Assembly: GCA_964386355.1 (NCBI GenBank)
Contig: CAYLQQ010000007.1
Span: 1-59,561 of the forward strand
Length of the DNA: 59,561 nt
DNA from: an uncultured Pseudomonadales bacterium
Lineage (GTDB): Bacteria > Patescibacteriota > Microgenomatia > UBA1400 > UBA1449
Direction of reading: 5' to 3'
Shown: piece by piece, positions 1 to 59,561 of the stretch
Numbering within the stretch: position 1 is the stretch's first letter
How the letters are laid out: every line of letters starts with the position of its first letter
Translations under genes and position numbers: made by a program
The notes under the pieces: model-generated
Databases searched by the model: none
What the model saw: only the letters and a program-made list of their open reading frames with translations
Told to the model about the DNA's origin: nothing

Positions 1-109
1 CCAACTGCCACCCTGGGCTTACGCCCTCGTGGGATTAAAGTGCGGAACATTTATGCATTTGCTGAAATCTATTTTTTGAGATATAAACAAGATACTGCCA
101 TAACTCACC

Positions 110-697
110 ATGAAAGATATTATTAAACGTACAAAAATATTATTTACAGAAGAAACGATCAGTATCGTATTTGGAATTGTTCTCATTATTATTCTCCTTG
201 TATCTGCATACTCTTTTTTTTCAAATAGAAGAAATTCGCCACAAATAACTTTGGAAGCAGCGTCTACTCAATCTGCAGAATTAACTCAAAATGGTCCATA
301 TGAACCTGTTCAAACTTATACGGTCCTCGAGGGGGAATCGCTCTCGTCAATTGCAAAAAAACTTTACGGTGATATTGTGTATTGGCCTCTAATATCTATG
401 GAAAACAGAATCGAAGATGTAAATACCATCCGAGCAGGAGAAGTATTGGATTTACCAGGACGGGATGTGTTGCTTGACTTCACCAAGAAAGTAAAACCAG
501 GACAAATACTAACGGGCGTTTCTATTGAAGCACTAACTGATAAAACGTATCAGGTAAAAAAAGGAGATACTCTTTGGCATATCTGTGAGCGAAGATATGG
601 TGATCCTCGAAAGTATGTAGACATAGCAAAAATTAATAAAATTCAAAATCCCAACTATATTGAAGTAGATTGGCAATTAACTCTTCCTGATTTATAA
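110..697 (+). CDS. LysM-repeat peptidoglycan-binding protein, membrane-anchored
   Basis: 195-aa ORF. N-terminal hydrophobic helix (IVFGIVLIIILLVSAYSFF). Two LysM-like repeats (YTVLEGESLSSIAKKLYGD..., YQVKKGDTLWHICERRYGD...). Confidence 0.8.
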   Translation: MKDIIKRTKILFTEETISIVFGIVLIIILLVSAYSFFSNRRNSPQITLEAASTQSAELTQNGPYEPVQTYTVLEGESLSSIAKKLYGDIVYWPLISMENRIEDVNTIRAGEVLDLPGRDVLLDFTKKVKPGQILTGVSIEALTDKTYQVKKGDTLWHICERRYGDPRKYVDIAKINKIQNPNYIEVDWQLTLPDL

Positions 698-719
698 TTA
701 TTCTTTGTACTGTAAGTCT

Positions 720-790
720 GCGGGTGTAGTACACCGGTAGTATGCTACCTTCCCAAGGTAGAGAAGAGGGTTCGACTCCCTTCACCCGCT
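720..790 (+). tRNA. tRNA-Gly (anticodon CCC)
   Basis: Hand-folded cloverleaf. Acceptor GCGGGTG/CACCCGC. Anticodon arm CTACC-TTCCCAA-GGTAG. T-loop TTCGACT. Confidence 0.85.
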
Positions 791-844
791 CAATATTCCG
801 ATACAATCAGGCCGTCTTAGTTCAGTTGGTAGACTTGCTCAAAT

Positions 845-915
845 GCCTCCATAGTTCAACGGTAGAACATCGGTATCGTAAACCGAATATGTCAGTTCAA
901 TTCTGACTGGGGGCT
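845..915 (+). tRNA. tRNA-Thr (anticodon CGT)
   Basis: Acceptor GCCTCCA/TGGGGGC. D-arm GTTC-AACGGTA-GAAC. Anticodon arm TCGGT-ATCGTAA-ACCGA. T-arm GTCAG-TTCAATT-CTGAC. Confidence 0.8.
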
Positions 916-1082
916 CAGATAAGGCATGTGAGTGATGCTTTTCCAGCAAAGCTGGACAGGATCCATGCATATGTCACTGATTTTGAACTGTTCTCAATAA
1001 TGTGTTGAACAATGAAATACAGCTTTGTTGTACGATCCTCTGAGACAGCTCATGAAGTACGTGGTAAAATAAAATATTACAT

Positions 1083-1808
1083 ATGACAAATCAGAAATAC
1101 TCATCTTCAAGTAGGCTTCAAAAAATTGAAGAACGTAAAAATAAACGCCAAGCATTAGTGTTTACGTTTCTAACCATTGCCTCCGTATGCCTTATTTTGT
1201 TTATAGGCTTACCAGCATTTGTAAAACTTATCGGAGCATTGGGTGATGTACGTAGCTCAAAAACTAATCCCGAAAAAAACGACACAGTGGCTCCTGTAAT
1301 GCCAACTCTTATGGCAGATTGGGAAGCTACCACTAGTTCCAAAATTACAATACGAGGATATTCAGAGCCAGGATCAAAAGTATCACTGAAAGTAAACGGC
1401 ATAGCATCAGGAGATACTGTGGCCAATGAAGAAAGTTCATATTCTTTTGATGTGACACTTGAACAGGGAGAAAATGAAATCGTAACATATGCAACTGACC
1501 AATCAAGCAATAGAAGCGAAGACTCAGAACCTGTAATTGTGCTATACGATAGTGAGCCGCCTAAATTAGAGATAAGTGCACCAGAGGATGGTGCAAAATT
1601 TTATGATGAAAGAGATATTGTTATAGGGGGGATAACAGATGTAAATGCATCAGTTAGAGTAAATGATTTTATTGCTACAGTGGATACAGAAGGAAATTTT
1701 GCAAGACGTATCCAGTTAAATCAGGGTGAAAATGAAATAAAAATCGAAGCAGTAGACGAAGCTGGCAATAAATCAGAAAAAACGATAAAAGTAAGTTACA
1801 ACCCCTAA
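1083..1808 (+). CDS. membrane-anchored surface protein with two Ig-like repeats
   Basis: 241-aa ORF with an N-terminal TM segment (ALVFTFLTIASVCLILFIGLPAF). Two internally similar ~80-aa repeats each end in (Q)GENEI...A.D..(S/G)N.SE, a pattern seen in bacterial Ig-like/surface-layer domains. Confidence 0.5.
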   Translation: MTNQKYSSSSRLQKIEERKNKRQALVFTFLTIASVCLILFIGLPAFVKLIGALGDVRSSKTNPEKNDTVAPVMPTLMADWEATTSSKITIRGYSEPGSKVSLKVNGIASGDTVANEESSYSFDVTLEQGENEIVTYATDQSSNRSEDSEPVIVLYDSEPPKLEISAPEDGAKFYDERDIVIGGITDVNASVRVNDFIATVDTEGNFARRIQLNQGENEIKIEAVDEAGNKSEKTIKVSYNP

Positions 1809-2989
1809 TACCTACACTCAATTTGAGTAAGTTTTTTACTTAATACATATATAAATCCAATCCATAGAATTACCCACGGATAAAACCAGCTATTAGCAAA
1901 CATGCCATGTATACCAAGAGCTACAAATGTAGAAACATATAAAGAATTGTATTTAAATTGGTTCACAAACAATCCAAGCCACCACAGAAAACTAACCGTA
2001 CCCACCACTCCAGTTGTGGCCATTAGATAGATAAGTGAGTTTTCTATACCTGCCGCTGAATGGCTGATTTCCCATTTTGACCGTTCAATACTTTGGTTGC
2101 GCTTAACATACCGCAAGGTATTAAAACCATGACCAAACGCCGGTTTTTGCATCCATAGCATGATACCTTGTTCCCAGCTTGTAAGTCTTGATAATATTGT
2201 ACTTGTACGTAGTAATTTAGTTCCCTCTCCAAACGTTCTAGGCAACAGTAACATTCCAGCAAAAATTGCTGCAATTCCTATCCAGAGTATTTTATATTTC
2301 AGGTTATATAAAATAATTACAAAAAGTGATACGACAAATGCAAGATATGAGCTTCGGCTGTAGGTAAGCAATAATGCGATAAATAGTAACCCCATACATA
2401 TGCCATACATGACTTGTATTCTAATTTTCTTTTCATATAACCATTGATGCAGTATATATAAAAGCTGCATCAGTAGCAGAATGCCAGTAAACCCTGTATC
2501 AAGCCATGAACCAGCTAATCTGTTTAGATGGCGATCCCATCCGGCAGCAAACAAGGGTTCTAATGCTGGGAAAAATGCATATTGTGAGAAGGATAACAAT
2601 AAGGTTAGCAAGATATTTATAAATATGTAGGGACTCAAATCAAATTTGGATGTTTTAAATTCTCCACGCATCAAATAAAAGAAGCTTATATAACTAAACA
2701 ACCTCAGCATATATAAAGATGAGATTGCCAATTCATTTAAAGATAGATTAAATAATGCTAGAAAAAGGGAGGTTAATAAGGCAACCATTAATACTAAAGA
2801 CGGTATATACGTTTTTATGCTTATTTGTTTTAAATTAGCTAATATATTTGGTATATGAATAAATAGGTACAATATGATAAGCAGGTCGTGCAAATATAAC
2901 GATCCACCACCTTTAAATAGAGGTATTTTTGTCAACTGTCCAAAGGGAAAAAGTAAAATGAGAATGATAAGAAATTGTTTAGAAAACAT
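1805..2989 (-). CDS. O-antigen ligase / polymerase-like (Wzy_C family) membrane protein
   Basis: 394-aa polytopic membrane ORF with the family-typical TYSRSSYLAF loop. It sits in a glycosyltransferase cluster. Confidence 0.7.
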   Translation of the reverse strand: MFSKQFLIILILLFPFGQLTKIPLFKGGGSLYLHDLLIILYLFIHIPNILANLKQISIKTYIPSLVLMVALLTSLFLALFNLSLNELAISSLYMLRLFSYISFFYLMRGEFKTSKFDLSPYIFINILLTLLLSFSQYAFFPALEPLFAAGWDRHLNRLAGSWLDTGFTGILLLMQLLYILHQWLYEKKIRIQVMYGICMGLLFIALLLTYSRSSYLAFVVSLFVIILYNLKYKILWIGIAAIFAGMLLLPRTFGEGTKLLRTSTILSRLTSWEQGIMLWMQKPAFGHGFNTLRYVKRNQSIERSKWEISHSAAGIENSLIYLMATTGVVGTVSFLWWLGLFVNQFKYNSLYVSTFVALGIHGMFANSWFYPWVILWIGFIYVLSKKLTQIECRY

Positions 2990-3014
2990 CTTTTTTTACT
3001 CCCCTCAATTCTAA

Positions 3015-3785
3015 TTATGAGTTAGAAGAATACATGTTTAAATACAGCATTCTCAACTTTATTCTAACTAGTAGTGAGTGCCAACTCATCAACCATGCCA
3101 TAACCAAGCCAGGATAACCATCAAGAAAACCTAGACTAAAAATATAGTTATGAATAAATTTGCCTACAGGTTTAATCAAATGAAATATAAATGGTTCCCG
3201 TATACCATTTTCATACATTTCTTGAGCTTTGATTGTTGAGTAACTATCAAGTCGAATAAGGTATTCATTCATAGTAATCGTATGGTTATGGATGAGAGCT
3301 TGTTCTAAGGATCCGACGTTTCCAGTGATTTTCCAAATTTCATGCACCCTTCCCTCCCATAAACCACCACCCTTCTTCCCCAACCGAAGTAATCTAACGG
3401 AAGCAGTTTCACCATATTCTAATTTTGCCCCCATAAATTCATCTGTCCGTTTTAAGTAATATCCTTTGTCATTATTCTCCCTTATTGTTTCTAATATCTC
3501 TTTTGCCAGTTCCTGACTAACAATTTCATCACTATCTATAAACAGTACCCATTCTCCAGATGCTTTAGCTAAACCAAAATTACGGCTTTGTGAAAAATTG
3601 TGGTTCAGATCATGCTTTAGTATGTACAATTTTTTACCTATTGCAGATTTTTTAGCTAATTCCAGAGTAGTGTCTGTGGAAGTATCATCAACCACAATAA
3701 TCTCGTCACAAAATCTTAATGACGCAATGCATGCTGCAATTGTATTTGAACTATTTTTTGTTAGAACTACTGCCGATAGTGTCAT
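3015..3785 (-). CDS. glycosyltransferase family 2
   Basis: LSAVVLTKNSSNTIAACIASL...IIVVDDTSTDTT and FIDSDE (DxD) motifs. Confidence 0.85.
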   Translation of the reverse strand: MTLSAVVLTKNSSNTIAACIASLRFCDEIIVVDDTSTDTTLELAKKSAIGKKLYILKHDLNHNFSQSRNFGLAKASGEWVLFIDSDEIVSQELAKEILETIRENNDKGYYLKRTDEFMGAKLEYGETASVRLLRLGKKGGGLWEGRVHEIWKITGNVGSLEQALIHNHTITMNEYLIRLDSYSTIKAQEMYENGIREPFIFHLIKPVGKFIHNYIFSLGFLDGYPGLVMAWLMSWHSLLVRIKLRMLYLNMYSSNS

Positions 3786-3971
3786 ATGTTCATTATACCA
3801 ATATGCTTTTAATATATCCTTTCAATACTGAACCTCTTTATTATTCTATTTTAATTGAAATTTTTAATATAGACTGTTTTATATTTCTATTCAAAGCTTC
3901 TGGTATATTTGTTCGTAATAAATGAATAAAGGAGTTATATACCCGGACCTTAATATAGTTATAATAGTAAT

Positions 3972-5231
3972 ATGTTGTATGCAAAACTCCTTACTAATCA
4001 TATTTCCCAAAACGCAATTGCAAATGCGATTAGGACAGTGCTTCAGGTTATCATCGGATTTATCGGAAGCTACATTTTGGTTAGATCCGTATCTGCTGCT
4101 GAGTTTGGTGCTTGGGCTCTGAGCCTGACATTTGCTTCTTTTCTGGGATTGGTAGACCTAGGTATTGCAACTGCCATGATCAAGTATACAGCTGCTAACC
4201 CAAACAATTCCAATAAAATATTTTGGACGTCATCATATTACTACGCAATCTCAGGGTTTATTGCGGGCTTTGTAATTGCCATTTTGCAGTATTCTATGAA
4301 ACATAGGCTTTATCGAGGATATGACCCCACATTTCCCTTTTTATTAATCACCGTAGCTGGTACATATATCGGTTGGCTGGCTGCAAATTTTAATAATATT
4401 CTTAACGGCTTACAGATGATGAAAAGGACAAGTTTTATTGAGGTCGTTAAAAGCCTTTTATTTTATATTTGCATAATTCCTCTTATTCCTTCTTTGGGAT
4501 TGCTGGCATTTCCCATAGGCTTTCTCATGAGTAATCTGATCGGACTGGGCATATCTTTTGCAATGGTACGAGGTAAAGCAAACTTACAGTATAGTCCGTT
4601 TGATTTAGCAACCTTTAAAATGCTTCTGTCTTTTGGTCTTAAGTCCTACGGAATGCACCTGACAGCTCTATTTAAGATGTCTTTTATAAAAATCGTGACA
4701 TCACAGTTGTTTAACCTTCAGTACGTAGCCTATGTAGAAATGTCTCAAAAGATAGGTTCTTACATTAGACAAATGTACGCTTCTGTAAATTCACCCCTTT
4801 TACCTGCTGCATCAACGTATCAGGCAAAAGGCGATACTGCCAAAATCAGAAAAATGTTTATGTATTCTCAGTCAATAATTACTTCGATTGGCATACTCGG
4901 AACAATTACCTATATTGTATTAGCCCCGTTTTTAGTTACTGCCTGGCTAGGTACAAGCTATCAGGCAGTAATTACTATTTCTGTTCTTGAGTGCTTAAGT
5001 ATTTTTGCGAACATGCTACTAGTTCCTTCTTTTACAATTTATCAGGGTATGGGCAGGTTTAAACCCATCCTTGCAACGTTTGGTATAACAATTATATGTA
5101 TGCTAGTTTTAGTTCCTTTAGGAGGCTATATTGGAGGGTTTACTGGAATGTACTACGGATTTATTCTAGCAGAGATAATACCAACAACTGCGTTCTTTGT
5201 ATGGTTTATAAAGAAGAAGTTACCGTTTTGA
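3972..5231 (+). CDS. polysaccharide flippase (Wzx/MOP superfamily-like)
   Basis: 419-aa ORF with ~12 hydrophobic segments, in a glycan cluster. Start codon uncertain. Confidence 0.65.
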   Translation: MLYAKLLTNHISQNAIANAIRTVLQVIIGFIGSYILVRSVSAAEFGAWALSLTFASFLGLVDLGIATAMIKYTAANPNNSNKIFWTSSYYYAISGFIAGFVIAILQYSMKHRLYRGYDPTFPFLLITVAGTYIGWLAANFNNILNGLQMMKRTSFIEVVKSLLFYICIIPLIPSLGLLAFPIGFLMSNLIGLGISFAMVRGKANLQYSPFDLATFKMLLSFGLKSYGMHLTALFKMSFIKIVTSQLFNLQYVAYVEMSQKIGSYIRQMYASVNSPLLPAASTYQAKGDTAKIRKMFMYSQSIITSIGILGTITYIVLAPFLVTAWLGTSYQAVITISVLECLSIFANMLLVPSFTIYQGMGRFKPILATFGITIICMLVLVPLGGYIGGFTGMYYGFILAEIIPTTAFFVWFIKKKLPF

Positions 5232-6080
5232 AACTCTATTAATAAAGGCACGAGTACGTATCACTGCAAAGCGATTATTCGCTTTTTTAGTTTTCCACCT
5301 TACCCATAAACTGGGATAAAAAACTAAATTAAATAGAAGGGATATCGGTTTATATCTAAACGGTGTGTGCGTAAGTGTAAATCGGATACTATTGATAAGG
5401 CTTTGTTTAATTTTAAAATTTTCAGAGGCGGATTTGCTGCCCAAGTGGTAGATCCTCGCTTTTGGTGCACAGATTACTGTATAACCTGACTTTTTAGCTC
5501 TCACACACAGGTCTACATCTTCCAGATACATAAAATAACTCTCATCAAACCCATCTAACTGGTGGAATAATGAAGATTTTATACACAAACAGCAACCTGA
5601 CACAAAATCTCTTATGATATGATCCGGAATAGCATTATATTCCGTATAATTCACATGTTTGGGTTGAGTTTTGATCCAATTTATATCTCCACCGTAATCA
5701 TAGTAAGTTTTTCCATTCACACTGTGTTCGATAACCGGTCCGGATATTCCAACCATTTCATCTGCATTAATTGCTGATATCAAATAATCAAGAAAATTAG
5801 AATAAACCGTTGTATCGTTATTTAAAAACAAATAATAGTCATATGGCAGCGACCGGATTTTTTTAACCACTTCATTATTTCCTCCGGCAAAACCTAAATT
5901 TTTAGAATAAGGGATAACTGAGCAATGCTTTGGTATTTTTACAGCATTAAATGTCCCCTGATTATCTTTAATATAAATATCAACTGTATTTTGCGTTTTT
6001 ACGTTAGTGAGAGATTTTAGACAATCCAGTGTAATTTCGGGATCTCCGAAGTGAAGGATAATTATGGCTATTTTTGACAT
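5220..6080 (-). CDS. glycosyltransferase family 2 (rhamnosyltransferase-like)
   Basis: IAIIILHFGDPEITLDCLKSL, NLGFAGGNN and FMYLEDVDLCVRAKKSGY motifs. Confidence 0.85.
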   Translation of the reverse strand: MSKIAIIILHFGDPEITLDCLKSLTNVKTQNTVDIYIKDNQGTFNAVKIPKHCSVIPYSKNLGFAGGNNEVVKKIRSLPYDYYLFLNNDTTVYSNFLDYLISAINADEMVGISGPVIEHSVNGKTYYDYGGDINWIKTQPKHVNYTEYNAIPDHIIRDFVSGCCLCIKSSLFHQLDGFDESYFMYLEDVDLCVRAKKSGYTVICAPKARIYHLGSKSASENFKIKQSLINSIRFTLTHTPFRYKPISLLFNLVFYPSLWVRWKTKKANNRFAVIRTRAFINRVSKR

Positions 6081-6081
6081 G

Positions 6082-6951
6082 TTAGTATTCTTTTTCTAAT
6101 AAAAATATTGGTATTTTATTTACTATTTTATATGACACACCGCAGCTTTGACATTTATACCGATTTGATAGTATGGATAGCCCTGGCTTATTACATTTTA
6201 TGCATATCATCTTCGTTTCCAAGTCCTGAACAATATATCTCCTCATATCATTTCTATTTGTATACCTAATATTGGTATACAGTTTTAGTACTACATCAAT
6301 TTTCTCTTGTAACCATTGGGTAGCGATACTACTAATTTTATAATCGACTTGAGTAAGTATTTCACCTGCTTTTACATCATACGCTACTACTATTTTGTCA
6401 CTTCGTTGCTCTTGTTTAATGTTGATCACATCTTCCCAAAAGTAATATATATTAAGCATTTTCTCATATTTGTTAATAAAGTGACGAAAATTGAGGCTGT
6501 TGGCAAACAAAACATGGATAAAGTGGGCAAACTGATTTTGCTGATTTTCATTTTTAGGATAGAAAATAAGAACATTCTTTTGTCGGTCAATAAACCATTT
6601 ATGGTAGTGCCAGCCGAATATTCGCTCCCGTAGAATATGAGGTGTAATAATAAGACCTTTTCTTGCTACACGTGCTAGTTCTGTAGAAAAAGTTACTGGA
6701 TCAGAAACATGTTCAATAACTTGATTACATAATACAAAGTCAAAATACTTGTCTGGAAATGGAAGATGAGTACCGTCTGCAACGTATAATGGCCGGTCTG
6801 TTTTAATGGATTTTCGCTGGCGTTCACGGTCACTCGTAAGCCAACGGTCGACAAGAATGTCGCTTCTGGGGTGCGGATTATGACCTGATCCAATTTCAAG
6901 AACTATATCCGTTTTATTGACAGGTAAATGAATCATATTAGCTTCTTTCAT
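6082..6951 (-). CDS. class I SAM-dependent methyltransferase with C-terminal Trm112-like zinc ribbon
   Basis: VLEIGSGHNPHP (motif I). FDFVLCNQVIEHVSDP (Methyltransf_11-like). C-terminal CIKCN...CQSCGVSYKIVNKIPIFL. Confidence 0.75.
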   Translation of the reverse strand: MKEANMIHLPVNKTDIVLEIGSGHNPHPRSDILVDRWLTSDRERQRKSIKTDRPLYVADGTHLPFPDKYFDFVLCNQVIEHVSDPVTFSTELARVARKGLIITPHILRERIFGWHYHKWFIDRQKNVLIFYPKNENQQNQFAHFIHVLFANSLNFRHFINKYEKMLNIYYFWEDVINIKQEQRSDKIVVAYDVKAGEILTQVDYKISSIATQWLQEKIDVVLKLYTNIRYTNRNDMRRYIVQDLETKMICIKCNKPGLSILSNRYKCQSCGVSYKIVNKIPIFLLEKEY

Positions 6952-6983
6952 TCATCAGAAAGGATTGGGGAAGACATGTTTGA

Positions 6984-8075
6984 CTAAACTAGTTTTCTAT
7001 ACATTTCATATAGCTTCTCTCCCTGTTTTCTAGCATCAAAATTCGCCTTAACCCTCCTTAGACCTTTATCTCTTAATTCTAATCTTAAAATCTTATTTAA
7101 TATCATCTCTTTCATCCCCTTATACAATTCATTTTCTTTTCCTTGTTCAACTACTAGCGCAGCATTACTAACAACTTCAGGTATTGCACCACAGTTTGTT
7201 GTTAGCACAGGCAAACCACATGCCATAGCTTCTAGTAATACCATTCCCAGGTATTCCTCCCAATACGTTGTAGCCTTAGAAGGTAGGATAAGAAAGTCAG
7301 TATCATTCATTATCTGGGGCATTATTGAATACGGGTAAAACTCGGGTTCAATTCCCAAATTTTGAAATTTATGTGCGTCTGGTCCCTGTCCTACCACACG
7401 AAGCTCAAAGTCAGGAAATTCAAGATTGATCTTTTTATATGCTAAAACTAATTCGCTTACTCCTTTTTGATCTTCAAGCCGACCAATAAAAAGCCCTTTT
7501 ACATGTTTTCTGTTCTTAGGATTTGACAGTGGTTTGAATTCATCAAGATCAACTCCATAGGGAATGACTGTTATTTTTTTATCTATAACTCCTTCTTTTA
7601 TTAGGCAGTCTTTAGCTTTTTGAGTCAAACAATGGAAGTGATTCGCTTCTTGTAAAACGTTTTGCTTAAGCCGTTTTCGACCCCATATCGTTTCATGGTT
7701 AAAAGGAATAGTCTCTGAACAAGTAACCAGTATTTTGGGAATTTTTCCTAAACGTTTTGCATAAACTGCTTGGGAAGAAAAATGGAAATAGGTTTCCCGC
7801 ACATGGACAATATCAAATCCCTTGAGTTTGTTTTCTAGACCCCAGAGATACATGGCATCTCCACATACCATTCTATTCAAGATCGGAAGTTTTTTAGGAA
7901 AACTTGGCAAATCGACAGGGCTGGGTAGTTTGATGGTAGGTATGTTGATCTTGTGTTTCGGCTTGAGGCTTGAGAATCCAGTAATTTGAACATCTTTATG
8001 CTTTTTTAGCATAGGGTAATAGCTTTGTAGTTCAAAGTTATTTATGTACTGGCCGCGGACAAAGGCGATGTTCAT
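6984..8075 (-). CDS. glycosyltransferase family 4
   Basis: C-terminal GT-B signature LPSKATTYWEEYLGMVLLEAMACGLPVLTTNCGAIPEVV. Confidence 0.85.
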   Translation of the reverse strand: MNIAFVRGQYINNFELQSYYPMLKKHKDVQITGFSSLKPKHKINIPTIKLPSPVDLPSFPKKLPILNRMVCGDAMYLWGLENKLKGFDIVHVRETYFHFSSQAVYAKRLGKIPKILVTCSETIPFNHETIWGRKRLKQNVLQEANHFHCLTQKAKDCLIKEGVIDKKITVIPYGVDLDEFKPLSNPKNRKHVKGLFIGRLEDQKGVSELVLAYKKINLEFPDFELRVVGQGPDAHKFQNLGIEPEFYPYSIMPQIMNDTDFLILPSKATTYWEEYLGMVLLEAMACGLPVLTTNCGAIPEVVSNAALVVEQGKENELYKGMKEMILNKILRLELRDKGLRRVKANFDARKQGEKLYEMYRKLV

Positions 8076-8980
8076 AAAAGTGGTTTTTTTGTAATTATAT
8101 GGTAAGTATCAACAATAATATTGTCTAGAAAATATGCTATTTGAAGAATATAATTCTCAAGAAAGCTAAAATGTTTTTTTGAATAATATTTGCGAGATTC
8201 TCTCCAAGCAGTGACATTGATCTTATAAATAGAATGCGAACTGCTCGAGCCAGATTCATGCACTATGGATGAATCTGGGAAAAAGTAGTTATTAAATCCA
8301 CGAGCTCTAGATCTAACACCGAAATCTACATCCTCCAAATACATAAAAAAGTTTTCATCAAAATATCCTATCTCATTTACTAACATTCTATTAAAAAGTA
8401 AAAATCCTCCAGATAATCCATAACATAATAACGGATTTTTATAATTATAACCCTTAAAATAGAAACTATTTGAAAACTTGTTGTTCTTAAATACTTTCTT
8501 TAAATTTGTAAAATCAAATAGTGCAGTAAAAAAATTTGGCTTATTTACATATGTTCCATGTACACCCTTATCACTAATCATTTTACCTCCAACCAATCCA
8601 ATATTAGTATTTTCCCTTTCTTTTTGCATATAAAAATTTAAAAGTTTCCAAATTTCTTTTTTACTTGGAATTGTGTCTGGATTCAATAAAAGAAGATATT
8701 TACCCTTAGATTCCCTAATACCACTATTTACAGCAGAAGCAAAGCCGACATTGTATTGATTCTTGTTTAACTTAATATTTTTTGAAAAATTTCTATTAAG
8801 CAATCTATTATAAGAATCATCAGGAGAGTTATTATCAATGACTATAATCTCCCAGTTATGCTCTTTGATTATCAACTCTAAACATCTAATTAGTTTTTCA
8901 AATACATTATATGAAACAATAATAATTGATAAAAGACAACTATCATCTTTTATCTGTAATTTGTTAGCTAATTTATGCAT
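8072..8980 (-). CDS. glycosyltransferase family 2
   Basis: LSIIIVSYNVFEKLIRCL...VIDNNSPDDS, NVGFASAVN and FMYLEDVDFGVRSRARG motifs. 4-nt overlap with the downstream GT4 gene. Confidence 0.85.
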   Translation of the reverse strand: MHKLANKLQIKDDSCLLSIIIVSYNVFEKLIRCLELIIKEHNWEIIVIDNNSPDDSYNRLLNRNFSKNIKLNKNQYNVGFASAVNSGIRESKGKYLLLLNPDTIPSKKEIWKLLNFYMQKERENTNIGLVGGKMISDKGVHGTYVNKPNFFTALFDFTNLKKVFKNNKFSNSFYFKGYNYKNPLLCYGLSGGFLLFNRMLVNEIGYFDENFFMYLEDVDFGVRSRARGFNNYFFPDSSIVHESGSSSSHSIYKINVTAWRESRKYYSKKHFSFLENYILQIAYFLDNIIVDTYHIITKKPLL

Positions 8981-9376
8981 AAATTAATCCAATTTATTAT
9001 TATTTTAGCAACCACTTTTCTTATAAATAATACTGCACACGCAGCTGAGTATATTGTTGAAGAAAATTTAGGCTGTACACTAGATAAATATGTATGGCAA
9101 GTATATCAAAACCAAGGAAATATAACTTATATAAATGTTTAGTTACGATTAAATGGAAACAATCTCACACCCTTTCTATATATGCATACAAATAATAATG
9201 TACGATCGTCGCAGTATGAGAGCCAGTGAGGCCATACTAAATAATATCCAACGGTCAGTGTTGCGTGAACATAAAAATCAAATAGATAAGGCAACTGCCC
9301 AGATAATATCTACCATGGTAGATGATCTTAAAATTGAATTAGGAATGTAGAGCACACTATTGAATAACGTGAATCC

Positions 9377-10108
9377 TCAGTCTTGAACTGGGGGCTTTTG
9401 TTTACCCATATAATGATCTTTTTGGTTTGACGGAAGCTTTTCAATAGCATAGCGCAGCATAGTGCGGGGCATACTTTGAGCATGTTGATCAAGAAATGTA
9501 GTTAGGGTTTTTAAGTTACGTTTACCCATCTCACGTAGCATCCAACCGCTGGCTTTTTGGATTAAGTCTCGCTTGTCATCCAACATATATGTAGCAAATC
9601 TAAGGATAAGGTCAAATTCATCTCTTTTTATAAAATAATAAGTTGCGAGCAAAGCTTTGCGCCTGTCCCACATATCTTGTGATCTAATCAGTTTATCTAA
9701 TATTGGTAGTTTATCTGTGTGATGAAATAAATAGTCCCCCATTATCATGGGGCAAGTCACATCGACAAGATCCCAATTATTTATTCTATCTTTATGTTTT
9801 AGGTAAAAATCGAATATTTCAGTTTTTCTAAATTCATCAGTTTTAGGGTATTGGTACGTTAAAATGAGAAGTCCTGTAAATCTAAACTCGTGAATAGCGC
9901 TCTGCAACAGCGTATTAATATCGTCTAAATTAGCAAGGTTAGCGTATTTTTTTGCGATAACCCGCTGTTGGGGAACTGTAAGACCAATAAATTGATCACC
10001 TTCACCGTATTGACCTAAACCTGTTTTAAAAAAACGTTTAAAAACTGCTATTTTCTCATCATTTTTAAGCAGATTTAATTCATTTTTAATTGAATTATAT
10101 TGAGACAT
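9377..10108 (-). CDS. DNA alkylation repair protein (AlkD-like HEAT-repeat family)
   Basis: FKRFFKTGLGQYGEGDQFIGLTVPQQRVIAKKY, NNWDLVD and ASGWMLREMGKR are typical of the DNA_alkylation family. Confidence 0.8.
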   Translation of the reverse strand: MSQYNSIKNELNLLKNDEKIAVFKRFFKTGLGQYGEGDQFIGLTVPQQRVIAKKYANLANLDDINTLLQSAIHEFRFTGLLILTYQYPKTDEFRKTEIFDFYLKHKDRINNWDLVDVTCPMIMGDYLFHHTDKLPILDKLIRSQDMWDRRKALLATYYFIKRDEFDLILRFATYMLDDKRDLIQKASGWMLREMGKRNLKTLTTFLDQHAQSMPRTMLRYAIEKLPSNQKDHYMGKQKPPVQD

Positions 10109-10120
10109 GTACGTAAACTA

Positions 10121-10645
10121 CTAATTATTTGGGAATATATTTTGTTGTTGATTGTCTAATTTCCAGCCTTCTGACTGTAAAGATTCCAGATCTTTCTCTT
10201 GAGCGATTAACCTAAACTGATGTGTAGTTTCGCAGATCTCACATGCCATGCAGACCATAATATCCCTGTTTATCTTCTCAATATTTTGAACGCCAATCCC
10301 TTTTTGGCCGTAATATGCAATGATTACCTCACTATCGGTCGGTGTTTTAATAAAACGTGTATTGGAACTTTCCAGCCACTCGGTCCAAGGGGTTTTGACA
10401 CATTGCATAGGCTGGTATATGAGGGTAACATTTTTTAAAGTTTGATCCTGAGTTTGTGCAGGAGGGGTTTCTAAACCCGCAATGTATAAGGGTTCCTGAG
10501 TAGGTGAGGCATTAGTAACTTGTTCATTGGATGGAGATTGAGGGTTTGTGCAGGCACCTAAAACCAGAGCAGTCAAAATTACAAATAGATATTTCATATA
10601 TTTGGCTAATTCATAACTAACATACTTTACGACACAATTTCCCAT
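10121..10645 (-). CDS. lipoprotein, unknown function
   Basis: Lipobox LTALVLGAC after an internal Met (MKYLFVIL...), so the likely true start is near 10597. Several Cys in the mature part. Confidence 0.5.
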   Translation of the reverse strand: MGNCVVKYVSYELAKYMKYLFVILTALVLGACTNPQSPSNEQVTNASPTQEPLYIAGLETPPAQTQDQTLKNVTLIYQPMQCVKTPWTEWLESSNTRFIKTPTDSEVIIAYYGQKGIGVQNIEKINRDIMVCMACEICETTHQFRLIAQEKDLESLQSEGWKLDNQQQNIFPNN

Positions 10646-10730
10646 ATTGTAAACTGCCAGAACAGAAATTGCTCCGTTTGATAACGTAAGAATATTTCAA
10701 TGCTTTAAAGAAGCTAAAAAGGTATAAACC

Positions 10731-11687
10731 CTAAAGTACAATTTTACCCGCCATATACGTTTTCCAGACTTGGTATAGTTTTGAAGTGCTTTCCACATCT
10801 CGTACAACATAATTGGCAATATCAGCAATCTTACCTTCAGTAAAAAGATGAGACACATGTAAGCCAGAAACGCCTTTTTCCTTTGGATTAGTGATCCCAA
10901 AAGCTCTACACAATGCTTCCAGACTAAATACATTGCTTGCCCTAAATTTATCCATTAGGTCAGTTTGTTGTTCTTGTTTTCGGGTAATTTCAAATGGAAC
11001 TTTTACTTGTTGGATGGCTGAACGTATCAGAAGATATGGCCAATCAAAGTTATTGCCATTAAAGCTAATAAAGTGCTCGTACTTAGATATTATCTTCCAA
11101 AAATGCTCAAGTAGGTTTTTTTCATCTTTACACGCTTGGCAAGTAAACTGAGAGTTATCAAGTTTTAAAAGTTCAGTGCCTTGAATAAGAACCTGACCCT
11201 TTCCCGAATTGGGATTCATCATGCCTATAGCAACAACTTGCCCATATAGCGGGTATAATGCTGTAGATTGTTTTGCCTTATCTTTATCTTGCTGTTGTGC
11301 TTGAAGTTTTTCGAGTAAATATTGCTGATTCCACTCATCTAAAGTCTCAAAGTCTTGTCCGGCAGTCTCAATATCAAAAACCACTGAATTCCTCGCCTTA
11401 ATATAGGTTTCTATTGATTCATCAGCAACTTCCCATGCGTTTGTAAGTACTAAACTAAGTGACCCACCGTAGGCGTCTACTTTTCCGGATACCCGATACA
11501 CTTTATTGTTTGAAAGCGGTACTGTAGTAAAATTATCCTCCCATACTTTACCTGCTATTTTTCCACTCGGGTGGGAGAGTTCGCAGCGCAAGTACTTTTT
11601 ACCGTTTCGGGCATCACAGCGTTCAATAGAGACAACCGCAAACTGCTCATCAACTATCATACCTGGAACAAGTGATTTTATATCCAT
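10731..11687 (-). CDS. OB-fold + DEDD-type 3'-5' exonuclease (PolB-exonuclease-like)
   Basis: N-terminal OB-like segment (RNGKKYLRCELSHPSGKIAGKVWEDN). Exo motifs VFDIETAG, FNGNNFDWPYL and NYVVRDVEST. Confidence 0.7.
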   Translation of the reverse strand: MDIKSLVPGMIVDEQFAVVSIERCDARNGKKYLRCELSHPSGKIAGKVWEDNFTTVPLSNNKVYRVSGKVDAYGGSLSLVLTNAWEVADESIETYIKARNSVVFDIETAGQDFETLDEWNQQYLLEKLQAQQQDKDKAKQSTALYPLYGQVVAIGMMNPNSGKGQVLIQGTELLKLDNSQFTCQACKDEKNLLEHFWKIISKYEHFISFNGNNFDWPYLLIRSAIQQVKVPFEITRKQEQQTDLMDKFRASNVFSLEALCRAFGITNPKEKGVSGLHVSHLFTEGKIADIANYVVRDVESTSKLYQVWKTYMAGKIVL

Positions 11688-11689
11688 AG

Positions 11690-12361
11690 TTATTTCATTT
11701 GTTCTTGATTTCTACGTAACCATCTTCGGTGTTCTCGATACAATGGATCATATTTTTCTACGAGCGACCAAAATTCTTGTGAGTGATCCATGTGACTGAT
11801 ATGTGCCAGCTCATGAATGATAACATATTCCAAAACACTTGTGGGCGCCTTGATCAATCGCCAGGAAAAATTTAAGTTGCCTTTTGTGGAACAACTCCCC
11901 CATCTGGTATCCTGGTCTTTTATTCTGATAGAGTTATATGAGGTATTCATTTTCTCTGCAATCAAAGGGACTGTTTTGCGTATAGTATATGTGCCTTCTT
12001 TTCTGAGATGGTCTTCGAGAGTATGCATTGCTAATTCCAGTGTGGGACCACTTAGCTGTGCATTATTTTTACCATATAGTACCTTGAATTTACCAATAGA
12101 ATAATCAATCGTATATACAACACCTTTGTATAATATTTTTGGAACATCAGATTTTATATTGACTTGCTTCAGTTTTTCCAACACCCATACCTCATGTTTT
12201 TTTAAAAACTGCTCAGCCACAATTTTTGGCACTAACCATGGCTTAGTTACAATGACATCGCCATTAGGTTTTATACTGATACGCAGATTGCGGGCTCTTC
12301 TGCTTGTTTTAATAGTATGGTGAAAGGTAAAATGTAACACAGACGAATAATAGCGTGACAA
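11690..12361 (-). CDS. YgjP-like metal-dependent hydrolase (DUF45 / M48-like)
   Basis: RWGSCS...NFSWRLI...YVIIHELAHISHMDHSQEFW (HExxH). TTG start in the ORF track. Confidence 0.75.
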   Translation of the reverse strand: MSRYYSSVLHFTFHHTIKTSRRARNLRISIKPNGDVIVTKPWLVPKIVAEQFLKKHEVWVLEKLKQVNIKSDVPKILYKGVVYTIDYSIGKFKVLYGKNNAQLSGPTLELAMHTLEDHLRKEGTYTIRKTVPLIAEKMNTSYNSIRIKDQDTRWGSCSTKGNLNFSWRLIKAPTSVLEYVIIHELAHISHMDHSQEFWSLVEKYDPLYREHRRWLRRNQEQMK

Positions 12362-12424
12362 ACTTCATGTGACAAGTGACGAGATATTACAGCTTTTGTT
12401 ATTTGTGATATGTAAGTATACATT

Positions 12425-12736
12425 TTGGAATACAAAGGCCTTATATTCACTAACCATATTCTGGAGAGAATGAATCAGAGAGGCATAGATTTTAAAGATG
12501 TCTATTGGGCTTGGGCTAGGCCTGATGAAACCTTCAAAGCTGAAACTCCTGGAGCATTTAAATACTATCGCACTAACGATAAAAAACTAATAGCTGTTGT
12601 AGCTAAAAAAAATGATCAGGGAAAATGGGTAGTCATGACTTGCTGGCAAAAAGAGGTGTTTGGACAGTCAAAGAAAAAGAAAACTTCAGGACGTAACTTC
12701 TGGCAAAATTTTTTACGTATAGTGTTGGGTAAATAA
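12425..12736 (+). CDS. DUF4258-like small protein
   Basis: 103 aa. IFTNHILERMNQRGIDFKDV resembles the DUF4258 N-terminus. TTG start. Confidence 0.5.
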   Translation: MEYKGLIFTNHILERMNQRGIDFKDVYWAWARPDETFKAETPGAFKYYRTNDKKLIAVVAKKNDQGKWVVMTCWQKEVFGQSKKKKTSGRNFWQNFLRIVLGK

Positions 12737-12737
12737 T

Positions 12738-13100
12738 TTATCTTCTAGGTACTAATTTTTGTCTTAAAATACTAGCTAACCCAATTGCAGGCATTCTAGA
12801 TACTTCTTGATCACCTGGATGTTGAACTAAAGCTTGGTTCCCATTTATACCAACAAACTCTATTACTCCAGTTCTAATTTTACCTCTCCGAACTGGATCC
12901 GGTGTCTGTGTAAGGTATTTTCCTGCTCCTTTTTCTTCAAGTATTATATGTAAATATTCTAGTGCAAGTTGTTCCCTTCTTAGTCTTTCCGCTACTTTTA
13001 TATCCGGATCAATTCCGTTAATAGTATCTCTTGCAGCATTTACTATGCTAAAACCAACTCCTTCTTGCCATTGACGTTCTAGACTTTTTCCTCTTGGCAT
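12738..13100 (-). CDS. hypothetical protein
   Basis: 120-aa ORF with no recognisable motif. Convergent with the DUF4258 gene. Confidence 0.4.
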   Translation of the reverse strand: MPRGKSLERQWQEGVGFSIVNAARDTINGIDPDIKVAERLRREQLALEYLHIILEEKGAGKYLTQTPDPVRRGKIRTGVIEFVGINGNQALVQHPGDQEVSRMPAIGLASILRQKLVPRR

Positions 13101-13156
13101 AATTTAAATTAATTTAATCATTAAAATCTTACGATATACTTTATAAAAAATATTTG

Positions 13157-13228
13157 TGGATTAGGAAAGACGTGTACCTCCGACCTCTCGAATGTAAATC
13201 GTGCGCTCTACCAACTGATACCACGCAT
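13157..13228 (-). pseudogene. degenerate tRNA-Val(TAC)-like sequence
   Basis: The minus strand reads ...GGTATCAGTTGGTAGAGCGCACGATTTACATTCGAGAGGTCGGAGGTACACGTCTTTCCTAATCCA. It shares CGATT.ACATTCGAGAGGTCGGAGGT with the intact tRNA-Val 200 nt away. The D-stem, T-arm and acceptor do not pair. Confidence 0.35.
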
Positions 13229-13392
13229 CATCGCTTTGGGCGCTACGCTTGTGATTGGCTACTAGTGCATTACATATGGTCGCTAAAGAACTCGCAAATG
13301 AAATGCGTCCAGCGTTGCTGGAAATCTTTGACTTCACACATCCTAAGGTATATTACGCATTAGGACGTATATGAATCGTTTCCTCATTTTTG

Positions 13393-13466
13393 TGGACTCG
13401 GGAGGATTCGAACCTCCGACCTCTCGAATGTGAATCGAACGCTCTAACCAACTGAGCTACGAGTCC
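13393..13466 (-). tRNA. tRNA-Val (anticodon CAC)
   Basis: The reverse complement GGACTCGTAGCTCAGTTGGTTAGAGCGTTCGATTCACATTCGAGAGGTCGGAGGTTCGAATCCTCCCGAGTCCA folds as a canonical cloverleaf. Confidence 0.85.
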
Positions 13467-13847
13467 AAGAGAGTCCAAAAAATGAGCTTGTCTACCAACT
13501 GAGCCAAGCGACCATTGTTTGTGAAATTTCAATCCCTGCATTTTATCATTATTTACATGCTGAGTCATTTTCCCTTTTTCAAATGTCCAAGTCACCAGTC
13601 ACTTAATGACTATCAATTATATGTAATTTCTTTTTGAGTTTTTTTTATACAACTTTTGATAATTTATATATAAATTTTAAATAAGTTTATCGTGGTGTCC
13701 GATAAGAATTTAGTGGTGACAAATACTTGCAATAGTGGTGACAGCTGAGTATAGTTTAAATGAAGATCAATATTACGTAAGAAAACTGTAATTTGATCTT
13801 AGTTTGGGGTTAATAAAAGTATATGTTCGTTTAAGGAAAAAATCAAT

Positions 13848-15059
13848 ATGAGCCTGCCACAGGTATTCATGATCGGTTGGGAGTTCCCTCCGCACAACAG
13901 CGGTGGTTTAGGTACTGCATGTGAAGGCCTAACTAGGTCGCTCTCGATGCTGAACATTCAGCAAACATTTGTGCTACCAAAGCAACTCCCTTTTGATACT
14001 GCGTTTGCTCAAGTATTTAACCCCATCTATCCCAGAACTAACTTCGTTCATATCAATATGCCTCTATATCCGTATGGTCCATTGAGCCACGAAGAATATC
14101 TTTATCTTAAAACAAAACATAGTAAAGACCCAAAAGACATGGTGGACCAAGCATTTGATTATGCTGAAACGGTCGGTTATTTAGCAAATCTCTATCCTCA
14201 CCATATCATTCATGGACACGACTGGATGACATATCCGGCTGCATTTGCTGCTAAAAAACATACACACAAGCCAGTAATTCTTCATGTTCACTCTACAGAA
14301 TTTGATCGCACCTTAAATGGCAATACAAATGCACGGATCTCTCAAATCGAATATGATCATCTTAGCAAGGCAGACCGAATCATAACTGTCAGCAACTATA
14401 CAAAGGGTATTGTCTGTGATAAGTATGCAATTGATCCTAAAAAAGTATCTGTGGTTCATAACGGAGTAGACCTTCATGCACAGAGGTCAATAAATCTAAG
14501 CCAAAAGCATATTGATAGTTACTTACAGGGAAAAAAGGTTGTTATATTCATGGGCAGGTTTACAAGCCAAAAAGGACCGGATTATTTTGTAAAGATCGCT
14601 AGTCAAATTGCCTCATCAGTACCGGATGCGATATTTGTAATGGCAGGTATGGGAGATATGTACCAACAAGTGCTTGTACAGGCAGCACAATCCAGATTGA
14701 CTGGAAAACTGATCTATCCCGGCTTTTTACGTGACAAGGATAGAGAATTTCTATATAGAAGAGCAGATCTGTTTATTATGCCTTCTGTATCAGAACCTTT
14801 TGGGATCGTTGCATTGGAGGCTGCTGGGGCCTATACACCCGTTATTATTTCTAACCAATCTGGAGTTAGCGAAGTTCTTCACAGTGCATATCGTGCAAAT
14901 TTTTGGGATACTGATGAAATCGCCAAACAGGCAGTTCATATTCTCAACAATGATGATATCCGCTTACACTTAAGCCAAAAGCTAGCTAAAGAGGCTGAAG
15001 ATATCACTTGGCACCGATCGGCACAAAAATGCTTTGGAATTTATAAGGAGATGATGTAA
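13848..15059 (+). CDS. glycogen/starch synthase-like glycosyltransferase (GT-B)
   Basis: GWEFPPHNSGGLGTACEGL, HGHDW and MPSVSEPFGIVALEAAGAYTPVI motifs. Confidence 0.8.
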   Translation: MSLPQVFMIGWEFPPHNSGGLGTACEGLTRSLSMLNIQQTFVLPKQLPFDTAFAQVFNPIYPRTNFVHINMPLYPYGPLSHEEYLYLKTKHSKDPKDMVDQAFDYAETVGYLANLYPHHIIHGHDWMTYPAAFAAKKHTHKPVILHVHSTEFDRTLNGNTNARISQIEYDHLSKADRIITVSNYTKGIVCDKYAIDPKKVSVVHNGVDLHAQRSINLSQKHIDSYLQGKKVVIFMGRFTSQKGPDYFVKIASQIASSVPDAIFVMAGMGDMYQQVLVQAAQSRLTGKLIYPGFLRDKDREFLYRRADLFIMPSVSEPFGIVALEAAGAYTPVIISNQSGVSEVLHSAYRANFWDTDEIAKQAVHILNNDDIRLHLSQKLAKEAEDITWHRSAQKCFGIYKEMM

Positions 15060-15061
15060 CT

Positions 15062-16249
15062 ATGTCTGCAATACAATTTTATTTCCACGCACATCAGCCG
15101 TTTCGCCTAAAACGTTATAATGCGCTGGATGTAAGCCAGGACCATAACTATTTTCACGAATCATATAACGATCTAAATAAAGAAGTTATCCATAAAATAT
15201 CAAATAAATGTTATGTGCCGATGAACCGGTTACTACTAGATCTATTAAAAAATCATCCCAACTTTGCATTTAGTTTTTCTATCACAGGCACGATCATTGA
15301 ACAATTAGAATGGTACGCACCCGATGTTTTACAAACATTTGTTGACCTGGCAAAAACTGGTAGAGTTGAATTTATAAGCGAGACCTTTTACCACTCTCTC
15401 GCAAGTATTTATTCAAAAGATGAGTTTAGGGAACAGGTAGAAGCCCAGAACAACAAACTGTTTAAGGTGTTCGGTGTCAAACCACAAATTTTTCGTAATA
15501 CTGAGCTGATATATGCTAACCAGGTGGCAAAACTTGTATCCGAACTTGGATTTAAAGCAATGCTTGCAGAGGGCGTTGATCGGTATTTGGATTGGAGGTC
15601 GCCAAACTATGTATATCATGCAAAAGATCTTCCTCATCTTAAATTGTTCTTAAAAAACTACAAACTGTCTGATGATATTGCGTTTAGGTTTAGCCAACGA
15701 TCATGGAGTGAGTGGCCTTTAACAGCTGAAAAGTATCAAAATTGGTTAAATGACGCTGGTGTCAATGGTGATGTGATTAATTTGTTCATGGATTATGAAA
15801 CGTTTGGTGAGCATCAGTGGGAAGATACGGGCATATTTGATTTCTTTAGAAAACTGGTAGAATATGTCACCAGTGAAGATAAACATTTCTTCACAACACC
15901 ATCAAAATCACTTGATCTATTTGACAGTAAAGATACATACGACGTACCTGAGCTTACATCATGGGCTGATACAGAGCGTGACCTGACAGCCTGGAGAGGA
16001 AATGCAATCCAATGGAGCAGTTTGGAGAATTTGTACCAAATTGAGAGTAAAGTAAAAGCTAAGCATGACCCGCAACTATTACATGATTGGAGACTACTCC
16101 AAACTAGCGACCACTTTTACTATATGTGTACCAAATGGTGGAATGATGGGGACGTTCACGCGTATTTTAGTCCGATGGATACACCTTATGATGGGTACAA
16201 CAGGTTTAATAACGCCTTAGCTGATCTTATGTGGAGATTAGATAATTAA
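15062..16249 (+). CDS. glycoside hydrolase family 57 (alpha-amylase / branching-type)
   Basis: FYFHAHQPFRL at the N-terminus and MDYETFGEH catalytic-region motifs. 2-nt gap after the synthase gene. Confidence 0.85.
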   Translation: MSAIQFYFHAHQPFRLKRYNALDVSQDHNYFHESYNDLNKEVIHKISNKCYVPMNRLLLDLLKNHPNFAFSFSITGTIIEQLEWYAPDVLQTFVDLAKTGRVEFISETFYHSLASIYSKDEFREQVEAQNNKLFKVFGVKPQIFRNTELIYANQVAKLVSELGFKAMLAEGVDRYLDWRSPNYVYHAKDLPHLKLFLKNYKLSDDIAFRFSQRSWSEWPLTAEKYQNWLNDAGVNGDVINLFMDYETFGEHQWEDTGIFDFFRKLVEYVTSEDKHFFTTPSKSLDLFDSKDTYDVPELTSWADTERDLTAWRGNAIQWSSLENLYQIESKVKAKHDPQLLHDWRLLQTSDHFYYMCTKWWNDGDVHAYFSPMDTPYDGYNRFNNALADLMWRLDN

Positions 16250-16357
16250 GTTGTGATAAATATTATTTGTAAAAATTCGAAACACGAAATCGGTAATTTG
16301 AAATAATAAATCAATTGTTTCGAAACACGATTTACAAATTCGAATTTTTTAATACCT

Positions 16358-16720
16358 ATGCCCATTCGTATACCAATTGAATCCGTCCAAAGCTGGTTAG
16401 TGGATTGTGCACCTGAACAGGTTTTTGTCTGCATAGACGGCCAACGCGCACAGAATCTTAAAGAACTGGTCAAAATGCTTGAACGCATTGATCAACAGCA
16501 CTATGAGTACCATGTAAATAAAGAGAAAAATGATTTTGCTAATTGGGTACAGGGAGTTTTTAAAGATGGACATTTAGCAGCAAACTTCCGTTCAGCCCGA
16601 TCAAAAAAAGAAGCCTTTCAGTATGCTAAGCGCCACTATCTTATGTTGGAAAGAAACCTGCGTGACTGGAGAATAAAAGAAGATAGGAAAAAGGATAGAA
16701 TGGCTAGGAGAGGTAGATAA
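16358..16720 (+). CDS. small conserved-looking protein of glycogen cluster (function unknown)
   Basis: 120-aa ORF lying between the GH57 and GH13 genes. I cannot assign a family from sequence alone. Confidence 0.4.
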   Translation: MPIRIPIESVQSWLVDCAPEQVFVCIDGQRAQNLKELVKMLERIDQQHYEYHVNKEKNDFANWVQGVFKDGHLAANFRSARSKKEAFQYAKRHYLMLERNLRDWRIKEDRKKDRMARRGR

Positions 16721-16762
16721 TGAAGTTCACAAAAGCCCCCGCTAGCCACTCATATCATAGGT

Positions 16763-18691
16763 GTGTGTAGAGGGGGTAATTTTATGCCTAATACCTGCCC
16801 CACTATTACACTTCTTACGGGTCCTCATCATGTTCATAAACTCATTATTGGGCATAGTTTCCTGCTCAAGTTTCAGGCTGATCCTATCTACGAGTATGAT
16901 GTTTGGACCAACTGGAACAACACTGAGTTTCACAGACGTCCTGTTTTGAAAAAAGATGGGGGTATGTATTCACTGCGGCTACTGGCAGAATGTACGGGAT
17001 TCTATAAAATACATATTCGGTATCATCATAAAGACTCCAAGAAATTTTTTGAATCTAAAACCAGCCTGGAGATACATGTTGACCCTGCGTGGATAGAACG
17101 TGCAATTGTGTATAATGTTTTCATACGGGCATACGGAGCTAAAGCTAAAGATAATATCACCCCTTCAGAAGGGGGCACATTTGAAGAAGTTATCAAACAC
17201 ATGGATGATCTTGTAAAGTTGGGTATAGATGTAATTTATCTTAATCCCTTTCACCAGATAGGAGAACTCTACCGTAAATTCAACCCTCATAACCACCTAC
17301 CCTATTATTTGCAACCCGGCAGCCCTTACTCGATTAAAGACCCTAAATCTATAGATAGTGATATTGCATTTCATCAGCAAAATCCCGACAAGTTTCTAAC
17401 GGATCCACGAAATCAGTTTAAAAAACTGGTTGATGCAGCACATAAACGGGGTTTGCGAGTTATTATGGATCTAGTTTTTAACCATACTGCTCATGATTTT
17501 GTATTACAGAAATACTACCCTGAATGGTTTTTATATAAAGAACATATTGATAGTGCTGAAGATCCATATATCTACCCCGAAGAGGTAAAAGAGGGAAAAC
17601 CTTGGGGAGATCCCAAGCATACAGTTTCTCCATATAATTACGGCCAATTTTCATGGACTGATACCGCACAGTTGCATTGGGAATTCAATTCTCCTCCTGC
17701 TCCCAATGACCCGCCACCCAATACCAAAAAGAAGGAAATGTATGAATACTTCAAATCTGTTCCCAAATATTGGATACAGGAATTTGGCATTGATGGTTTC
17801 AGGTGCGATATTGCATACAATATTCCTTCTGATTTCTGGCATGCATGCATACAAGAAACTAGACAGGTAGCAAAAATTGCATTTCCTGAAAATGGCTCAA
17901 TAGATGGAGAGGTCGTTTTTATTGCTGAAAGCCATCAAGATAAACTAAAGGAGTTATTTGAAGCTGGCTTCAGTTTTGTATACGGTAACTACTCAAACAA
18001 ACTATTTAAACCACTGCATCTCAAGGGATATCTTGATTATATGTACAATATTGGGAGTGAAGAATTTCCCCCCTACTCAAAATGGTTTATTTTTCCTGAA
18101 TGTCATGATTTTGACCGTATTACAAGCAAACTTGTCCCCGGTCACTTGGCTGACGAAATTGATACAGAGTATTCAGAAAAAGTTGAAGCTTCTATACGGT
18201 CGAATGCTTCAAGATGGGTACTTACCGCTACTCTTCCAGGCATGCCAATGGTATTTACCGGTTTTGAAAAAGTAGAATGGAAACAGGTTGACCATATATC
18301 GTATAGCAGCATCAATTGGAGCAGTAGTAAAGATATTATTGAAGTAATTAGCAGAGTTAATAGAATTAGACATGAACATAAAGCATTACAAACAGGTACA
18401 TATACGTTTGTTGAAACGTCTCAAGGATTGGATGAACATACAAATCTGTATTCATTTACCAGACATACTGAATCTGAGGTTGTTTTGGTTATTGTTAATA
18501 TGGATATTACACATACAACATCGGCTGTTATGTACCTACCAAAAGTTGGTAATTTTGATCCGGACAAACAGTATGTCCTCAAAGACATGCTGGACAACAA
18601 AATATATTTTCGTAACGGATTCCATTTATATGTGGAATTAAAACCGGGTCAAAGCCACATATTCCTAATTGAGCAAAGCTGGGGCGACTAG
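16763..18691 (+). CDS. GH13 alpha-amylase-family enzyme (possibly GlgE/maltosyltransferase-like)
   Basis: GH13 regions VIMDLVFNHTAHD, GFRCDIAYNIP, FIAESH and FPECHDFDR. An extra N-terminal beta-rich domain. The likely true start is the internal Met at 16784. Confidence 0.85.
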   Translation: MCRGGNFMPNTCPTITLLTGPHHVHKLIIGHSFLLKFQADPIYEYDVWTNWNNTEFHRRPVLKKDGGMYSLRLLAECTGFYKIHIRYHHKDSKKFFESKTSLEIHVDPAWIERAIVYNVFIRAYGAKAKDNITPSEGGTFEEVIKHMDDLVKLGIDVIYLNPFHQIGELYRKFNPHNHLPYYLQPGSPYSIKDPKSIDSDIAFHQQNPDKFLTDPRNQFKKLVDAAHKRGLRVIMDLVFNHTAHDFVLQKYYPEWFLYKEHIDSAEDPYIYPEEVKEGKPWGDPKHTVSPYNYGQFSWTDTAQLHWEFNSPPAPNDPPPNTKKKEMYEYFKSVPKYWIQEFGIDGFRCDIAYNIPSDFWHACIQETRQVAKIAFPENGSIDGEVVFIAESHQDKLKELFEAGFSFVYGNYSNKLFKPLHLKGYLDYMYNIGSEEFPPYSKWFIFPECHDFDRITSKLVPGHLADEIDTEYSEKVEASIRSNASRWVLTATLPGMPMVFTGFEKVEWKQVDHISYSSINWSSSKDIIEVISRVNRIRHEHKALQTGTYTFVETSQGLDEHTNLYSFTRHTESEVVLVIVNMDITHTTSAVMYLPKVGNFDPDKQYVLKDMLDNKIYFRNGFHLYVELKPGQSHIFLIEQSWGD

Positions 18692-18746
18692 AACGTTCGC
18701 ATAATCTTTAATTCTTGCAAAAAGCTTTCTCTGATATACTTGCATC

Positions 18747-20636
18747 ATGAACCGATTATTAACTTGTATACTTTCAATATCGTTTTACGCGTATTGTATA
18801 TTACTTACTATTAGACAGGTGCATGCTGCTGCTGAATTTTCTACCTCATACAATATCAATTACGTTGTAAATGAAAAAGGGTTAACTACTACAAAACAGG
18901 AGATAACCTTGAAAAATTTGTTTGAGAATGTATATGCTACAGAGTATTCAATTATTATTGGATCAACCTCCATATCAGACATTAGAGCTTCAGACAACTT
19001 TGGCGTGATTGAACCAGGTATTAAAAAAGATACAAACTCCACTACTATAAATCTAGTATTTGATAAGCACATTATTGGTAAAGAAAAAACACGGGTAGTT
19101 ACTGTAACCTATACATCTCCAGACTTTGCCACAGTTAAAGGTCAGGTGTTAGAAGTTGGATTTCCGCTTTTGGCTAACAATGGAGATATGGCTGATTATA
19201 ATGTAAATGTTCAGATTCCAAATTATTTTGGTAAGGCTACTCAAATCATACCAAATCCAAACGACAGCAATACGTACGAAACATACACTAATTATCTATT
19301 TGATAAAGATACTTTAGATAATGAGGATAGTATCTCTGCAACTTTTGGGACATCACAAATATATGATTTTACACTTAGATATAATCTTGATAACCCAAAT
19401 CAGGTCCGTGGAAGGACCGAGATTGCGCTGCCATCAGATACCAACTACCAACAAGTCTTGTATGATTCGATCAACCCGAAACCTGAGCAAGTAAATACTG
19501 ATCAGGACGGGAATTGGTTGGCTCAATACCTGATTGATCCAGGTGAAAAAATTACTGTTGAGGCAAAAGGTACTATAAAACTGTCTTATTTCCCTAAAAA
19601 AGAATTTTCAAAACCGCTAACTGAGCCTGAAATTCAAACATATACCAGCTCAGATGATTACTGGGACGTCGATGATCCACAAATTGTTACATTGGCAAAA
19701 ACACATACTACTCCCAGGCAAATATATGATTATCTGGTTTCCGAACTGCTATATGATTATGAACGGTTAAATAACAATACTAGTCGTATGGGAGCTCTAA
19801 AAGCTTTGGCTAATCCTGAAAATGCAATTTGCATGGAGTTTACCGACGCTTTTATTGCAATAGCTCGAGCTGCAGATATACCCGCACGCGAACATAATGG
19901 ATACGCATATACGGAGAACGATAAGCTACGCCCCCTATCAATAAACCAAGACGTGCTTCATGCATGGCCGGAGTATTTTGATTTAAAAACTAACCAGTGG
20001 ATTCAAATTGATCCTACATGGGGCAAAACAACTGGAGGTCTAAATTTTTTTGATAAATTTGACCTTGATCACATATCCTTCGTACGTCACGGGGTAGATA
20101 GTACCTACCCAGTCACTGCCGGATCATACAAATTTGAAGATCAGAAATCAAAGGATGTTGAGATATCATTTGGGGCACAATTTGATATTAACCAGGACTA
20201 TTCAATGCAACTACTTACTCCGCAAACAGGACTATCGGGTTTTCCAATTTCTGGTTCAGCAGTAATATCTAACACAGGTAATTCAGCTATGTATCAGATC
20301 CCCTATGAAGTTAAACTGATACACAGCGGTATTGATATACAAAACATGATAGAGAATATTCCTGTCCTACCGCCGTACGGCACATTTACAAAGCCAATAT
20401 CATATAGTAGTGATTGGAAATCTAGGGGAGGTACATATACATATAAAATTGTAAGTAACTCTAAGGAAGAAAGTACAAGTTTCACTATCAAGCCACTGAT
20501 TGACATTCGCCTGATAATTCCACTTATTGCATTGCCTACTGGACTCACAATCGTACTTGTGTATATTCACAACAGAAGAAAATCGCAGAAATTAAGAACC
20601 TTTCAATATCTTCAGGGTGCTAGAAGTAAGTGGTAA
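18747..20636 (+). CDS. transglutaminase-like cysteine protease-fold protein, secreted/membrane-anchored
   Basis: Signal peptide ending VHAAAE. Core ICMEFTDAFIAIARAADIPAR...HAWPEYF...IDPTWG (Cys-His-Asp). C-terminal TM segment plus a basic tail. Confidence 0.8.
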   Translation: MNRLLTCILSISFYAYCILLTIRQVHAAAEFSTSYNINYVVNEKGLTTTKQEITLKNLFENVYATEYSIIIGSTSISDIRASDNFGVIEPGIKKDTNSTTINLVFDKHIIGKEKTRVVTVTYTSPDFATVKGQVLEVGFPLLANNGDMADYNVNVQIPNYFGKATQIIPNPNDSNTYETYTNYLFDKDTLDNEDSISATFGTSQIYDFTLRYNLDNPNQVRGRTEIALPSDTNYQQVLYDSINPKPEQVNTDQDGNWLAQYLIDPGEKITVEAKGTIKLSYFPKKEFSKPLTEPEIQTYTSSDDYWDVDDPQIVTLAKTHTTPRQIYDYLVSELLYDYERLNNNTSRMGALKALANPENAICMEFTDAFIAIARAADIPAREHNGYAYTENDKLRPLSINQDVLHAWPEYFDLKTNQWIQIDPTWGKTTGGLNFFDKFDLDHISFVRHGVDSTYPVTAGSYKFEDQKSKDVEISFGAQFDINQDYSMQLLTPQTGLSGFPISGSAVISNTGNSAMYQIPYEVKLIHSGIDIQNMIENIPVLPPYGTFTKPISYSSDWKSRGGTYTYKIVSNSKEESTSFTIKPLIDIRLIIPLIALPTGLTIVLVYIHNRRKSQKLRTFQYLQGARSKW

Positions 20637-20693
20637 GGTATAATTGCAATAAATTCAAATCGTATATTATTTACTCTACTTTGGAGATTCGTC

Positions 20694-21980
20694 ATGCCGA
20701 TTATTCCCAATACACTTGTATCAAAGATACAATCCTCACCTCACAACCCTGGTGTATATATTTTTAAAGATAGCCTTGGCAATGTTTTATATATTGGTAA
20801 AGCTATAAATTTACACAGACGATTGATGTATTACACTAAAGATGAAAAGGATCTGTACGAAAAAACAGCCCAATTTCTAAAACAAGCCCAAACTGTCCAA
20901 TGGATTGAGGTAAAAAGCGATATTGAATCACTACTTCTAGAAATTAACTTAATCAGAACATTAAAGCCTAAATATAATATCATTAGTAAAGATGACAAGC
21001 GGCCTCTATATGTTTGGATAAGTAATGATCCGATTCCCAGAGTACGGACTGCACGGGTGGAAATACCAGGTACTGGCGACTATATAGGTCCATTTCCTTC
21101 AGGATATCGTTTGGGTTTTTTGCTAAAAAAACTGCGCCGGATCTTCCCCTACTGTTCTTGTTCTACAAAACGAAAACATCCTTGCATGTATGTCGACCTT
21201 GGACTGTGTCCGAACCCCCATAGCTTACAAACTCCACGAAAAAAAGCAGCATACACCAGGACAATAAACAAACTAAAACTATTTCTAAATGGAAATATAT
21301 CTAAAGTCATTACGCAGTTAAAAAAGGAAATGGATGGGTACAGCAAGAAGTTAGAATTTGAAAAATCATCAGCAATAAAATACCAAATAGAGGCAATACA
21401 AATGCTGCTTGAACAACCAGTTTCCATAGCACAATATTTTTCAGACCAAAGCATTCAACAGCATGTAAGCAAAGCCCAGTGGAATGTCCTTGAGAAACTG
21501 GTACACATATCCCCAATAACAAGAATTGAGGGGTATGATATTGCAAATACATCTGGGACCCTCCCAACTGCATCGATGGTGGTTTTTGAAGGCGGTTTCG
21601 CAAGTACCTCACAATATCGTAAATTTAAAATTCGAGAAATTGAAGGAGCAAATGATCCATTGATGATCTACCAGACATTATCAAGAAGGTTAAAACATGT
21701 TGAGTGGAAGTATCCAGAAATACTATTGATTGATGGTGGCAAAACCCAGGTAAAAGCAGCTATGAAAGCCCTGGCAGAATTTAATCTACAGATTCAAATA
21801 ATTGGACTGGCGAAAAAATTTGAGGAACTTGTTATACCGGTTGATAATTCTATACAAGTGCTTAGACTGCCAATGGATCATATGGCTTTGACACTTCTTA
21901 GGTCAATCCGAGATGAAGCTCATAGGTTTACGACAACGTTTCATAAAATTCTCAGAGAAAAGGATGTCTTTGCAAAATAA
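20694..21980 (+). CDS. uvrC: excinuclease ABC subunit C, short form lacking the C-terminal (HhH)2 domain
   Basis: GIY-YIG (GVYIFKDSLGNVLYIGKAINLHRRL...YN). Cys cluster. UVR-like helix (LEFEKSSAIKYQIEAIQ). Endonuclease domain ending IRDEAHRFTTTFH. The ORF stops about 20 aa later. Confidence 0.85.
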   Translation: MPIIPNTLVSKIQSSPHNPGVYIFKDSLGNVLYIGKAINLHRRLMYYTKDEKDLYEKTAQFLKQAQTVQWIEVKSDIESLLLEINLIRTLKPKYNIISKDDKRPLYVWISNDPIPRVRTARVEIPGTGDYIGPFPSGYRLGFLLKKLRRIFPYCSCSTKRKHPCMYVDLGLCPNPHSLQTPRKKAAYTRTINKLKLFLNGNISKVITQLKKEMDGYSKKLEFEKSSAIKYQIEAIQMLLEQPVSIAQYFSDQSIQQHVSKAQWNVLEKLVHISPITRIEGYDIANTSGTLPTASMVVFEGGFASTSQYRKFKIREIEGANDPLMIYQTLSRRLKHVEWKYPEILLIDGGKTQVKAAMKALAEFNLQIQIIGLAKKFEELVIPVDNSIQVLRLPMDHMALTLLRSIRDEAHRFTTTFHKILREKDVFAK

Positions 21981-22020
21981 TCTTCTTTTATAAAGAAGTA
22001 TTTTTATTTATACTATAAGA

Positions 22021-22437
22021 ATGAACTTTATTACACAGTTTATACGAAATTGGTTTAGAAACCTTATTGTGCTCCTTGCACTGGATAGGTTATATCCCGG
22101 CTTTTCTATTCCCTCATTATTTTCAACCCAGATTTTAAGTGCATTTGTTCTTACATCAATCATTACATTCTTTCAACCGATATTAAAAATGATAGTGTTA
22201 CCCGTAAATATAATTACATTTGGCATGTTTACGTGGTTATTGGAGGCACTAATTTTACTTATGCTAACGCTTATTATTGACAACGTATCATTCCATCCTT
22301 TTACGTATCAGGCATTTACATTTCTTGGGGTTAATATACCAGGGGGCCAACTTAATATCATATTATCTATATTTTTCGGTAGCGTACTTTTTAAATTCCT
22401 GGTAAGCTTAGTAAAATATCTGACTACTGAGGACTGA
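22021..22437 (+). CDS. small 4-TM membrane protein (holin superfamily IV / YvlD-like)
   Basis: 138 aa with four hydrophobic segments. The family assignment is tentative. Confidence 0.45.
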   Translation: MNFITQFIRNWFRNLIVLLALDRLYPGFSIPSLFSTQILSAFVLTSIITFFQPILKMIVLPVNIITFGMFTWLLEALILLMLTLIIDNVSFHPFTYQAFTFLGVNIPGGQLNIILSIFFGSVLFKFLVSLVKYLTTED

Positions 22438-23857
22438 CATCAACCGAAGAATTATCACTTTTCCTAACTCCAGTTTGTAAAAGCTCTAAAGCTGCATTCT
22501 TAATACTGTTTTTTCGTACAATTGAATATGATTTTGGATAATAAAGAAATAGTGCGGGTAGCTCTTCAACAAAATATTTTTGAAAATCGTAATAATATTC
22601 TTTTCTTGTTTTTGTATCAAGCGCAGTCCTGCCTTCTTCAAGCAATTTATCAATTCTAAGGTTTTTTAGATTCACTATATTATTTGGCCATTCCTGCGTC
22701 GAATGCCACAAGGAATATTGATCCGGGTCAGTTGGAATTTCTTGTGCTGTCAGAAGTATCTGGTAATTCGGATCTATAGCGTTTATAACTTCAACTTCAA
22801 CATTACATTGAAAAACTTCTTCCCAGTCTTTTTTTATCTCCTCTGCTGTCGGTAAAAGGGAGTTGGTAGTTGAAATTTTTAGTGTCATCTCGCGTACTTT
22901 ATCTATATTGCCAAAAGATTTTTCTGCCAACTCATTTGCACGCTTTGGTTCAAAGTCATACAGTTTTACTTCGGGGTTATACGCCCAGCTCGTTTTTGAA
23001 ATAGGACCTGTTGCCCGGGTTTCATCTTTCGGTTTTCTGGTTGCATATGCGAGAGCTTGGCGTAGGCCTTTGTTATCCTTAAACAGATCATGCTCCATAT
23101 TAAAAAACAGAGCAATGTGAGAATTGTGTTTGTCAGTTGTGCTGATATCTACTGATGCCCTCCAATCAGGCTCACGCTCAAAAATATCGCTTTGAATATC
23201 GTGAAGCTCATCTATTTCTCCCATCATAAATGCCATTTTTGCCATAGAAAGCGTTGGATATGATTTATAAATCAATATACTGTCATCTTTCTCAAGCTGG
23301 ATCATCCTTACAACACCATTACTTTCAGAAATTTGTTTAACGGTATATTCTCCCAAACCAATAAAGTTTTTTTTGAATACTGGCTGTGAAAGCAAGAGAG
23401 GAAAAGGTGCGAATGATTTTGACGACGAAAGCTTAAACAGTATAGTTTTATCATCCTTTTTTATTACCTCAACATCAGAAAAGTTATATTCCAAATCTTT
23501 TGATGTAAGCACTGTGCCATCATGCCATAGTAGATTATCTTTTAGGAAAAATGTGTATTCTTTGCCGTCATTGCTTTCTACCCATTTATCAGAAATTAAG
23601 GGAGCAGCACTTCCGTCTGGCATACTAACCGTAAGACCTTGACTAATTTTTGAACGTATGGCTAGTGGCATTTGAGCTTTGGAAAACTGTCCGATAATTC
23701 CAATCCGGTGAGCTTTAATTGGACGGGGTAATATGGGAAGCAACCATATAAAACCAATAGAAACGACAATACCTAAAAAGATACCTAAAAACATGATACG
23801 GCGATGTTTTTTTAGGAAGCTAGAAATATACCATGCCCAAATTTGTGATTTTTTCAT
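22424..23857 (-). CDS. ABC transporter substrate-binding protein, family 5 (peptide/nickel type), membrane-anchored
   Basis: N-terminal TM segment. YTFFLKDNLLWHDGTVLTSKDLEYNF and ...LFLYYP... are typical of SBP_bac_5. Confidence 0.75.
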   Translation of the reverse strand: MKKSQIWAWYISSFLKKHRRIMFLGIFLGIVVSIGFIWLLPILPRPIKAHRIGIIGQFSKAQMPLAIRSKISQGLTVSMPDGSAAPLISDKWVESNDGKEYTFFLKDNLLWHDGTVLTSKDLEYNFSDVEVIKKDDKTILFKLSSSKSFAPFPLLLSQPVFKKNFIGLGEYTVKQISESNGVVRMIQLEKDDSILIYKSYPTLSMAKMAFMMGEIDELHDIQSDIFEREPDWRASVDISTTDKHNSHIALFFNMEHDLFKDNKGLRQALAYATRKPKDETRATGPISKTSWAYNPEVKLYDFEPKRANELAEKSFGNIDKVREMTLKISTTNSLLPTAEEIKKDWEEVFQCNVEVEVINAIDPNYQILLTAQEIPTDPDQYSLWHSTQEWPNNIVNLKNLRIDKLLEEGRTALDTKTRKEYYYDFQKYFVEELPALFLYYPKSYSIVRKNSIKNAALELLQTGVRKSDNSSVDVSPQ

Positions 23858-23949
23858 ATCAATATATTATACAAGCATTTACTAGTGAGAGTGAGCGATA
23901 TGTACCAATGCTGAAATTACACAATATACCCAAAGAATGTACTGAAATA

Positions 23950-24159
23950 CTAGATGATGAAGTTTGCAATTGAGATACTGACAAATAAAACGGACAAAAC
24001 GATGGTAAGCTGAAATAAGAACTTTTCTGATCCCCTGCGGGTTCTGGCATAGCTGCTACCAAAGGTACTGCCCAAACCACCTCCTTTAGGCTGCAATAAA
24101 ATAACAGCTACCAGTAAAATACTGATTACAACCTGAATAATGGTTAAAATAGTGTTCAT
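23950..24159 (-). CDS. secG: preprotein translocase subunit SecG
   Basis: 69 aa with two TM segments and VILLQPKGGGLGSTFG. Confidence 0.8.
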   Translation of the reverse strand: MNTILTIIQVVISILLVAVILLQPKGGGLGSTFGSSYARTRRGSEKFLFQLTIVLSVLFVSISIANFII

Positions 24160-24244
24160 ATAAACAATTATAACAAATTTGTTAAATCTAGCCTAATAGA
24201 TGTTTTAATAAACTATAAAATAATATTAACTGGACAGCCTCTTT

Positions 24245-24928
24245 TTAAGTATTTTTCAAAATGGTTTCCTTTATTATTGATCCATCCTTGAGTTCAATAA
24301 TCCTCTGGGCTAATTTTGCATATTCAGGCTCGTGAGTAACCATAATAATGGTTTGACCTTGCTTGTGAAGATTTTGGAAAATATTTAACACCGTTTCTGA
24401 TGACTCTGTATCTAGATTAGCGGTTGGTTCATCAGCAAAAAGTATTTTTGGGTTATGAACAATTGCACGGGCTATACTCACTCTCTGTTGTTGACCTCCA
24501 GATAGTTGACTTGGTAAGTTATCTAGTCTGTCTTGAAGATCTACTTTGGAAAGAGATTCTTCTGCTTTTTTTTCTGCGATACCCTCATCAATCCCCTGCA
24601 TGAGTAGCGGCATCATCACATTTTCCTTGGCTGTCAACATAGGTAAAATAGCATAGTCTTGGAAAATGTAACCCAAATTTTTTAATCTAAATGAGATTCT
24701 TTCATCACTTGTTAATAAAGATGTATCAATATCTTCAATCAGTATAGTTCCTTCATTTGGCCTATCTAATAAACTTAATTGGTATAAAAGCGTACTTTTA
24801 CCTGATCCGGACATACCCGTAATTGCCAAAAACTGTCCTGAAGGCACTGAAAAGCTAATATTATTTAATGCGATAAGTGTATTATCACCAATGGTAAATA
24901 TTTTTTTAAGGTTATTTACTTTAATCAT
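24245..24928 (-). CDS. ABC transporter ATP-binding protein (MacB/LolD-type)
   Basis: Walker A GMSGSGKST, signature LSGGQQQRVSIARA, Walker B ILFADEPT. Confidence 0.9.
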   Translation of the reverse strand: MIKVNNLKKIFTIGDNTLIALNNISFSVPSGQFLAITGMSGSGKSTLLYQLSLLDRPNEGTILIEDIDTSLLTSDERISFRLKNLGYIFQDYAILPMLTAKENVMMPLLMQGIDEGIAEKKAEESLSKVDLQDRLDNLPSQLSGGQQQRVSIARAIVHNPKILFADEPTANLDTESSETVLNIFQNLHKQGQTIIMVTHEPEYAKLAQRIIELKDGSIIKETILKNT

Positions 24929-24931
24929 ATT

Positions 24932-26206
24932 TTATCTACCCAGAATTGCATCTAACGTATTTTGTTTGGTTACTAATTTTGCAGGAACATACCCAGAGAT
25001 AAATGCTGTGCTTATCAAGATAATAGCACGAATAATAAGACCACTTATTGTAATAGCCAACTTCCCCTCGGTTACCGGAAATTTTAGTGGATGAAGATCA
25101 AACCAAGGTGCTAAAAACCAAGTAATAATAAAGCTGGAAAATAATATTCCAGAAAGTGCATAAAACAATGATTGAATAACATATGAAATCTCAATAGCGC
25201 GTGCAGAAATCCCAATTCCTTTCATAATACCTATATATTTCCTTCTGGTGATGGCATTGACAAAAATTACAATAAAAATTGTGATCGCTCCCACAATTAA
25301 GGAAATTATGCCTACAATATTTCCTAGCATTGAGAAGGTTTTTTTCATATCCGAAATCGCCTTTGGTAACGTTTCTTCAGCTGTTTCTACAATGATATCT
25401 GTGTTATATGGAAAATTTTCAACTATATATGCTTTGGCATCTTTACTATTGGAATCCTGATTTAATAACAATGCAATTTCATTTACATTCAGGCTTTGAT
25501 TATTTATCAATGCACGCATAGTACTCTCAAGTATAAAGATGCGATTATCCACTGTCGTATTACCGGTATCGATGACACCTTTAACTGTCACCTCAATATT
25601 TGATGCACCTATTATCAGTTTCAATCTAGATCCAACTACAACTCCATCCAGTCGAGATTCTGTTGAGGAACCCTTGGAATATTCTGCCAATAAACCTTTT
25701 CCCAATAAAATACTTTCTGTGTCATAGTCGTTCAAATATTCTCCGGTAATTATTTGAGTGGACAGTCCGGTAACCACATCTTCTTCGCTTGGATTAATTC
25801 CTACCAAAGTACTGCTTACTCGTTGACCAATTTCAGTTTCTTTAATCTTTATTATGTTTTCATTTTCCAAAATTGCCGCTATAGTATATCGTTTCGATAA
25901 TGCCTTGTAAGAAGGTAGACTTTTGATAAGTGACTCTAACATGGTTGATTGGGGAATTGAGATATTTTTACTAGCAGGTTTGACCAAAACATCCGAAGAA
26001 TAATAGGTTTTAAACGAATTCATCATTCCATCAGCCAGTCCGATGAGAATACCCCCCATTAATACCATATTAAAGAAGGTCAGTGACATAACAAAAATAA
26101 TTAGAGCTGTTGACCAGGGGTTATTACGTTTAAGCTCACGAGTTGCCAAAAATGTACCTACAGTAATATCTTTTACAAACTTGCTAAACACTTGAGGTAA
26201 TTTCAT
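24932..26206 (-). CDS. ABC transporter permease (FtsX/MacB-type)
   Basis: 424 aa with a TM1 - large extracytoplasmic domain - 3 TM architecture. KYIGIMKGIGISARAI motif. Confidence 0.85.
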   Translation of the reverse strand: MKLPQVFSKFVKDITVGTFLATRELKRNNPWSTALIIFVMSLTFFNMVLMGGILIGLADGMMNSFKTYYSSDVLVKPASKNISIPQSTMLESLIKSLPSYKALSKRYTIAAILENENIIKIKETEIGQRVSSTLVGINPSEEDVVTGLSTQIITGEYLNDYDTESILLGKGLLAEYSKGSSTESRLDGVVVGSRLKLIIGASNIEVTVKGVIDTGNTTVDNRIFILESTMRALINNQSLNVNEIALLLNQDSNSKDAKAYIVENFPYNTDIIVETAEETLPKAISDMKKTFSMLGNIVGIISLIVGAITIFIVIFVNAITRRKYIGIMKGIGISARAIEISYVIQSLFYALSGILFSSFIITWFLAPWFDLHPLKFPVTEGKLAITISGLIIRAIILISTAFISGYVPAKLVTKQNTLDAILGR

Positions 26207-27156
26207 ATACTTTTACTATTTGGTCTTACCAATACTTTCGTTCCGTTTTCCAAACCAGACACTATTTCCGCTTTGACAAATCCTTTTTCACCTACTTCAA
26301 CTGATGTTAAAACCCCATCTTCATCGTTCGCTATTTGAATATATGACTTTCCATCTTTAAAAATTATTGCGCTGAGTGGTACCGCAAATGTATTTTCTTT
26401 GCGAATCAGCTCAATAGTAGCAATTGCTATCATATTTTGTTTAATTTCGGGAGTTATATCAGCAATCTCGATCTTTGTTTCAAAAGTAACAACTCCACCA
26501 TTGATAGTACCCACAGAATCGATTGCTGTAACTTTTCCAAAAAATACCCTATCCTTCATAGCATCAAACGTCACAGTAACATTTTGACCGACAGATACTT
26601 TTGGAGCATATATTTCATTTATATATACTGTTAGAAGTGCATCGTCTTCTAACGAATCTTCATACGCAATTTTTGCTAAGTTTAGCTGTGCTTGAGCAGC
26701 AGCAATCGAAATATTTGCTTCTTTATACTTTGTTTCGGCTGACCGGAAATCTTTTTCTGCCTGGACCAGTTTTGAATCTATGCTAAGTTTTTCCAGATCA
26801 GTATAGTCTTCTTTGGTAGTTGGGTTAGTTGTATTCTCGTTTTTATAATTAACACCATTTTCAGCGTCTAAAACTATTTGTCTTTTTGACCACATAGCAG
26901 CATCAGCTGTCTCCTTATTTTGTCTGGCAGTAGTGAGTGTACTTATAGCGGTTTGGTATGCTGCATACGCAGCGGCCTTTTCTGTTTCTGTTGCTGTCTT
27001 ATGATATATACCGCTTACTTGAATTGTTTCAAGAAATGTCTCCTTTTGAGCGGTGTAAATAAGACGGGTATCAGGTTTGCGGAGCATGACAGTTTTAAAC
27101 CCAACAGCTGAAATTATGATCAAGGCTGCTATTGGAATAATTTTGGGAATCTTCAT
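26203..27156 (-). CDS. efflux adaptor protein (HlyD/MacA family)
   Basis: N-terminal anchor, coiled-coil hairpin, then a beta-barrel segment (VGQNVTVTFDA...FGKVTAI). 4-nt overlap with the permease gene. Confidence 0.7.
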   Translation of the reverse strand: MKIPKIIPIAALIIISAVGFKTVMLRKPDTRLIYTAQKETFLETIQVSGIYHKTATETEKAAAYAAYQTAISTLTTARQNKETADAAMWSKRQIVLDAENGVNYKNENTTNPTTKEDYTDLEKLSIDSKLVQAEKDFRSAETKYKEANISIAAAQAQLNLAKIAYEDSLEDDALLTVYINEIYAPKVSVGQNVTVTFDAMKDRVFFGKVTAIDSVGTINGGVVTFETKIEIADITPEIKQNMIAIATIELIRKENTFAVPLSAIIFKDGKSYIQIANDEDGVLTSVEVGEKGFVKAEIVSGLENGTKVLVRPNSKSI

Positions 27157-27157
27157 A

Positions 27158-27592
27158 TTATTCTGATTTTTCAGCTTCTAAAATAGTAGTAAAAATGCGC
27201 ACTAATTCTTTAAGATCATTTTCTGGAATAGATGACAAAACTTTAAAATGATTTTTCTCTAATTGGAGTTTATAAATTTCTATTTGCTCTTTTCCTTTTG
27301 AAGTAAGTGAAAGACAGATAATCCTACGATCAGTGGGACTATCTTCTCTTTTGATTAGTTTTGCATCAGACAGTCGATTGGTAAGCTGAGCCGTTGCAGA
27401 CAATGAAATTGATAATTCTTCAGCTAAAATGCCAACAGGGGTTTTAGGGTGTTCTTGAATGAAGCTAAGTGCTTGAGCTTGCAGCAGTGTGATTGCTTTA
27501 TCTTCAAATGAGCTTGTCTGTTCAATTAATCGGCGAACCTTTACAGCTTTGTTTAAAAACTCAGATAATAGTTTTGTGTCGGTATTATTCAT
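27158..27592 (-). CDS. MarR family transcriptional regulator
   Basis: Winged-HTH pattern GILAEELSISLSATAQLTNRLSDAKLIKREDSPTDRR. Confidence 0.85.
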   Translation of the reverse strand: MNNTDTKLLSEFLNKAVKVRRLIEQTSSFEDKAITLLQAQALSFIQEHPKTPVGILAEELSISLSATAQLTNRLSDAKLIKREDSPTDRRIICLSLTSKGKEQIEIYKLQLEKNHFKVLSSIPENDLKELVRIFTTILEAEKSE

Positions 27593-27616
27593 AGTAATGT
27601 TAATTTATACTATGAA

Positions 27617-27635
27617 TAGTTTATGACATAAACTA
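27617..27635. promoter_or_regulatory. perfect palindrome upstream of marR operon (putative MarR operator)
   Basis: TAGTTTATG-A-CATAAACTA lies 25 nt upstream of the marR start codon. Confidence 0.4.
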
Positions 27636-27710
27636 TATAAAGTCAAGAAAATTGTCCGCTCTTTGGGCGAAGCACACTATTATCCCGATATTGCCTTTTT
27701 ATTTAAATTG

Positions 27711-27782
27711 TGAGCCGACCGGGGCTCGAACCCGGAACACCTTGCTTAAGAGGCAAGTGCTCTACCATTGAGCTATCGGCCC
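27711..27782 (-). tRNA. tRNA-Lys (anticodon CTT)
   Basis: The reverse complement is GGGCCGATAGCTCAATGGTAGAGCACTTGCCTCTTAAGCAAGGTGTTCCGGGTTCGAGCCCCGGTCGGCTCA. The anticodon loop is CTCTTAA. Confidence 0.85.
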
Positions 27783-27942
27783 AAGTTATAAAATACATCT
27801 TGGGATTTCGATTTGTCTAACAACTCACGTATTCATTTCGTTACCATTGATAGTTAATATTCGTTTTATAGACACTACCTTGATTGAATCCGTTCTTAAA
27901 ATGTATTTTATATTTTTATAACTATTTTTAATATTGCAAATG

Positions 27943-28014
27943 TGCTCCCAGTAAGAATCGAACTTACATCCACAGTTCCGAAGACTGTTGTTCTATCCAT
28001 TGAACTATGGGAGC
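27943..28014 (-). tRNA. tRNA-Arg (anticodon TCG)
   Basis: The reverse complement is GCTCCCATAGTTCAATGGATAGAACAACAGTCTTCGGAACTGTGGATGTAAGTTCGATTCTTACTGGGAGCA. The anticodon loop is CTTCGGA. Confidence 0.85.
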
Positions 28015-28021
28015 AGAAATG

Positions 28022-28288
28022 TCAATCTTCTTCTGATGCAAATTCTTTCTTAAGATGTTTATGAAACGTTTCACCTTGTTTGGTGGTCCCAAACTTTACA
28101 TTATCACCTTCCCATTTCGTTATTCCTGTGGATTCAAAAGAGTTACCATGTGTAACCATAAAACTTGCTATCTGCCGGTTTGTAACACCTCCAAATTTTG
28201 TAAGTGATTTTCGAATCCAGAATTCTGCACCTTTTGGAATACAACTACTGACAGTGATATCTCTATCAACAATAAGATCTCTTTCCAT
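28022..28288 (-). CDS. hypothetical protein downstream of elp3
   Basis: 88-aa ORF, 16 nt after the elp3 stop on the same strand. No recognisable motif. Confidence 0.4.
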   Translation of the reverse strand: MERDLIVDRDITVSSCIPKGAEFWIRKSLTKFGGVTNRQIASFMVTHGNSFESTGITKWEGDNVKFGTTKQGETFHKHLKKEFASEED

Positions 28289-28304
28289 ATAAGTATATAT
28301 TATA

Positions 28305-29864
28305 TCAGCTTATTTGCTTAACCATATATGTATCTATAAGCTCATACCCCAATTTACGGTAGTACTCTCGAACCCCTACTCCCGATATTATAGCCATCTT
28401 TTTAAACCCATTCGCCCGTGCAAGTCTTTCTGCTTCTACTATAAGATTTTTTCCAAAGCTCCTGTGCTGCGCTGAGTCTTTTGAAGTAGTATCGATCTTA
28501 ATCTGTTTCCCAAATGATTGCACTTCTCGTACCACTGCGGAATTTTTTAGAACAGGGAATAGGTTGTCTAACTGATCACCTTGATGGGGTAAACGCAACC
28601 TCAGCATAGCATGCAGGTACCTGTCAGATTCGTATGACAAAAAAACTTCTTTGCTGTCATTAGCATCGTATTCAAAAGATTTTAGAGTGATTTCGCTTTC
28701 ATCTTTATGGCCTTTTATTTCTCTGCAGCGAATGCAATGACATTTCATGCCATTTGTTTTCATATACCTCGCAACTACATCACGCATATTTGTCTGCTTA
28801 GTTCCCCCCATCGTCCATTTTTTGGTAATATCTCTGACCAGCCTGTCTATCCTGCAATACTGTGGTACATATTGCTTCATGGCTGCAAGCGTTTTCATGA
28901 GCGTTTCGTCATCCCATGGGAGGTATTCACCATTTTTAAACTGCGCATATAGTTTGGTATAGGGTAAAACGATAGTTGGATAGATCTTTAGGGTATCCGG
29001 CTTGAATCTCTCGTCTTCAAACATCAATTTTATTCCCTTAATATCAGACTCAGGCGTTGCACCGGGAAGGTTTGGCATAAGATGATAGTTTATTTTAAAC
29101 CCAGTATTTCGAAGCAGTTTTGTGGCACGAGCTACTTCATCCAAACCATGACCTCGTTCAACTTTGTGTAAAACATCCTCATCCAGTGACTGCACACCTA
29201 ACTGAACCTTTGTCACGCCATAGTTTCTTAAAAATACTATTTCATCCTCTGTAACCCAGTCAGGCCTGGTTTCGATACTCATTCCTACAATCCGGTACAA
29301 TGCAGTTTCGTTTGACTCTATTGCCTGTTCGATGCTATCAGATTCATGCCCATTACAGGCTTCATAGATACGTTTGATAAAGTGACTGGCATAGTCTTTT
29401 GGATACGCTGAAAATGTACCGCCGATAATTATTACCTGTAATTTTTGAGGGTTATGACCTGTAATCTCAAACTGTTCTAGCCGAGATCTAACCTGTTTAT
29501 ATGGATCAAATTCAAGCCCCTTAGCTCGAGCTGCTGCAGGCTCATCTGACATATAGCTTTTTGGCATACCAGGTTCTTGGATACAGTATGTGCATTTGCC
29601 GGGGCATTTAAAAGGACCCATCATGACTGCAAAAGGAGCCACACCTGACATGGTCCTGACTCGCCGGACTTTGAGTGAATCTTCAAGTTCGAGATTTTGT
29701 TCAATTTTTCGAGCTTCAACTAGATCACGATAGGCAGTCAAAATCTCACTATGCGTCGGAATGCGTTTAAGTTGCCGTGCCCATCGTAATTTTGTCTTAT
29801 GCCAGTTTTTAAAATCGAGTTCCCCCCAGTCATGGTACAATAGGTTTGTTAGATTAGTATCCAT
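28305..29864 (-). CDS. elp3: Elp3-type radical-SAM / GNAT tRNA U34 carboxymethylation enzyme
   Basis: Radical-SAM cluster FKCPGKCTYC. Long Elp3-like core (IETRPDWV..., KVQLGVQSLD, KIYPTIV). C-terminal GNAT (HRSFGKNLIVEAERLARANGFKKMAIISGVGVREYYRKLGYE). I call the start at the internal Met (MDTNLTNLLYHDW); the longer ORF to 30038 would overlap the divergent gene. Confidence 0.85.
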   Translation of the reverse strand: MDTNLTNLLYHDWGELDFKNWHKTKLRWARQLKRIPTHSEILTAYRDLVEARKIEQNLELEDSLKVRRVRTMSGVAPFAVMMGPFKCPGKCTYCIQEPGMPKSYMSDEPAAARAKGLEFDPYKQVRSRLEQFEITGHNPQKLQVIIIGGTFSAYPKDYASHFIKRIYEACNGHESDSIEQAIESNETALYRIVGMSIETRPDWVTEDEIVFLRNYGVTKVQLGVQSLDEDVLHKVERGHGLDEVARATKLLRNTGFKINYHLMPNLPGATPESDIKGIKLMFEDERFKPDTLKIYPTIVLPYTKLYAQFKNGEYLPWDDETLMKTLAAMKQYVPQYCRIDRLVRDITKKWTMGGTKQTNMRDVVARYMKTNGMKCHCIRCREIKGHKDESEITLKSFEYDANDSKEVFLSYESDRYLHAMLRLRLPHQGDQLDNLFPVLKNSAVVREVQSFGKQIKIDTTSKDSAQHRSFGKNLIVEAERLARANGFKKMAIISGVGVREYYRKLGYELIDTYMVKQIS

Positions 29865-29915
29865 ATTGTCTTTTGTATGTGCACTTTTTGTGCTTTTACT
29901 TAGATAATCAGACTG

Positions 29916-30647
29916 TTGCCACTTTCTACCTACCAGCAGATTCAGCAGGTCAAAGATCATTATAATATCATTTCTTCTCATTTTAACCAAACCAGGAGTA
30001 AACCTGTCTGGACTGAGATACTGCCCTTTATTGCACAAGTTAAATCAGGCATGAAAGTGCTTGATGTAGGATGTGGTAATGGTAGGTTACTTTCAGAACT
30101 GGGTACTAAAAAAATTAAATATCTGGGAATTGATTTTTCAAACGAGCTGGTCAAAAGAGCCAGACAGCGTTATCCTAGTCGGCGATTTATAACGCGAGAT
30201 ATCACTCTTGATGATGACTGGCGTCACATTGGCGAGTATGATGCCCTGTTTTGCCTTGGCGTATTACACCATATACCTGATAGGCAGCGTCAACACTTTG
30301 TCCTGTCACAGATGTTTGAACATACAGCTCCAGGAGGATTTATTGTTATTTCTGTCTGGAACATGTGGCAGTGGAGATTTTTAAAATCTCATCTTATGCA
30401 GCTTGGTAAAAAAATGGAGTATGGAGATTTATCCTATCTCTGGGTACCGTATAATGTATCTGATGGATCAAGAATTGTACGAACAATCAATAGGTTTATT
30501 AAATCATATTTACCTGGAGAACTTCTCACTCTAGTTAAGCAAGCTGGCTTTAAAATTGATACGTTTTACTATGCTGCCAAAGGACAAACGAGACTCTCCA
30601 TTTTTAACGGCCAAAACTTTTGTCTTCTAGCCAGAAAATCAGTATAA
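29916..30647 (+). CDS. Trm9/ALKBH8-type SAM-dependent tRNA methyltransferase-like protein
   Basis: HYNIISSHFNQTRSKPVWTEI...KVLDVGCGNGRLL, LGVLHHIPDRQRQ, PGGFIVISVW, WVPY, and C-terminal QNFCLLARK. These parallel the Trm9/ALKBH8 methyltransferase domain pattern (..HFS.TR..PW...D.GCGNG..L, ..HH....R, PGG..I.VW, VPW, NWC.IL.K). TTG start, so the start is uncertain. Confidence 0.7.
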   Translation: MPLSTYQQIQQVKDHYNIISSHFNQTRSKPVWTEILPFIAQVKSGMKVLDVGCGNGRLLSELGTKKIKYLGIDFSNELVKRARQRYPSRRFITRDITLDDDWRHIGEYDALFCLGVLHHIPDRQRQHFVLSQMFEHTAPGGFIVISVWNMWQWRFLKSHLMQLGKKMEYGDLSYLWVPYNVSDGSRIVRTINRFIKSYLPGELLTLVKQAGFKIDTFYYAAKGQTRLSIFNGQNFCLLARKSV

Positions 30648-30923
30648 TATACATTCTAAGAGCTTCAAGCCCAGAGCTTTTCAGTTTTTTTATTTGAACT
30701 TTGATATTTGCAATATGTATGGTGGCTGTATGCTTGAGCATAAGCGAAATACCTTGAGTGTAGCGAAAGGTATCAATTGTATACAGTCAGCTTATTTAAC
30801 AATCCAAAGGTATTTACCACCTCGATATGGTGGCTGTAGCCGTAACGATAGTGACGTACAAGAGATAAGTATCAATTTATTAGTCACTATATAACAGTTT
30901 ACGGTATGGTCTAACCCCTTTAT

Positions 30924-31000
30924 GGTGGCTGTAGCTCAATTGGTAGAGCGCCGCTCTGTGGAAGCGGAGGTAGCGGGATCGAAACCCGTCAGCCACCCCA
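30924..31000 (+). tRNA. tRNA-His (anticodon GTG), with G-1 and encoded CCA
   Basis: G-GTGGCTG...CAGCCAC-C-CCA. Anticodon arm CCGCT-CTGTGGA-AGCGG. T-arm GCGGG-ATCGAAA-CCCGT. Confidence 0.9.
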
Positions 31001-31013
31001 AGTGTACTGGTAT

Positions 31014-31526
31014 TTACACAGACAAAGCTTTAGCAATTATCTCTTTTATTAAATCCTCTTTTATATTTTTATATTTCTCAGTACTCTGATTAGCCTTTTG
31101 AACTGCCTGTTGTTTTATCTTTGCATATCTTTTTAAATCTTTAGAATGTGTTCTTAGGTAATCTCTAAATACTATAGCTTCTTTCCAATCAGCACTATCC
31201 TGAAATGTCACATGAAGGTGGAAAACATTCTTACCTTCAAAATCTTCTGGATAATTAGTTCTTAAAAATAATCTAGTTTCTGTGCTTGCTAACGGCCTAA
31301 ATATATAACCTGCCTTTTGAGCTTGATTAGAAATATCCTCCATTTTTTCTTTTGGAACATTTATCATAATATCAATTATGCCTTTTCCTCCTAAGCCTAA
31401 GACTGCGGTACTACCAATATGTTCTATTTGATAATTTCCAATAAGAAACTGTGATAGTCTAACTCTTTCATCTTGATAAATTTGCGGCGAATTAGGATTA
31501 TAAGATCGGAATTCGTACTTCTTCAT
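31014..31526 (-). CDS. GrpB family protein
   Basis: IEHIGSTAVLGLGGKGIIDIMI and HLHV...RDYLR are typical of GrpB/UPF0157. Confidence 0.8.
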   Translation of the reverse strand: MKKYEFRSYNPNSPQIYQDERVRLSQFLIGNYQIEHIGSTAVLGLGGKGIIDIMINVPKEKMEDISNQAQKAGYIFRPLASTETRLFLRTNYPEDFEGKNVFHLHVTFQDSADWKEAIVFRDYLRTHSKDLKRYAKIKQQAVQKANQSTEKYKNIKEDLIKEIIAKALSV

Positions 31527-31711
31527 AATCTAAGTATATCAAAAACTTTATCTCTGATGACTTGTTCTACATTACAAACTAGAGTTTAACAAATATTAAA
31601 AAAGTGTTTAAGTCACCAGTAGATGATGAAGATTTTACTGTGATAAATTATAATAAGGTAAATAAACTGTAGTTTCTATACTGTTCGGGTAGTACACCAA
31701 TAAAAATTATT

Positions 31712-31948
31712 ATGTATTATTACAAAGGTCATAGAGTAGATCACTTAATGCAAGGATTAGCAGGATTGCTGTTATTGTTGTATTTCTTATTTAAATTCAT
31801 TCATAATACGTTTTACGTACCCTATATAATCCGAAAAGAATGTAGAATATCTGCTGATGCGTGGAACAAGTTAGATGGGACAATTCACAATGAATATTTT
31901 CAGGAGTGTTTAAAAAATTTTGGAATAGTATCAGAGGACACGAAATAA
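31712..31948 (+). CDS. small single-TM hypothetical protein
   Basis: 78-aa ORF with one hydrophobic segment (GLAGLLLLLYFLFKF). Coding status uncertain. Confidence 0.3.
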   Translation: MYYYKGHRVDHLMQGLAGLLLLLYFLFKFIHNTFYVPYIIRKECRISADAWNKLDGTIHNEYFQECLKNFGIVSEDTK

Positions 31949-31955
31949 TACCCAA

Positions 31956-32375
31956 CTAATTCCTCTGCCTCACAATCATCTGCTCAAGGTTTTCATATCC
32001 TATGAGCGAATCTTTCTTTTCAGATAGCAATCGGCCTTTTTTTGCATAATCCTGCATAGCACGTATTTTTCTTCGCATAACTCTTGGTAAGTTGATCTTT
32101 TCGTTTACTATTAGCCCCGTTACTGTCTGCCGTTGATGTTTGCGCAATATCCGAATCTTTTTCTTTTTCTGGATTGCGTATCCATAGTCATGTAATATCT
32201 TTCGTATCAAAGGAAAGATTTGTTGGGTAGCAGATGTAAACGTTTTAAAAGAAAAGGTCATATCATCAGCATAGCGACTATACGTTCCGCCAAACTTTTG
32301 AGTCAGCCTGGATAGTCTTGTATCCATTTGATAGTTAACCAGATTACTCAAATAGGGACTGGTTACTGGCAGTGC
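31956..32375 (-). pseudogene. retron-type reverse transcriptase, C-terminal half (split gene)
   Basis: The frame is open upstream of the listed Met and reads ...LPVTSPYLSNLVNYQMD...YSRYADDMTFSF (YADD)...RQTVTGLIVNEKINLPR (retron VTG motif). It lacks RT motifs 1-4, which are found at 51006-51530. Confidence 0.8.
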
Positions 32376-32478
32376 CGGTATAGAACCTTGTTGTCGCTAT
32401 AACTCGCGTTCGAGACTCTGGTAATTGGCAGTGCCGGTATGGAACCCCTTCGTCGCTATAACTCGAGTAAAACGAGAC
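32367..32478. repeat. two tandem ~50-nt direct repeats at the left junction of the inserted element
   Basis: Copy 1 (32367-32416): TGGCAGTGCCGGTATAGAACCTTGTTGTCGCTATAACTCGCGTTCGAGAC. Copy 2 (32426-32478): TGGCAGTGCCGGTATGGAACCCCTTCGTCGCTATAACTCGAGTAAAACGAGAC. Confidence 0.7.
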
Positions 32479-32520
32479 AAATGAGACAGTATAAAAAAGA
32501 GAATTGATCATACAAAGCTA

Positions 32521-32549
32521 TTGACATTGTACACACATGTATATACACT
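32521..32549 (+). promoter_or_regulatory. putative sigma70-type promoter of the RHH/Shedu gene pair
   Basis: TTGACA (32521-32526), 17 nt, then TACACT (32544-32549), just upstream of the 32556 ATG. Confidence 0.3.
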
Positions 32550-32555
32550 AGCTCT

Positions 32556-33440
32556 ATGAGAAAAAATCAAGTCATTAACATAACATTATCCGACGATTTG
32601 TTGCAGGCAGTCGATAAACAGGCTGAGATTGAATTAAGGAACAGGAGCGAGCTGTTCAGAGAAGCGGTACGGACGTATCTGTTTAGTAAAAATGCTGACA
32701 AGATGCATCAGGCGTTTACTGACAATGAATCAAATAGAGTGAACGACATAAAAAAATTCTCTGATTTTGAAAATTCCACTACTTTTGCATTGTCATGTTC
32801 GTTTCGACCACAACCAAATAAAGTTGAAGAGATTTTCTCTGGTAGCGGTTCCGACTTAATAAAGTACATTGAAGACCCGACGAGCTTCAGACGTATGGGA
32901 TGGGATATGAGAACGCTCGGGAGGGCTACTCCGGTAGCTGGTGAGTACCTACAGATAACAAATGGCGACCGCAAAATTATCAGGATTTATAGAGATGGAC
33001 AGATTGTATTTGCTGCAAGTGAAGATTTTTTTGGACATGGGGTAGAAGTTAATGAAGATGAGGTTGGTAAAATTTTCAGATTTAACAGCATGGCATCTGC
33101 TGAGTTGATATCAAATTTTGTCAATTTTTCTCTGGAAATCGGTAAATACCTGTCGGTTGATCCCTCCGGTATTGTTTATAAAATACGGATTTTCAATCCC
33201 AAAAGAAAACACCTTGAATTAACTTCCATAAACATGTTTAAAGAGAAAATGGGAGAATTGACACTCGATTTAGCTGACAGAGAGGTTTTTATCACTAGTG
33301 AAGATTTTAAGCCAGAAAAAATTGCTTTTACCATATGGGCCGAATTTAACTATCTTTTCGGAATTAGTGAAGACCACTTTGTTTATGTAGATAGAGGAGC
33401 AAAATTAATGAACTTCGAACAATTTTCAGAGAAGAGATAA
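32556..33440 (+). CDS. ribbon-helix-helix (CopG/Arc-like) domain protein with ~240-aa unknown C-terminal domain
   Basis: N-terminus INITLSDDLLQAVDKQAEIELRNRSELFREAVRTYL matches the RHH pattern. I cannot assign the rest. Confidence 0.6.
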   Translation: MRKNQVINITLSDDLLQAVDKQAEIELRNRSELFREAVRTYLFSKNADKMHQAFTDNESNRVNDIKKFSDFENSTTFALSCSFRPQPNKVEEIFSGSGSDLIKYIEDPTSFRRMGWDMRTLGRATPVAGEYLQITNGDRKIIRIYRDGQIVFAASEDFFGHGVEVNEDEVGKIFRFNSMASAELISNFVNFSLEIGKYLSVDPSGIVYKIRIFNPKRKHLELTSINMFKEKMGELTLDLADREVFITSEDFKPEKIAFTIWAEFNYLFGISEDHFVYVDRGAKLMNFEQFSEKR

Positions 33441-33442
33441 AT

Positions 33443-34621
33443 ATGGGTGAAAAGCAATTAATACAAGTCGATGTAAAAAATGATCGGTCTTTGAGCAAAT
33501 TGGGAACAGTTACAGTTTTTTTAACCCCTGAACTCAAAAAAGAGCTAGATGATGAAAAAACTAAAAATGGAGAAACACTGTCAGTTCTTTTTGCTCGAGG
33601 TATGGCTCTTAGAGGATTTAAGCATCTAGTTGAGAAAATTAGAGAGAAAAATCCCTCTATCAGAATAGTATTTACTCATGAGGCTACTTCAAAAGCCGAT
33701 GGATCAATCTACGTTGACTACGACGGCTACAAAAAAGCAACGTCGCAAAAGTTTTTCTCTTTTTATCGAGAAACCGGATTAGATGCAGCAAGTTATTATC
33801 TTAATCACTGTTTTCCAACTGAATACGCATACGACTCTTCTAAGGTATCCGAAGCCGACGTTAAAAAGTTTGAAAAAAATTTTGAGCAAGTCATATCACA
33901 GGTGCCTAAAAAAAGAAAAAATAAAAAGGCGTTAATTGACCAAACCTCTAAGGTAATATCAGAATTGTCAGCACAAAAGAAAATGCTAAAACAAGAGGTT
34001 GAGGATCTCGAAAAGCTTCGCAATACTTCAAATATCTTTTTCTTTCAAAGTAGACTGGAAGAACTTAAAGATAGACTCACAAAAACTTATCCTGAAACAA
34101 AAGGAAAGAACTCATGGCAAGAGTGGGTATATAAAAACAATTGGCTTTTTGGCATTAACTACCAACCCCCTATAGAAAAACAAAAAATTAACGTCGCAGG
34201 TAGCATGCCCGATTTTATCTTCCCCACAATGGACGGCTTTCTGGATATCTTAGAGATAAAACTCCCATCTAAAGCAATAATTGTTAAAGATGTTGATCAT
34301 AATAATTCTTTTGCATGGTCAAGCGATGCAAATAAAGCAATTGGTCAAGTCGTAACCTATTTAAACGAAATCGAACTGTATCAACTTCACTTAAGAGATG
34401 AAATCAAGCGTGTTTATAATTTTGACATTTATTTAATTAAACCTAGAGCTTTTATTTTGATAGGAAACAAAAATGGTTGGTCGGAAGAGCATCATAAAGC
34501 ACTTAGAAAACTCAACTATTCCCTTCATGGAATAGAAGTTTTGAGTTATTCTGACCTTTTGCAAAGAGGCAATGAAATTATTACCAACTACACCTATAAA
34601 TACTCAACAACTAGCAATTAA
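33443..34621 (+). CDS. Shedu-type (SduA, DUF4263) PD-(D/E)xK nuclease
   Basis: C-terminal SWQEWVYKNNWLFG...MPDFIFPTMDGFLDILEIKLPS...AIGQVVTYL...KPRAFILIGNK...LNYSLHGIEVLSYSDLL follows the DUF4263 pattern. Variable coiled-coil N-terminus. The start lies 2 nt after the RHH gene stop. Confidence 0.7.
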   Translation: MGEKQLIQVDVKNDRSLSKLGTVTVFLTPELKKELDDEKTKNGETLSVLFARGMALRGFKHLVEKIREKNPSIRIVFTHEATSKADGSIYVDYDGYKKATSQKFFSFYRETGLDAASYYLNHCFPTEYAYDSSKVSEADVKKFEKNFEQVISQVPKKRKNKKALIDQTSKVISELSAQKKMLKQEVEDLEKLRNTSNIFFFQSRLEELKDRLTKTYPETKGKNSWQEWVYKNNWLFGINYQPPIEKQKINVAGSMPDFIFPTMDGFLDILEIKLPSKAIIVKDVDHNNSFAWSSDANKAIGQVVTYLNEIELYQLHLRDEIKRVYNFDIYLIKPRAFILIGNKNGWSEEHHKALRKLNYSLHGIEVLSYSDLLQRGNEIITNYTYKYSTTSN

Positions 34622-34632
34622 TCAAATCCTTT

Positions 34633-36288
34633 TTACTTATCGTTAATATTTGCAATATTAGTTTTTGACTCTTGTTTAGAATATTTTTTCAGAAATTCCT
34701 GATTTTCCTTTACTAAATACACTGTGAAATAAGCATTTCCACTTTTGTCGAGTAAATCCCTGCCGTGTAACACGCCTTCTCGCCTCAATTTTTTGATAGA
34801 GGAGGGGTGGACTTCATGTTTTGATTGAATATCCCATTTCTCAAACCACACCTTCTTATCCTCATGGCGTGATTTTATATATGGAATGGTTTTGTTTTTG
34901 ATATTTCGCCAACAATCAGCACATCTCAAGCCATCCGGATTCCACCAAATTTCATTACCAGGATGGAGCTGGCTGCAAATACCACAATTGTAAGGGCCTT
35001 CACTAGCCTCTAAAAAGAAACCCTCAGGTTCATCCTTTAACCTTCGTTTGCGCATATTTTCAACACCATCATGTTCGCCAAAAAGTCGAGCCAGTTGCAC
35101 TAAATTATGAGAGGAATACTTTTGCCGCAACTCTTCACTGATTTTAGGTTTTGGTTTGGGTGCCTCTTTCTTACCCGCTAGTTTCAACATGTCTTCTTCT
35201 TGTTCATATCCTTTTAATCTGCCTTCCAAATATCCCAGACGATAATAGACACTGTTGGATACTAGACGCCAATTAGTATCTTCGAGCGTGTTTTTGACCA
35301 ATTTTTCTAGTTCTGACGCACTCGCTCTGTCTTTCCTGGATGAATCACTATCTTGAACCGTAAAGGGGACAATTACATATTTGCCGATTTCCGGTTTATC
35401 CAATGAGAGTTTGGTATATCGAGCTTCCTCCAGGGTAGTGGCAAGAAGTTTCTCTAAATCAGCAATAGTTGTCTTTTTGAGTTGAAGCGACCGCTGGTAA
35501 ACCGGACTATCATATTTTTGGGTTTCTTCTTCCCGAACCACAGTGGCTACCTCCATAGCCTCCATCAACTCGATATATTCTTTACCCTCCTTATCGGTTA
35601 AACAGAACTCACTGCGATATTTTTCCAACAGTTCTTTGTCTTTTTGTTGCTTAGCCTTCCATTCAGCGTCACTCTTTTCAAAATCATCAACCTCAACTTC
35701 TTTGTATTTACATGAGCTGCAAGTAATGGTGGTAGTTAAAACTTTTCCTTTCCGTTTGTATTTTCGTTTAAGTTCTTTACCACATTTTGGGCACGGTTCC
35801 GGAGTTGATACTCTTTCTTCGCCATCATCATAAATCCCACGGCGCTTCTTACACTTCAGGCACTCAAACATAAATAACACCCTCAGAGGTTTGTTATCGT
35901 CAAAATCTTCCAAGTGCTTAAAATCACCCGCCGTCATTTCAGTGTTGCAAGCAGAACAGAAAATATTTGATGGAGCAGGGGTGTTATCCAGCCTATCTTG
36001 TTTTACCCTATCTCGTTCAACCCATTCGGCAATTGTTTTCTCTCGTCTGCGATACCGCTCACCCTTAGTTACCCTCAGTTGCCAACCGTAATAATAATTG
36101 AAACCCTTTTCAACTTCTTCTGGAGGAATTTTCTTTAATTGTTTATCAGTATCTTTTTTCTTGTATAAATTCTGCCAAAACTTAACAACATGTAAGCATT
36201 CCTTTATTGTGAAAAGGTCATATAAGTCGTTATAGTGTTGTTCATCTTTTAGGTAGTCCATCATCTTCATTAGATGGTTCAGCAACAT
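34633..36288 (-). CDS. multi-zinc-ribbon protein, unknown function
   Basis: 551-aa ORF; the start is probably one of the Mets at 36261-36270. CxxC pairs: CSAC...CLKC, CPKC...CSSC, CGIC...CADC. No enzymatic motif recognised. Overlaps the 3' end of the DUF2130 gene. Confidence 0.5.
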   Translation of the reverse strand: MLLNHLMKMMDYLKDEQHYNDLYDLFTIKECLHVVKFWQNLYKKKDTDKQLKKIPPEEVEKGFNYYYGWQLRVTKGERYRRREKTIAEWVERDRVKQDRLDNTPAPSNIFCSACNTEMTAGDFKHLEDFDDNKPLRVLFMFECLKCKKRRGIYDDGEERVSTPEPCPKCGKELKRKYKRKGKVLTTTITCSSCKYKEVEVDDFEKSDAEWKAKQQKDKELLEKYRSEFCLTDKEGKEYIELMEAMEVATVVREEETQKYDSPVYQRSLQLKKTTIADLEKLLATTLEEARYTKLSLDKPEIGKYVIVPFTVQDSDSSRKDRASASELEKLVKNTLEDTNWRLVSNSVYYRLGYLEGRLKGYEQEEDMLKLAGKKEAPKPKPKISEELRQKYSSHNLVQLARLFGEHDGVENMRKRRLKDEPEGFFLEASEGPYNCGICSQLHPGNEIWWNPDGLRCADCWRNIKNKTIPYIKSRHEDKKVWFEKWDIQSKHEVHPSSIKKLRREGVLHGRDLLDKSGNAYFTVYLVKENQEFLKKYSKQESKTNIANINDK

Positions 36289-37642
36289 CGGGTAATTCTA
36301 AATAACTTACTTTTGGCAGAGCGTTACCTATCAAGCCTTGTAAATCACCATAGATTCCAGATGTATTGGCCATAACCTTCTGTATACTCTTTTCTTCTTC
36401 TTGCCACTTTTTATTAAAGTAAACACGCTCCTTGTTGATTTTCTCTTGTCTCTCACGGAAGTATTCCACCCACACTTCAATCCGCTGTTTGAACTCATTG
36501 CTAATTAGGTAGTTGTACACCACTTCAGCTTTGGTGGCTTTGCCTTCGTTGGCCAGCTGGGCCGACTGAACCTTAATCAACTGTTGCCGGAGAAGATATG
36601 CCACTCCTAGAACAGCCTTCATATCAGAAACCAACACTCCATCAACCGCACCAAAACCAACTATTTGATTCGGTAAGATGTTGGATACCAACACTGCCAA
36701 ATCAGCCTTAACCGCTCTTTGGTCTTCTTTAAGCTTGGGGATCCACGAAAATGTCCAATTCTTGGTTCGTTTCGACTCCCAAATGACGACTCCGCAAGGT
36801 TTACCCACCTGAGTCCTCACCACTTGCAACACATCGGCGCCGTTGACGCCTTTTGGAACTTCTTTGATTTCGTCAAATGGAAACTCAGCCTTGAGGATTT
36901 GTTCCAATTCCAACTCTTGAACCTCCCCCTGGAGCTGTTGTGAGCCCTGTTGGATCTTGCGTTGTAACTCAAGAATCTGTTTTTCGGCATCCTGGAGCTT
37001 CTTATCCTTTTCGGCAATCTTTAGGTCTAGCTCCTCTCTAGCTTCTTTTTTGGCATCATCTTTTATCTTGTCCTGACCTTCGAGTAACTTCTTCTCATAT
37101 TCAACTGACAATTTGTCTTTTTCATCCTTGAGTTCACGCATTTGTTTAAGCAAGTCTTGGAGTTGATCCCGCAATTCTTTATTCTGCTTGTCCCTAGCCT
37201 CTGCTTCCTCCTTGGAGGCGGCTAGCTGGGTTTCTAGCTCTTTGCGAACTTTCTCCTCCGCTTCTTTTCGTGCTTCTTCGGATGATTTCTTGCGAACCTC
37301 GTCCAACTCCTGCTCGTGTTGTCTTCTTGTCTTAGCCTTATCCTCTTTCAACTCCGACAACAACTTCTGATTGTCTTCCAATTCTTCTTTGAGTTGGCGG
37401 TTCCGTCTGGCGTTCGAGTCTGCTTCCTTCCTAACCGCTTCTACCGTGACTTCCAGCTCCTCTTTGGCTTTTTTCTCTACCTCAGCTTTAGTTGCCTCTG
37501 CCACCTCTTTTTTGGCTTCTTCTAGATCCTGCTGATGTTGGGCTTGTGATTCACGACGAATCGTTTCCTCAAGCTCGTGCTTGTATGCATCTCCTGGTTC
37601 GAACAACTCTCCACACTTTGGACATTTGATTTGATTTGTCAT
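36242..37642 (-). CDS. DUF2130-like protein (N-terminal zinc ribbon, long K/E coiled coil, C-terminal nuclease-like domain)
   Basis: IKCPKCGELFE, then ~200 aa of a K/E-rich heptad-like region, then GADVLQVV...GVVIWESKRTKNW (D...ExK-like). Confidence 0.6.
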   Translation of the reverse strand: MTNQIKCPKCGELFEPGDAYKHELEETIRRESQAQHQQDLEEAKKEVAEATKAEVEKKAKEELEVTVEAVRKEADSNARRNRQLKEELEDNQKLLSELKEDKAKTRRQHEQELDEVRKKSSEEARKEAEEKVRKELETQLAASKEEAEARDKQNKELRDQLQDLLKQMRELKDEKDKLSVEYEKKLLEGQDKIKDDAKKEAREELDLKIAEKDKKLQDAEKQILELQRKIQQGSQQLQGEVQELELEQILKAEFPFDEIKEVPKGVNGADVLQVVRTQVGKPCGVVIWESKRTKNWTFSWIPKLKEDQRAVKADLAVLVSNILPNQIVGFGAVDGVLVSDMKAVLGVAYLLRQQLIKVQSAQLANEGKATKAEVVYNYLISNEFKQRIEVWVEYFRERQEKINKERVYFNKKWQEEEKSIQKVMANTSGIYGDLQGLIGNALPKVSYLELPDVAEPSNEDDGLPKR

Positions 37643-37660
37643 ATAAATTTACTCTGTATT

Positions 37661-39745
37661 TTATTTGGTGATCGACCTTACTAAAGTTGCGAGTACCGAC
37701 TGCGAGCTGACTTCAACATTATCAATAATTTGCTGAGCATAACTAATACTCATAGCTTTTTGCCTCTCTAAATCACCTAAGATATCATCCAAAAGTTCAC
37801 CAATTCTATGTTGCTCATCATATTCAGGGGCTGGGAATTGGAGTTTTCTAATATGTCGATCGTTTAAAGCTGGATAGTGTGCGCCTCGCATTAACAAGTG
37901 ATATTGGTTGATAAGCTGTGGTGAAATAAGCATATAGTAGAGAAACTTAGGATCTGCTTGGTTATCGCTTCTTAGCACCGCAAATCCTGTTGAGCAAATT
38001 TGGTTATCAAATGCCTCTGTTACGACAGCGTGCCCGCACAGGTATGGTCTAACTGTGGATAGAACTACATCCCCTTCACGAATAACACGTCTTGCTCGAG
38101 ATGGAGCTTCAGAACCTAGTATTAATTTTACATTTTCGAATGTATTTAAACTAACCGAAGAAATATCAACATACTGAAATTCTGTTTTAGATGATTCTTT
38201 AGCAGGATTTCTATTTTCAGGATTTATCTTCACTCCCATTTCTTCCAAAGTTTTAAGAGGGTATCGATCTAACTTACTAAGTATTGGCGAAATCAAACGA
38301 ATTGACTTAGCTAACCCATCAACACTTGAATCTAATCTATCGCACGAACGATTAAGCTCCTCAGATAACTGGTTAATATCCCTAATCACAACTCCGCCAG
38401 TTTTTTTCGGGTGATGTAAATCTAAATTAAATTTGTCTTCTCCGACTGCTTCCCTGGTTACCTTCCAAGCATATTCGTTTTCAACTCTTTCCCCCCACCA
38501 AGAATTTAATGGTTCAAACTCTTCATATAAGAGGGGTTTTGATTTTATATAGCAAGGATTCTTTAGTTTCTGTCTGTCAGGAGGTAGTGGGTGGTCATAA
38601 TACCAAATATGTTTAGTCTTATTCTGTTTTTCAATAAATACTAATGACGTTTCTTGATCTGTATAAGGAGAAAACACTCCCTTTGGTAGTTTAATGATTG
38701 AATGCAAGTTAAAGTCATCTAAAAGCGCCTGTTTTATTTTTTGAGCAACACCTTCTCCAAACAAAAACCCTGGAGGTAACACTATTCCACATCTCCCTCC
38801 ATTTTTTAATAACCTCATAATATATTGCATAAAAAGCAATGTTGTTTCGGCTGTCCTCATACTCATCGGGAAATTGTCCTGGATGCCTTTTTCTTCCTCA
38901 CCACCAAATGGAGGGTTAGTTAGGATTACGTCAAACTTGTCCTTTTCGGTAATTTCCTTGAGTGGAGTGGTTAGCGTGTTTCGACGCTGAATGTTGGGAG
39001 TCTCGATACCATGAAGCATCAAATTCATTGTGCCAAGAAGATACGGCATTGGCTTTTTCTCAATACCAAAGAAGGTTTTGTATTGAAGCTGGTCATAATC
39101 CTCGGCTGTCTTGGCTTGCTGCTTCATATACTCATATGCTTCCACCAAGAAACCACCAGTGCCACAGGCCGGGTCCAAAACCTTCTCTCCTAACTTTGGT
39201 TTAATATGCTCCACGATGAACCGCACCACTGGCCTGGGGGTGTAAAACTCACCACTCGAACCGGCAGCGTCTCGCATCTCCTTGAGCATACTTTCATAAA
39301 GATGGGAGAGGGTAAAAATGTCGTCTTTGGATTGAAAGTCAATTTCATCGATAAGATTGATTATTTCTCGAAACAGGTAGCCCGACAGCATTCGATTGTA
39401 GGTCTCGGCAAAAAGCGAGGCAAGAACGTCTCTAGGATCATTCTCTTTAGTTCCCTTCAACTCTCTTAGGTAAGGTATCAACTTATCGTTTACATACTTG
39501 ATCAAGTCATCACCAGTGATTCCCTCGTCGTTACTTGCCCAATCTCGCCAGCGGTGTGGCTTTTCGATTACTGATCGATGACCGGAAATCAGGGCTTCAT
39601 TGCGCTTCTCTAGATCGTCAAAAAACTTAAGAAACAACATCCACGAGAGCTGGGGTGTGCGATCGACATCCGTCGACAACCCCGCGTCCTTGCGCATTAT
39701 GTTTCTGGCTCGTTTAATGATGCTGGTTAGTTGTTGTTTTTTCAT
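37661..39745 (-). CDS. hsdM: type I R-M N6-adenine methyltransferase fused to a single-TRD specificity (HsdS-half) domain
   Basis: HsdM_N (PQLSWMLFLKFFDD). Motif I DPACGTGGFL. Motif IV NPPFGG. C-terminal ~200 aa has an HsdS target-recognition pattern (FQYVDISSV...GDVVLSTVRPYL...STGFAVLR...FLYYML) plus one conserved helix. Confidence 0.85.
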   Translation of the reverse strand: MKKQQLTSIIKRARNIMRKDAGLSTDVDRTPQLSWMLFLKFFDDLEKRNEALISGHRSVIEKPHRWRDWASNDEGITGDDLIKYVNDKLIPYLRELKGTKENDPRDVLASLFAETYNRMLSGYLFREIINLIDEIDFQSKDDIFTLSHLYESMLKEMRDAAGSSGEFYTPRPVVRFIVEHIKPKLGEKVLDPACGTGGFLVEAYEYMKQQAKTAEDYDQLQYKTFFGIEKKPMPYLLGTMNLMLHGIETPNIQRRNTLTTPLKEITEKDKFDVILTNPPFGGEEEKGIQDNFPMSMRTAETTLLFMQYIMRLLKNGGRCGIVLPPGFLFGEGVAQKIKQALLDDFNLHSIIKLPKGVFSPYTDQETSLVFIEKQNKTKHIWYYDHPLPPDRQKLKNPCYIKSKPLLYEEFEPLNSWWGERVENEYAWKVTREAVGEDKFNLDLHHPKKTGGVVIRDINQLSEELNRSCDRLDSSVDGLAKSIRLISPILSKLDRYPLKTLEEMGVKINPENRNPAKESSKTEFQYVDISSVSLNTFENVKLILGSEAPSRARRVIREGDVVLSTVRPYLCGHAVVTEAFDNQICSTGFAVLRSDNQADPKFLYYMLISPQLINQYHLLMRGAHYPALNDRHIRKLQFPAPEYDEQHRIGELLDDILGDLERQKAMSISYAQQIIDNVEVSSQSVLATLVRSITK

Positions 39746-39748
39746 AGG

Positions 39749-41449
39749 CTAAAACGGAATATCATCCTCCTCTGATTCTGTTTCTAAATTTGGTTCAGAA
39801 CTGCTAGATGAAGAAGTCAGTCCGAATAACTCAATGACCCTACTAATAAAAGCTGGCATTTGGGACAAGCCAATATCTTTGGCGTAATCACGTGCCTCTT
39901 TTATTTCACGCCACTTGTTTTTTTTGTGAGACTGTAAACCACACGCATCCTGAAAATTATTCTCTAGTGCAATTACATTTTCACCAAACGTATTCAAACT
40001 ACTGTTAATGACGTCATTCTGTGAATCCTGCTGTTTTAGCGCTGCTAATTTAAGAGTATTGGGAGGAGTTTTGCTTTCTTCGATAGCAACTCTTTCCTTC
40101 ACGTCTTCGTCAGTATCGTATAAGGCAACCCACTTAATTTGACAAACTTCACAAACTCTTATTAGGAAGTTGAGTTTTGTCTTCCCTTCAGCTGAAATTA
40201 CCACGATGTTTAATTCTTCGGGTTTGAATCCCAACCTCTCGAGCATCGTTGGTATTGAATGTTTTTCGGTATCACCCTCAACAAGAACAACATAGTCGGC
40301 AAAAAATATCTCGTTTCGTTCTTGATTAAATTCAGTGAGAAGTTTTATTTCGTCTTTTTCGTCACTCGTAAGACTGCCATTCTTTTTCTTTTCGTCTGTT
40401 GAAGGTGATTTTCGAATAATTCTTATATCTTCGGCGCTTGATGAATCCACAAAATTTGGAGAGTGTGTTGTGTAAAAAATTTGAGTTCCTACACCACCAT
40501 CAGTGGGGTACGCAATTTCTCTAAATTCCCTAAACAGTTGCCTTTGGGCTTGTGGGTACAAAAATATTTCCGGCTCCTCGATGGCCATAATTGCAGAGGA
40601 TTTCATTAGCTTGCCATAAGTTAAAAATAGCGAAAGCAAAACAAGATTTTGCACACCAGAACCCAATTCCTCGACGTTAAAGTTACCTAAAGTTTCGGAT
40701 CCAATTATTTGAATAGTTTTGTAGTAAAACAAAGGATCGTACACTTCCAAATCAAGTTCAAAATGTTCGGCTAAACCCTTTGAGTATTGTTTACAGATAG
40801 CCGTAAACAAGTTCTTAAACTTGGCATAATCCAATCTATCGTGAAACTCTGATTCTAAAATTGCTCTTGGCTGGCGCATTGCCTCCTTAAAAACCATTTC
40901 CAAGGGTTGGCCATTGTCGTCTGATGCACGCCTGAAGTTTTCATCAATTTTTTTCAAAATCTTACCTAATAATGTCCAATTACTTACGGATAATTGTTTA
41001 TCGAGGCTTCGTTCTGATGGTAAATATATGAAGTTGATTTGGTCCCTAGCTTCACTAGACGCCCAAAACTTCCTTCCATCATTGGTATAAGCGAAAAAAC
41101 TGTGTGCACCGAAATTGACTTCAGGATTTCTTGTGTGGGTGAGCTGCAGAGAAATTGGCTGCACAGCTTCTTTTAGTCGAGAGTCACAAGATGTTAGCCG
41201 ACAACTCCCTAAAGGCTGATCGAACCAAATTTGAACAGATATTGTCTTGTTGGGGTCTCTTTGATAGAAGTCGTCCTTTGTAAAAGCCCTTTCGGTTGGG
41301 TAAGTTTCACCTAAAACAATATCCAACGCCTTCAATATGTTTGTTTTTCCAGAGCTATTTGGACCTACTAAGCCACTTAACTTGGCAACGTCGTCAAGTT
41401 CAAGATGTTCTATCGATCTAAAATTTTCAATTATTATTTTGTTAATCAT
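39749..41449 (-). CDS. OLD-family ABC-ATPase / Toprim nuclease with SSB-like acidic C-terminal tail
   Basis: Walker A GPNSSGKT. Signature-like LGSGVQN. Walker B IMAIEEPE. TTHSP. Toprim VVLVEGDTE and ALYDTDED. The C-terminus is SSSSSSSEPNLETESEEDDIPF. Confidence 0.8.
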   Translation of the reverse strand: MINKIIIENFRSIEHLELDDVAKLSGLVGPNSSGKTNILKALDIVLGETYPTERAFTKDDFYQRDPNKTISVQIWFDQPLGSCRLTSCDSRLKEAVQPISLQLTHTRNPEVNFGAHSFFAYTNDGRKFWASSEARDQINFIYLPSERSLDKQLSVSNWTLLGKILKKIDENFRRASDDNGQPLEMVFKEAMRQPRAILESEFHDRLDYAKFKNLFTAICKQYSKGLAEHFELDLEVYDPLFYYKTIQIIGSETLGNFNVEELGSGVQNLVLLSLFLTYGKLMKSSAIMAIEEPEIFLYPQAQRQLFREFREIAYPTDGGVGTQIFYTTHSPNFVDSSSAEDIRIIRKSPSTDEKKKNGSLTSDEKDEIKLLTEFNQERNEIFFADYVVLVEGDTEKHSIPTMLERLGFKPEELNIVVISAEGKTKLNFLIRVCEVCQIKWVALYDTDEDVKERVAIEESKTPPNTLKLAALKQQDSQNDVINSSLNTFGENVIALENNFQDACGLQSHKKNKWREIKEARDYAKDIGLSQMPAFISRVIELFGLTSSSSSSEPNLETESEEDDIPF

Positions 41450-41450
41450 A

Positions 41451-43856
41451 TTAGTTGGTGTACAAATATTCCTGCATCTGGTTAGCAGCTTCTAAATACT
41501 GGTCTCGGCCGCCAAAATAGTTGATGATGTCCACTGGTGTACCGTATTGATTGAGTGGCTCCACGTTGAGAATCCGAATCACTGGTGGAATCTGATCCTC
41601 TTCTTTGGCAACGGGTGACAACTCCTCGATGCCGTGTTCGGCGTACTTCTCCAGCAAAATCTCAATTACTTTGCGAGCCTCGGGACTGTATTTATCCAAA
41701 AACGACTGTTTAAACATCCTCAACTCTTTTACTCGCTCGCGCCTGGATTTGATGGCTCCGTTGAAAGCTATGTGGACTAACAAATCTAGAGGATCGGCTT
41801 CGGGGTTATCCGTTGTTTCCATCAGTAATTCAAGCGAAACACCCCGCTTCATCAATTCCTCAACCAATTCCCACCTCTTCTTAGTGTCAAGCCAGTTTTT
41901 GCGAAGCTGGTAAGCATCGTTAAACAGTTGTCTAATTACAACCTTGGTGTAGTCGGTCAATTTGGTCAGCTCTAGTCGCTTGCCATCGGCTCCCAACTGA
42001 TACTCGACCTCGTGAACAATAGAGGCGGGAATTTCATCAACGTAGTACTTTCGTGGCGCTCGATATTCTTCATCGTCACCATCTCTTACCATCATCGGTT
42101 GCTCTTGTTGCTCCTGCTCCTCGATGGCTTGTTCTTCTTCTGGAGTCGGTTCGGTTTCGAATGTCTCCGATTTAGTAACGTCACCTTCCTCATTGATCTC
42201 TTCCTCACTTAACAACTCCGGGTCACCATCAAACTCAGGATCAGCGAATAGCCTGGTGGCCCCTGTGTAGTCAAGAATAGTGAACCAAAGTTTGTCTTTG
42301 TCAGTGAAAAGCCGTGTCCCACGTCCGATGATTTGCTTAAAGTCAGTCATCGAATTGATTGGTTTAAACAACACAATATTTCGACAAGTTGGCGCATCCA
42401 CGCCAGTAGTTAACATTTGAGAAGTGGTCAAGATGATTGGTGATTTAGCTGGGGTATCACGTTCGGGGTCTTGGAAGTCGTCCAAATATTGCCTGCCAAT
42501 ATCTCCCTCATCCGACACTACCCGAACACAGTAGTTGGGATAATCCTTGGTGAAATCAGTGCTGAGGTTATTGATAGCCTTACGCATCTCATCTGCGTGT
42601 TCTTGATCCACACAAAAAACGATGGTCTTAGCCAATGGATCAGTCTTATTGAGGTAATCGACTAAATGTTTAGCTACGGCTTGGGTCCTGCTCTTGATCG
42701 ACAAAATTCGCTCAAAGTCCTTGGTGGTATATTCCTGATCAGGGATTTCATTACCGTAGCGATCCACCATTCCAGTTTCTGGCCGAAAACCAGTAGCATC
42801 CACATCGGTTACCACTCTTCTAACTTGGTAGGGAGCCAAAAATCCATCGTCTATACCATCTCTTAGTCTGTAGGAGTAGATAGGGTTGCCAAAGTAGTTG
42901 TAGGTGTCCACATTGTCTTTGCGTTTTGGCGTGGCGGTTAAACCAATCTGGGTGGCGTTACTAAAATACTCCAAAATCTCCCGCCACCGGCTTTCATCCT
43001 TGGCACTACCTCGATGACACTCATCAACTACAATCAAATCAAAAAAATCGGGTGAATATTGTTTGTAAAGTGGCGGTCTAGTGGAATCACCACAAATTGC
43101 CTGATAAATGGCAAAGTAAACCTCGCGTGCTTTGTTGGCTTCTCCTTGAATCTTCCAAATCGCATCACCCATTGGATAGAAGGTTTTGTCCTTGGCTTGA
43201 TCAACCAACACATTCCGATCGGCCAAAAATAGAATTCTTTGTTTGCGTTTTGTCTTCCACAACTTCCAGATGATCTGGAAGGCTACGTATGTTTTGCCTG
43301 TACCAGTGGCCATCGTGATTAAGATCCGCTTCTTACCACTGAGGGCGGCGGCCGTCGCACGATTGATGGCGATTTCCTGATAATACCTTGGTTTCTTACC
43401 ACCAATATCTCGGAAACTAGGGAAAAGGAAATCTTGCTCAACCTCAGGCGATATCTGTTCTGCATCACGAGTTCGTTGCCACAACTCTTGAGGAGAAGGA
43501 AAATTGTCACGACTTAATTGTTGACCGTTAGTAAAGTCAAACTCCTCGATGCCTTTACCATTAGTGGAGTAAGCAAAGTGAAGACCAAGAATCTGAGCAT
43601 ATTCTTTTGCTTGCTGCATTCCGTCACCTGGATTCCTATAGTCTGCCTTAGCCTCAACTACACCTAGAGCAATATCTCGGTTGAGTCGCAACAGATAGTC
43701 AGCCTTTTTGCCTTTTTTGCGAAAATGCTTTTGTCCCACCACCACAATTCGACCATCAGTAAAGTAGTGTTGTTCGTTTATTTGGTCATCATTCCAACCA
43801 GAATCATACAACTTAGGGAGAATATATTTACGACATGTATCTGCTTCGTTTGCCAT
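41451..43856 (-). CDS. hsdR: type I restriction enzyme R subunit
   Basis: N-terminal PD-(D/E)xK (ADYLL...GVVEAKA). SF2 helicase motifs MATGTGKT, VVDECHR, GLTATP and QIIGRGTR. Confidence 0.9.
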   Translation of the reverse strand: MANEADTCRKYILPKLYDSGWNDDQINEQHYFTDGRIVVVGQKHFRKKGKKADYLLRLNRDIALGVVEAKADYRNPGDGMQQAKEYAQILGLHFAYSTNGKGIEEFDFTNGQQLSRDNFPSPQELWQRTRDAEQISPEVEQDFLFPSFRDIGGKKPRYYQEIAINRATAAALSGKKRILITMATGTGKTYVAFQIIWKLWKTKRKQRILFLADRNVLVDQAKDKTFYPMGDAIWKIQGEANKAREVYFAIYQAICGDSTRPPLYKQYSPDFFDLIVVDECHRGSAKDESRWREILEYFSNATQIGLTATPKRKDNVDTYNYFGNPIYSYRLRDGIDDGFLAPYQVRRVVTDVDATGFRPETGMVDRYGNEIPDQEYTTKDFERILSIKSRTQAVAKHLVDYLNKTDPLAKTIVFCVDQEHADEMRKAINNLSTDFTKDYPNYCVRVVSDEGDIGRQYLDDFQDPERDTPAKSPIILTTSQMLTTGVDAPTCRNIVLFKPINSMTDFKQIIGRGTRLFTDKDKLWFTILDYTGATRLFADPEFDGDPELLSEEEINEEGDVTKSETFETEPTPEEEQAIEEQEQQEQPMMVRDGDDEEYRAPRKYYVDEIPASIVHEVEYQLGADGKRLELTKLTDYTKVVIRQLFNDAYQLRKNWLDTKKRWELVEELMKRGVSLELLMETTDNPEADPLDLLVHIAFNGAIKSRRERVKELRMFKQSFLDKYSPEARKVIEILLEKYAEHGIEELSPVAKEEDQIPPVIRILNVEPLNQYGTPVDIINYFGGRDQYLEAANQMQEYLYTN

Positions 43857-43936
43857 AGATCAAATTTTTCTTAATTACTCAGACATTATTTTACCACCAG
43901 ACTAAATACTTAGTCATGCTTAGATTTAAGTTTTTG

Positions 43937-43966
43937 TTGACAATAATATCGCGGATATGCTAAATA
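43937..43966 (+). promoter_or_regulatory. putative promoter for the ParB-methylase/terminase operon
   Basis: TTGACA (43937-43942), 17-18 nt, then CTAAAT/TAAATA. It is followed by a ~130-nt leader with a 9-bp hairpin (43981-44010) and a strong RBS AAGGAGG before the 44101 ATG. Confidence 0.3.
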
Positions 43967-44100
43967 TTATATAAAGATATTTGTCCTTCAAATTCATGAC
44001 CGAAGGACAACTCGCATAGAAGGCGGGTGTTAGAGAACTATTACAAAAATATTTCTCTGGCATCCGCTTTTTTGGTTGTCAGATCATAAGGAGGTCGCTT

Positions 44101-45432
44101 ATGACAGCACCCAACAATAATTTAAAAGTCGAGTATGTTCCTATCGAACAACTCAATCCAGCCATATATAACCCACGTAAATGGTCTGATGAGAAGACTA
44201 AACAATTGAAGGAAAGTATTAAAAAGTATGGTTTGGTAGATCCATGCGTAGTTAATCAGTCAACTGGAAGAGAGAATATTGTAATTGGCGGACATTTCCG
44301 GTTAAAAGTTGCCAAAGAGCTAGGTTATAAAACTGTCCCCGTTGTTTATCTCAATATTCCCGACATTGACACTGAGAAAGAGCTAAATATCCGGCTCAAT
44401 AAAAATCTAGGCGAATGGGACTGGGAGTTATTAACTAATTTCTCTGAAAAATTGTTAGATAATATCGGCTTCACCAGTCAGGAACTCGATAATATTTTTG
44501 ACATTGATACCGATAATCCCGAACAGTTCGACCTGCAAAAAGAACTAGAGAAACTTGATATTCACCAGGTCACCATGAAGAAGGGTGAAGTATACAAGCT
44601 TGGTGAGAGCAGGCTTATGATTGGGGATTCGACCATTAAAGATGATTTTTTGAAGCTGATGAATGGTGAAAAGGCGGATATGTGCTTAACGGATGAGCCA
44701 TATCTCCTTGATTACACTAACGCAAAGCGTCACGGAAAGCCTACAACCGGATTCGGAGCCAAGCGTAATCGCAGATATCTTGAGACTGAAACTCTGCCAC
44801 CCAACTTTATTTCACTTTGGATGGCTAACGTGGCAAAAACCGCCAAGCCCGATTTTAGTATTATCTCCTATGAGAACTGGAAAAACGTTAGAGCCATGTG
44901 GAATGAAATGGAAAAATACTGGAAAGTCCGCAATATGCTGATTTGGCGGTTACCAAACCGGCACCAGGGATTTTCAGCCAAGTATAGGTTCTTCTCAAAA
45001 TATGATATTGCAATGATAGGCACGGGAGGAAAAAGAGAACTAAATACGGCTGCTGAAGAAGAACTTCTGCAAAATGAATATGAAACGGCTTTATTTGCAA
45101 CTTCTGGCAAGCCTCATTGGGAAAGTTATCAGAAGGGCAAGAAAAACCAACCCACTGACTTTATTGAGTTCAATGCTTCCGACGAAAAACACTCCGGACA
45201 AGGGGTAATCTTTGGCACCAAGCCGATTGAGATTCTAATCCCGTACATCAAAGTTCTCACCAAACGGGGTGATCTGATTATTGAACCCTTTGGCGGTTCG
45301 GGTAGCACATTGATTGCTGCCGAGAAAATGAAACGACGCTGTTATGTGATGGAAAAAAGCCCGGTCTATGCCGAGGTAATTCGCAAACGCTGGGAAAGAT
45401 TAACCGGACAGAAAACAGAAAGGATCATATGA
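44101..45432 (+). CDS. ParB-like nuclease domain fused to DNA (N4/N6) methyltransferase
   Basis: ParB box YVPIEQLNPAIYNPRKWSDEKTKQLKESIKKYGLVDPCVVN...GGHFR. Methylase motif IV-like TDEPY. Motif I IIEPFGGSGSTLIAAEKM. Confidence 0.85.
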   Translation: MTAPNNNLKVEYVPIEQLNPAIYNPRKWSDEKTKQLKESIKKYGLVDPCVVNQSTGRENIVIGGHFRLKVAKELGYKTVPVVYLNIPDIDTEKELNIRLNKNLGEWDWELLTNFSEKLLDNIGFTSQELDNIFDIDTDNPEQFDLQKELEKLDIHQVTMKKGEVYKLGESRLMIGDSTIKDDFLKLMNGEKADMCLTDEPYLLDYTNAKRHGKPTTGFGAKRNRRYLETETLPPNFISLWMANVAKTAKPDFSIISYENWKNVRAMWNEMEKYWKVRNMLIWRLPNRHQGFSAKYRFFSKYDIAMIGTGGKRELNTAAEEELLQNEYETALFATSGKPHWESYQKGKKNQPTDFIEFNASDEKHSGQGVIFGTKPIEILIPYIKVLTKRGDLIIEPFGGSGSTLIAAEKMKRRCYVMEKSPVYAEVIRKRWERLTGQKTERII

Positions 45433-45863
45433 GCACCAAAACTATTGCTAAACGAATCCAGAAACAACAGGAACAATTCCTAGAACAGTGCCGGAAGCTA
45501 CCCATTATTCAGGTAGTCTGCGAAAGATCCGGTATCAGTCGGGCAACTTATTACAGATGGCGCAAAGAGTTCCCAGATTTTTCTAAGGAAGCTGATCAAG
45601 CCATTCAGGAAGGCAAATTACTGGTTAACGATATGGCGGAGTCACAACTGCTAAACGCTATCAAAGACCACAATATGACTGGAATCATTTTTTGGCTGAA
45701 ACACCACCACCGTGATTACGCCACCAAGGTTGAAATATCCACCGCCCCCAAAGACAAAGAGAATTTAACCAAAGAGCAAGAAGATTTAGTTAAAAAATCT
45801 TTGGTGATGGCCGGACTTATCGGAGAAAGGAGGCAGGATGAAGCCGATAGAGCCAATGAATGA
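45429..45863 (+). CDS. HTH protein, terminase small subunit-like
   Basis: ERSGISRATYYRWRKEFPDF HTH. ATGA overlap with the methylase gene and a 26-nt overlap with the terminase large subunit gene. Confidence 0.5.
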   Translation: MSTKTIAKRIQKQQEQFLEQCRKLPIIQVVCERSGISRATYYRWRKEFPDFSKEADQAIQEGKLLVNDMAESQLLNAIKDHNMTGIIFWLKHHHRDYATKVEISTAPKDKENLTKEQEDLVKKSLVMAGLIGERRQDEADRANE

Positions 45864-47394
45864 GAATCTTCTACGCCAGATTAACACCAGTCGAAGCTTC
45901 AGGCGAAAATTAGCCACGAGCAGCCATTACTGGTTTTTCCATATCTACTTTAGCCACTACATCAAGTACCAGACTGCTGATTTTCAAAAGGAGATGTTTA
46001 CCATCACTGAAAATGAGCAGAATAAACTGGCAGTGATTGTGGCTTTTCGGGGATCAGCTAAATCCACCATTGCTTCATTGTCCTTCCCGATCTGGGCAAT
46101 GCTGGGTAAATTGCAGAAGAAATTTATTATCATCACCAGCCTGACATCTAATCAAAGCAGGTTACTACTCACCGCTATCAAAAATGAGTTAGAAACCAAT
46201 GAACTACTGATCAATGATTTCGGGCCATTCGATGAAGACGATCAGGAATGGCGGTCTAATTCGTTAGTGATCAAAAAATACGGAACCAGAATCTCATCCT
46301 TCTCTACCGGAGAGGCTATTCGTGGCTCGAAGCACAACCAATACCGCCCTGACCTGATTATTTGTGATGATATAGAAGATTTATCGTCAGTTAAAACCAA
46401 AGAGAGCCGTGATAAAACCCATCAATGGTTAACCGGAGAAGTGATTCCGGCGGGAGACACCAATACCAAGGTGGCCGTAGTCGGTAACTTACTACATGAA
46501 GACTCGGTTATCTGCCGATTGGACGAGAATATTAATGAAGGCATTCTTAGTGGAGTGTTCCGTAAATACCCACTCCTGGATGGGCAGGATAGGTCGCTGT
46601 GGCCGGGTAAATTTCCTGATCAGCAGTCAATTAAAAATCTACAAAGCCAGGTAGCCAATGATCAGGCTTGGCATCGGGAATATCTACTCCACATCATCTC
46701 TGATGCGGAAAGGGTCATTCATCCAGAGTGGATCCAATACTATGATCGGTTGCCGGGAAAAAGTAACCCCACTGGGTTTCAATTTATAGCTACGGGGGTG
46801 GATTTAGCCATTTCCCAAAAACACTATGCCGATAATACGGCTATGGTTTCGGTACAAACCCATCGGATCGGGAGTAGGTACATGTTCTACATCCTACCCA
46901 ATCCGATCAATCAAAAACTATCGTTCCCGGATACCGAGCAGATGCTAAAAGATATTTCCATGCTCCTAGACTCATACCTATATATAGAGGAGGTTGGATA
47001 TCAGGCATCTATTATTCAGGATTTGACGCAGGATGGCTATCATGCAACCGGGGTCTCACCCAAAAGCCAGGACAAAAGAACCAGGTTATCATTAATCTCG
47101 CACCTAGTTAAAAACGGAACCATACTGTTTCCCAAGTTCGGCTGTGAAGATTTAATCAAACAAATGGTCGGTTTTGGCATCGAAAAGCATGATGATCTGG
47201 TTGATGCCTTAACCACCCTAATTCTGGGCATCATAGGCAAGCCTCCGTATACAGGAGAAGTAAGAGCTGTTCCAATTGAAAATTTCTACAACAGCAGGAT
47301 TATCTCGTCCCGAAGCGATGATTGGGCAGAGGAAGAAGACAGACAGATATTCAGAAAGTTAAAGTCCCGAAACCATCATCGGATTTACGGTTAG
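45838..47394 (+). CDS. phage terminase large subunit-like protein
   Basis: Walker A-like VAFRGSAKST. Walker B DLIICDDIED. Nuclease-domain acidic residues (GVDLAIS..., KHDDLVDAL). Confidence 0.7.
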   Translation: MKPIEPMNENLLRQINTSRSFRRKLATSSHYWFFHIYFSHYIKYQTADFQKEMFTITENEQNKLAVIVAFRGSAKSTIASLSFPIWAMLGKLQKKFIIITSLTSNQSRLLLTAIKNELETNELLINDFGPFDEDDQEWRSNSLVIKKYGTRISSFSTGEAIRGSKHNQYRPDLIICDDIEDLSSVKTKESRDKTHQWLTGEVIPAGDTNTKVAVVGNLLHEDSVICRLDENINEGILSGVFRKYPLLDGQDRSLWPGKFPDQQSIKNLQSQVANDQAWHREYLLHIISDAERVIHPEWIQYYDRLPGKSNPTGFQFIATGVDLAISQKHYADNTAMVSVQTHRIGSRYMFYILPNPINQKLSFPDTEQMLKDISMLLDSYLYIEEVGYQASIIQDLTQDGYHATGVSPKSQDKRTRLSLISHLVKNGTILFPKFGCEDLIKQMVGFGIEKHDDLVDALTTLILGIIGKPPYTGEVRAVPIENFYNSRIISSRSDDWAEEEDRQIFRKLKSRNHHRIYG

Positions 47395-47443
47395 TCTACC
47401 GACACTGCGCTTGACTTGACCAGTTGTTGCGGTACTGTTTAAC

Positions 47444-48736
47444 TTGATGCAACAACAGATTATCACCGACGATCAGGCTAAATACTGTCTCTATGCCCGC
47501 AAATCAACTGAAGGCGATGAGCGACAAGCCATGTCGATTGATTCCCAAATCAAAGAGATGACAGCCATTGCCAATAGGGACGGGATTCAGATCACTGATA
47601 TCAGAGAGGAACGATTTTCAGCCAAGATGTCCGGCTCAAGGCCAGTATTTAATAGTATTCTGACTGACATCCGCAGTGATCACTTTAATGCGATTTTGAC
47701 TTGGGCTCCTGACCGCCTAAGTAGAAACGCCGGAGATCTGGGGATGCTCGTGGATCTCATGGATCAGGGCAAGCTTCAATTTATTAAGACCTTCTCCCAA
47801 ACCTTCACCAATAGTCCCAATGAAAAATTTCTACTTATGATCCTCTGTAGTCAGGCTAAGCTGGAAAACGACAATAAAGGAATCAATGTCAAAAGAGGCA
47901 TCAGAGCCAAATGTCAGATGGGCTGGCGACCCGGCATGGCTCCACTGGGTTACTACAATCGGGCATTCAACGGAGTTAAGGATATTATTATCGATCCGGA
48001 GCGAGGTCCGAAAATCACCGAGGCCTTTGAACGGGTGGGGATACATGGAAAAAGCGGTTGGGATATCAAACGCTGGTTTGATAAAGTCGGATTTCGCAAC
48101 CGCTCCGGAGCCAAAGTCACTATCAGCCAAGTATATCTGTTACTCAAAAACCCGTTCTATTATGGTGAATTTGAGTACCCACTGGATAGTGGAAGCTGGT
48201 ACAAAGGCTCGCATCCGCCACTAATCAGTAAGGAACTATTTGAACAGACCCAGGAACAATTGAAGGTGCCTCAAAAATCCAAATGGGGTGCCAAGCAGTT
48301 CACATTCAAAGGACTATTTAAATGTGGAGAGTGCAGATCGACCATTATCGGTGAGGAGAAGTTTAAAAAGCTATTAAACGGCAAAACCAACAGACATGTT
48401 TACTACCATTGTTCCAAGCAATTAAATCAGTGCCGACAACCGTACCTGAACGAAAAGGCAATGTTAAAGCAATTACGGGATCTAGTCGCCAATCTGGATG
48501 AAAGCAAACTCAAGCTCTCTTACGGACTGAAACTAAAAATTGATGCATATCGCAAAATTCAGCAGGAAGTGTTTATTCAACACAACCTCAACCCGACCAA
48601 CCAGGAATCATCGCTAAAGCAATATGCGCTATTCACCTTATGGGAAGGAGCCAGTCAGGATCAGAGAGAATTAATCCAGGGACTAAACCTCAATATCGTC
48701 CTCAAAGATAAACAAGTAGAGATCAAAAATAGTTAG
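47444..48736 (+). CDS. large serine recombinase (integrase)
   Basis: Resolvase catalytic domain YCLYARKSTEGDERQAMSIDSQ...TWAPDRLSRN. Recombinase domain (GWRPGMAPLGY). Zinc ribbon CGECRS...YYHCS. Coiled-coil tail. Confidence 0.85.
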   Translation: MMQQQIITDDQAKYCLYARKSTEGDERQAMSIDSQIKEMTAIANRDGIQITDIREERFSAKMSGSRPVFNSILTDIRSDHFNAILTWAPDRLSRNAGDLGMLVDLMDQGKLQFIKTFSQTFTNSPNEKFLLMILCSQAKLENDNKGINVKRGIRAKCQMGWRPGMAPLGYYNRAFNGVKDIIIDPERGPKITEAFERVGIHGKSGWDIKRWFDKVGFRNRSGAKVTISQVYLLLKNPFYYGEFEYPLDSGSWYKGSHPPLISKELFEQTQEQLKVPQKSKWGAKQFTFKGLFKCGECRSTIIGEEKFKKLLNGKTNRHVYYHCSKQLNQCRQPYLNEKAMLKQLRDLVANLDESKLKLSYGLKLKIDAYRKIQQEVFIQHNLNPTNQESSLKQYALFTLWEGASQDQRELIQGLNLNIVLKDKQVEIKNS

Positions 48737-49812
48737 TCGGGAAAGTTAGTTAACAATTCTTTCAATTGATTAATGGTCACATCTTTAAGCGACCACTTAG
48801 CCAATTTACCGGAGTTAAAATTCGAAGGTTGGTTTAACTCGATTCCGGGAAATTTAGTAGTAAATATCGGTTTTAGTTTGTTGTAATTTTCCTGGTTCCA
48901 AAAACCATTATTAAAGGCAATGCCTAACGAACCGTTATCGTATGTTGGATCAACATGAAGGCTAATCGTAATTTTATTTGCGTTGAGATGAAGATAGAAA
49001 TTCAGGGACTTACTGCCTTTGGCTACGCTGACAGTTTTAAGTTCCGATTCTCCGGTATTGATCTGATTAAACAAAGTCACAATTTGGCCGACCACTTCTC
49101 CAAGCCCTACGTCTGAATAGGCTTGAGTAAAATCATCATCTCCCAGGACTCGTTTGGATGAAACAGACGATATATCCTTCTTAACTTGAGCTCCAAAAAG
49201 TTTAGGGATAGTGATTTCCAAGTCTTCATGCTGGTAATACTCAAGCTCGACGGCATAAATATCAAATTCACTGTTCTGGTTAATGAAAGTTATTAAATCC
49301 CGTAGTTGTTGGTGGAGCGAGTCCATTAGTACCACCAACTTAAATCGGCCATTTTGCAGATTGGTTTTAATATTGGTAATAAGATCTTGGGCTTGTGGAG
49401 TATCAATTTCATAAAACTCAGTTAATTTAGTTATCAAATCAATCTGGCTCTGTCTTTGAAGTTGACCGTTTAGATCAGTAATGAAATCATCGCCAGAACG
49501 GTAGTTGGCCCAAAGCGAGGCGGCATAATCAAGTATTTGAGCGACAACCTTACGCTTGTCAGCATTTCTGAATAGTTTTGTCTCTACCAGGTAGATTTCA
49601 CCGTCTTTATCAACCCCGACGGCATCAATCGGGCCGGATTGGCTGGGGAATTCTCTTACTAAAACAGACAAATGGATATCGTCTTTGATGTCATACAAAG
49701 GAATAGCTTCAGGATTCTGGTGAATATACTCCTGCAAGTGATCCTCCAGAATAAATGGAGATGAATTGACTTTGACCGATTTGTGGCCTTTTTGAGTGAT
49801 TAGTATCGACAT
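48733..49812 (-). CDS. NucS/DUF91-like PD-(D/E)xK nuclease-domain protein with unknown C-terminal domain
   Basis: LEDHLQEYIHQNPEAI...GPIDAVGVDKDGEIYLVETKLFRNADKRKVVAQILDYAASL matches the D...E.K pattern. I cannot assign the C-terminal ~230 aa (possibly DUF4268-like). Confidence 0.5.
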   Translation of the reverse strand: MSILITQKGHKSVKVNSSPFILEDHLQEYIHQNPEAIPLYDIKDDIHLSVLVREFPSQSGPIDAVGVDKDGEIYLVETKLFRNADKRKVVAQILDYAASLWANYRSGDDFITDLNGQLQRQSQIDLITKLTEFYEIDTPQAQDLITNIKTNLQNGRFKLVVLMDSLHQQLRDLITFINQNSEFDIYAVELEYYQHEDLEITIPKLFGAQVKKDISSVSSKRVLGDDDFTQAYSDVGLGEVVGQIVTLFNQINTGESELKTVSVAKGSKSLNFYLHLNANKITISLHVDPTYDNGSLGIAFNNGFWNQENYNKLKPIFTTKFPGIELNQPSNFNSGKLAKWSLKDVTINQLKELLTNFPD

Positions 49813-49898
49813 ATTGGTTAAAAATCCTGGTTTAATACTAACTTACAGTTAGCAAATAATCAAGCTATCTACCAGGCGTAAATGCTAACTCTCACTTA

Positions 49899-50147
49899 GT
49901 GGAGCAAATAACCTTCCCAGGCAACAATAATGTCATGAGGAAGAACGCCAAATTACCACGAGTACTCGGTAAGAAAGTCCAAAAAAGAAGAAAGGAACTA
50001 GATCTAACCCAGGAAGATGTAGCTTATAAAGTCGGTATTAGTAGGGCTTATATGGGTTATATCGAGCAAGGAAGAAATATACCTTCGCTGGAAATGTTGG
50101 AGAAAATTGCCAGAGTTTTGAAAGTCAAAACAAAAGATCTTCTTTAA
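49899..50147 (+). CDS. XRE-family HTH transcriptional regulator
   Basis: LTQEDVAYKVGISRAYMGYIEQGRNIPSLEMLEKIARVLKV. The likely true start is the ATG at 49935. Confidence 0.8.
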   Translation: MEQITFPGNNNVMRKNAKLPRVLGKKVQKRRKELDLTQEDVAYKVGISRAYMGYIEQGRNIPSLEMLEKIARVLKVKTKDLL

Positions 50148-51013
50148 TGCTTCTTTATCTGCTTCGGGTCGATTAAGTTTAATGTTGTATAGAAGAAATT
50201 GACCCATTTTTGATGTACTGACTTCAATTCAGTGTGTGGGTCAGGTGTTAGATTTTTTGCAATTCTAGTCAAACCTTTGTCCCCATGAAGATCTTTATAA
50301 CTAATTTCTTTTCCGAGGAGTAATGAGTGCTGTGGACTTCCAACTCCATCTATCGCTAAGGCGTCAGATATAAGTTGCCAATGTTGGCTCTTTTTTATTT
50401 GTTTCTTCGAAATCACTTGAACAATCTTAAGTAAATCTCCCTTATAATGCTCTAATGTATTTCTCATGGCTATTGCAGCAGATTTCGGTGGTACTGCCCC
50501 CGAAAAAGCTGATATACATGCGGTGTTTGCCTCAATAAATTCAGCTGAACGATCCGGATTTAAAGTAGCTAGCTTTTCAATTACTTCGTTTGTACTATTT
50601 TTCTTTTCCCAAAAATTAAAGTATTGAGAATGATATTTTATCGACCAATCTTGCACAAACTGCGGTTGTGAGGGATTGTTTAAACTATTAATCTGACTAA
50701 AAACAACATCCGATGTAGTAGCTGAAGCTGCACTTCCGGAAGCAGTAACATAAAATGGAGAATTAATTGAAATTTTGGGAAGTGATTTTTCCCAAAGGGT
50801 ATAGTCACTTTCAACCGTTCCATATATGTAAGAGTCATCGAAACTGTTTGCTACTTCACTTGGAGCATCGCCGATTGCAGCGATTGACAGCTCCGTTTCT
50901 TCTTTCGCTTCTTGTACTAATGGAACTAAATCATTAATTTTCTTAGCATCGTCTAAAAAGCTTGTAAGCAATTTATGCTTCTTGTTAAGTAGTATTTGGG
51001 TCTTTTTACTCAT
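50144..51013 (-). CDS. hypothetical protein at right end of the element
   Basis: 289-aa ORF with no recognisable motif. Its ATG overlaps the artificial stop of the truncated RT N-half (ATGAGTAA). Confidence 0.45.
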   Translation of the reverse strand: MSKKTQILLNKKHKLLTSFLDDAKKINDLVPLVQEAKEETELSIAAIGDAPSEVANSFDDSYIYGTVESDYTLWEKSLPKISINSPFYVTASGSAASATTSDVVFSQINSLNNPSQPQFVQDWSIKYHSQYFNFWEKKNSTNEVIEKLATLNPDRSAEFIEANTACISAFSGAVPPKSAAIAMRNTLEHYKGDLLKIVQVISKKQIKKSQHWQLISDALAIDGVGSPQHSLLLGKEISYKDLHGDKGLTRIAKNLTPDPHTELKSVHQKWVNFFYTTLNLIDPKQIKKH

Positions 51014-51530
51014 AGTGAATATTTGGAGTAAGTACGGTCACTCTCTCTAGAGTGTACAAAGCTGCTGCACCCTGCGGTAAGCCACCCTGGAAGCAGCAGA
51101 TATTTGTAAGTATACGTGCGCTTGTCCTTCCCCATCCTAATCTTTTAAAATAATCATAAACTCGCTGGTTCTTTGTAGAAATAAAAAAATCTTTTAAATC
51201 TATATTTATTATGACTTCTGAGCTTATATGTTGCTTTGCATTGTGAACAATAGATTTTTTTGGAATAAACCCAGTTGAAGCAACATGACAAGGAATGGGC
51301 TTGAGAAGCCGGTGGTAAATAGTTTTTTGGAGCTTCTTTAAATTCTGATCAGGAGCACTTATAACTCTATAATCTATGCCGTTTTTCTTTGGTACCTGAA
51401 ATTGGGTATACCCAAATGTTTCGGGTATACCTGATTTCCAGATTATGAGTTCATTTACAGGCAGATTTAACCATACTGATAAATCTGAAACTAAGCGCCC
51501 CCCTTCAAATAGGTTTGAAAACCAGCTCAT
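51006..51530 (-). pseudogene. retron-type reverse transcriptase, N-terminal half (split gene)
   Basis: YRVISAPDQNLKKLQKTIY, GFIPKKSIVHNAKQH (retron NAxxH), INIDLKDFF and GGLPQGA, followed by 19 unrelated codons and a stop. Confidence 0.8.
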
Positions 51531-51540
51531 GTAAAAAAAA

Positions 51541-51680
51541 GAAACTGCCGCTGTTTTGCAATTACTTTATCTGAAATTCAGATAAAGTAATTCTACCGGC
51601 TCACAAGTACAGCAACTGTACCCGGGTGACGAAACATCAACCTAAGCCTCAAAGGCTTCACCAAAACACACGGCAGTTTC
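51541..51680 (-). ncRNA. candidate retron msr/msd non-coding RNA
   Basis: Inverted repeats GAAACTGCCG (51541-50) and CGGCAGTTTC (51671-80) bracket three hairpins, including a perfect 15-bp stem (51560-51592). It lies immediately 5' of the RT start on the RT strand. Confidence 0.55.
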
Positions 51681-51780
51681 GATATTTAATTTTAGCATAA
51701 ATATATACAGCAAAAATACGAACTCATACATATAGTACTGATACTTCTCAGACAGGTTCTTATTTTGAAACTACATAGTA

Positions 51781-53109
51781 ATGGTGTATAAATATATGTA
51801 TATGCTAAATACTCCAATTGAGGATACAACTCCACTACCTGACCCAGCTACCGTTCTGAATAATTTAAAAAATAATCTTCAACATAACCCCCAAAATCGA
51901 GCAATAAGCAACGATTCATTGAGTAGTATTTTTACAAATCAAATTAATGACGTAATTTCGTTTGTAAATGGCATACTAGTAGAATCAGCTAAACTTAATG
52001 CATCAGACATACTTTTTGAGCCAGAAGAAAAGGATATTCGGGTACGCATTAGGGTAGATGGAGTGCTCTATGTTGTTGGAAGAGTACCGAAAAGTACTAT
52101 TGATAAAATTATTGCCCGCATAAAAGTAATAAGTAATCTAGATATCACCGAAAAGAGGAGAGTTCAGGAAGGACAGTTCAGTACTAATATCGAGGGAAAT
52201 ATAATTAATTATCGTGTTGAGATAGTTCAGGTCATTCATGGAGAGCTGGTAATAATTAGGATTCTTCAAAGAGATTCTATTGTCATGACACTGGAATCGC
52301 TTGGATTTAACTGCCAACAATTAACACAATTTAAAGAAATTTTGTCCTCAAAAAGTGGCCTGATATTAGTCTGTGGTCCAACAGGTTCAGGCAAAACTAC
52401 AACATTATATACAACGATAGCAGAGCTGAATAAATCACAAGAGTATAATGTCATTACAATAGAAGATCCGGTTGAATATAAACTGGCAGGAGTTAATCAA
52501 ATGCCGATTAAACTGGATATGGGATTTACATTTGAAGAAGGATTGAGGGTAACTCTCCGGCTATCCCCCGATATTATTCTAGTGGGAGAAATACGAGATA
52601 AGGAAACCGCTACAATAGCAGTCGAATCGGGATTGACTGGACATATGGTTTTATCAACTATTCATGCCCCGGATTCAATCGGCGTCATTTATAGACTGCT
52701 AGAGTATGATATTGACACATACCTTATCAATAACGCACTGCGAGGTGTAATTTCTCAAAGGCTAGTAAGACGAAATTGTCCCAAATGTATACAGCCATAC
52801 ACTCCCACTCAGGATGAAATCGCCCTTTTTCAAAAATATCTCAGAAGAGTTCCAAAAGAGCTGTATAAGAGCACAGGATGTTTAGAATGCCAAAACCTTG
52901 GATATAAAGGAAGGATTGGCATATACGAGATATTGAAAGTCGACTCTAGCATTAGGTCATTTGTTAGGGATGGTATAAGCGAGGATGTGTTACGTCAAAA
53001 ACTAGATGAAATGAATTTTATTAACCTGATCCGTGACGGTTTACTGAAATGTGAACAGGGTTTAACTACATGTGATGAGGTATTTAGAAATAGTATTTTC
53101 TCTAGTTAG
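51781..53109 (+). CDS. GspE/PilB-family type IV pilus / type II secretion ATPase
   Basis: Walker A GPTGSGKTTT. Asp box ITIEDPVEY. Walker B ILVGEIRD. His box. Tetracysteine CPKC...CLEC. Confidence 0.85.
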   Translation: MVYKYMYMLNTPIEDTTPLPDPATVLNNLKNNLQHNPQNRAISNDSLSSIFTNQINDVISFVNGILVESAKLNASDILFEPEEKDIRVRIRVDGVLYVVGRVPKSTIDKIIARIKVISNLDITEKRRVQEGQFSTNIEGNIINYRVEIVQVIHGELVIIRILQRDSIVMTLESLGFNCQQLTQFKEILSSKSGLILVCGPTGSGKTTTLYTTIAELNKSQEYNVITIEDPVEYKLAGVNQMPIKLDMGFTFEEGLRVTLRLSPDIILVGEIRDKETATIAVESGLTGHMVLSTIHAPDSIGVIYRLLEYDIDTYLINNALRGVISQRLVRRNCPKCIQPYTPTQDEIALFQKYLRRVPKELYKSTGCLECQNLGYKGRIGIYEILKVDSSIRSFVRDGISEDVLRQKLDEMNFINLIRDGLLKCEQGLTTCDEVFRNSIFSS

Positions 53110-53141
53110 TACTCTTCATCTCCAAGTTCTGTCGTAAACAG

Positions 53142-54260
53142 CTAATCATTAATCAGTGTATCAATTACGTAGTTTTCAACATCTAAGCCCTTTTTTGTTA
53201 GACGCATCACGCTTTCATTCTTACATAATAATCCATTTATACGTAGTTTACTAATTACTTTTTGTTTTGATTTTAAATAGTTAGATTCAATTTCTGATAT
53301 CGGCAAACCATCGAGCAACCTTAGTCCTAACATAAGTTTTTCTTGAGCTGCCTGCCTATTTGAAACGTTCAACATGTGTTGTTTCCCATCACTGTGTCGG
53401 TTAATGTATCTTTCAATAGACTCTTCATTTTGCCAGCGTTTATGTTTAAAAAAAGTATGGGCTCCCGCTCCAATTCCAATATATGGCATATACTTCCAAA
53501 AATGTAGATTATGTCGGCATTCATAGCCTTTTTTTGCCCAGTTTGAAATTTCATAGTGCGTATATCCAGCTTGCATGAGCAATTTTCCCGCTTTTTTATA
53601 CATCATCCTATCAAGTTTCTGGTCTGGGATTTCAAATGTTCTCATCTCATTCATTCTTCCCCACACAGATGTATCATCCAGTTCAAGACTATAACAAGCA
53701 ATGTGCTCAGGCTGCAGATCAATAACCTGAGTCAATGAATCATCCCAATCAACCAACGTTTGTCCAGGTAATCCAAGCATGAGATCAATATTTATATTGC
53801 TAAAGCCTGCCTCACGCGCCATGTAGAATTTCTGCTTAAACTCATAAAAGCTATATTGCCGTCCTAATTTTTTAAGAAGTGTATCACTCGTTGTTTGTAC
53901 TCCAATACTAAGTCGGTTAATATTAGCGTCTCGATAAACTTTTAGTTTTTCTACATCCAAAGATTCAGGATTGGCTTCAATAGCAATCTCTACTTTCTTA
54001 CTAAGTTGAAAACTTTCATATATGTACTCAAGCAGTTTTCCAATTAAAATTGGATCTACCAATGACGGTGTCCCTCCTCCTACATACATCGTGTCTATAT
54101 TTTCTGTTTTTAGTATTTTTTTGTAGGTATCAATTTCTTGTTTTAAGGCATCAAAGTATGCCTTCCACAAAGATGATTTACCTGCTTGCGAAAAAAAGCT
54201 GCAATATGGGCATTTACGGGCGCAAAAAGGTATATGGATATATAAGCTTAGATTTTTCAT
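53142..54260 (-). CDS. hemW: radical SAM heme chaperone HemW / HemN-like
   Basis: LYIHIPFCARKCPYCSF, GGGTPS and the HemN_C-like tail. Confidence 0.85.
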   Translation of the reverse strand: MKNLSLYIHIPFCARKCPYCSFFSQAGKSSLWKAYFDALKQEIDTYKKILKTENIDTMYVGGGTPSLVDPILIGKLLEYIYESFQLSKKVEIAIEANPESLDVEKLKVYRDANINRLSIGVQTTSDTLLKKLGRQYSFYEFKQKFYMAREAGFSNINIDLMLGLPGQTLVDWDDSLTQVIDLQPEHIACYSLELDDTSVWGRMNEMRTFEIPDQKLDRMMYKKAGKLLMQAGYTHYEISNWAKKGYECRHNLHFWKYMPYIGIGAGAHTFFKHKRWQNEESIERYINRHSDGKQHMLNVSNRQAAQEKLMLGLRLLDGLPISEIESNYLKSKQKVISKLRINGLLCKNESVMRLTKKGLDVENYVIDTLIND

Positions 54261-54288
54261 AAAATCTCAGTTAATATATAATGCGCTA

Positions 54289-55305
54289 TTGTATATTTTA
54301 AATATGACATATTATTACGACCCAAATATCACACATGATCATGACCCAAAAGAATGCATGGCTAATAGCTTAAAGCATCTTAATATTGAGCCTGGTTATT
54401 TAACTGATGTTTCTACAAATATACTTAAGTCTATTATCCCACGGTTTGAAGAAATGAGAGGGTACGACTTGTTACCAAATCACCTAAAAAGTGAACTGGT
54501 AATGATTGAGTGGTTTAAGGCTCATGAAAAAGCGTATGTTACATTTTTACAACATGAGCAATCAGTACCTCCGAAACTTGCAATTCGTTTCCCTTATATG
54601 ATCCTGATCGGAGATATTGGTAAAACTGGGGGGTTCCCTGATGCGCCAGGCCGATCAATCATACCTCGTTTATATAGTTTTATTTTTTCAAACGCTCACC
54701 AGAATGAATACCAAAAAGCATTACCTCATACTGGGGTCAAGCATTTTAGTCAACTCCCATTACTTCAAGCGTTATATCTTCATCACAAAGCGACAGGTCG
54801 TGATATAAATGACTATGAAATATCGGGTGAGGAGCACGCCTATCTAATAGATAATGATATACAAGTAACAAAAACACCAATGTATCGTTTTTGGACAAAT
54901 ACTCATATAGATTGTGGTGATCAAGTTTTTGAATGTATAGATGATTCAGATTCGGAAGTTCTAATTGCTACAGCTTTTGGACTCAGCCATCATTTTTCTC
55001 AAGGTAAAGCATCAGGACGTTTAGCGGAGGTCCTTGATACACATTTTAAATCCCCAGAGGGGCGTTTAGAAGCTTATAAATACATTGCTCTGCTTGAGCT
55101 TATGGATAAGATAGAAGCATATATGCACAGAGATGACACAAATCTACTATCATACGAAAAGGCACTTGAGAATTCTTCTGGATACGTTCTATCCCAACTG
55201 GCAACTAATTATAAAACATCTGATGACTTTAAGATAATTACTCAAGCATACGAAGAGGCTATTGCCTTCTTGGAAAAACACCCGTTTCCTACAACAACTC
55301 ATTAA
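54289..55305 (+). CDS. hypothetical protein
   Basis: 338-aa ORF with no motif recognised. Confidence 0.4.
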   Translation: MYILNMTYYYDPNITHDHDPKECMANSLKHLNIEPGYLTDVSTNILKSIIPRFEEMRGYDLLPNHLKSELVMIEWFKAHEKAYVTFLQHEQSVPPKLAIRFPYMILIGDIGKTGGFPDAPGRSIIPRLYSFIFSNAHQNEYQKALPHTGVKHFSQLPLLQALYLHHKATGRDINDYEISGEEHAYLIDNDIQVTKTPMYRFWTNTHIDCGDQVFECIDDSDSEVLIATAFGLSHHFSQGKASGRLAEVLDTHFKSPEGRLEAYKYIALLELMDKIEAYMHRDDTNLLSYEKALENSSGYVLSQLATNYKTSDDFKIITQAYEEAIAFLEKHPFPTTTH

Positions 55306-55504
55306 GCTCTGGCCATACTCGCAAAACATTTTGCATTAATATCGCATCTTGTTCCTGATCTAATACATATCCTTCATCAAAAAACCCATGTGGAATATTA
55401 CTTAAAATGGCCAACATACTCTCGTCTAGCTCCATCTGCTCTGGAGCATGCATATACGGTCCTAGTAAATAGCGCATTTTTTGTGTAAATTCTGGTATAC
55501 CCAT
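55289..55504 (-). CDS. hypothetical small protein
   Basis: 71-aa ORF, convergent with and overlapping the previous gene by 17 nt. Confidence 0.3.
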   Translation of the reverse strand: MGIPEFTQKMRYLLGPYMHAPEQMELDESMLAILSNIPHGFFDEGYVLDQEQDAILMQNVLRVWPELNELL

Positions 55505-55569
55505 ATTAACGCTATATTATTGGACAATATATAATACAACAATATGTACGAGGTATGTATCTGAATTAT

Positions 55570-55773
55570 CTATTTAAAAACTTGATAAAGAACTAGAATA
55601 ATCAATAGTAATATTGGAAAAACAAACACCAAAGAGTTGTTTTTGGATTCTATACTATTTTTGGATATTATATGTGAGTTTAAAGTGTTTTCTGTTGCTA
55701 CTTCGTTTTTGTTTTTAGATGTATATTCAAGTTCATTTTTATTTTCTTGCACAGGTTTAAATTCCATTTTCAT
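55570..55773 (-). CDS. small C-terminally TM-anchored protein
   Basis: 67 aa. C-terminal hydrophobic helix LVFVFPILLLIILVLY. The start abuts the stop of the upstream 59-aa ORF. Confidence 0.35.
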   Translation of the reverse strand: MKMEFKPVQENKNELEYTSKNKNEVATENTLNSHIISKNSIESKNNSLVFVFPILLLIILVLYQVFK

Positions 55774-55953
55774 TTACGCTTTATCTCTGATCATCCATTT
55801 TGGTAGTTTTTCCTCTACAAAATCAGGGATACCGCTTCCATCCTTATCTTCAAAATATGTTCGGATTTCTGGAGGCATTTCATCAAAAGAAGTATACGTT
55901 TTCCCGTTAAACGTATATGAATGCGAAGAAGAGAAGCTGGTTTGAATTCCCAT
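55774..55953 (-). CDS. 59-aa small protein (below the ORF-track cutoff)
   Basis: Hand translation gives MGIQTSFSSSHSYTFNGKTYTSFDEMPPEIRTYFEDKDGSGIPDFVEEKLPKWMIRDKA*. It fills the gap between two minus-strand genes exactly. Confidence 0.35.
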   Translation of the reverse strand: MGIQTSFSSSHSYTFNGKTYTSFDEMPPEIRTYFEDKDGSGIPDFVEEKLPKWMIRDKA

Positions 55954-55960
55954 AAACTGA

Positions 55961-56359
55961 TTAATTCACGGTTGCTGATGGACTGGATTGATTTTGGATT
56001 GTTTGGCTAGAAAACTGGATCCCTGTTTTTTCGCTAACATACTTTTCTATATCCGGTATCCCTATAAAACACTTGTCTTCTGCATAGAGAAATGGTACTC
56101 CAACTGTATTAGGATTCATACCACAATTAGAGGCAGCTACTCCAAGCAGATTAGCGTTAGCCTTGTTGTCATAGACTTCTTTGCGCTCAAACTGGAATTT
56201 TTCTTCTACCTGATATGTAGTAAATGTCTCTTCCAGGGTTCTGCAGTGAGGGCATGTATTACCGTAAAAAAGGATGGTTTTACCACCGAGATTGGAGCTA
56301 GCACAAGATGCAAGTAAAAGAGGTAAGATTGCCAGAAGAATTAATCTCTGAAAATTCAT
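55961..56359 (-). CDS. thioredoxin-fold lipoprotein with CPHC active site
   Basis: Lipobox LLLASC. ILFYGNTCPHCRTLEE (DsbA-type CPHC). Confidence 0.6.
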   Translation of the reverse strand: MNFQRLILLAILPLLLASCASSNLGGKTILFYGNTCPHCRTLEETFTTYQVEEKFQFERKEVYDNKANANLLGVAASNCGMNPNTVGVPFLYAEDKCFIGIPDIEKYVSEKTGIQFSSQTIQNQSSPSATVN

Positions 56360-56417
56360 GTTTTAAGTATATACTACTTATATAATTCTTCAACTTTAAT
56401 CGCTGAGATGTCTTTTT

Positions 56418-58016
56418 CTATCGTACTGTAAGAGGGAGGTATACTCTATACGGCATTTCAACTACTTCTTTACTAAGATTTACTGTTTCTAGTGTTTTAT
56501 TCCCCTCTTTATCCTTTTGCATAATTGTTGCTGCAATATAAGCAGGCCAGCTCATACCAACCGCTTCCAGTGTATTGCCATTTATTACAAAAGGTCCCAA
56601 ATCTACTGGTTGATCAACTAATGCACCATCCTTCGAAAGGTATGCAGCAATAGCGCCATCACCCGCTTCAATCAGGTATGGTGGATAAGCGCCTCCAGTT
56701 GTTGCAAGTGTATATTGCTTACCTTCTTTTCTGCTTCCTAGTTCCATATCATATAACTTCAAGCCATTTTGGGTATCGACCGTAGTCATAGTCAATCCTT
56801 CTTCTGTTTCATACAGTGCATAAGCCATCCCCGGTACTGGACCTGGGATCATTTGCACTTCCCCTTTTATAGTTAGCCCTGTTTTTTGGAGTACAAAGGG
56901 TAGTTGCATTAATGGCTCAATTTTGCCGTCAGCATTCATTTTATAGCCCGATATCAAACTTAGTCTTTCTCCTCTAGAATCTGTATATGTAGCACCCAAA
57001 AATGTAGTATCACCGCTACCAGTCATAAAACTAGTTAACTCTGCACCTTCTGGTAATCTGGGGAAATTATTAGCAGGAAAATCACTAGATGGATAAACTG
57101 GTGGTAAATTACCTTCCGCTGCATCTAATTCTGAAGCTTCTACGATACTTGTAATACTTCCATTATGATCGACACCAACAACTCTAGGCGTGGTATTATC
57201 GTTTCTTGGTGCGTTACTAGTATCTACATGAGATCCTTGTCTTATATCCGTTCTTTCAGTACCAAAAACTCCTGTTTTAATTGCTTCGTGAATGGCTTCT
57301 AAATTAGTAGCTTGCGCTTCCCCGCTTTGAGCTTTACCTTGTGAAGCATCATCTATGTGTGGCTTTTCAATGGTTACATATACCATTTTTTCACCCCAAG
57401 ACATTAGTCTTGTTGATACAAATACTGCTGATACATTGTGCCCACTTCTGAGGTGTGTAAATCCACCAATATACTGCTCTTCACCAATACCTGTTACCTC
57501 TAGATATGCCCCTCCTTTTGAATTATTTACCAATAACGTTCTTAATACTCTTGATTCAGAACTGGGAAGAAATCTTGAAGGAAAAACCACATCAAGCCCA
57601 GCGGAGGTCCTTCCATCTGCTTCTACGCAAGCATATGTATCATTTTCAACATGGGCGGTAAGCGTAAGGCTAACGCCTTCTTTCACGATCATTATGTTGC
57701 CATTAGTTTGTAATGCTGCAATTTCTTGAGTCGGATTGCTTGCAACCTGCAAGGCTTGAGCATCTTGAGGAAGTGGAAACGTTCTTGTTTCTGCTCGTCT
57801 TTCTTGATCAATAGTATTATTAGTTTCTGCATTGGGAAGTAAAGGGACATTTGAATGTAAAGGCAATGGCTCAGTAAATAATATAGGGTAACGTTTATCT
57901 AACCATTTTTCTAAAGAATCAATCACTCCCACGCTTTCAACAATTGCAGCTTTATCAGCTGTTGTCCCATTTGGATCATAATTCTTATTTGAATCTGCTT
58001 CGTGTGAAATTACCAT
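56418..58016 (-). CDS. hypothetical protein (532 aa)
   Basis: Long ORF rich in G/T/S residues. No signal peptide or motif recognised. Confidence 0.45.
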   Translation of the reverse strand: MVISHEADSNKNYDPNGTTADKAAIVESVGVIDSLEKWLDKRYPILFTEPLPLHSNVPLLPNAETNNTIDQERRAETRTFPLPQDAQALQVASNPTQEIAALQTNGNIMIVKEGVSLTLTAHVENDTYACVEADGRTSAGLDVVFPSRFLPSSESRVLRTLLVNNSKGGAYLEVTGIGEEQYIGGFTHLRSGHNVSAVFVSTRLMSWGEKMVYVTIEKPHIDDASQGKAQSGEAQATNLEAIHEAIKTGVFGTERTDIRQGSHVDTSNAPRNDNTTPRVVGVDHNGSITSIVEASELDAAEGNLPPVYPSSDFPANNFPRLPEGAELTSFMTGSGDTTFLGATYTDSRGERLSLISGYKMNADGKIEPLMQLPFVLQKTGLTIKGEVQMIPGPVPGMAYALYETEEGLTMTTVDTQNGLKLYDMELGSRKEGKQYTLATTGGAYPPYLIEAGDGAIAAYLSKDGALVDQPVDLGPFVINGNTLEAVGMSWPAYIAATIMQKDKEGNKTLETVNLSKEVVEMPYRVYLPLTVR

Positions 58017-58094
58017 AGATAATATTCTTTTATAAAAGTACTGTATTATAGCACATTATTATACAACTTATATTATGAGCTTAATCTACAAAAC

Positions 58095-58694
58095 TTATAA
58101 TGCTATATCTAATTCCCTCTGGATAAACTCATACATGGGTGAGCCTATCTCTAAATCAAAATCTCGCGTATCCTCCAGCAACATGAGTTTGGATGCCTCA
58201 TACCCAAACAGAAATCCAGCATAATACGGCCCCTCCAAACCATCATACCCATGAATATCCCATACTAACTCAGCGTAATGCTTTATATTCCCTGGTATAG
58301 CTGAACTAGATGTCCAATCTTGCCATGCACTGGAGCTAGTTACTAGGCTATCGTCGCCATATATGCTGGTAATCATCAACTCTATTAGACCAGTAACGTC
58401 AGGTGTATGTATGGTCAAGTTTTGGTCATTAGCTATTGCTCCAGTCAAAACCAACATTGCCATAGCAGACTGTGCGTACTGCCTAAAATCCTCTGGATCC
58501 AAATGGTCCTGTGCCTGCTGTACGATTTCAAATAGCTCGTCATCTACCCAGTCCAAATGTGGAGATTTTTTAGATTTTCTTAGATTATGGAGCTCTATTG
58601 ACTGCCACACCTCCAACCATTTGTTTAACGCCCAGTTGTAGGTGATTGCATCTACTTGCAGTTCATCTGAGTGTCCAAAGCTATCTTCTTTCAT
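58095..58694 (-). CDS. hypothetical protein (199 aa)
   Basis: ORF with an acidic, W-rich composition. No motif recognised. Confidence 0.45.
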   Translation of the reverse strand: MKEDSFGHSDELQVDAITYNWALNKWLEVWQSIELHNLRKSKKSPHLDWVDDELFEIVQQAQDHLDPEDFRQYAQSAMAMLVLTGAIANDQNLTIHTPDVTGLIELMITSIYGDDSLVTSSSAWQDWTSSSAIPGNIKHYAELVWDIHGYDGLEGPYYAGFLFGYEASKLMLLEDTRDFDLEIGSPMYEFIQRELDIAL

Positions 58695-58836
58695 ATATGG
58701 TATTTCAGTATTGTAAGTCAGTGTTTGTTCTTGTAGGTAATTTGATATGAGAATAGTGAGAAATTAAAGGTATATGTTTTTATGAAATAAAATATTAGAC
58801 TAGATATTAGTGTTTAATTTTGTATAAAATGGTTAT

Positions 58837-59541
58837 ATGAAGGTTCACAATCCTGATAGTTTACAAAAGGGTTCAAAATTATCTAGAAGAGAATTTATTA
58901 AGTTTGGAGGTGGTGGTCTATTAGCATTAGGACTTAATACCCTCGGAGTACGGCCAGATACACCTGAATTGCCAAATGTGATCGAAAATGGATTTTACAC
59001 GCATGTTGATTCATATGAAGCATCTAGTTGGGTAGCTGCTAATATGGCTATAGCAGCAGCACGTTTAAATGGGTATCAGATACCAGCAGGAGGTGAATTC
59101 TCTATGGTTAGTGCATTAGGGCTTGATACCGACAAACTAGACCCAACTAATACAAACCCTAACCATGGCTATGTTATGGGTTACGTAAATTCATAATTGG
59201 ATAGAGAGGTAGGAGCGGGTGTATGTAAATCTACAACTGATATATTCCGATGCGCTTTATATTCCCCATTACGCATACCTGAAGCTCATTCACACAATGA
59301 AGTGATATCTACTTATTTTAAACATTTTCCAATGGGAACAGACGCTGCAGTTTTTGTTAATGATAAATATACTGTTGATTTAAAGCTTTATAATCCACAC
59401 AAATTTCCTTTGAGAATAAATTATCATTTACGAGATGTACGAGGAAATATAATCGCACCAGAAAGATTTTTGAGACCATTATATCCAACAGACTACGCCC
59501 TAAACTTTATAGTGGTATCACAAATTCGGACAATGCATTAA
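58837..59541 (+). pseudogene. VanW-like protein with Tat-type signal, interrupted by one in-frame TAA (59194-59196)
   Basis: SRREFIKFGGGGLLALG twin-arginine signal. ...IPAGGEFSMVSALGL...GYVMGYVNS-stop-LDREVGAGVCKSTTDIFRCAL...HSH...YF...GTDAAVF...DLKLYN follows the VanW domain pattern across the stop. Both ORFs are in the same frame. Confidence 0.6.
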
Positions 59542-59561
59542 GATGGTAAGTATATGTCCAT

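Follow-up and report, generated by a model that had tools for sequence, protein, structure and literature searches.

Serine-recombinase elements that interrupt a protein-coding gene include SPbeta in spsM (SprA/SprB) and skin in sigK (SpoIVCA), as described in excerpts of two reports (PMC5499854, PMC5025042). Each of these elements occupies one fixed site across strains, and a known directionality factor times its excision during development, as is also the case for the skin element of C. difficile. Prophages of the A118/phi10403S type in Listeria comK and the Anabaena fdxN element (XisF) are likewise serine-recombinase elements that lie within genes and excise reversibly, each using a dedicated conserved attB in its target gene. 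Recombination directionality factors share no common sequence signature. P4-like satellites and PICI-type islands combine a conserved integrative backbone with exchangeable defence cargo carried in fixed slots. According to Mestre et al. (2020, PMC7736814), retrons of types I-XIII each comprise a reverse transcriptase (RT), an msr-msd RNA and an effector, and in type XIII a SWIM/winged-helix protein occurs with ARM-repeat partners.

We analyzed a metagenome-derived contig of 59,561 nucleotides (the whole stretch of DNA, hereafter the window) from a host related to Candidatus Beckwithbacteria, in which a retron RT gene is split by an 18.7-kb defence island. In our best explanation, to which we assign a probability of roughly 0.78, the island integrated at a secondary site by means of its own recombinase, knocking out an effector-less retron. 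The features of the split gene and of its junctions are as follows.

51065..51530, minus strand: RT N-terminal fragment, codons 1-155 and the first base of codon 156
31956..32365, minus strand: RT C-terminal fragment, the last two bases of codon 156, codons 157-291 and the stop
32369..51064: integrated element, 18,699 bp with one core copy, absent from contig L087
51065..51067: attL crossover core, CTG on the plus and CAG on the minus strand, from the overlap of the L087 alignments
32366..32368: attR crossover core, CTG on the plus and CAG on the minus strand, from the same overlap
51031..51064: P' arm of the element attachment site, from similarity to L086 and L002
32369..32468: P arm in two copies 59 bp apart, the outer (32369-32409) abutting the RT and the inner starting at 32428
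51535..51680, minus strand: msr-msd ncRNA bounded by inverted repeats a1 (GAAACTGCCG) and a2 (CGGCAGTTTC), its end lying 5 nt before the RT start codon

Both reading frames described by a sequence-only reading of this DNA, ORFs 51006-51530 and 31956-32351 on the minus strand, are present with their motifs. The former ends in GGLPQGA, after which come 19 unrelated codons (AALYTLERVTVLTPNIHYE) before a stop at 51006; these extra codons derive from the P' arm of the element, and the truncated product has neither the YADD motif nor the thumb. The C-terminal fragment includes the VTSPYLSNL, YADD and QTVTGLIVN region, and its frame is open upstream to 32396, with RQQGSIPALPVTSPY preceding the TTG. 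The Pfam RVT_1 profile is matched at positions 2-123 by the N-terminal and at 124-203 by the C-terminal fragment; since the matches end at 123 and resume at 124, the fragments meet exactly, in agreement with the earlier claim that they abut within one conserved motif. The RT of about 300 aa predicted to result from their joining is a 291-aa ORF, colinear end to end with intact RTs of 291-296 aa over 96-100% of its length (best identity 61%), and in the alignment these intact RTs carry LPQGA-(P/V)TSP with no additional residues at the join position. The joined protein matched 54 PADLOC retron RT models, the best being RT_XIII (5.3e-75, residues 16-275 in a single stretch), and it retains YADD together with all 67 positions invariant in a 12-sequence RT alignment. 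Its NCBIfam retron_St85_RT score of 218.6 bits is slightly under the cut-off of 235, and the exact intact protein was not found in a collection of 15 billion sequences.

The empty site is represented by the 2-kb contig L087, in which the RT gene is contiguous and the element is absent; it comes from sequencing run SRR8925812, and the occupied site from SRR11845627. Positions 1-1456 of L087 correspond to window 52521-51065 at 99.93% identity and positions 1454-2042 to window 32368-31780 at 99.66%. The two alignments share exactly 3 nt, the core CAG, thus the insert is a discrete element of 18,699 bp. The coding part of the C-terminal fragment is 100% identical to L087, as is the N-terminal fragment apart from a 1-nt deletion in L087; this frameshifting deletion, at the equivalent of window ~51142, comes from a single short-read contig and may be an assembly artefact. 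In silico excision yields an 876-nt ORF (291 aa), the same as the contiguous allele once the deletion in the latter is set aside, and the rebuilt reading across the join is LPQGA-VTSPYLSNL, with codons 155-156 GCA-GTA. The proposal that excision could restore the gene is thus supported by L087, with its 3-nt overlap and 99.7-99.9% flank identity. The RT is known from just two alleles, a split one and a frameshifted one, and we therefore infer the earlier function of the retron from the intact frame, the 67 invariant positions and the intact RNA.

On the minus strand, the true attB reads ...GGCTTACCGCAGGGTG-CAG-TAACCAGTCCCTATTTG..., a sequence almost devoid of dyad symmetry (1/20 positions matching around CA and 7/20 around AG). 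The imperfect inverted repeat previously put forward as attB (GGTTACTGGCAG-tgcac-CCTGCGGTAAGCC) is absent from the real empty site and resulted from a join 6 nt too long, which included element DNA. The P' arm and core (window 51031-51067) are 94.6% identical to L086, where they abut tRNA-Gln, and 84% identical to L002. The two P-arm copies (family D2) share 84% identity, and the inner one runs on into the element body; the related elements L089 and L090 have a single copy. Related elements keep these arms while their flanks differ, P' being retained in L086 and L002 and P in L089 and L090. The P-arm duplication is left over by our explanation and was counted against it.

The integrated element has a GC content of 40.8%, vs 36.2% in the flanks, and encodes the following genes.

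32556-33440, plus strand: ribbon-helix-helix protein (RHH_1)
33443-34621, plus strand: Shedu SduA (PADLOC SduA 8.5e-73)
34633..43856, minus strand: variable defence cargo (PADLOC and Pfam), including a 551-aa Zn-ribbon protein, a DUF2130 protein (Pfam DUF2130) and the next three genes
37661-39745, minus strand: HsdM fused to single-TRD HsdS (PADLOC MTase_I 1.2e-178)
39749-41449, minus strand: OLD/Gabija-like ATPase-TOPRIM (PADLOC Old 3.7e-45; Pfam OLD-like_TOPRIM)
41451-43856, minus strand: HsdR (PADLOC REase_I 8.9e-235)
44101-45432, plus strand: ParB-N/DNA methylase fusion (phrog_498 1.3e-84)
45429-45863, plus strand: TerS-like HTH protein (phrog_309 1.8e-11)
45838-47394, plus strand: TerL-like protein (phrog_38 1.9e-76)
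47444..48736, plus strand: large serine recombinase, the integrase (Resolvase, Recombinase, Zn_ribbon_recom; PHROG integrase 8.6e-58)
48733-49812, minus strand: 359-aa protein, no assigned function
49899-50147, plus strand: Cro/CI-type HTH
50144-51013, minus strand: 289-aa cargo protein, no assigned function, in a variable slot beside the P' arm

The island consists of a backbone (RHH-Shedu, ParB-methylase, TerS/TerL-like, recombinase and Cro-like HTH) and two variable cargo slots. L089 and L090 keep the RHH-Shedu region (32556..34621) with a nucleotide identity of 90-91%, and they hold DUF87/NurA/DruA in the slot of the R-M/OLD/DUF2130 cargo. In L086, the plus-strand module 44101..47394 is conserved (85% nucleotide identity), and the place of the 289-aa gene is taken by a different one, of 242 aa. 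As in a defence island, several anti-phage systems cluster here: Shedu, a type I R-M system including its S domain, and an Old/GajA-like protein. The insert contains the recombinase and phage-like genes, as had been noted earlier. PHROG matches are limited to the TerS-like, TerL-like, ParB-methylase, integrase and repressor-like HTH proteins; no capsid, portal or tail genes were found among them, and a complete prophage was rejected for that reason.

The recombinase has three domains (PF00239, PF07508, PF13408) and is intact, with the catalytic motif YARKS, whose Ser20 is invariant in 28 relatives. Together with the 3-nt core joints and the conserved arms, this domain set identifies an integrative element. 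Its NCBIfam scores for XisF (70.7 vs a cut-off of 375; second-best match) and CcrB (104.5 vs 900) are far below the cut-offs, thus it belongs to neither family. The recombinase of L086 is 95.6% identical, and the insertion site of its element is the 3' end of tRNA-Gln(UUG). Downstream of the recombinase gene, 41 of 59 family loci have an adjoining tRNA gene (26 minus-strand tRNA-Gln, 15 other minus-strand tRNA), the junction being resolved to the base in L086 and the remaining loci being scored by adjacency. The nearest other relative, L002 (72% identity), lies at neither a tRNA nor an RT, a point that counts against our explanation, and no RT fragment was found within 10 kb in any of the 80 family relatives. 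The 4.4% amino-acid differences from the L086 recombinase fall mostly in the zinc-ribbon and the C-terminal DNA-binding part, and on sequence grounds they may mark a true shift in target specificity. As a whole, the family is very large, sits next to tRNA genes, tRNA-Gln in most cases, and mobilises defence islands of modular make-up.

Directly upstream of the RT gene, the msr-msd RNA has a minimum free energy of -63.2 kcal/mol (z = -6.97 vs shuffles). At least 14 relatives have the same RNA architecture, with a1/a2 repeats that differ in sequence yet pair, and a conserved GGCUGAUGUUUCGUCAGCC central hairpin shows compensatory changes at three pairs; Rfam 15 gave no match in this region at gathering score. 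No effector domain is fused to the 291-aa RT, and its neighbours in the window are T2SSE and GrpB. Downstream of the RT, 10 relatives carry unrelated housekeeping genes, none of which matched a PADLOC model, and the RT neighbourhoods of L001 and L004 likewise contain no conserved effector gene. The earlier statement that an island had integrated into and inactivated another defence system holds for the insertion and the RT truncation; the term "defence system" is unproven for this retron, with no effector gene conserved next to the RT here or in its relatives. Retron-like RTs with such an RNA form a widespread clade that is devoid of linked effectors.

The RT site is most likely a secondary one, because the recombinase family normally targets tRNA 3' ends, mainly of tRNA-Gln. 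We propose that the recombinase exchanged strands at the CA (or AG) dinucleotide inside RT codons 155-156, which would have served as a pseudo-attB, not as an evolved target. The N-terminal fragment (fingers and part of the palm) now runs into the P' arm and stops after 19 codons, and the YADD-bearing C-terminal fragment is stranded 18.7 kb away, without a promoter or start. The retron would presumably still make its msr-msd RNA and no msDNA, with a probable loss of retron function. The element is predicted to be excisable: exchange by serine recombinases is conservative, and recombination of attL with attR would therefore give back the exact 291-aa gene.

This capacity also underlies the view of the island as a controlled interruption, which the recombinase and a directionality factor would excise under some condition, switching the retron on (active lysogeny). 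The exact restoration of the ORF, the undecayed RT halves identical to the contiguous allele, the intact recombinase and att junctions, and the empty site in a near-identical strain all fit such a switch, and the known examples are driven by serine recombinases according to the excerpted reports (PMC5499854, PMC5025042). We nevertheless regard it as highly improbable. Undecayed halves are predicted equally well by a recent insertion, and a single lineage shows the insertion; an insertion site conserved among relatives, as for a gene-interrupting regulatory element, was not found (0/80 near an RT, 41/59 at a tRNA). Because the empty site and the occupied one were sequenced in different runs, they provide no evidence for excision within one population. 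Moreover, no candidate directionality factor is named among the element genes, and the inner P-arm copy constitutes a competing attR, the use of which leaves 59 bp (a frameshift) in the gene. The analogy with skin/sigK and comK drawn in the sequence-only reading is not supported, in view of the tRNA association of the family, the tRNA-Gln site of the 95.6% identical recombinase, the frameshift in the empty allele and the lack of a conserved effector gene in this RT clade. It is also quite improbable that the recombinase has acquired the RT motif as a bona fide attB and either toggles the retron or disarms it on entry. If true, this would be a defence-against-defence conflict settled by site-specific recombination in a CPR bacterium, and retrons and Patescibacteria would thereby gain their first reported gene-interrupting switch.

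Dedicated targeting, by which the recombinase would have evolved to recognise LPQGAxTSPxLSN-coding DNA and to disarm a resident retron on entry, draws on the position of the site in the most conserved RT motif, on the similar DNA of the closest intact RT there (CCTCAGGGAGCGGTTACCAGTCCATAT in L001 vs CCGCAGGGTGCAGTAACCAGTCCCTAT) and on the location of the recombinase differences from L086. It is unlikely, however, given that the event is seen once, that tRNA-Gln is the site of the L086 recombinase, whose P' arm is near-identical, that RT fragments are near none of the 80 relatives, and that a retron with no identifiable effector poses no evident threat to an incoming element. A tentative possibility is that the retron was already dispensable or decaying; not being under selection, it would tolerate any disruption, by island or by frameshift. 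Two independent lesions in the only two known alleles (99.9% identical DNA), the missing effector gene and the absence of the exact intact protein from the large sequence collection are consistent with this, whereas the otherwise perfect ORF with its invariant positions and the possibly artefactual L087 deletion are not in its favour; furthermore, it is compatible with off-target integration and partly contained in it. That the assembler misjoined the island and the RT halves is a negligible prospect, even though all evidence is at contig level: both junctions are carried by one independently assembled 31.8-kb Logan contig, reported in three samples, and by the NCBI contig, the breakpoints share the 3-nt core and coincide with the ends of arms conserved in related elements, and the flanks are contiguous in L087.

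The locus is a clean, base-resolved case of a mobile defence island knocking out a second putative immune element, one for which both occupied and empty sites are available, and it shows that collisions between elements can remodel defence repertoires beyond gain and loss alone. The set of attB, attP, attL and attR is usable experimentally for an uncharacterised large serine recombinase of Patescibacteria. The tRNA-adjoining recombinase family and the effector-less retron-like clade may outweigh the split gene in importance.

Compared with SPbeta and skin, the locus is alike in that conservative recombination at a short core would exactly rebuild the frame, as far as the excerpts describe those elements (PMC5499854, PMC5025042). 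It differs in that the insertion is seen once, the recombinase family resides at tRNAs, no directionality factor is named, and what is interrupted is the RT gene of a retron, in a CPR bacterium that does not sporulate. In contrast to the comK prophages and the fdxN element, the target looks exceptional for the recombinase family. The RT, with RT_XIII as its best model, is preceded by a structured RNA with a1/a2 repeats as in described retrons; however, neither it nor its relatives have a SWIM/winged-helix or ARM-repeat partner beside them, as type XIII retrons do (PMC7736814). With P4-like satellites and PICI-type islands, the elements of the window, L086, L089 and L090 share the arrangement of a backbone with swapped cargo slots, as well as packaging-type (TerS/TerL-like) genes without capsid or tail genes, and they differ in their large serine recombinase, in place of a tyrosine integrase, and in their Patescibacteria host.

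The two reverse transcriptase (RT) ORFs claimed by the sequence-only reading are present as described. The RT N-terminus is encoded by ORF 51530->51006 (minus strand), which ends in ...CCFQGGLPQGA, followed by 19 unrelated codons (AALYTLERVTVLTPNIHYE) and a stop; the frame of ORF 32351->31956 (minus strand) is open upstream to 32396, reads ...IPALPVTSPYLSNL..., and contains YSRYADDMTFS and QTVTGLIVN. These fragments match positions 2-123 and 124-203, respectively, of the Pfam profile RVT_1, and thus abut to the residue. The joined protein is matched in one uninterrupted stretch by the PADLOC retron RT models (best RT_XIII, 5.3e-75, residues 16-275). Among 5.8 billion proteins searched, intact RTs of 291-296 aa align over 96-100% of its length, colinearly as had been predicted; identity peaks at 61%, and the others include RTs at ~50%, with retron-type RT annotation, from Candidatus Shapirobacteria and further phyla. 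All intact relatives in the alignment have LPQGA-(P/V)TSP with zero extra residues, therefore the correct join places LPQGA directly before VTSPYLSNL, and the LPQGA-LP-VTSP join proposed earlier is two codons too long. In silico removal of the insert gives an 876-nt ORF (291 codons plus stop). Exact look-up of the reconstituted 291-aa RT gave no match in a collection of ~15 billion sequences. A second metagenome scan of RT relatives, in which patterns in the C-terminal half and ranking by score could miss split genes, returned no split RTs, only intact ones at <=45% identity.

Exact-sequence look-up of the N-fragment ORF recovered the empty site on L087, a Logan contig (2,077 bp, run SRR8925812) encoding a protein of 130 aa that falls in one 90% cluster with this ORF. 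Positions 1-1456 of L087 correspond to window 52521->51065 (99.93%) and positions 1454-2042 to window 32368->31780 (99.66%). Since L087 matches both flanks and the two matches share 3 nt (CAG, read along the RT), the insert is a discrete segment of 18,699 bp (32369-51067 with the core counted once), richer in GC (40.8%) than its flanks (36.2%). An uninterrupted site thus exists in a relative, as had been sought, though its RT is frameshifted. On the RT strand attB reads ...GGCTTACCGCAGGGTG-CAG-TAACCAGTCCCTATTTG... (63-mer: GCTGCTTCCAGGGTGGCTTACCGCAGGGTGCAGTAACCAGTCCCTATTTGAGTAATCTGGTTA), and the reconstructed attP 63-mer is AGCGACAACAAGGTTCTATACCGGCACTGCCAGCAGCTTTGTACACTCTAGAGAGAGTGACCG. The latter holds a short palindrome, CTGC-CA-GCAG, which points to CA as the likeliest crossover dinucleotide. 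The attB had been read as an imperfect inverted repeat; that repeat was rejected, as the true attB has no dyad symmetry (1/20 around CA, 7/20 around AG) and the 30-nt join proposed for it is missing from L087. Both junctions recur together on one Logan contig of 31.8 kb (SRR11845627_5493, reported in three samples), therefore it is very unlikely that an assembly chimera joined the island and the RT halves.

Genes of the element (window coordinates), identified with PADLOC, Pfam, and PHROGs
32556-33440, ribbon-helix-helix (RHH) protein
33443-34621, Shedu SduA (8.5e-73)
34633-36288, 551-aa Zn-ribbon protein
36242-37642, DUF2130 protein
37661-39745, HsdM fused to single-TRD HsdS
39749-41449, OLD/Gabija-like ATPase-TOPRIM
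41451-43856, HsdR (8.9e-235)
44101-45432, ParB-N/DNA-methylase fusion
45429-45863, TerS-like protein
45838-47394, TerL-like protein (phrog_38, 1.9e-76)
47444-48736, large serine recombinase
48733-49812, 359-aa protein, no named function
49899-50147, Cro/CI-type HTH protein
50144-51013, 289-aa protein, no named function

By its gene content, the element is an integrative defence island with packaging-type genes and not a prophage; capsid, portal, and tail genes are absent from it. Related elements have a conserved backbone and two variable cargo slots. The closest relative, L086, shows 85% nucleotide identity over window 44560-50148 and has another gene before the P' arm, whereas L089 and L090 are 90-91% identical over the P arm, RHH, and Shedu, and carry DUF87/NurA/DruA genes in place of the R-M cluster, with homology resuming at the ParB-methylase. 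The OLD-family ATPase-TOPRIM gene (39749-41449) is located between hsdR and the hsdM-hsdS fusion (694 aa, single target-recognition domain), and these genes (37661-43856) share one strand and overlap or abut at their ends, an arrangement that resembles a single operon. The ~295-aa RHH gene is always immediately upstream of, and overlapping, sduA (window 32556-34621; L089 10001-12075; L090 143-2220), so that the pair may be a Shedu variant of two genes, or the RHH protein a dedicated regulator.

The recombinase, one of a family whose members are ~430 aa in length, belongs to a very large group found mostly in Patescibacteria (8,000 scored matches at 55-60% identity). None of 80 genome loci of its relatives (48-68% identity) contains an RT fragment within 10 kb. 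Among the 59 loci scanned for tRNAs (L006-L075), in which tRNA association was scored by adjacency, tRNA-Gln is present in 26 and another tRNA (Asn, Ser, Met, Lys, or Glu) in 15, located downstream of the recombinase gene on the opposite strand, often within a few hundred bases; the junction itself was examined in L086. There the recombinase is 95.6% identical to that of the element, and the P' arm, with 94.6% identity to window 51031-51067, directly adjoins tRNA-Gln(UUG) at its 3' end, ...CCCTGGTTTCC-CAG-CAGCTTTGTACAC..., the junction lying inside the 3' acceptor end (L086 6666-6737). We regard this comparison as decisive for the usual target. Given the relatives at tRNAs, the 0/80 count, and the L086 junction, the RT is an exceptional target for this family; a recombinase variant dedicated to RT genes would account for the site in the window but, beside these comparisons, is improbable. 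In L002, the element of a 72%-identical recombinase, the same type of P' arm adjoins neither tRNA nor RT. Compared by eye, the RT attB and the tRNA-Gln attB have in common only the CAG core and, in the opposite arm, a half-site resembling CTGGTT(A/T)C, a likeness too weak for a call. The L002 flank beside the P' arm (8023-8043; outward from the core, GCACTGGTTGACTATTTGGAG) and the RT B' arm (window 32347-32365, minus strand; outward, TAACCAGTCCCTATTTGAG) both contain CTATTTG, spaced almost equally from the crossover, which could be a recombinase half-site motif or a coincidence.

The P end of the element (window 32359-32468) holds two P-arm copies, 59 bp apart and 84% identical, each preceded by CTGGT(T/A)A(C/T)-TG; the P arm is single-copy in relatives. 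The outer copy, abutting the RT, resembles the L089 arm, and the inner one, continuous with the element body, is identical to that of L090. The duplication looks like a scar left when elements of two lineages integrated, in tandem or nested, and later collapsed. A second P' arm or nested element, sought in the island as an explanation, was not found, and neither the P nor the P' arm has a match in IMG/VR. Zero matches to a degenerate P' arm in the metagenome collection, which holds no such contigs, carry no weight, because L086's own contig fits the pattern yet was not returned. The two copies provide the element with two alternative attR sites.

The 146-nt region upstream of the RT start (51680->51535), bounded by GAAACTGCCG...CGGCAGTTTC, folds at -63.2 kcal/mol (z = -6.97 vs dinucleotide shuffles). 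The same RNA architecture, including a long msd-like hairpin, occurs upstream of the RT in L001 (the locus of the closest intact RT) and L004, and in a dozen relatives at 40-45% identity: the terminal a1/a2 helix of 8-17 bp varies in sequence by locus with its pairing kept, TTGG(T/C)G is conserved just after a1, and the GGCUGAUGUUUCGUCAGCC hairpin is nearly invariant, with compensatory changes in 3/8 pairs. The Rfam gathering search returned tRNAs only, and MAFFT with RNAalifold on 14 ncRNAs recovered the central hairpin alone; since the variable ends were misaligned, a1/a2 pairing was scored per sequence. By its RT and predicted RNA, the locus is a retron. However, no effector domain is fused to the RT, and the window neighbours encode a T2SSE ATPase and a GrpB protein. 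Downstream of the RT in ten relatives there is no PADLOC match, only unrelated housekeeping genes (histidine kinase, PIG-L, UppS, SDR, aldolase, and others), and the L001 and L004 RTs likewise have no effector beside them. SWIM/winged-helix and ARM-repeat partners, which define type XIII retrons (PMC7736814), are absent here although the RT_XIII model scores best, and NCBIfam retron_St85_RT reaches 218.6 bits, just under the 235 cut-off. The label of defence system is therefore an assumption, so that of the earlier statement that the island inactivated another defence system, the insertion into the RT holds and the defence role is presumed. A 2026 retron-survey preprint has nothing relevant on effector-less or Patescibacteria retrons. 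The RT clade (window; L001, L004, L091-L119) spans CPR, Planctomycetota, Anaerolineae, and other groups, with a well-conserved msr-msd-like RNA, no conserved neighbouring effector, and no fused domain, and at all loci examined the RT-RNA module is surrounded by unrelated housekeeping genes. A HemW-like radical-SAM gene and the T2SSE ATPase gene adjoin the retron in both the window (51781-54260) and L001 (4708-8190), with the retron on opposite sides of the T2SSE gene, which suggests that the RT-RNA cassette itself moved or the region was rearranged.

We propose that a tRNA-targeting serine-recombinase island integrated at a secondary site, in the RT gene of an effector-less retron, and assign a probability of about 0.78 to such an off-target, recent insertion. 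The host is probably a Beckwithbacteria-like CPR bacterium, as judged from UvrC relatives. The insertion parts the catalytic YADD half of the RT from its promoter-proximal half, thus the retron should be dead. Relative to the window, the L087 RT carries a 1-nt deletion (AAAAGATT -> AAAAATT, L087 ~1379 = window ~51142) that shifts the frame at about codon 130, the gene being split there into ORF calls of 130 and 123 aa; its C-side flank differs from the window by only two substitutions (31784 and 31787), both outside the RT. No allele of this RT other than these two is known, and each is thus inactivated by a different lesion, although the L087 deletion is read from one short contig and may be an assembly error. 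Whether the retron was already dispensable is a tentative suggestion, which overlaps with the off-target, recent insertion.

Strand exchange by serine recombinases is conservative, so that recombining attL with the outer attR would excise the element and rebuild the RT gene exactly; the earlier idea that excision could restore the retron is physically sound in this respect (in silico), whereas its analogy with a switch lacks the features that define known switches, namely an insertion site that carriers share, excision actually observed, and a directionality factor. A regulated switch of the skin/sigK, SPbeta/spsM, or comK type would draw on this exact rebuilding of the RT, but we consider it highly unlikely: the insertion site is not conserved across carriers, the empty site was recovered from another run and so does not demonstrate excision, the empty allele is frameshifted, and the inner P-arm copy would compete as attR, leaving a 59-bp scar.

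That serine-recombinase elements interrupt genes, and that their excision reconstitutes those genes exactly, is well known (PMC5499854 and PMC5025042). In the literature searched, we found neither a retron RT into which an integrative element had inserted nor a gene interruption of this kind in a CPR host. The insertion described here is a single event in a retron whose function is unproven, and it shows no sign of regulation, yet it is resolved unusually well and illustrates how defence elements collide.

Follow-up and report, generated by a model that had tools for sequence, protein, structure and literature searches.

The window, i.e. the whole stretch of 59,561 nucleotides that was analysed, contains a block of five open reading frames (ORFs), all on the minus strand and at coordinates that exactly match those of the initial annotation:

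34633-43856, minus strand: block of five ORFs
41451-43856, minus strand: hsdR, 801 aa
39749-41449, minus strand: OLD gene, 566 aa
37661-39745, minus strand: hsdMS (hsdM fused to a half-hsdS), 694 aa
36242-37642, minus strand: DUF2130 gene, 466 aa
34633-36288, minus strand: three-Zn-ribbon gene (ZnR), 551 aa, probable start at 36261 or 36264
43857-44100: divergent intergenic region between hsdR and a ParB-methylase gene, presumed promoter region of the block

The gaps and the overlap reported earlier agree with both the coordinates and the junction sequences, as does the position of the OLD gene, which runs on the same strand as its two neighbours, 1 nt from hsdR (TAA-T-ATG) and 3 nt from hsdMS. 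An 18-nt gap separates hsdMS from the DUF2130 gene, which in turn overlaps ZnR by 47 nt when the longest ZnR ORF is taken and by ~20 nt when ZnR starts at M9/M10, the methionine that is backed by homologues. The tight junctions (1, 3 and 18 nt, and the overlap) are in line with selection for co-expression and may also point to functional coupling. A consensus promoter and terminator scan gave no match above chance within the block, which is compatible with its co-transcription but does not demonstrate it. The intergenic region upstream of hsdR holds a promoter-like site at 43917-43888 (minus strand) and a hairpin at 44010-43981; its counterpart in related loci measures 205-265 bp and shows no sequence conservation. 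GC3 is uneven over the block (hsdR 0.47, OLD 0.35, hsdMS 0.38, DUF2130 0.47, ZnR 0.38).

The entire block lies within an integrated element, at both junctions of which a retron-type RT gene is cut into complementary halves:

32364-51062: integrated phage-derived element, 18,699 bp
31956-32363, minus strand: C-terminal half of the RT, host side of the left junction (RVT_1 profile positions 129-203; YADD and VTG motifs)
51063-51530, minus strand: N-terminal half of the RT, host side of the right junction (RVT_1 profile positions 2-123; NAKQH motif; end ...GGLPQGAA)
44101-45432, plus strand: ParB_N + N6_N4 DNA methyltransferase (ParB-MTase; Pfam; phrog_498, E=1e-84), backbone, second fixed edge of the cargo slot
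45429-45863, plus strand: terminase small subunit (TerS; phrog_309, E=2e-11), backbone
45838-47394, plus strand: terminase large subunit (TerL; phrog_38, E=2e-76), backbone
47444-48736, plus strand: large serine recombinase (integrase; Pfam Resolvase, Recombinase and Zn_ribbon_recom; phrog_95, E=9e-58)
32556-33440, plus strand: RHH-domain protein (Pfam RHH_1), second defence cargo position
33443-34621, plus strand: Shedu SduA, convergent with ZnR (Pfam SduA_C; PADLOC SduA, E=8.5e-73), second defence cargo position

Joining the two RT halves regains LPQGAA/TSPYLSNL (the slash marks the join) and yields a protein of 291 aa that carries the NAxxH, LPQGAATSPYLSNL, YADD and VTG motifs, and retron RT profiles cross the join contiguously (e.g. 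residues 29-265 against profile positions 24-268), which strongly indicates that a phage-derived integrative element has inserted into a retron-type RT gene. The element has 13 ORFs that are 120 aa or longer; none was recognised as a capsid or tail gene, and two of them, g48733 and g50144, matched no Pfam or PHROG family.

The domain assignments made earlier for the five proteins hold. HsdR scores 1019 bits against the EcoAI/FtnUII-family model NF046051 (cutoff 550), matches Pfam ResIII, EcoEI_R_C and HSDR_N as well as PADLOC REase_I (E=9e-235), and has the motifs D53...E68-x-K70, GTGKT and DECH. In HsdMS (Pfam N6_Mtase, HsdM_N and Methylase_S), residues 3-452 correspond to the M subunit of type I enzymes with solved structures (3ufb, 2e-148) and residues 507-656 to the first half of an S subunit (5ybb_D positions 22-174 of 398), i.e. 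one target-recognition domain plus a conserved region. HsdR, which passes the curated model, and HsdM thus resemble the EcoAI family (type IB), but the window differs from it in having no separate hsdS, the half-S being fused to the HsdM C-terminus. No close relatives of the hsdR/hsdMS pair were found, identities being 32% at most. Work on truncated HsdS has shown that S subunits of half size are able to pair and then recognise a symmetric site. In the window, the M::S subunits would pair, so that two half-S parts form one specificity unit for a symmetric bipartite site; M::S would methylate the cell's own DNA and, with HsdR, cut invading DNA that lacks methylation.

The middle gene profiles as an OLD-family protein (Pfam AAA_15, AAA_21 and OLD-like_TOPRIM), and not as an unrelated ABC protein. 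Its family profile aligns over the full length with Ts OLD (6p74) at E=7e-78, compared to 1e-20 for GajA and 6e-4 for AriA, and the single sequence likewise aligns full length with 6p74 (E=1.4e-43); the Walker A, IEEPE, THSP, EGD and DxD motifs are conserved. These matches place the window OLD in Class 1; it is not PARIS-like, as the AriA value shows, nor is it Gabija or PrrC. As in P2 Old, the Thermus scotoductus OLD (6p74) and Vibrio cholerae Vc OLD, a single polypeptide combines an ABC ATPase, a dimerisation insert and a Toprim domain with conserved catalytic motifs, and the close homologues are solitary genes of mobile elements; the window OLD differs in being placed within an R-M operon, whereas Class 1 OLD genes have been described as single genes that are not proximal to other defence genes. 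The characterised enzymes (P2 Old, Vc OLD and Ts OLD) attack DNA by nicking or degrading it, or cleave tRNA, and work alone, the trigger of P2 Old being loss of RecBCD and not anti-restriction proteins. By analogy, the window OLD would work by itself, as an infection-triggered abortive-infection nuclease. Its C-terminus (...EEDDIPF) is an SSB-tip-like acidic tail, which, as the motif ...[DE][DE][IL]PF, sets roughly half of this clade (59 of 120 homologues) apart from these three Class 1 enzymes; the literature searches linked none of the retrieved OLD papers to a tail of this kind.

The embedding of defence genes in type I R-M loci has already been described ('guilt by embedding', Payne et al. 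2024): genes within such loci are usually defence genes, often of the ABC-ATPase/TOPRIM kind, and 96.7% of embedded genes are co-oriented with their host system. RloB-type Toprim proteins have also been cited in type I loci, and TgvAB (V. cholerae VPI-2) functions independently of the type I system around it. The window resembles these cases (PrrC in EcoprrI, the Campylobacter hsd rlo genes, TgvAB) in having a same-strand gene between hsd genes, and ABC-ATPase/TOPRIM proteins are common in the class. It differs in that the embedded gene encodes a single, full-length Class 1 OLD, and not a PrrC/RloC protein (AAA_13 plus an anticodon nuclease domain) or a split RloA/RloB-type pair, and in that its nearest relatives are not embedded.

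The initial annotation had suggested a restriction-plus-guard system, in which the OLD has a functional link to the type I enzyme and fires once restriction is neutralised, either because the Hsd complex silences it, as with PrrC (the strong version), or because, like PARIS and Gabija, it is triggered by the very DNA-mimic anti-restriction proteins by which type I enzymes are inactivated (the weak version). Ocr indeed activates PARIS and Gabija, and Stp activates PrrC (Payne et al. 2024). The place of the OLD gene between R and M, co-oriented with both and only 1 and 3 nt away from them, fits such a link, and the association of OLD with type I loci recurs independently, once embedded (hsdM-hsdS-OLD-hsdR in L175) and once adjacent (hsdR>OLD> in L177); Payne et al. 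moreover make the case that an embedded ABC-ATPase system may serve as a backup for the one around it. However, these two are the only cases among 31 OLD-anchored loci, whereas PrrC is found almost exclusively within type I loci (Payne et al. 2024). At each of the seven loci that provide context, the closest OLD homologue (five distinct proteins, 49-56% identity) stands alone, with neither hsd nor DUF2130 genes nearby, and therefore the OLD needs no Hsd partner. Its membership of Class 1, whose characterised enzymes act alone, and a GC3 below that of hsdR likewise argue against a guard, which we consider unlikely: the OLD embedding and its recurrence stand, but the conserved five-gene system does not. 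Under the preferred reading of an independently acting OLD, co-transcription with hsd would provide co-inheritance, co-regulation and complementary cover, and no physical guard link would be needed.

The DUF2130 protein (PF09903, E=6e-63) consists of an N-terminal CxxC knuckle, a coiled coil of ~240 aa and a C-terminal PD-(D/E)XK nuclease domain with invariant D270, E289 and K291; its AF2 model (pLDDT 79) gives weak but consistent matches to PD-(D/E)XK nuclease domains, among which DUF2130 is listed as family 109 (PMC3424549). DUF2130 genes are found on many mobile elements and occur stand-alone on conjugative plasmids of rhizobia and in prophages of Helicobacter; a 69%-identical homologue is located at the slot end of a related element (L089). 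In the window, DUF2130 is a conserved gene of the mobile element, placed where the cargo slot ends, and probably encodes a mobile-element DNA nuclease that acts autonomously.

Comparison of 79 DUF2130 loci raises the alternative that OLD and DUF2130 constitute a two-gene nuclease system, i.e. a new context class for OLD, whose partners are separated by hsdM::S in the window. An OLD-family gene lies directly beside DUF2130 in 9 of the 79 loci versus 1 of 80 control loci (Fisher p=0.009), and OLD density per gene is raised as well (12/657 versus 4/1261, p=0.001). DUF2130 usually precedes OLD (DUF2130>OLD>), the two genes overlapping by 4 nt in four loci (L093, L109, L150 and L170), and ABC ATPases dominate the 89 immediate neighbours of DUF2130 (AAA_21 13, AAA_15 11, AAA_13 7). 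On the other hand, the OLD-adjacent DUF2130 copies form no clade, as none of their nearest relatives (74-94% identity) has an OLD neighbour (0/9; permutation p=1.0), the partnered OLDs are distant from one another (mostly 20-38% identical), and none of the 31 OLD-anchored loci contains a DUF2130 gene. With DUF2130 also occurring stand-alone, and the two genes not being adjacent in the window, a dedicated pair is very improbable; the enrichment is real, yet apparently not that of a co-evolving pair.

The Zn-ribbon protein had been called an orphan, which it is not: 633 homologues were found at E<=1e-3, and among the 120 matches listed, identity ranges from 50 to 92% across roughly the whole protein. 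Conservation is strong (mean column identity 63%, 13 invariant Cys), with invariant Cys pairs at C111/C114, C143/C146, C166/C169, C190/C193, C435/C438 and C456/C459. The AF2 model is confident (pLDDT 86) but has no match at E<=1e-3 among solved or viral structures; ZnR is a previously uncharacterised family without known fold match. In the window it adjoins DUF2130, an adjacency found in 0 of 159 other loci; DUF2130 homologues are present in 0 of 80 species-level ZnR loci, and none of ZnR was detected in the 79 DUF2130 loci. A recurring OLD-DUF2130-ZnR trio is therefore not borne out by the neighbourhood census that had been suggested, given also the solitary close OLDs and the 36 kinds of upstream neighbour of ZnR.

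These neighbours bear on a further possibility, namely that ZnR is a shared module (a regulator, sensor or cofactor) that serves whatever cargo lies upstream, and hence is functionally part of the block. In 46 of 77 loci ZnR lies immediately 3' of a same-strand neighbour (within 60 nt or overlapping), despite these 46 neighbours falling into 36 unrelated clusters of diverse defence types (the 92%-identical homologue, for example, is preceded by a TatD DNase gene), and its strong conservation, combined with a confident model lacking structural matches, fits such a role. Against this, the upstream neighbour is on the opposite strand in 25 of the 77 loci, the downstream side is variable as well, and profile searches detected no enzymatic or known sensor domain. 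In L024, ZnR and ParB-MTase are divergent direct neighbours, 242-243 bp apart and without cargo, and in L032 a methylase-like gene abuts ZnR, this being a second ParBMT-labelled ORF and not the backbone copy, which is found further upstream (TerL-HTH-ParBMT). A cargo-serving module thus seems quite unlikely; for ZnR as an element gene, a nucleic-acid-binding or regulatory backbone function would be the most likely option.

ParB-MTase is located divergently upstream of ZnR, at no more than 10 kb, in 24 of the 80 ZnR loci, with an interval of 0-8.6 kb that holds unrelated defence genes: type I, IIG and ISP R-M and MmeI-like enzymes, but also LexA-like repressors, a CBASS cyclase with SAVED, UvrD helicases and C5 methylases. 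It therefore appears that the ZnR family and the ParB-MTase gene are the fixed bounds of a variable cargo slot in a mobile element. Of the 58 ZnR loci with at least 9 kb of upstream sequence, 29 have one or more backbone markers; over all loci, a recognisable marker lies within 10 kb in only 31 of 80, so that ZnR as a backbone gene is not proven everywhere. Three related loci (L012, L053 and L028) share ParB-MTase (67-68% identity), TerS, ZnR (45-60%) and Shedu with the window but differ from it in cargo. L012, whose serine recombinase is 53% identical to that of the window, carries an LlaBIII/LlaGI-like enzyme and a UvrD-like helicase, and the ZnR>Shedu< arrangement is repeated in L012 and L053. 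The comparison strongly indicates that the slot, running divergently from ParB-MTase, is empty or filled with differing defence systems in related elements of other Patescibacteria, and that in the window it holds an EcoAI-family type I R-M system with an embedded OLD, closed by DUF2130 and ZnR, with Shedu just past it.

From these sequence comparisons, the five genes are best described as a mosaic of a type I R-M system with an inserted OLD of the stand-alone type and two conserved genes amid changing neighbours. We consider it probable (roughly 75%) that the block represents a layered defence island that a mobile element carries as cargo, and not a dedicated five-component machine, even though the tight junctions, the OLD/DUF2130 enrichment, the recurrence in L175 and L177 and the backbone count for ZnR (31/80) weigh against it. 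In its conserved flanks around interchangeable defence systems, with empty and filled sites, the slot is comparable to the defence hotspots known from prophages and phage satellites, such as those of P2 and P4, and to the defence islands of integrative elements. It differs from these in its host clade (Patescibacteria), in its flanks (a ParB-methylase and an uncharacterised three-Zn-ribbon family) and in the integration of its element into a retron RT gene by a large serine recombinase.

Five minus-strand open reading frames were found exactly where the initial annotation had placed them (hsdR, 41451-43856; the gene for an ABC-ATPase/Toprim nuclease of the OLD family, 39749-41449; hsdM fused to half an hsdS, i.e. 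hsdM::S, 37661-39745; DUF2130, 36242-37642; and ZnR, encoding a 551-aa protein with three zinc ribbons, 34633-36288), and the junction sequences confirm the gaps of 1, 3 and 18 nt as well as the overlap between DUF2130 and ZnR. All of its domain calls were reproduced by profile searches, including the OLD-family identity of the second gene, which does lie between R and M (hsdR-OLD-hsdM::S, on one strand). What had been claimed as a new five-gene "restriction-plus-guard" system now reads as an embedded Class 1 OLD in a type I R-M system, situated in a slot for exchangeable cargo on a phage-derived element.

In Pfam, the OLD protein matches AAA_15, AAA_21 and OLD-like_TOPRIM (PF20469), and against solved structures its family profile finds the Class 1 OLD of Thermus scotoductus over the full length (7e-78), GajA (1e-20) and AriA (6e-4). 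Residues 1-516 align to 6p74 with conservation of GPNSSGKT, IEEPE, THSP, VEGD and D445xD447; to judge from the sequence, the catalytic motifs of both ATPase and Toprim are intact. Its neighbours in the block are hsdR and hsdM::S only, with no GajB, no retron RT/ncRNA partner and no AriA/AriB split, and with ATPase and Toprim in one polypeptide, as a single-gene system, it is assigned to Class 1. Gabija (a Class 2 OLD) was rejected on the lack of a UvrD-like gene in the block and on the weaker match to GajA than to the Thermus protein. PARIS (Class 4) was rejected as well, the Toprim being of the OLD-like PF20469 type and not of the DUF4435 type of AriB, the AriA structures matching no better than 6e-4, and the PADLOC AriA match covering the ATPase only (residues 1-334, E = 1.9e-40) and ranking under Old and GajA. 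An anticodon nuclease of the PrrC/RloC type, which joins an AAA_13-type ATPase to an anticodon-nuclease domain at the C-terminus, was likewise discarded, since the architecture includes a Toprim and AAA_13 is absent from the seven Pfam matches at E ≤ 0.01.

By the definition of Payne et al. 2024, which asks for a gene enclosed by those of a known system, oriented as they are and unrelated to mobility or housekeeping, the OLD counts as an embedded defence gene. Type I R-M, BREX, DISARM and Hachiman often hold embedded defence genes, with ABC-ATPase/TOPRIM proteins prominent and PrrC as the paradigm (Payne et al. 2024); RloB-type Toprim proteins have been cited as belonging to type I loci, and TgvAB, embedded in a type I operon of V. 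cholerae, works independently of the R-M of that operon. Class 1 OLDs are usually described away from other defence genes, whereas the copy in the window is proximal to such genes. Characterised members act alone, by abortive infection, the trigger for P2 Old being RecBCD inhibition, upon which tRNA anticodon arms are cut, and the activity of Vc OLD being DNA nicking. The presence of an OLD in type I loci does recur among the loci fetched for comparison (L-numbers), namely in L175, with the Pfam-confirmed order hsdM-hsdS-OLD-hsdR, and in L177, where OLD directly follows hsdR, but it is a minority arrangement. The five closest OLD homologues (49-56% identity) are solitary at all 7/7 loci giving context, where they lie near integrases, recombinases or a type II R-M, and no hsd or DUF2130 genes were seen near them at these seven loci.

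HsdR scores 1019 bits against the curated EcoAI/FtnUII model NF046051 (cutoff 550), contains the Pfam domains ResIII, EcoEI_R_C and HSDR_N, and carries D53...E68xK70, GTGKT and DECH motifs that can be read off the sequence; with an N-terminal PD-(D/E)XK nuclease, an SF2 motor and EcoEI_R_C, it belongs to the EcoAI (IB) family. HsdM (residues 3-452) matches solved M subunits (3ufb, 2e-148) and N6_Mtase (1e-68) and has an NPPF motif, while residues 507-656 of the fusion align with the first half of S subunits of known structure (positions 22-174 of 398), i.e. the specificity part is a half S with a single recognition domain, fused to M. In EcoAI (IB) systems HsdS has two recognition domains, whereas the M::S of the window carries one; the operon showed no further hsdS, and the half-S would presumably work as a dimer. 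Membership of MADS was rejected (MAD2 113 bits versus a cutoff of 720, MAD3 41 versus 420, MAD5 27 versus 400). Long HsdM-like proteins (641-741 aa) are also encoded in the other Patescibacteria loci L018, L036, L058 and L067, in the case of L036 with an alignment to M::S that extends into the S portion, and HsdM fusions that include part of S may thus be common among Patescibacteria. Upstream of the hsdR start, in the intergenic region shared with a divergent methyltransferase gene, lies a hairpin with an 11-bp stem and a T-rich tail (43981-44010), a candidate operator or terminator.

Given the tight packing and shared strand, the five genes are probably co-expressed and would then provide a layered defence. 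A PrrC-like guard link between OLD and Hsd, in which the Hsd complex would hold the nuclease latent until a phage anti-restriction factor frees it, is possible, without comparative support; the occurrence of the closest OLD homologues without hsd genes bears on it indirectly. The viral-contig scan gave no close relatives of hsdM::S or hsdR, the best identity in the fetched loci being ≤32%, and a comparison of the same R-M with and without OLD was abandoned for want of relatives closer than 32%. We consider it unlikely, at a probability of roughly 0.15, that R-OLD-M::S is a selected restriction-plus-backup unit, in which OLD would sense phage counter-measures against the type I enzyme and abort the infection, its C-terminal tail possibly being involved and DUF2130 and ZnR being co-expressed players; if true, this reading would extend the PrrC paradigm to OLD nucleases.

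The tail in question (39749-39823, minus strand) ends in SSSSSSEPNLETESEEDDIPF, with ...EEDDIPF as its last residues, which is the signature found at the C-terminal tip of SSB (DDDIPF). PF forms the terminus of 59 among 120 OLD homologues, and 30 fit [DE][DE]x?[ILVMF]PF, against only 0/120 and 1/120 members of two control families; no link between SSB-tip-like tails and OLD nucleases was found in the literature searched. The tail could possibly be a mimic of that of SSB, serving sensing, targeting or auto-inhibition, and its sequence suggests a sensing or targeting route independent of R-M. An SSB-like C-terminus on about half of the OLD clade could bear on how Class 1 OLDs sense infection.

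The block does not stand alone, being part of an element of 18,699 bp (~32364-51062) that has integrated in a retron-type reverse transcriptase (RT) gene, of which the two halves remain on either side:

51063-51530, minus strand: N-terminal half of the RT (ORF 51006-51530, corresponding to RVT_1 positions 2-123)
31956-32363, minus strand: C-terminal half of the RT (ORF 31956-32351, corresponding to RVT_1 positions 129-203)

When the halves are joined at 51063 and 32363, LPQGAA|TSPYLSNL is restored. The resulting protein is 291 aa long, has NAxxH, YADD and VTG motifs and aligns without a break over the join with PADLOC models of retron RTs (best E = 2.8e-77). By motifs and profiles, the interrupted host gene qualifies as a retron RT; Rfam, run over the window at the gathering threshold, gave only tRNAs and no msr/msd RNA. 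The whole five-gene "operon" belongs to the element, and one defence-type gene has thus been disrupted by a defence-carrying mobile element. The element interrupts the RT, which itself stays outside it and is no partner of OLD. The boundaries were taken from the split gene and not from repeats, as no convincing direct repeats were found at the element ends other than a tandem repeat at the left junction. This consists of two 51-nt direct repeats (84% identical, window 32359-32468) exactly at that junction, the first copy straddling the RT/element boundary, and may represent duplicated att-like or recombinase-binding sites. A tRNA-His gene had been considered as the integration site and was dropped in favour of the RT gene.

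The surroundings of the block combine genes of a mobile element with those of a defence island. On one flank of the block, divergently oriented, are a ParB-N6/N4 methyltransferase (ParB-MTase), TerS, TerL (phrog_38, 2e-76) and a large serine integrase; the other flank holds a ribbon-helix-helix (RHH) protein and Shedu SduA (PADLOC 8.5e-73). Because none of the recognisable genes of the element encodes a capsid or tail protein, it is satellite-like or a degraded prophage. The RHH-domain protein (294 aa) and SduA are separated by a 2-nt gap (32556-34621, plus strand) and may form a regulator-effector pair, and the convergent ZnR-Shedu layout is also present in L012 and L053. Two further genes of the element (48733-49812 and 50144-51013, both minus strand) have no Pfam or PHROG match, the former showing weak matches to the PADLOC phage-defence candidates PDC-S11, PDC-S18 and PDC-S02 (E = 3e-12 to 6e-6).

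How variable the stretch between ParB-MTase and ZnR is follows from a census of 80 ZnR loci, fetched at one per species with flanks of 10 kb (beyond which larger slots fall outside) and annotated with the proteins of the window, ORFs being called mechanically and family labels assigned via single-sequence phmmer. ParB-MTase is divergently upstream of ZnR within 10 kb in 24/80 loci, followed by TerS in 16 and by TerS-TerL in 9, at a spacing from ZnR of 0-8.6 kb; of the 58 loci whose upstream sequence reaches ≥9 kb, 29 show one or more backbone markers. Among the 80 proteins encoded in between are LexA-like repressors, type I, IIG and ISP R-M and MmeI-like enzymes, a CBASS cyclase with SAVED, UvrD helicases and C5 methylases, and OLD homologues occur in only 2/80 loci. 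L012, L053 and L028 are natural swaps, in which the flanks have been kept (ParB-MTase 67-68% and ZnR 45-60% identical to the window, TerS and Shedu common to all, and in L012 a serine recombinase with 53% identity) around a different cargo, which in L012 is a LlaBIII/LlaGI-like enzyme with a UvrD-like helicase. In L024 (9752-9995) ParB-MTase and ZnR are adjacent and divergent, 242-243 bp apart, making it a putative empty cargo site; L032 (9917-9936), where a second methylase-like ORF abuts ZnR and the backbone ParB-methylase copy is further upstream, is another putative one, and both can serve as references when the insertion point is to be located. The intergenic region proximal to ParB-MTase showed no nucleotide conservation across related loci, i.e. 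no conserved promoter or att-like sequence.

With conserved flanks, unrelated cargo and (putatively) empty sites, the slot is a variable mobile-element defence hotspot. In the window, its cargo would be the type IB-like R-M with the M::half-S fusion and the embedded Class 1 OLD, with the conserved genes DUF2130 and then ZnR next (ZnR closing the slot in ZnR-bearing relatives, and DUF2130 in L089) and with Shedu beyond the slot edge, and the variation of GC3 along the block (0.35 to 0.47) agrees with a mosaic origin. Slot and flanks, i.e. the ParB-methylase and the three-Zn-ribbon gene, are thus defined across Patescibacteria, and as the defence biology of this group is little explored, the slot is a ready-made place for mining new systems. 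Genes for 7-deazaguanine/queuosine precursors (GTP cyclohydrolase I, PTPS, QueC), accompanied by BpsA_C, AdoMet_dc and TatD, adjoin DUF2130 or ZnR in L089 (9495-14505) and L006 (1441-2762), and these gene sets hint at DNA-hypermodification cargo.

ZnR had been labelled an orphan, which is incorrect: there are 633 homologues at E ≤ 1e-3, and the 120 matches listed share 50-92% identity along roughly their whole length and come, by record titles, mostly from Patescibacteria. Six CxxC pairs, i.e. three ribbons, are invariant, as are 13 Cys in the family. Clustering of the 46 genes that lie in tight linkage just upstream of ZnR gave 36 unrelated groups, of mixed defence types, and the 92%-identical homologue comes after a TatD DNase gene. 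Only weak zinc-ribbon matches were obtained from Pfam, NCBIfam, PADLOC and PHROGs, and the best match to PDB by sequence has E = 0.045. The AF2 model (pLDDT 86, pTM 0.65) gave nothing at E ≤ 1e-3 with Foldseek against PDB and BFVD, a subdomain of ~100 aa being S24e/S6-like at E of about 0.01. As a large conserved family, confidently modelled yet lacking significant fold matches in PDB or BFVD, ZnR is a lead in its own right. Some MAGs contain two ZnR copies (L011 with L029, L022 with L065).

The model of DUF2130 (Pfam match 6e-63) combines a CxxC knuckle with ~240 residues of coiled coil and an α/β domain at the C-terminus, the latter giving weak but consistent PD-(D/E)XK matches (SPARDA DREN, DdmD, Bax1, MspJI, PaqCI); D270, E289 and K291 are invariant, and the family has been listed as PD-(D/E)XK (PMC3424549). 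A DUF2130-ZnR pair was rejected, DUF2130 homologues being present in 0/80 ZnR loci and the search of 79 DUF2130 loci having yielded no homologue of ZnR. At these 79 non-redundant loci, with ORFs and family labels obtained as in the ZnR census, the 89 immediate neighbours are dominated by ABC ATPases (AAA_21 13, AAA_15 11, AAA_13 7), SIR2_2 (7) and SF2 helicases. An OLD-family gene is directly beside DUF2130 in 9/79 loci versus 1/80 control loci (p = 0.009), and several of the pairs overlap by 4 nt. This enrichment is real, but co-evolution as a pair was rejected: the OLD-adjacent DUF2130s each have a 74-94%-identical relative beside another neighbour (0/9, permutation p = 1.0), the partnered OLDs are mutually distant, and DUF2130 was found at 0/31 OLD-anchored loci. 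DUF2130 also occurs as a solitary gene on rhizobial plasmids and in Helicobacter prophages, and in L089, a related element, a 69%-identical DUF2130 closes the ParB-MTase slot after a helicase-nuclease, without ZnR. In view of its varied neighbours and non-clade OLD adjacency, DUF2130 therefore behaves like ZnR; from its sequence contexts, it is seen as a conserved mobile-element gene among fast-changing defence neighbours, and not as a dedicated partner of OLD. As a lead, it would be a mobile-element nuclease, to judge from the model, enriched beside OLD-type and putative PrrC-type/RloC-type ATPases.

A protein of ~750-770 aa follows DUF2130 in L122, L133, L140, L149, L164 and L169, AAA_13 having been confirmed individually only for L122 (764 aa; order hsdM-hsdS-DUF2130-AAA_13), while in L098 the neighbour, of 750 aa, proved to be a ResIII/DEAD helicase; AAA_13 proteins may form a second recurrent class of DUF2130 partners. 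L106 (5241-18293) is a dense island with confirmed domains, comprising an SNF2 helicase, a MORC-like HATPase_c_3 protein, DUF2130, SIR2-HerA, an N6_N4 methylase and a ResIII helicase. Islands of this type appear to recur, L134 being similar in gene sizes and phmmer labels alone, and L107, L120, L139, L150 and L174 showing a partial likeness by ORF sizes and phmmer labels.

Follow-up and report, generated by a model that had tools for sequence, protein, structure and literature searches.

The window, meaning the whole 59.5-kb stretch of DNA that was analyzed, carries on its reverse strand an old gene placed between hsdR and hsdM (Table 1). The old ORF runs from an ATG start to a TAG stop (39749-39751) and is separated from the hsdR stop by 1 nt and from the hsdM start by 3 nt. 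Its product is also encoded by a contig of run SRR11845627. The hsdR, hsdM and hsdS functions, the last of these supplied by the target-recognition domain fused to HsdM, are co-oriented around old and make up a type I restriction-modification operon. The DUF2130 gene comes next in the operon, and the gene for a zinc-ribbon protein overlaps it by 47 nt; homologues of the zinc-ribbon protein were found by phmmer near OLD genes in three related loci (L016, 1e-19; L050, 4e-07; L091, 7e-49). The island that includes the operon likely owes its mobility to a large serine recombinase encoded on the opposite strand. Genes of this kind lie next to OLD homologues in L005, L009/L030, L051, L054 and L056/L058 as well, and a search for attachment-site repeats of the island yielded nothing convincing. 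The sole reverse transcriptase-like ORF is a 131-aa fragment located 7 kb from old.

Table 1. Features of the old locus, with positions counted along the window
Feature	Position	Strand	Evidence
old, Class 1 OLD-family ATPase-nuclease, 566 aa	39749..41449	-	Pfam, PADLOC, 6P74 match, invariant residues
Toprim nuclease domain of the old product, residues 382-447	40109..40306	-	OLD-like_TOPRIM (PF20469) 2.2e-16; invariant E391/G392, D445xD447
Disordered Ser-rich/acidic linker, residues 543-559, ..LTSSSSSSEPNLETES	39773..39823	-	AF2 pLDDT, no secondary structure
C-terminal tip EEDDIPF, residues 560-566, SSB-Ct-like short linear motif	39752..39772	-	Sequence, homologue logo, SSB-Ct consensus
hsdR, type I restriction subunit, 801 aa	41451..43856	-	ResIII, EcoEI_R_C, HSDR_N; PADLOC REase_I 8.9e-235
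hsdM fused to one HsdS target-recognition domain, 694 aa	37661..39745	-	N6_Mtase 1e-68, HsdM_N, Methylase_S residues 557-664; PADLOC MTase_I 1.2e-178, Specificity_I
DUF2130 protein, 466 aa, coiled-coil N-terminus	36242..37642	-	PF09903 6.3e-63
Zinc-ribbon protein, 551 aa	34633..36288	-	Weak Zn-ribbon matches
Large serine recombinase	47444..48736	+	Resolvase, Recombinase, Zn_ribbon_recom

A sequence-only reading of this DNA had assigned the old product to the OLD-family nucleases, and the assignment was borne out by profile and structure searches. Besides the Toprim match, the protein matched the Pfam families AAA_15 (2.8e-37) and AAA_21 (2.1e-22). Its top PADLOC model was Old (3.7e-45), and many GajA models matched as well. 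The best phmmer match in the PDB was the Thermus scotoductus OLD structure 6P74 (E 1.4e-43, residues 1-516), which was also the top Foldseek hit of the AF2 model (pLDDT 87; E 3.7e-31, TM 0.64/0.70), followed at ranks 2-5 by Gabija GajA. In an alignment of 120 homologues, the ATPase residues G34-K35, I-E291-E292-P-E294 and H329 are invariant. The protein thus has the make-up of a Class 1 OLD: an N-terminal ABC-type ATPase with Walker A, Walker B and H-loop, a C-terminal Toprim domain that retains the catalytic Glu and the DxD motif (E391-G392 and D445/D447, all invariant), an overall fold resembling a solved Class 1 OLD (6P74) and a single-gene layout, with no adjoining UvrD-like helicase as in Class 2, retron RT/ncRNA as in Class 3 or split AriA/AriB as in Class 4. 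The AriA match covers the ATPase part only, and the protein itself is fused. Judged by these sequence features, the ORF codes for a Class 1 OLD ATPase-nuclease whose catalytic sites are predicted to be intact.

The C-terminus of the old product reads LTSSSSSSEPNLETESEEDDIPF, directly followed by the stop codon, and the last residues of the reverse-strand ORF 39749..41449 are ...GLTSSSSSSEPNLETESEEDDIPF; the final 23 codons and the stop occupy 39749-39820. The globular body spans residues 1-542 and closes with a helix (residues 533-542) that is the last predicted secondary structure, after which come 24 disordered acidic residues, tip included. AF2 monomer models were run for the window protein with 120 sequences and for a Peribacteria homologue (P0004, genome CP082927.1) with 59 tail-bearing sequences. 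In both models the tail has a pLDDT below 50 and is undocked (mean pLDDT of 47 for residues 551-566 of the window protein), so that the tail of the old product is predicted to be free and not folded back. The Ser-rich flexible linker and acidic DDIPF tip that the earlier reading had described were therefore confirmed by sequence and model alike. Among the 308 stop-to-stop ORFs of at least 50 aa in the window, old is the only one that combines an acidic end with a hydrophobic or aromatic last residue. The beta-clamp-binding motif is of the QL[SD]LF type; this identity was ruled out for the tip, which lacks the Gln and has Pro at -2.

The proposed likeness of the tip to the C-terminal tip of bacterial SSB (SSB-Ct) agrees with the published consensus, MDFDDDIPF in Gram-negative and IDISDDDLPF in Gram-positive bacteria (PMC5531588). 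The SSB tail and the OLD tail are built alike: a disordered linker whose length varies leads to acidic residues and, as the last three residues of the chain, [I/L]-P-F; the window protein ends in SEEDDIPF. The OLD protein has no Pfam SSB or OB match; since the OB-fold core is absent, it mimics the tail of SSB and is no SSB itself, and a motif carried on a nuclease would be a competitor of SSB and not a substitute for it. The two tails also differ in detail. OLD tips usually have two acidic residues before [IL]PF where SSB has three, 8 of 59 OLD tails have N at -4, and the linker of the window OLD is Ser/Glu-rich, whereas SSB linkers are Gly/Pro/Gln-rich. A phmmer search with E. coli SSB over the ORFs of 94 sequences and the viral loci detected an ssb gene neither in the window nor in the fetched loci. 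The last residues of a Peptoniphilus/Anaerococcus member of the OLD set are DDEIPF, against LPF in the Gram-positive SSB consensus; matching to the host SSB may thus not be strict.

The earlier reading had suggested looking for the acidic tip in homologues and had named lack of conservation there as a refuting outcome. This outcome was not obtained: the tip recurs in about half of the clade and in bacteria of many phyla, although P0002 and P0003, the closest homologues, have no tail. A PF ending is present in 59 of 120 homologues with 33-56% identity and in 26 of 146 more distant representatives. Most PF-ending homologues fit [DE][DEN][IL]PF after an acidic, basic-poor linker, and 50 of the 120 match [DEN][ILVM]PF$. 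In the logo of the 59 tail-bearing homologues, F at -1 and P at -2 are invariant, followed upstream by I (33) or L (16) at -3, D (41) or N (8) at -4 and D (18) or E (17) at -5. A hydrophobic position upstream of the tip is common, as it is in SSB (e.g. PIDIDDIPF, DEINFDDIPF). The stretch after the conserved Pro532 measures 21-56 residues in the homologues and is E-rich (18.5%) and K/R-poor, and some distant representatives have a Pro-rich linker. A short linear motif on a tether would be expected to show such variability in linker length and composition.

Presence of the tail is scattered over the entire tree of homologues and involves 22 state changes or more. Decayed tips (DISF, DLPL, DLPFQ) occur among the homologues, and those without a tail end directly after the last helix; a search 3' of the tail-less genes found no tail relics. 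The scattered pattern, the decayed tips and the tail-less stops fit an old ancestral trait that was selected in many lineages and repeatedly lost. Three archaeal-labelled loci of doubtful assignment (L020, L039, L056) bear the tail, and the other five do not. By tblastn, plasmids and phages yielded distant OLDs only, and the viral contigs searched held no close tail-bearing homologue. The tail is absent from the distant OLDs inspected, namely those of Mesorhizobium and Bacillus badius, a Phaeobacter Gabija and P2 Old, which ends in ...EDFIKWI. As background, 1.43 Mb of related loci (94 sequences, 5635 ORFs) were examined, and only two non-OLD ORFs had such an ending. Because the tail is conserved in homologues and near-exclusive to OLD genes in related loci, it is not a product of chance. 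The best explanation of these sequence patterns is that selection has preserved, at the end of the OLD tail, a copy of the C-terminal tip of bacterial SSB (acidic-acidic-[I/L]-P-F-COOH).

The tail is nevertheless an accessory and not a core need of OLD function, since P2 Old lacks it and Vibrio cholerae OLD keeps its phage-defence phenotype unchanged with a C-terminal HA tag (PMC12392090); about half of the OLD clade does without it. The Class 1 OLDs (6P74, V. cholerae OLD and P2 Old) share with the window protein the conserved catalytic residues and a location in mobile or defence islands, and the window OLD differs from them by its SSB-Ct-like tail and by lying between hsdR and hsdM instead of being solitary. 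Gabija GajA, a Class 2 OLD, has the same domain pair; next to old, however, there is no gene for GajB or another UvrD-like helicase, and the sole adjoining helicase gene is hsdR. Genuine GajA-GajB pairs are present in L013 and L021. Defence genes inside restriction-modification operons are known from PrrC in EcoprrI and from the Campylobacter rlo ('restriction-linked') genes, which include the ATPase RloA and the Toprim-like RloB. In those cases too an ABC-ATPase/Toprim-type effector is placed among hsd genes, and by analogy old within the hsd operon is plausibly a second defence line coupled to restriction. We know of no PrrC, rlo or PARIS system reported with an SSB-like tip. The window OLD also differs from all three in having ATPase and Toprim fused as in Class 1; PARIS, an anti-restriction sensor (PMC12392090), has separate AriA and AriB (DUF4435 Toprim) proteins in place of one 566-aa ORF. 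The sequence-only reading had known of no description of such a tail for OLD/Gabija/PARIS-type proteins, and no mention of an SSB-like tail was found in the searchable full-text OLD literature.

Partner proteins explain the targeting of OLD Classes 2, 3 and 4, and Class 1 has none. A conserved SSB docking peptide on an OLD offers a concrete handle on how Class 1 nucleases find or sense invading DNA, and the conserved tip suggests, from sequence comparison, an undescribed way of plugging OLD nucleases into the replication and repair machinery. In E. coli, the SSB tip is docked by ExoI, RecJ, RecQ, PriA, RecG, RecO, chi, Topo III and DnaG. We tentatively favor the reading, which we regard as a real possibility though short of probable, that tail-bearing OLDs are SSB-tip mimics acting in trans, which dock on SSB-binding proteins and so tether the nuclease to the replication and repair machinery. 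The tip would enter the hydrophobic and basic SSB-binding pockets of replication, recombination and repair proteins in the same way as SSB's own. Unlike Gabija GajA with GajB, the OLD nuclease has no partner helicase of its own; the tip would link it to helicases and exonucleases of the host where the replication or recombination of invading DNA passes through intermediates rich in ssDNA. The tail might in this way replace the dedicated helicase partner of Gabija. In the window, the OLD would form a second layer beside the co-transcribed type I restriction enzyme. Because the SSB hub is near-universal in bacteria, such a plug would stay functional after horizontal transfer, which fits the location of old on recombinase-borne islands. 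Phage SSB-like proteins likewise retain FDDDIPF and engage host factors such as SbcB (bioRxiv 10.64898/2026.04.29.721553).

The same conservation, disorder and independence of context would also be expected if the tail were a decoy of the host SSB tip. In that case phage proteins that grab SSB, such as Red-beta/RecT-type single-strand annealing recombinases or phage replication proteins, would bind the tail and release the ATPase-gated nuclease, making the OLD a one-gene abortive or defence sensor. Lambda evades P2 Old interference through loss of red and gam, which speaks for this idea. So does the binding of Red-beta to the E. coli SSB C-terminus (PMC6393309). Phage SSB or recombination functions are also the triggers of several OLD-containing or related systems (Retron-Eco8, Hachiman, Nhi; PMC12904381, PMC10568477). 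However, the Retron-Eco8 trigger acts through the SSB OB fold on msDNA, with the acidic tail of T7 gp2.5 dispensable (bioRxiv 10.1101/2025.11.11.687766), and P2 Old itself has no such tail, so we consider a decoy rather unlikely. An acidic tail could instead bend back, either in cis or in trans between the subunits of an OLD oligomer, to occupy the surface that binds DNA or that of the Toprim domain, and as a DNA mimic keep the nuclease off until displaced. The tails of E. coli SSB, T4 gp32 and T7 gp2.5 fold back onto their own OB folds, so that auto-inhibition by an acidic tail is well documented among SSB-type proteins, and the OLD linker is indeed acidic and K/R-poor. In both AF2 models, though, the tail is undocked, which as a monomer result leaves room for trans docking in an OLD oligomer. 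A scan of globular alignment columns against tail presence found no basic residue of the body enriched, and the top columns look phylogenetic. Simple electrostatics, moreover, needs no SSB-identical P-F-COOH tip in so many lineages, and the linker length spreads over 21-56 residues. Auto-inhibition is hence improbable as the main role of the tail; it would be compatible with either trans-acting model as an 'off' state.

The tight placement of old between hsdR and hsdM raises the alternative that the tail tethers the nuclease to the surrounding restriction-modification enzyme, here HsdR or HsdM. Restriction-modification neighbours are indeed more frequent at tail-bearing loci (14/30 versus 7/45; p=0.004, uncorrected for phylogeny), but the enrichment weakens among closer relatives (12/23 versus 5/23; p=0.065), and 16 of the 30 tail-bearing loci have no detectable restriction-modification gene within 3 kb. 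The latter include stand-alone genes in complete genomes or on long contigs (P0004, P0090, P0085); the P0085 protein, from a Gammaproteobacteria-labelled MAG, has the ending ...NPDDIPF. Where such neighbours exist, they belong to three unrelated architectures, type I, type III (L024, with old between mod and res) and MmeI/N6-MTase, while OLDs without a tail are likewise found in operons of both type I and type III (L027, L031, L052, L090, L049 and a B. badius plasmid). Since tail-bearing genes are solitary, beside recombinases or in varied restriction-modification operons, the tail does not serve to bind any single kind of partner encoded beside it, and docking specific to the operon is very unlikely, although the enrichment means that some link to restriction-modification may exist. 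An ending without function, arising by chance or as a by-product of composition, such as a ribosome-binding-site constraint of the downstream hsdM, could be read from a GGAGG run within the codons GAGGAGGAT upstream of the hsdM start. This run lies about 20 nt from the hsdM ATG, beyond typical Shine-Dalgarno spacing, and the spacing together with conservation of the tip in stand-alone genes rules out such a constraint as the cause of the tail. Given that the tip is also kept across phyla against a background of about 2 in 5600 ORFs, the conservation data effectively refute a functionless ending.

If docking in trans by an SSB-tip mimic is true, the OLD would be an immune effector that has acquired a copy of a bacterial short linear motif, something rarely seen. 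The tail also carries a practical warning, as C-terminal tags may inactivate the tail-bearing subset of OLDs. A parallel exists in T7, in which the helicase-primase gp4, a Toprim enzyme, and gp2.5 have acidic Phe-ended tails that share one docking site on their partner. Gp4 resembles the OLD in that the acidic, aromatic-ended tail of a Toprim enzyme mimics the tail of its cognate SSB; it differs in belonging to a phage replication system, in ending with ...DF rather than ...[IL]PF and in having a known partner, T7 DNA polymerase. A broader conjecture, to which we give little weight, is that SSB-tip mimicry serves as a portable sensor plug or decoy in unrelated defence families, OLD and maybe a Bacteroidota TIR family, where binding of phage SSB-docking proteins would switch the effector on. 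In that Bacteroidota TIR-domain family, the last residue is aromatic in 109 of 120 members, and 30 of the 120 end in ..[DE][DE]xLPF.

The window protein is a Class 1 OLD nuclease and shows all of the testable defining features of that class. Pfam identified an ABC-type ATPase (AAA_15, 2.8e-37; also AAA_21) and an OLD-like Toprim domain, PADLOC ranked Old at the top with many GajA models below, and among solved structures the Class 1 OLD of Thermus scotoductus (6P74, E 1.4e-43) comes closest by sequence. Foldseek with the AF2 model (pLDDT 87, pTM 0.81) returned 6P74 as the top match (E 3.7e-31, TM 0.64/0.70), with GajA and the Retron-Eco8 OLD next. Sequence and fold agree on the OLD-family identity proposed in the sequence-only reading. 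Neither a UvrD-like helicase, a retron nor a separate Toprim gene lies beside old, therefore the protein is Class 1 by arrangement. The enzyme looks active, since Walker A K35, the IEEPE Walker B region, H329, Toprim E391-G392 and D445xD447 are invariant among 120 homologues.

The same reading had reported an SSB-like ending at 39749-39820, which was borne out as written; this span comprises the last 23 codons and the stop codon. In no other window ORF of at least 50 aa is an acidic end closed by a hydrophobic or aromatic residue. The tip is also kept in homologues. Counted here and below as database clusters, not independent events, 59 of the 120 best homologues (33-56% identity) end in PF and 50 match [DEN][ILVM]PF$. 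In the tip logo, F at -1 and P at -2 are both invariant, -3 is I (33) or L (16), -4 is D (41) or N (8), -5 is D or E (35), and -8 is often hydrophobic. Endings of the kind of PIDIDDIPF, DEINFDDIPF and SDIKVEDLPF resemble DDDIPF and, beyond it, the longer SSB motifs MDFDDDIPF and IDISDDDLPF (PMC5531588). From 1.84 billion cluster representatives, a further 146 more distant OLDs were retrieved, of which 26 end in PF (DDDIPF, DDEIPF, DDLPF and others) after linkers of different composition, some Pro-rich. The fetched loci total 1.43 Mb with 5635 ORFs of 70 aa or more, and the acidic-PF ending there is nearly confined to OLD genes. Judged from these sequences, the tail on OLD proteins exceeds chance. 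In a neighbour-joining tree built from the globular part, its presence requires at least 22 changes; tail-less OLDs mostly terminate directly past the final helix, and decayed endings (DISF, DLPL, DLPFQ, DDDF) were seen. The simplest history would be an ancient tail that was repeatedly lost.

The intact Class 1 nuclease carries a conserved, terminal, disordered tip of the type found at the acidic C-terminus of SSB. Tail-bearing OLDs extend 21 to 56 residues beyond the conserved Pro532, and in the stretch past the final helix Glu, Ser, Asn and Asp are abundant whereas Lys and Arg are scarce. AF2 assigned low pLDDT and no secondary structure to residues 543-566 (mean 47 over 551-566), and likewise to the tail of the Peribacteria homologue P0004, where the longer conserved tip (..YDSDIKVEDLPF) was also undocked. 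In the globular part, no basic residue co-varies with the tail. This anatomy, a short linear motif held by a flexible tether, resembles that of SSB's own tail. Only the tail is copied, and identity of the whole protein as an SSB was rejected because it has no OB fold. P2 Old, unlike the window protein, lacks an SSB-like tail, and the phenotype of Vc OLD is unchanged by a C-terminal HA tag (PMC12392090). The literature searched, with incomplete coverage, yielded no description of such a tail on OLD, Gabija or PARIS proteins. A related precedent is found in phage SSB-like proteins, which retain FDDDIPF for engaging host SbcB.

Neighbourhoods were surveyed in eighty loci from GTDB genomes, with taxon labels, some of them conflicting, taken from MAG bins. 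The tail occurs in MAGs labelled Peregrinibacteria, Peribacteria, several Patescibacteria groups, Fibrobacter, Bacteroidetes, Gammaproteobacteria, Acetobacteraceae, Acidobacteriaceae, Anaerolineae and Saganbacteria, and in one cluster from cultured Peptoniphilus and Anaerococcus; it is absent from five archaeal loci. Three tail-bearing loci are labelled archaeal (one a 3.4-kb contig, two with OLD C-termini identical to those of bacterial bins), an assignment that is doubtful. Loci L039 (Bathyarchaeia) and L044 (Pseudomonadales) share identical OLD C-terminal sequences and the same flanking gene matches, and those of L056 and L058 are identical under the labels Nitrososphaeria and Actinomycetota. 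Each pair includes at least one mis-assigned bin, so the archaeal tail records are untrustworthy.

Some tail-bearing OLD genes stand alone beside serine recombinases; others lie in type I operons, in a type III system between its mod and res genes (L024), or after MmeI/N6-methylase genes, and tail-less relatives are found in equivalent settings. OLD genes of this clade have repeatedly been inserted in restriction-modification operons of three types: type I (L026, L033, L052, L053, L055, L090, L027, L031), type III (L024, exactly between mod and res, L042, L066, L049, L012) and MmeI/N6-MTase (L039/L044, L082, L011, L068). We conclude that the tail peptide is not made for any single neighbour, and its docking on the restriction enzyme is very unlikely. 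A looser tie to restriction systems is possible: with a handful of reference proteins used for detection, a restriction-modification gene was found within 3 kb in 14/30 tail-bearing versus 7/45 tail-less loci (p=0.004, phylogeny ignored), and among closer relatives in 12/23 versus 5/23 (p=0.065).

P-F-COOH and the preceding acidic residues are kept across so many lineages that we infer a need for the tip to fit pockets which evolved for SSB. Plain electrostatic self-inhibition would not demand such tip identity, therefore docking in trans on SSB-binding proteins is favoured. The tail would dock on helicases or exonucleases of the host that usually associate with SSB, and the partner-less nuclease would thereby reach ssDNA-rich intermediates of invading DNA. 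Recruitment of these host enzymes is our tentative proposal. Its main rival, a tail serving as bait for phage proteins obliged to bind host SSB, such as Red-beta-type recombinases (PMC6393309), agrees with what is generally found for OLD-containing systems, namely a response to phage SSB or recombination functions, but the Retron-Eco8 trigger works without the SSB tail, and we consider bait somewhat unlikely. Auto-inhibition by the tail, against which the tip identity speaks, is less probable still, and could coexist with either recruitment or bait. That the tail has no function is hardly credible.

Features of the old operon and of the surrounding putative defence island of the window (30925-48736)
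Feature	Position	Remarks
old ORF	39749..41449 (-)	566 residues, C-terminal ...GLTSSSSSSEPNLETESEEDDIPF, then TAG
OLD-like Toprim domain	residues 382-447	Pfam 2.2e-16
hsdR	41451..43856	gap to old 1 nt
hsdM fused to single HsdS recognition domain	37661..39745	gap to old 3 nt
551-aa multi-zinc-ribbon protein	34633-36288	operon end; DUF2130 gene overlap 47 nt
tRNA-His gene	30925	island boundary
GrpB gene	within 30925-48736	island content
RT fragment, 131 aa	31956-32351	island content
RHH gene + gene with Shedu SduA C-terminal domain	32556-34621	island content
Type I restriction-modification/OLD operon	within 30925-48736	island content
ParB_N-N6/N4 methylase	44101-45432	island content
HTH gene	within 30925-48736	island content
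Terminase-large-like gene	45838-47394	island content
Large serine recombinase	47444..48736	island boundary

HsdM and a single HsdS target-recognition domain (Methylase_S, residues 557-664) share one gene, and the operon showed no separate hsdS; type I systems are not usually arranged in this way. Downstream of old on the same strand lie a DUF2130 gene and then the zinc-ribbon gene, whose product may be a further system component; its homologues occur 0.25-5 kb from OLD homologues in three other genomes (L016, L050 and L091; E values 1e-19, 4e-07 and 7e-49). The region from tRNA-His to the large serine recombinase looks like an integrative defence island. The host is a low-GC bacterium (37.7%) with a bacterial Elp3 and a short UvrC, and the closest OLD homologues are from candidate-phyla-radiation and related MAGs. 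Pairs of OLD and large serine recombinase genes, as in the window, recur elsewhere, sometimes a few bases apart (L005:6340-7914, L009:10045-11682, L030, L051, L054, L056/L058), which suggests small recombinase-borne cassettes carrying the nuclease. No convincing attachment-site repeats were found for the island. A 22-nt stretch at 30914-30935, overlapping the tRNA-His 5' end, has an 86% identical copy 95 nt upstream (30819-30840) and may be a trace left by integration. Two tandem 51-nt copies, 84% identical and 59 nt apart (32359-32468), directly adjoin the RT fragment and may be what is left of a retroelement's structured RNA.

The ending ...NDIIEDLPF was seen on a 336-aa TIR_2-domain protein (L068:11711-12721, +) whose gene lies immediately downstream of those for a tail-less OLD and an MmeI-type restriction-modification enzyme. 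In its Bacteroidota-type family (P0291-P0410), 109/120 proteins have an aromatic final or penultimate residue and 30/120 end in ..[DE][DE]xLPF, others in ..SEVDLW or ..KTSAW; from these endings, it may be a second family of defence proteins whose tip is SSB-like or acidic-aromatic.
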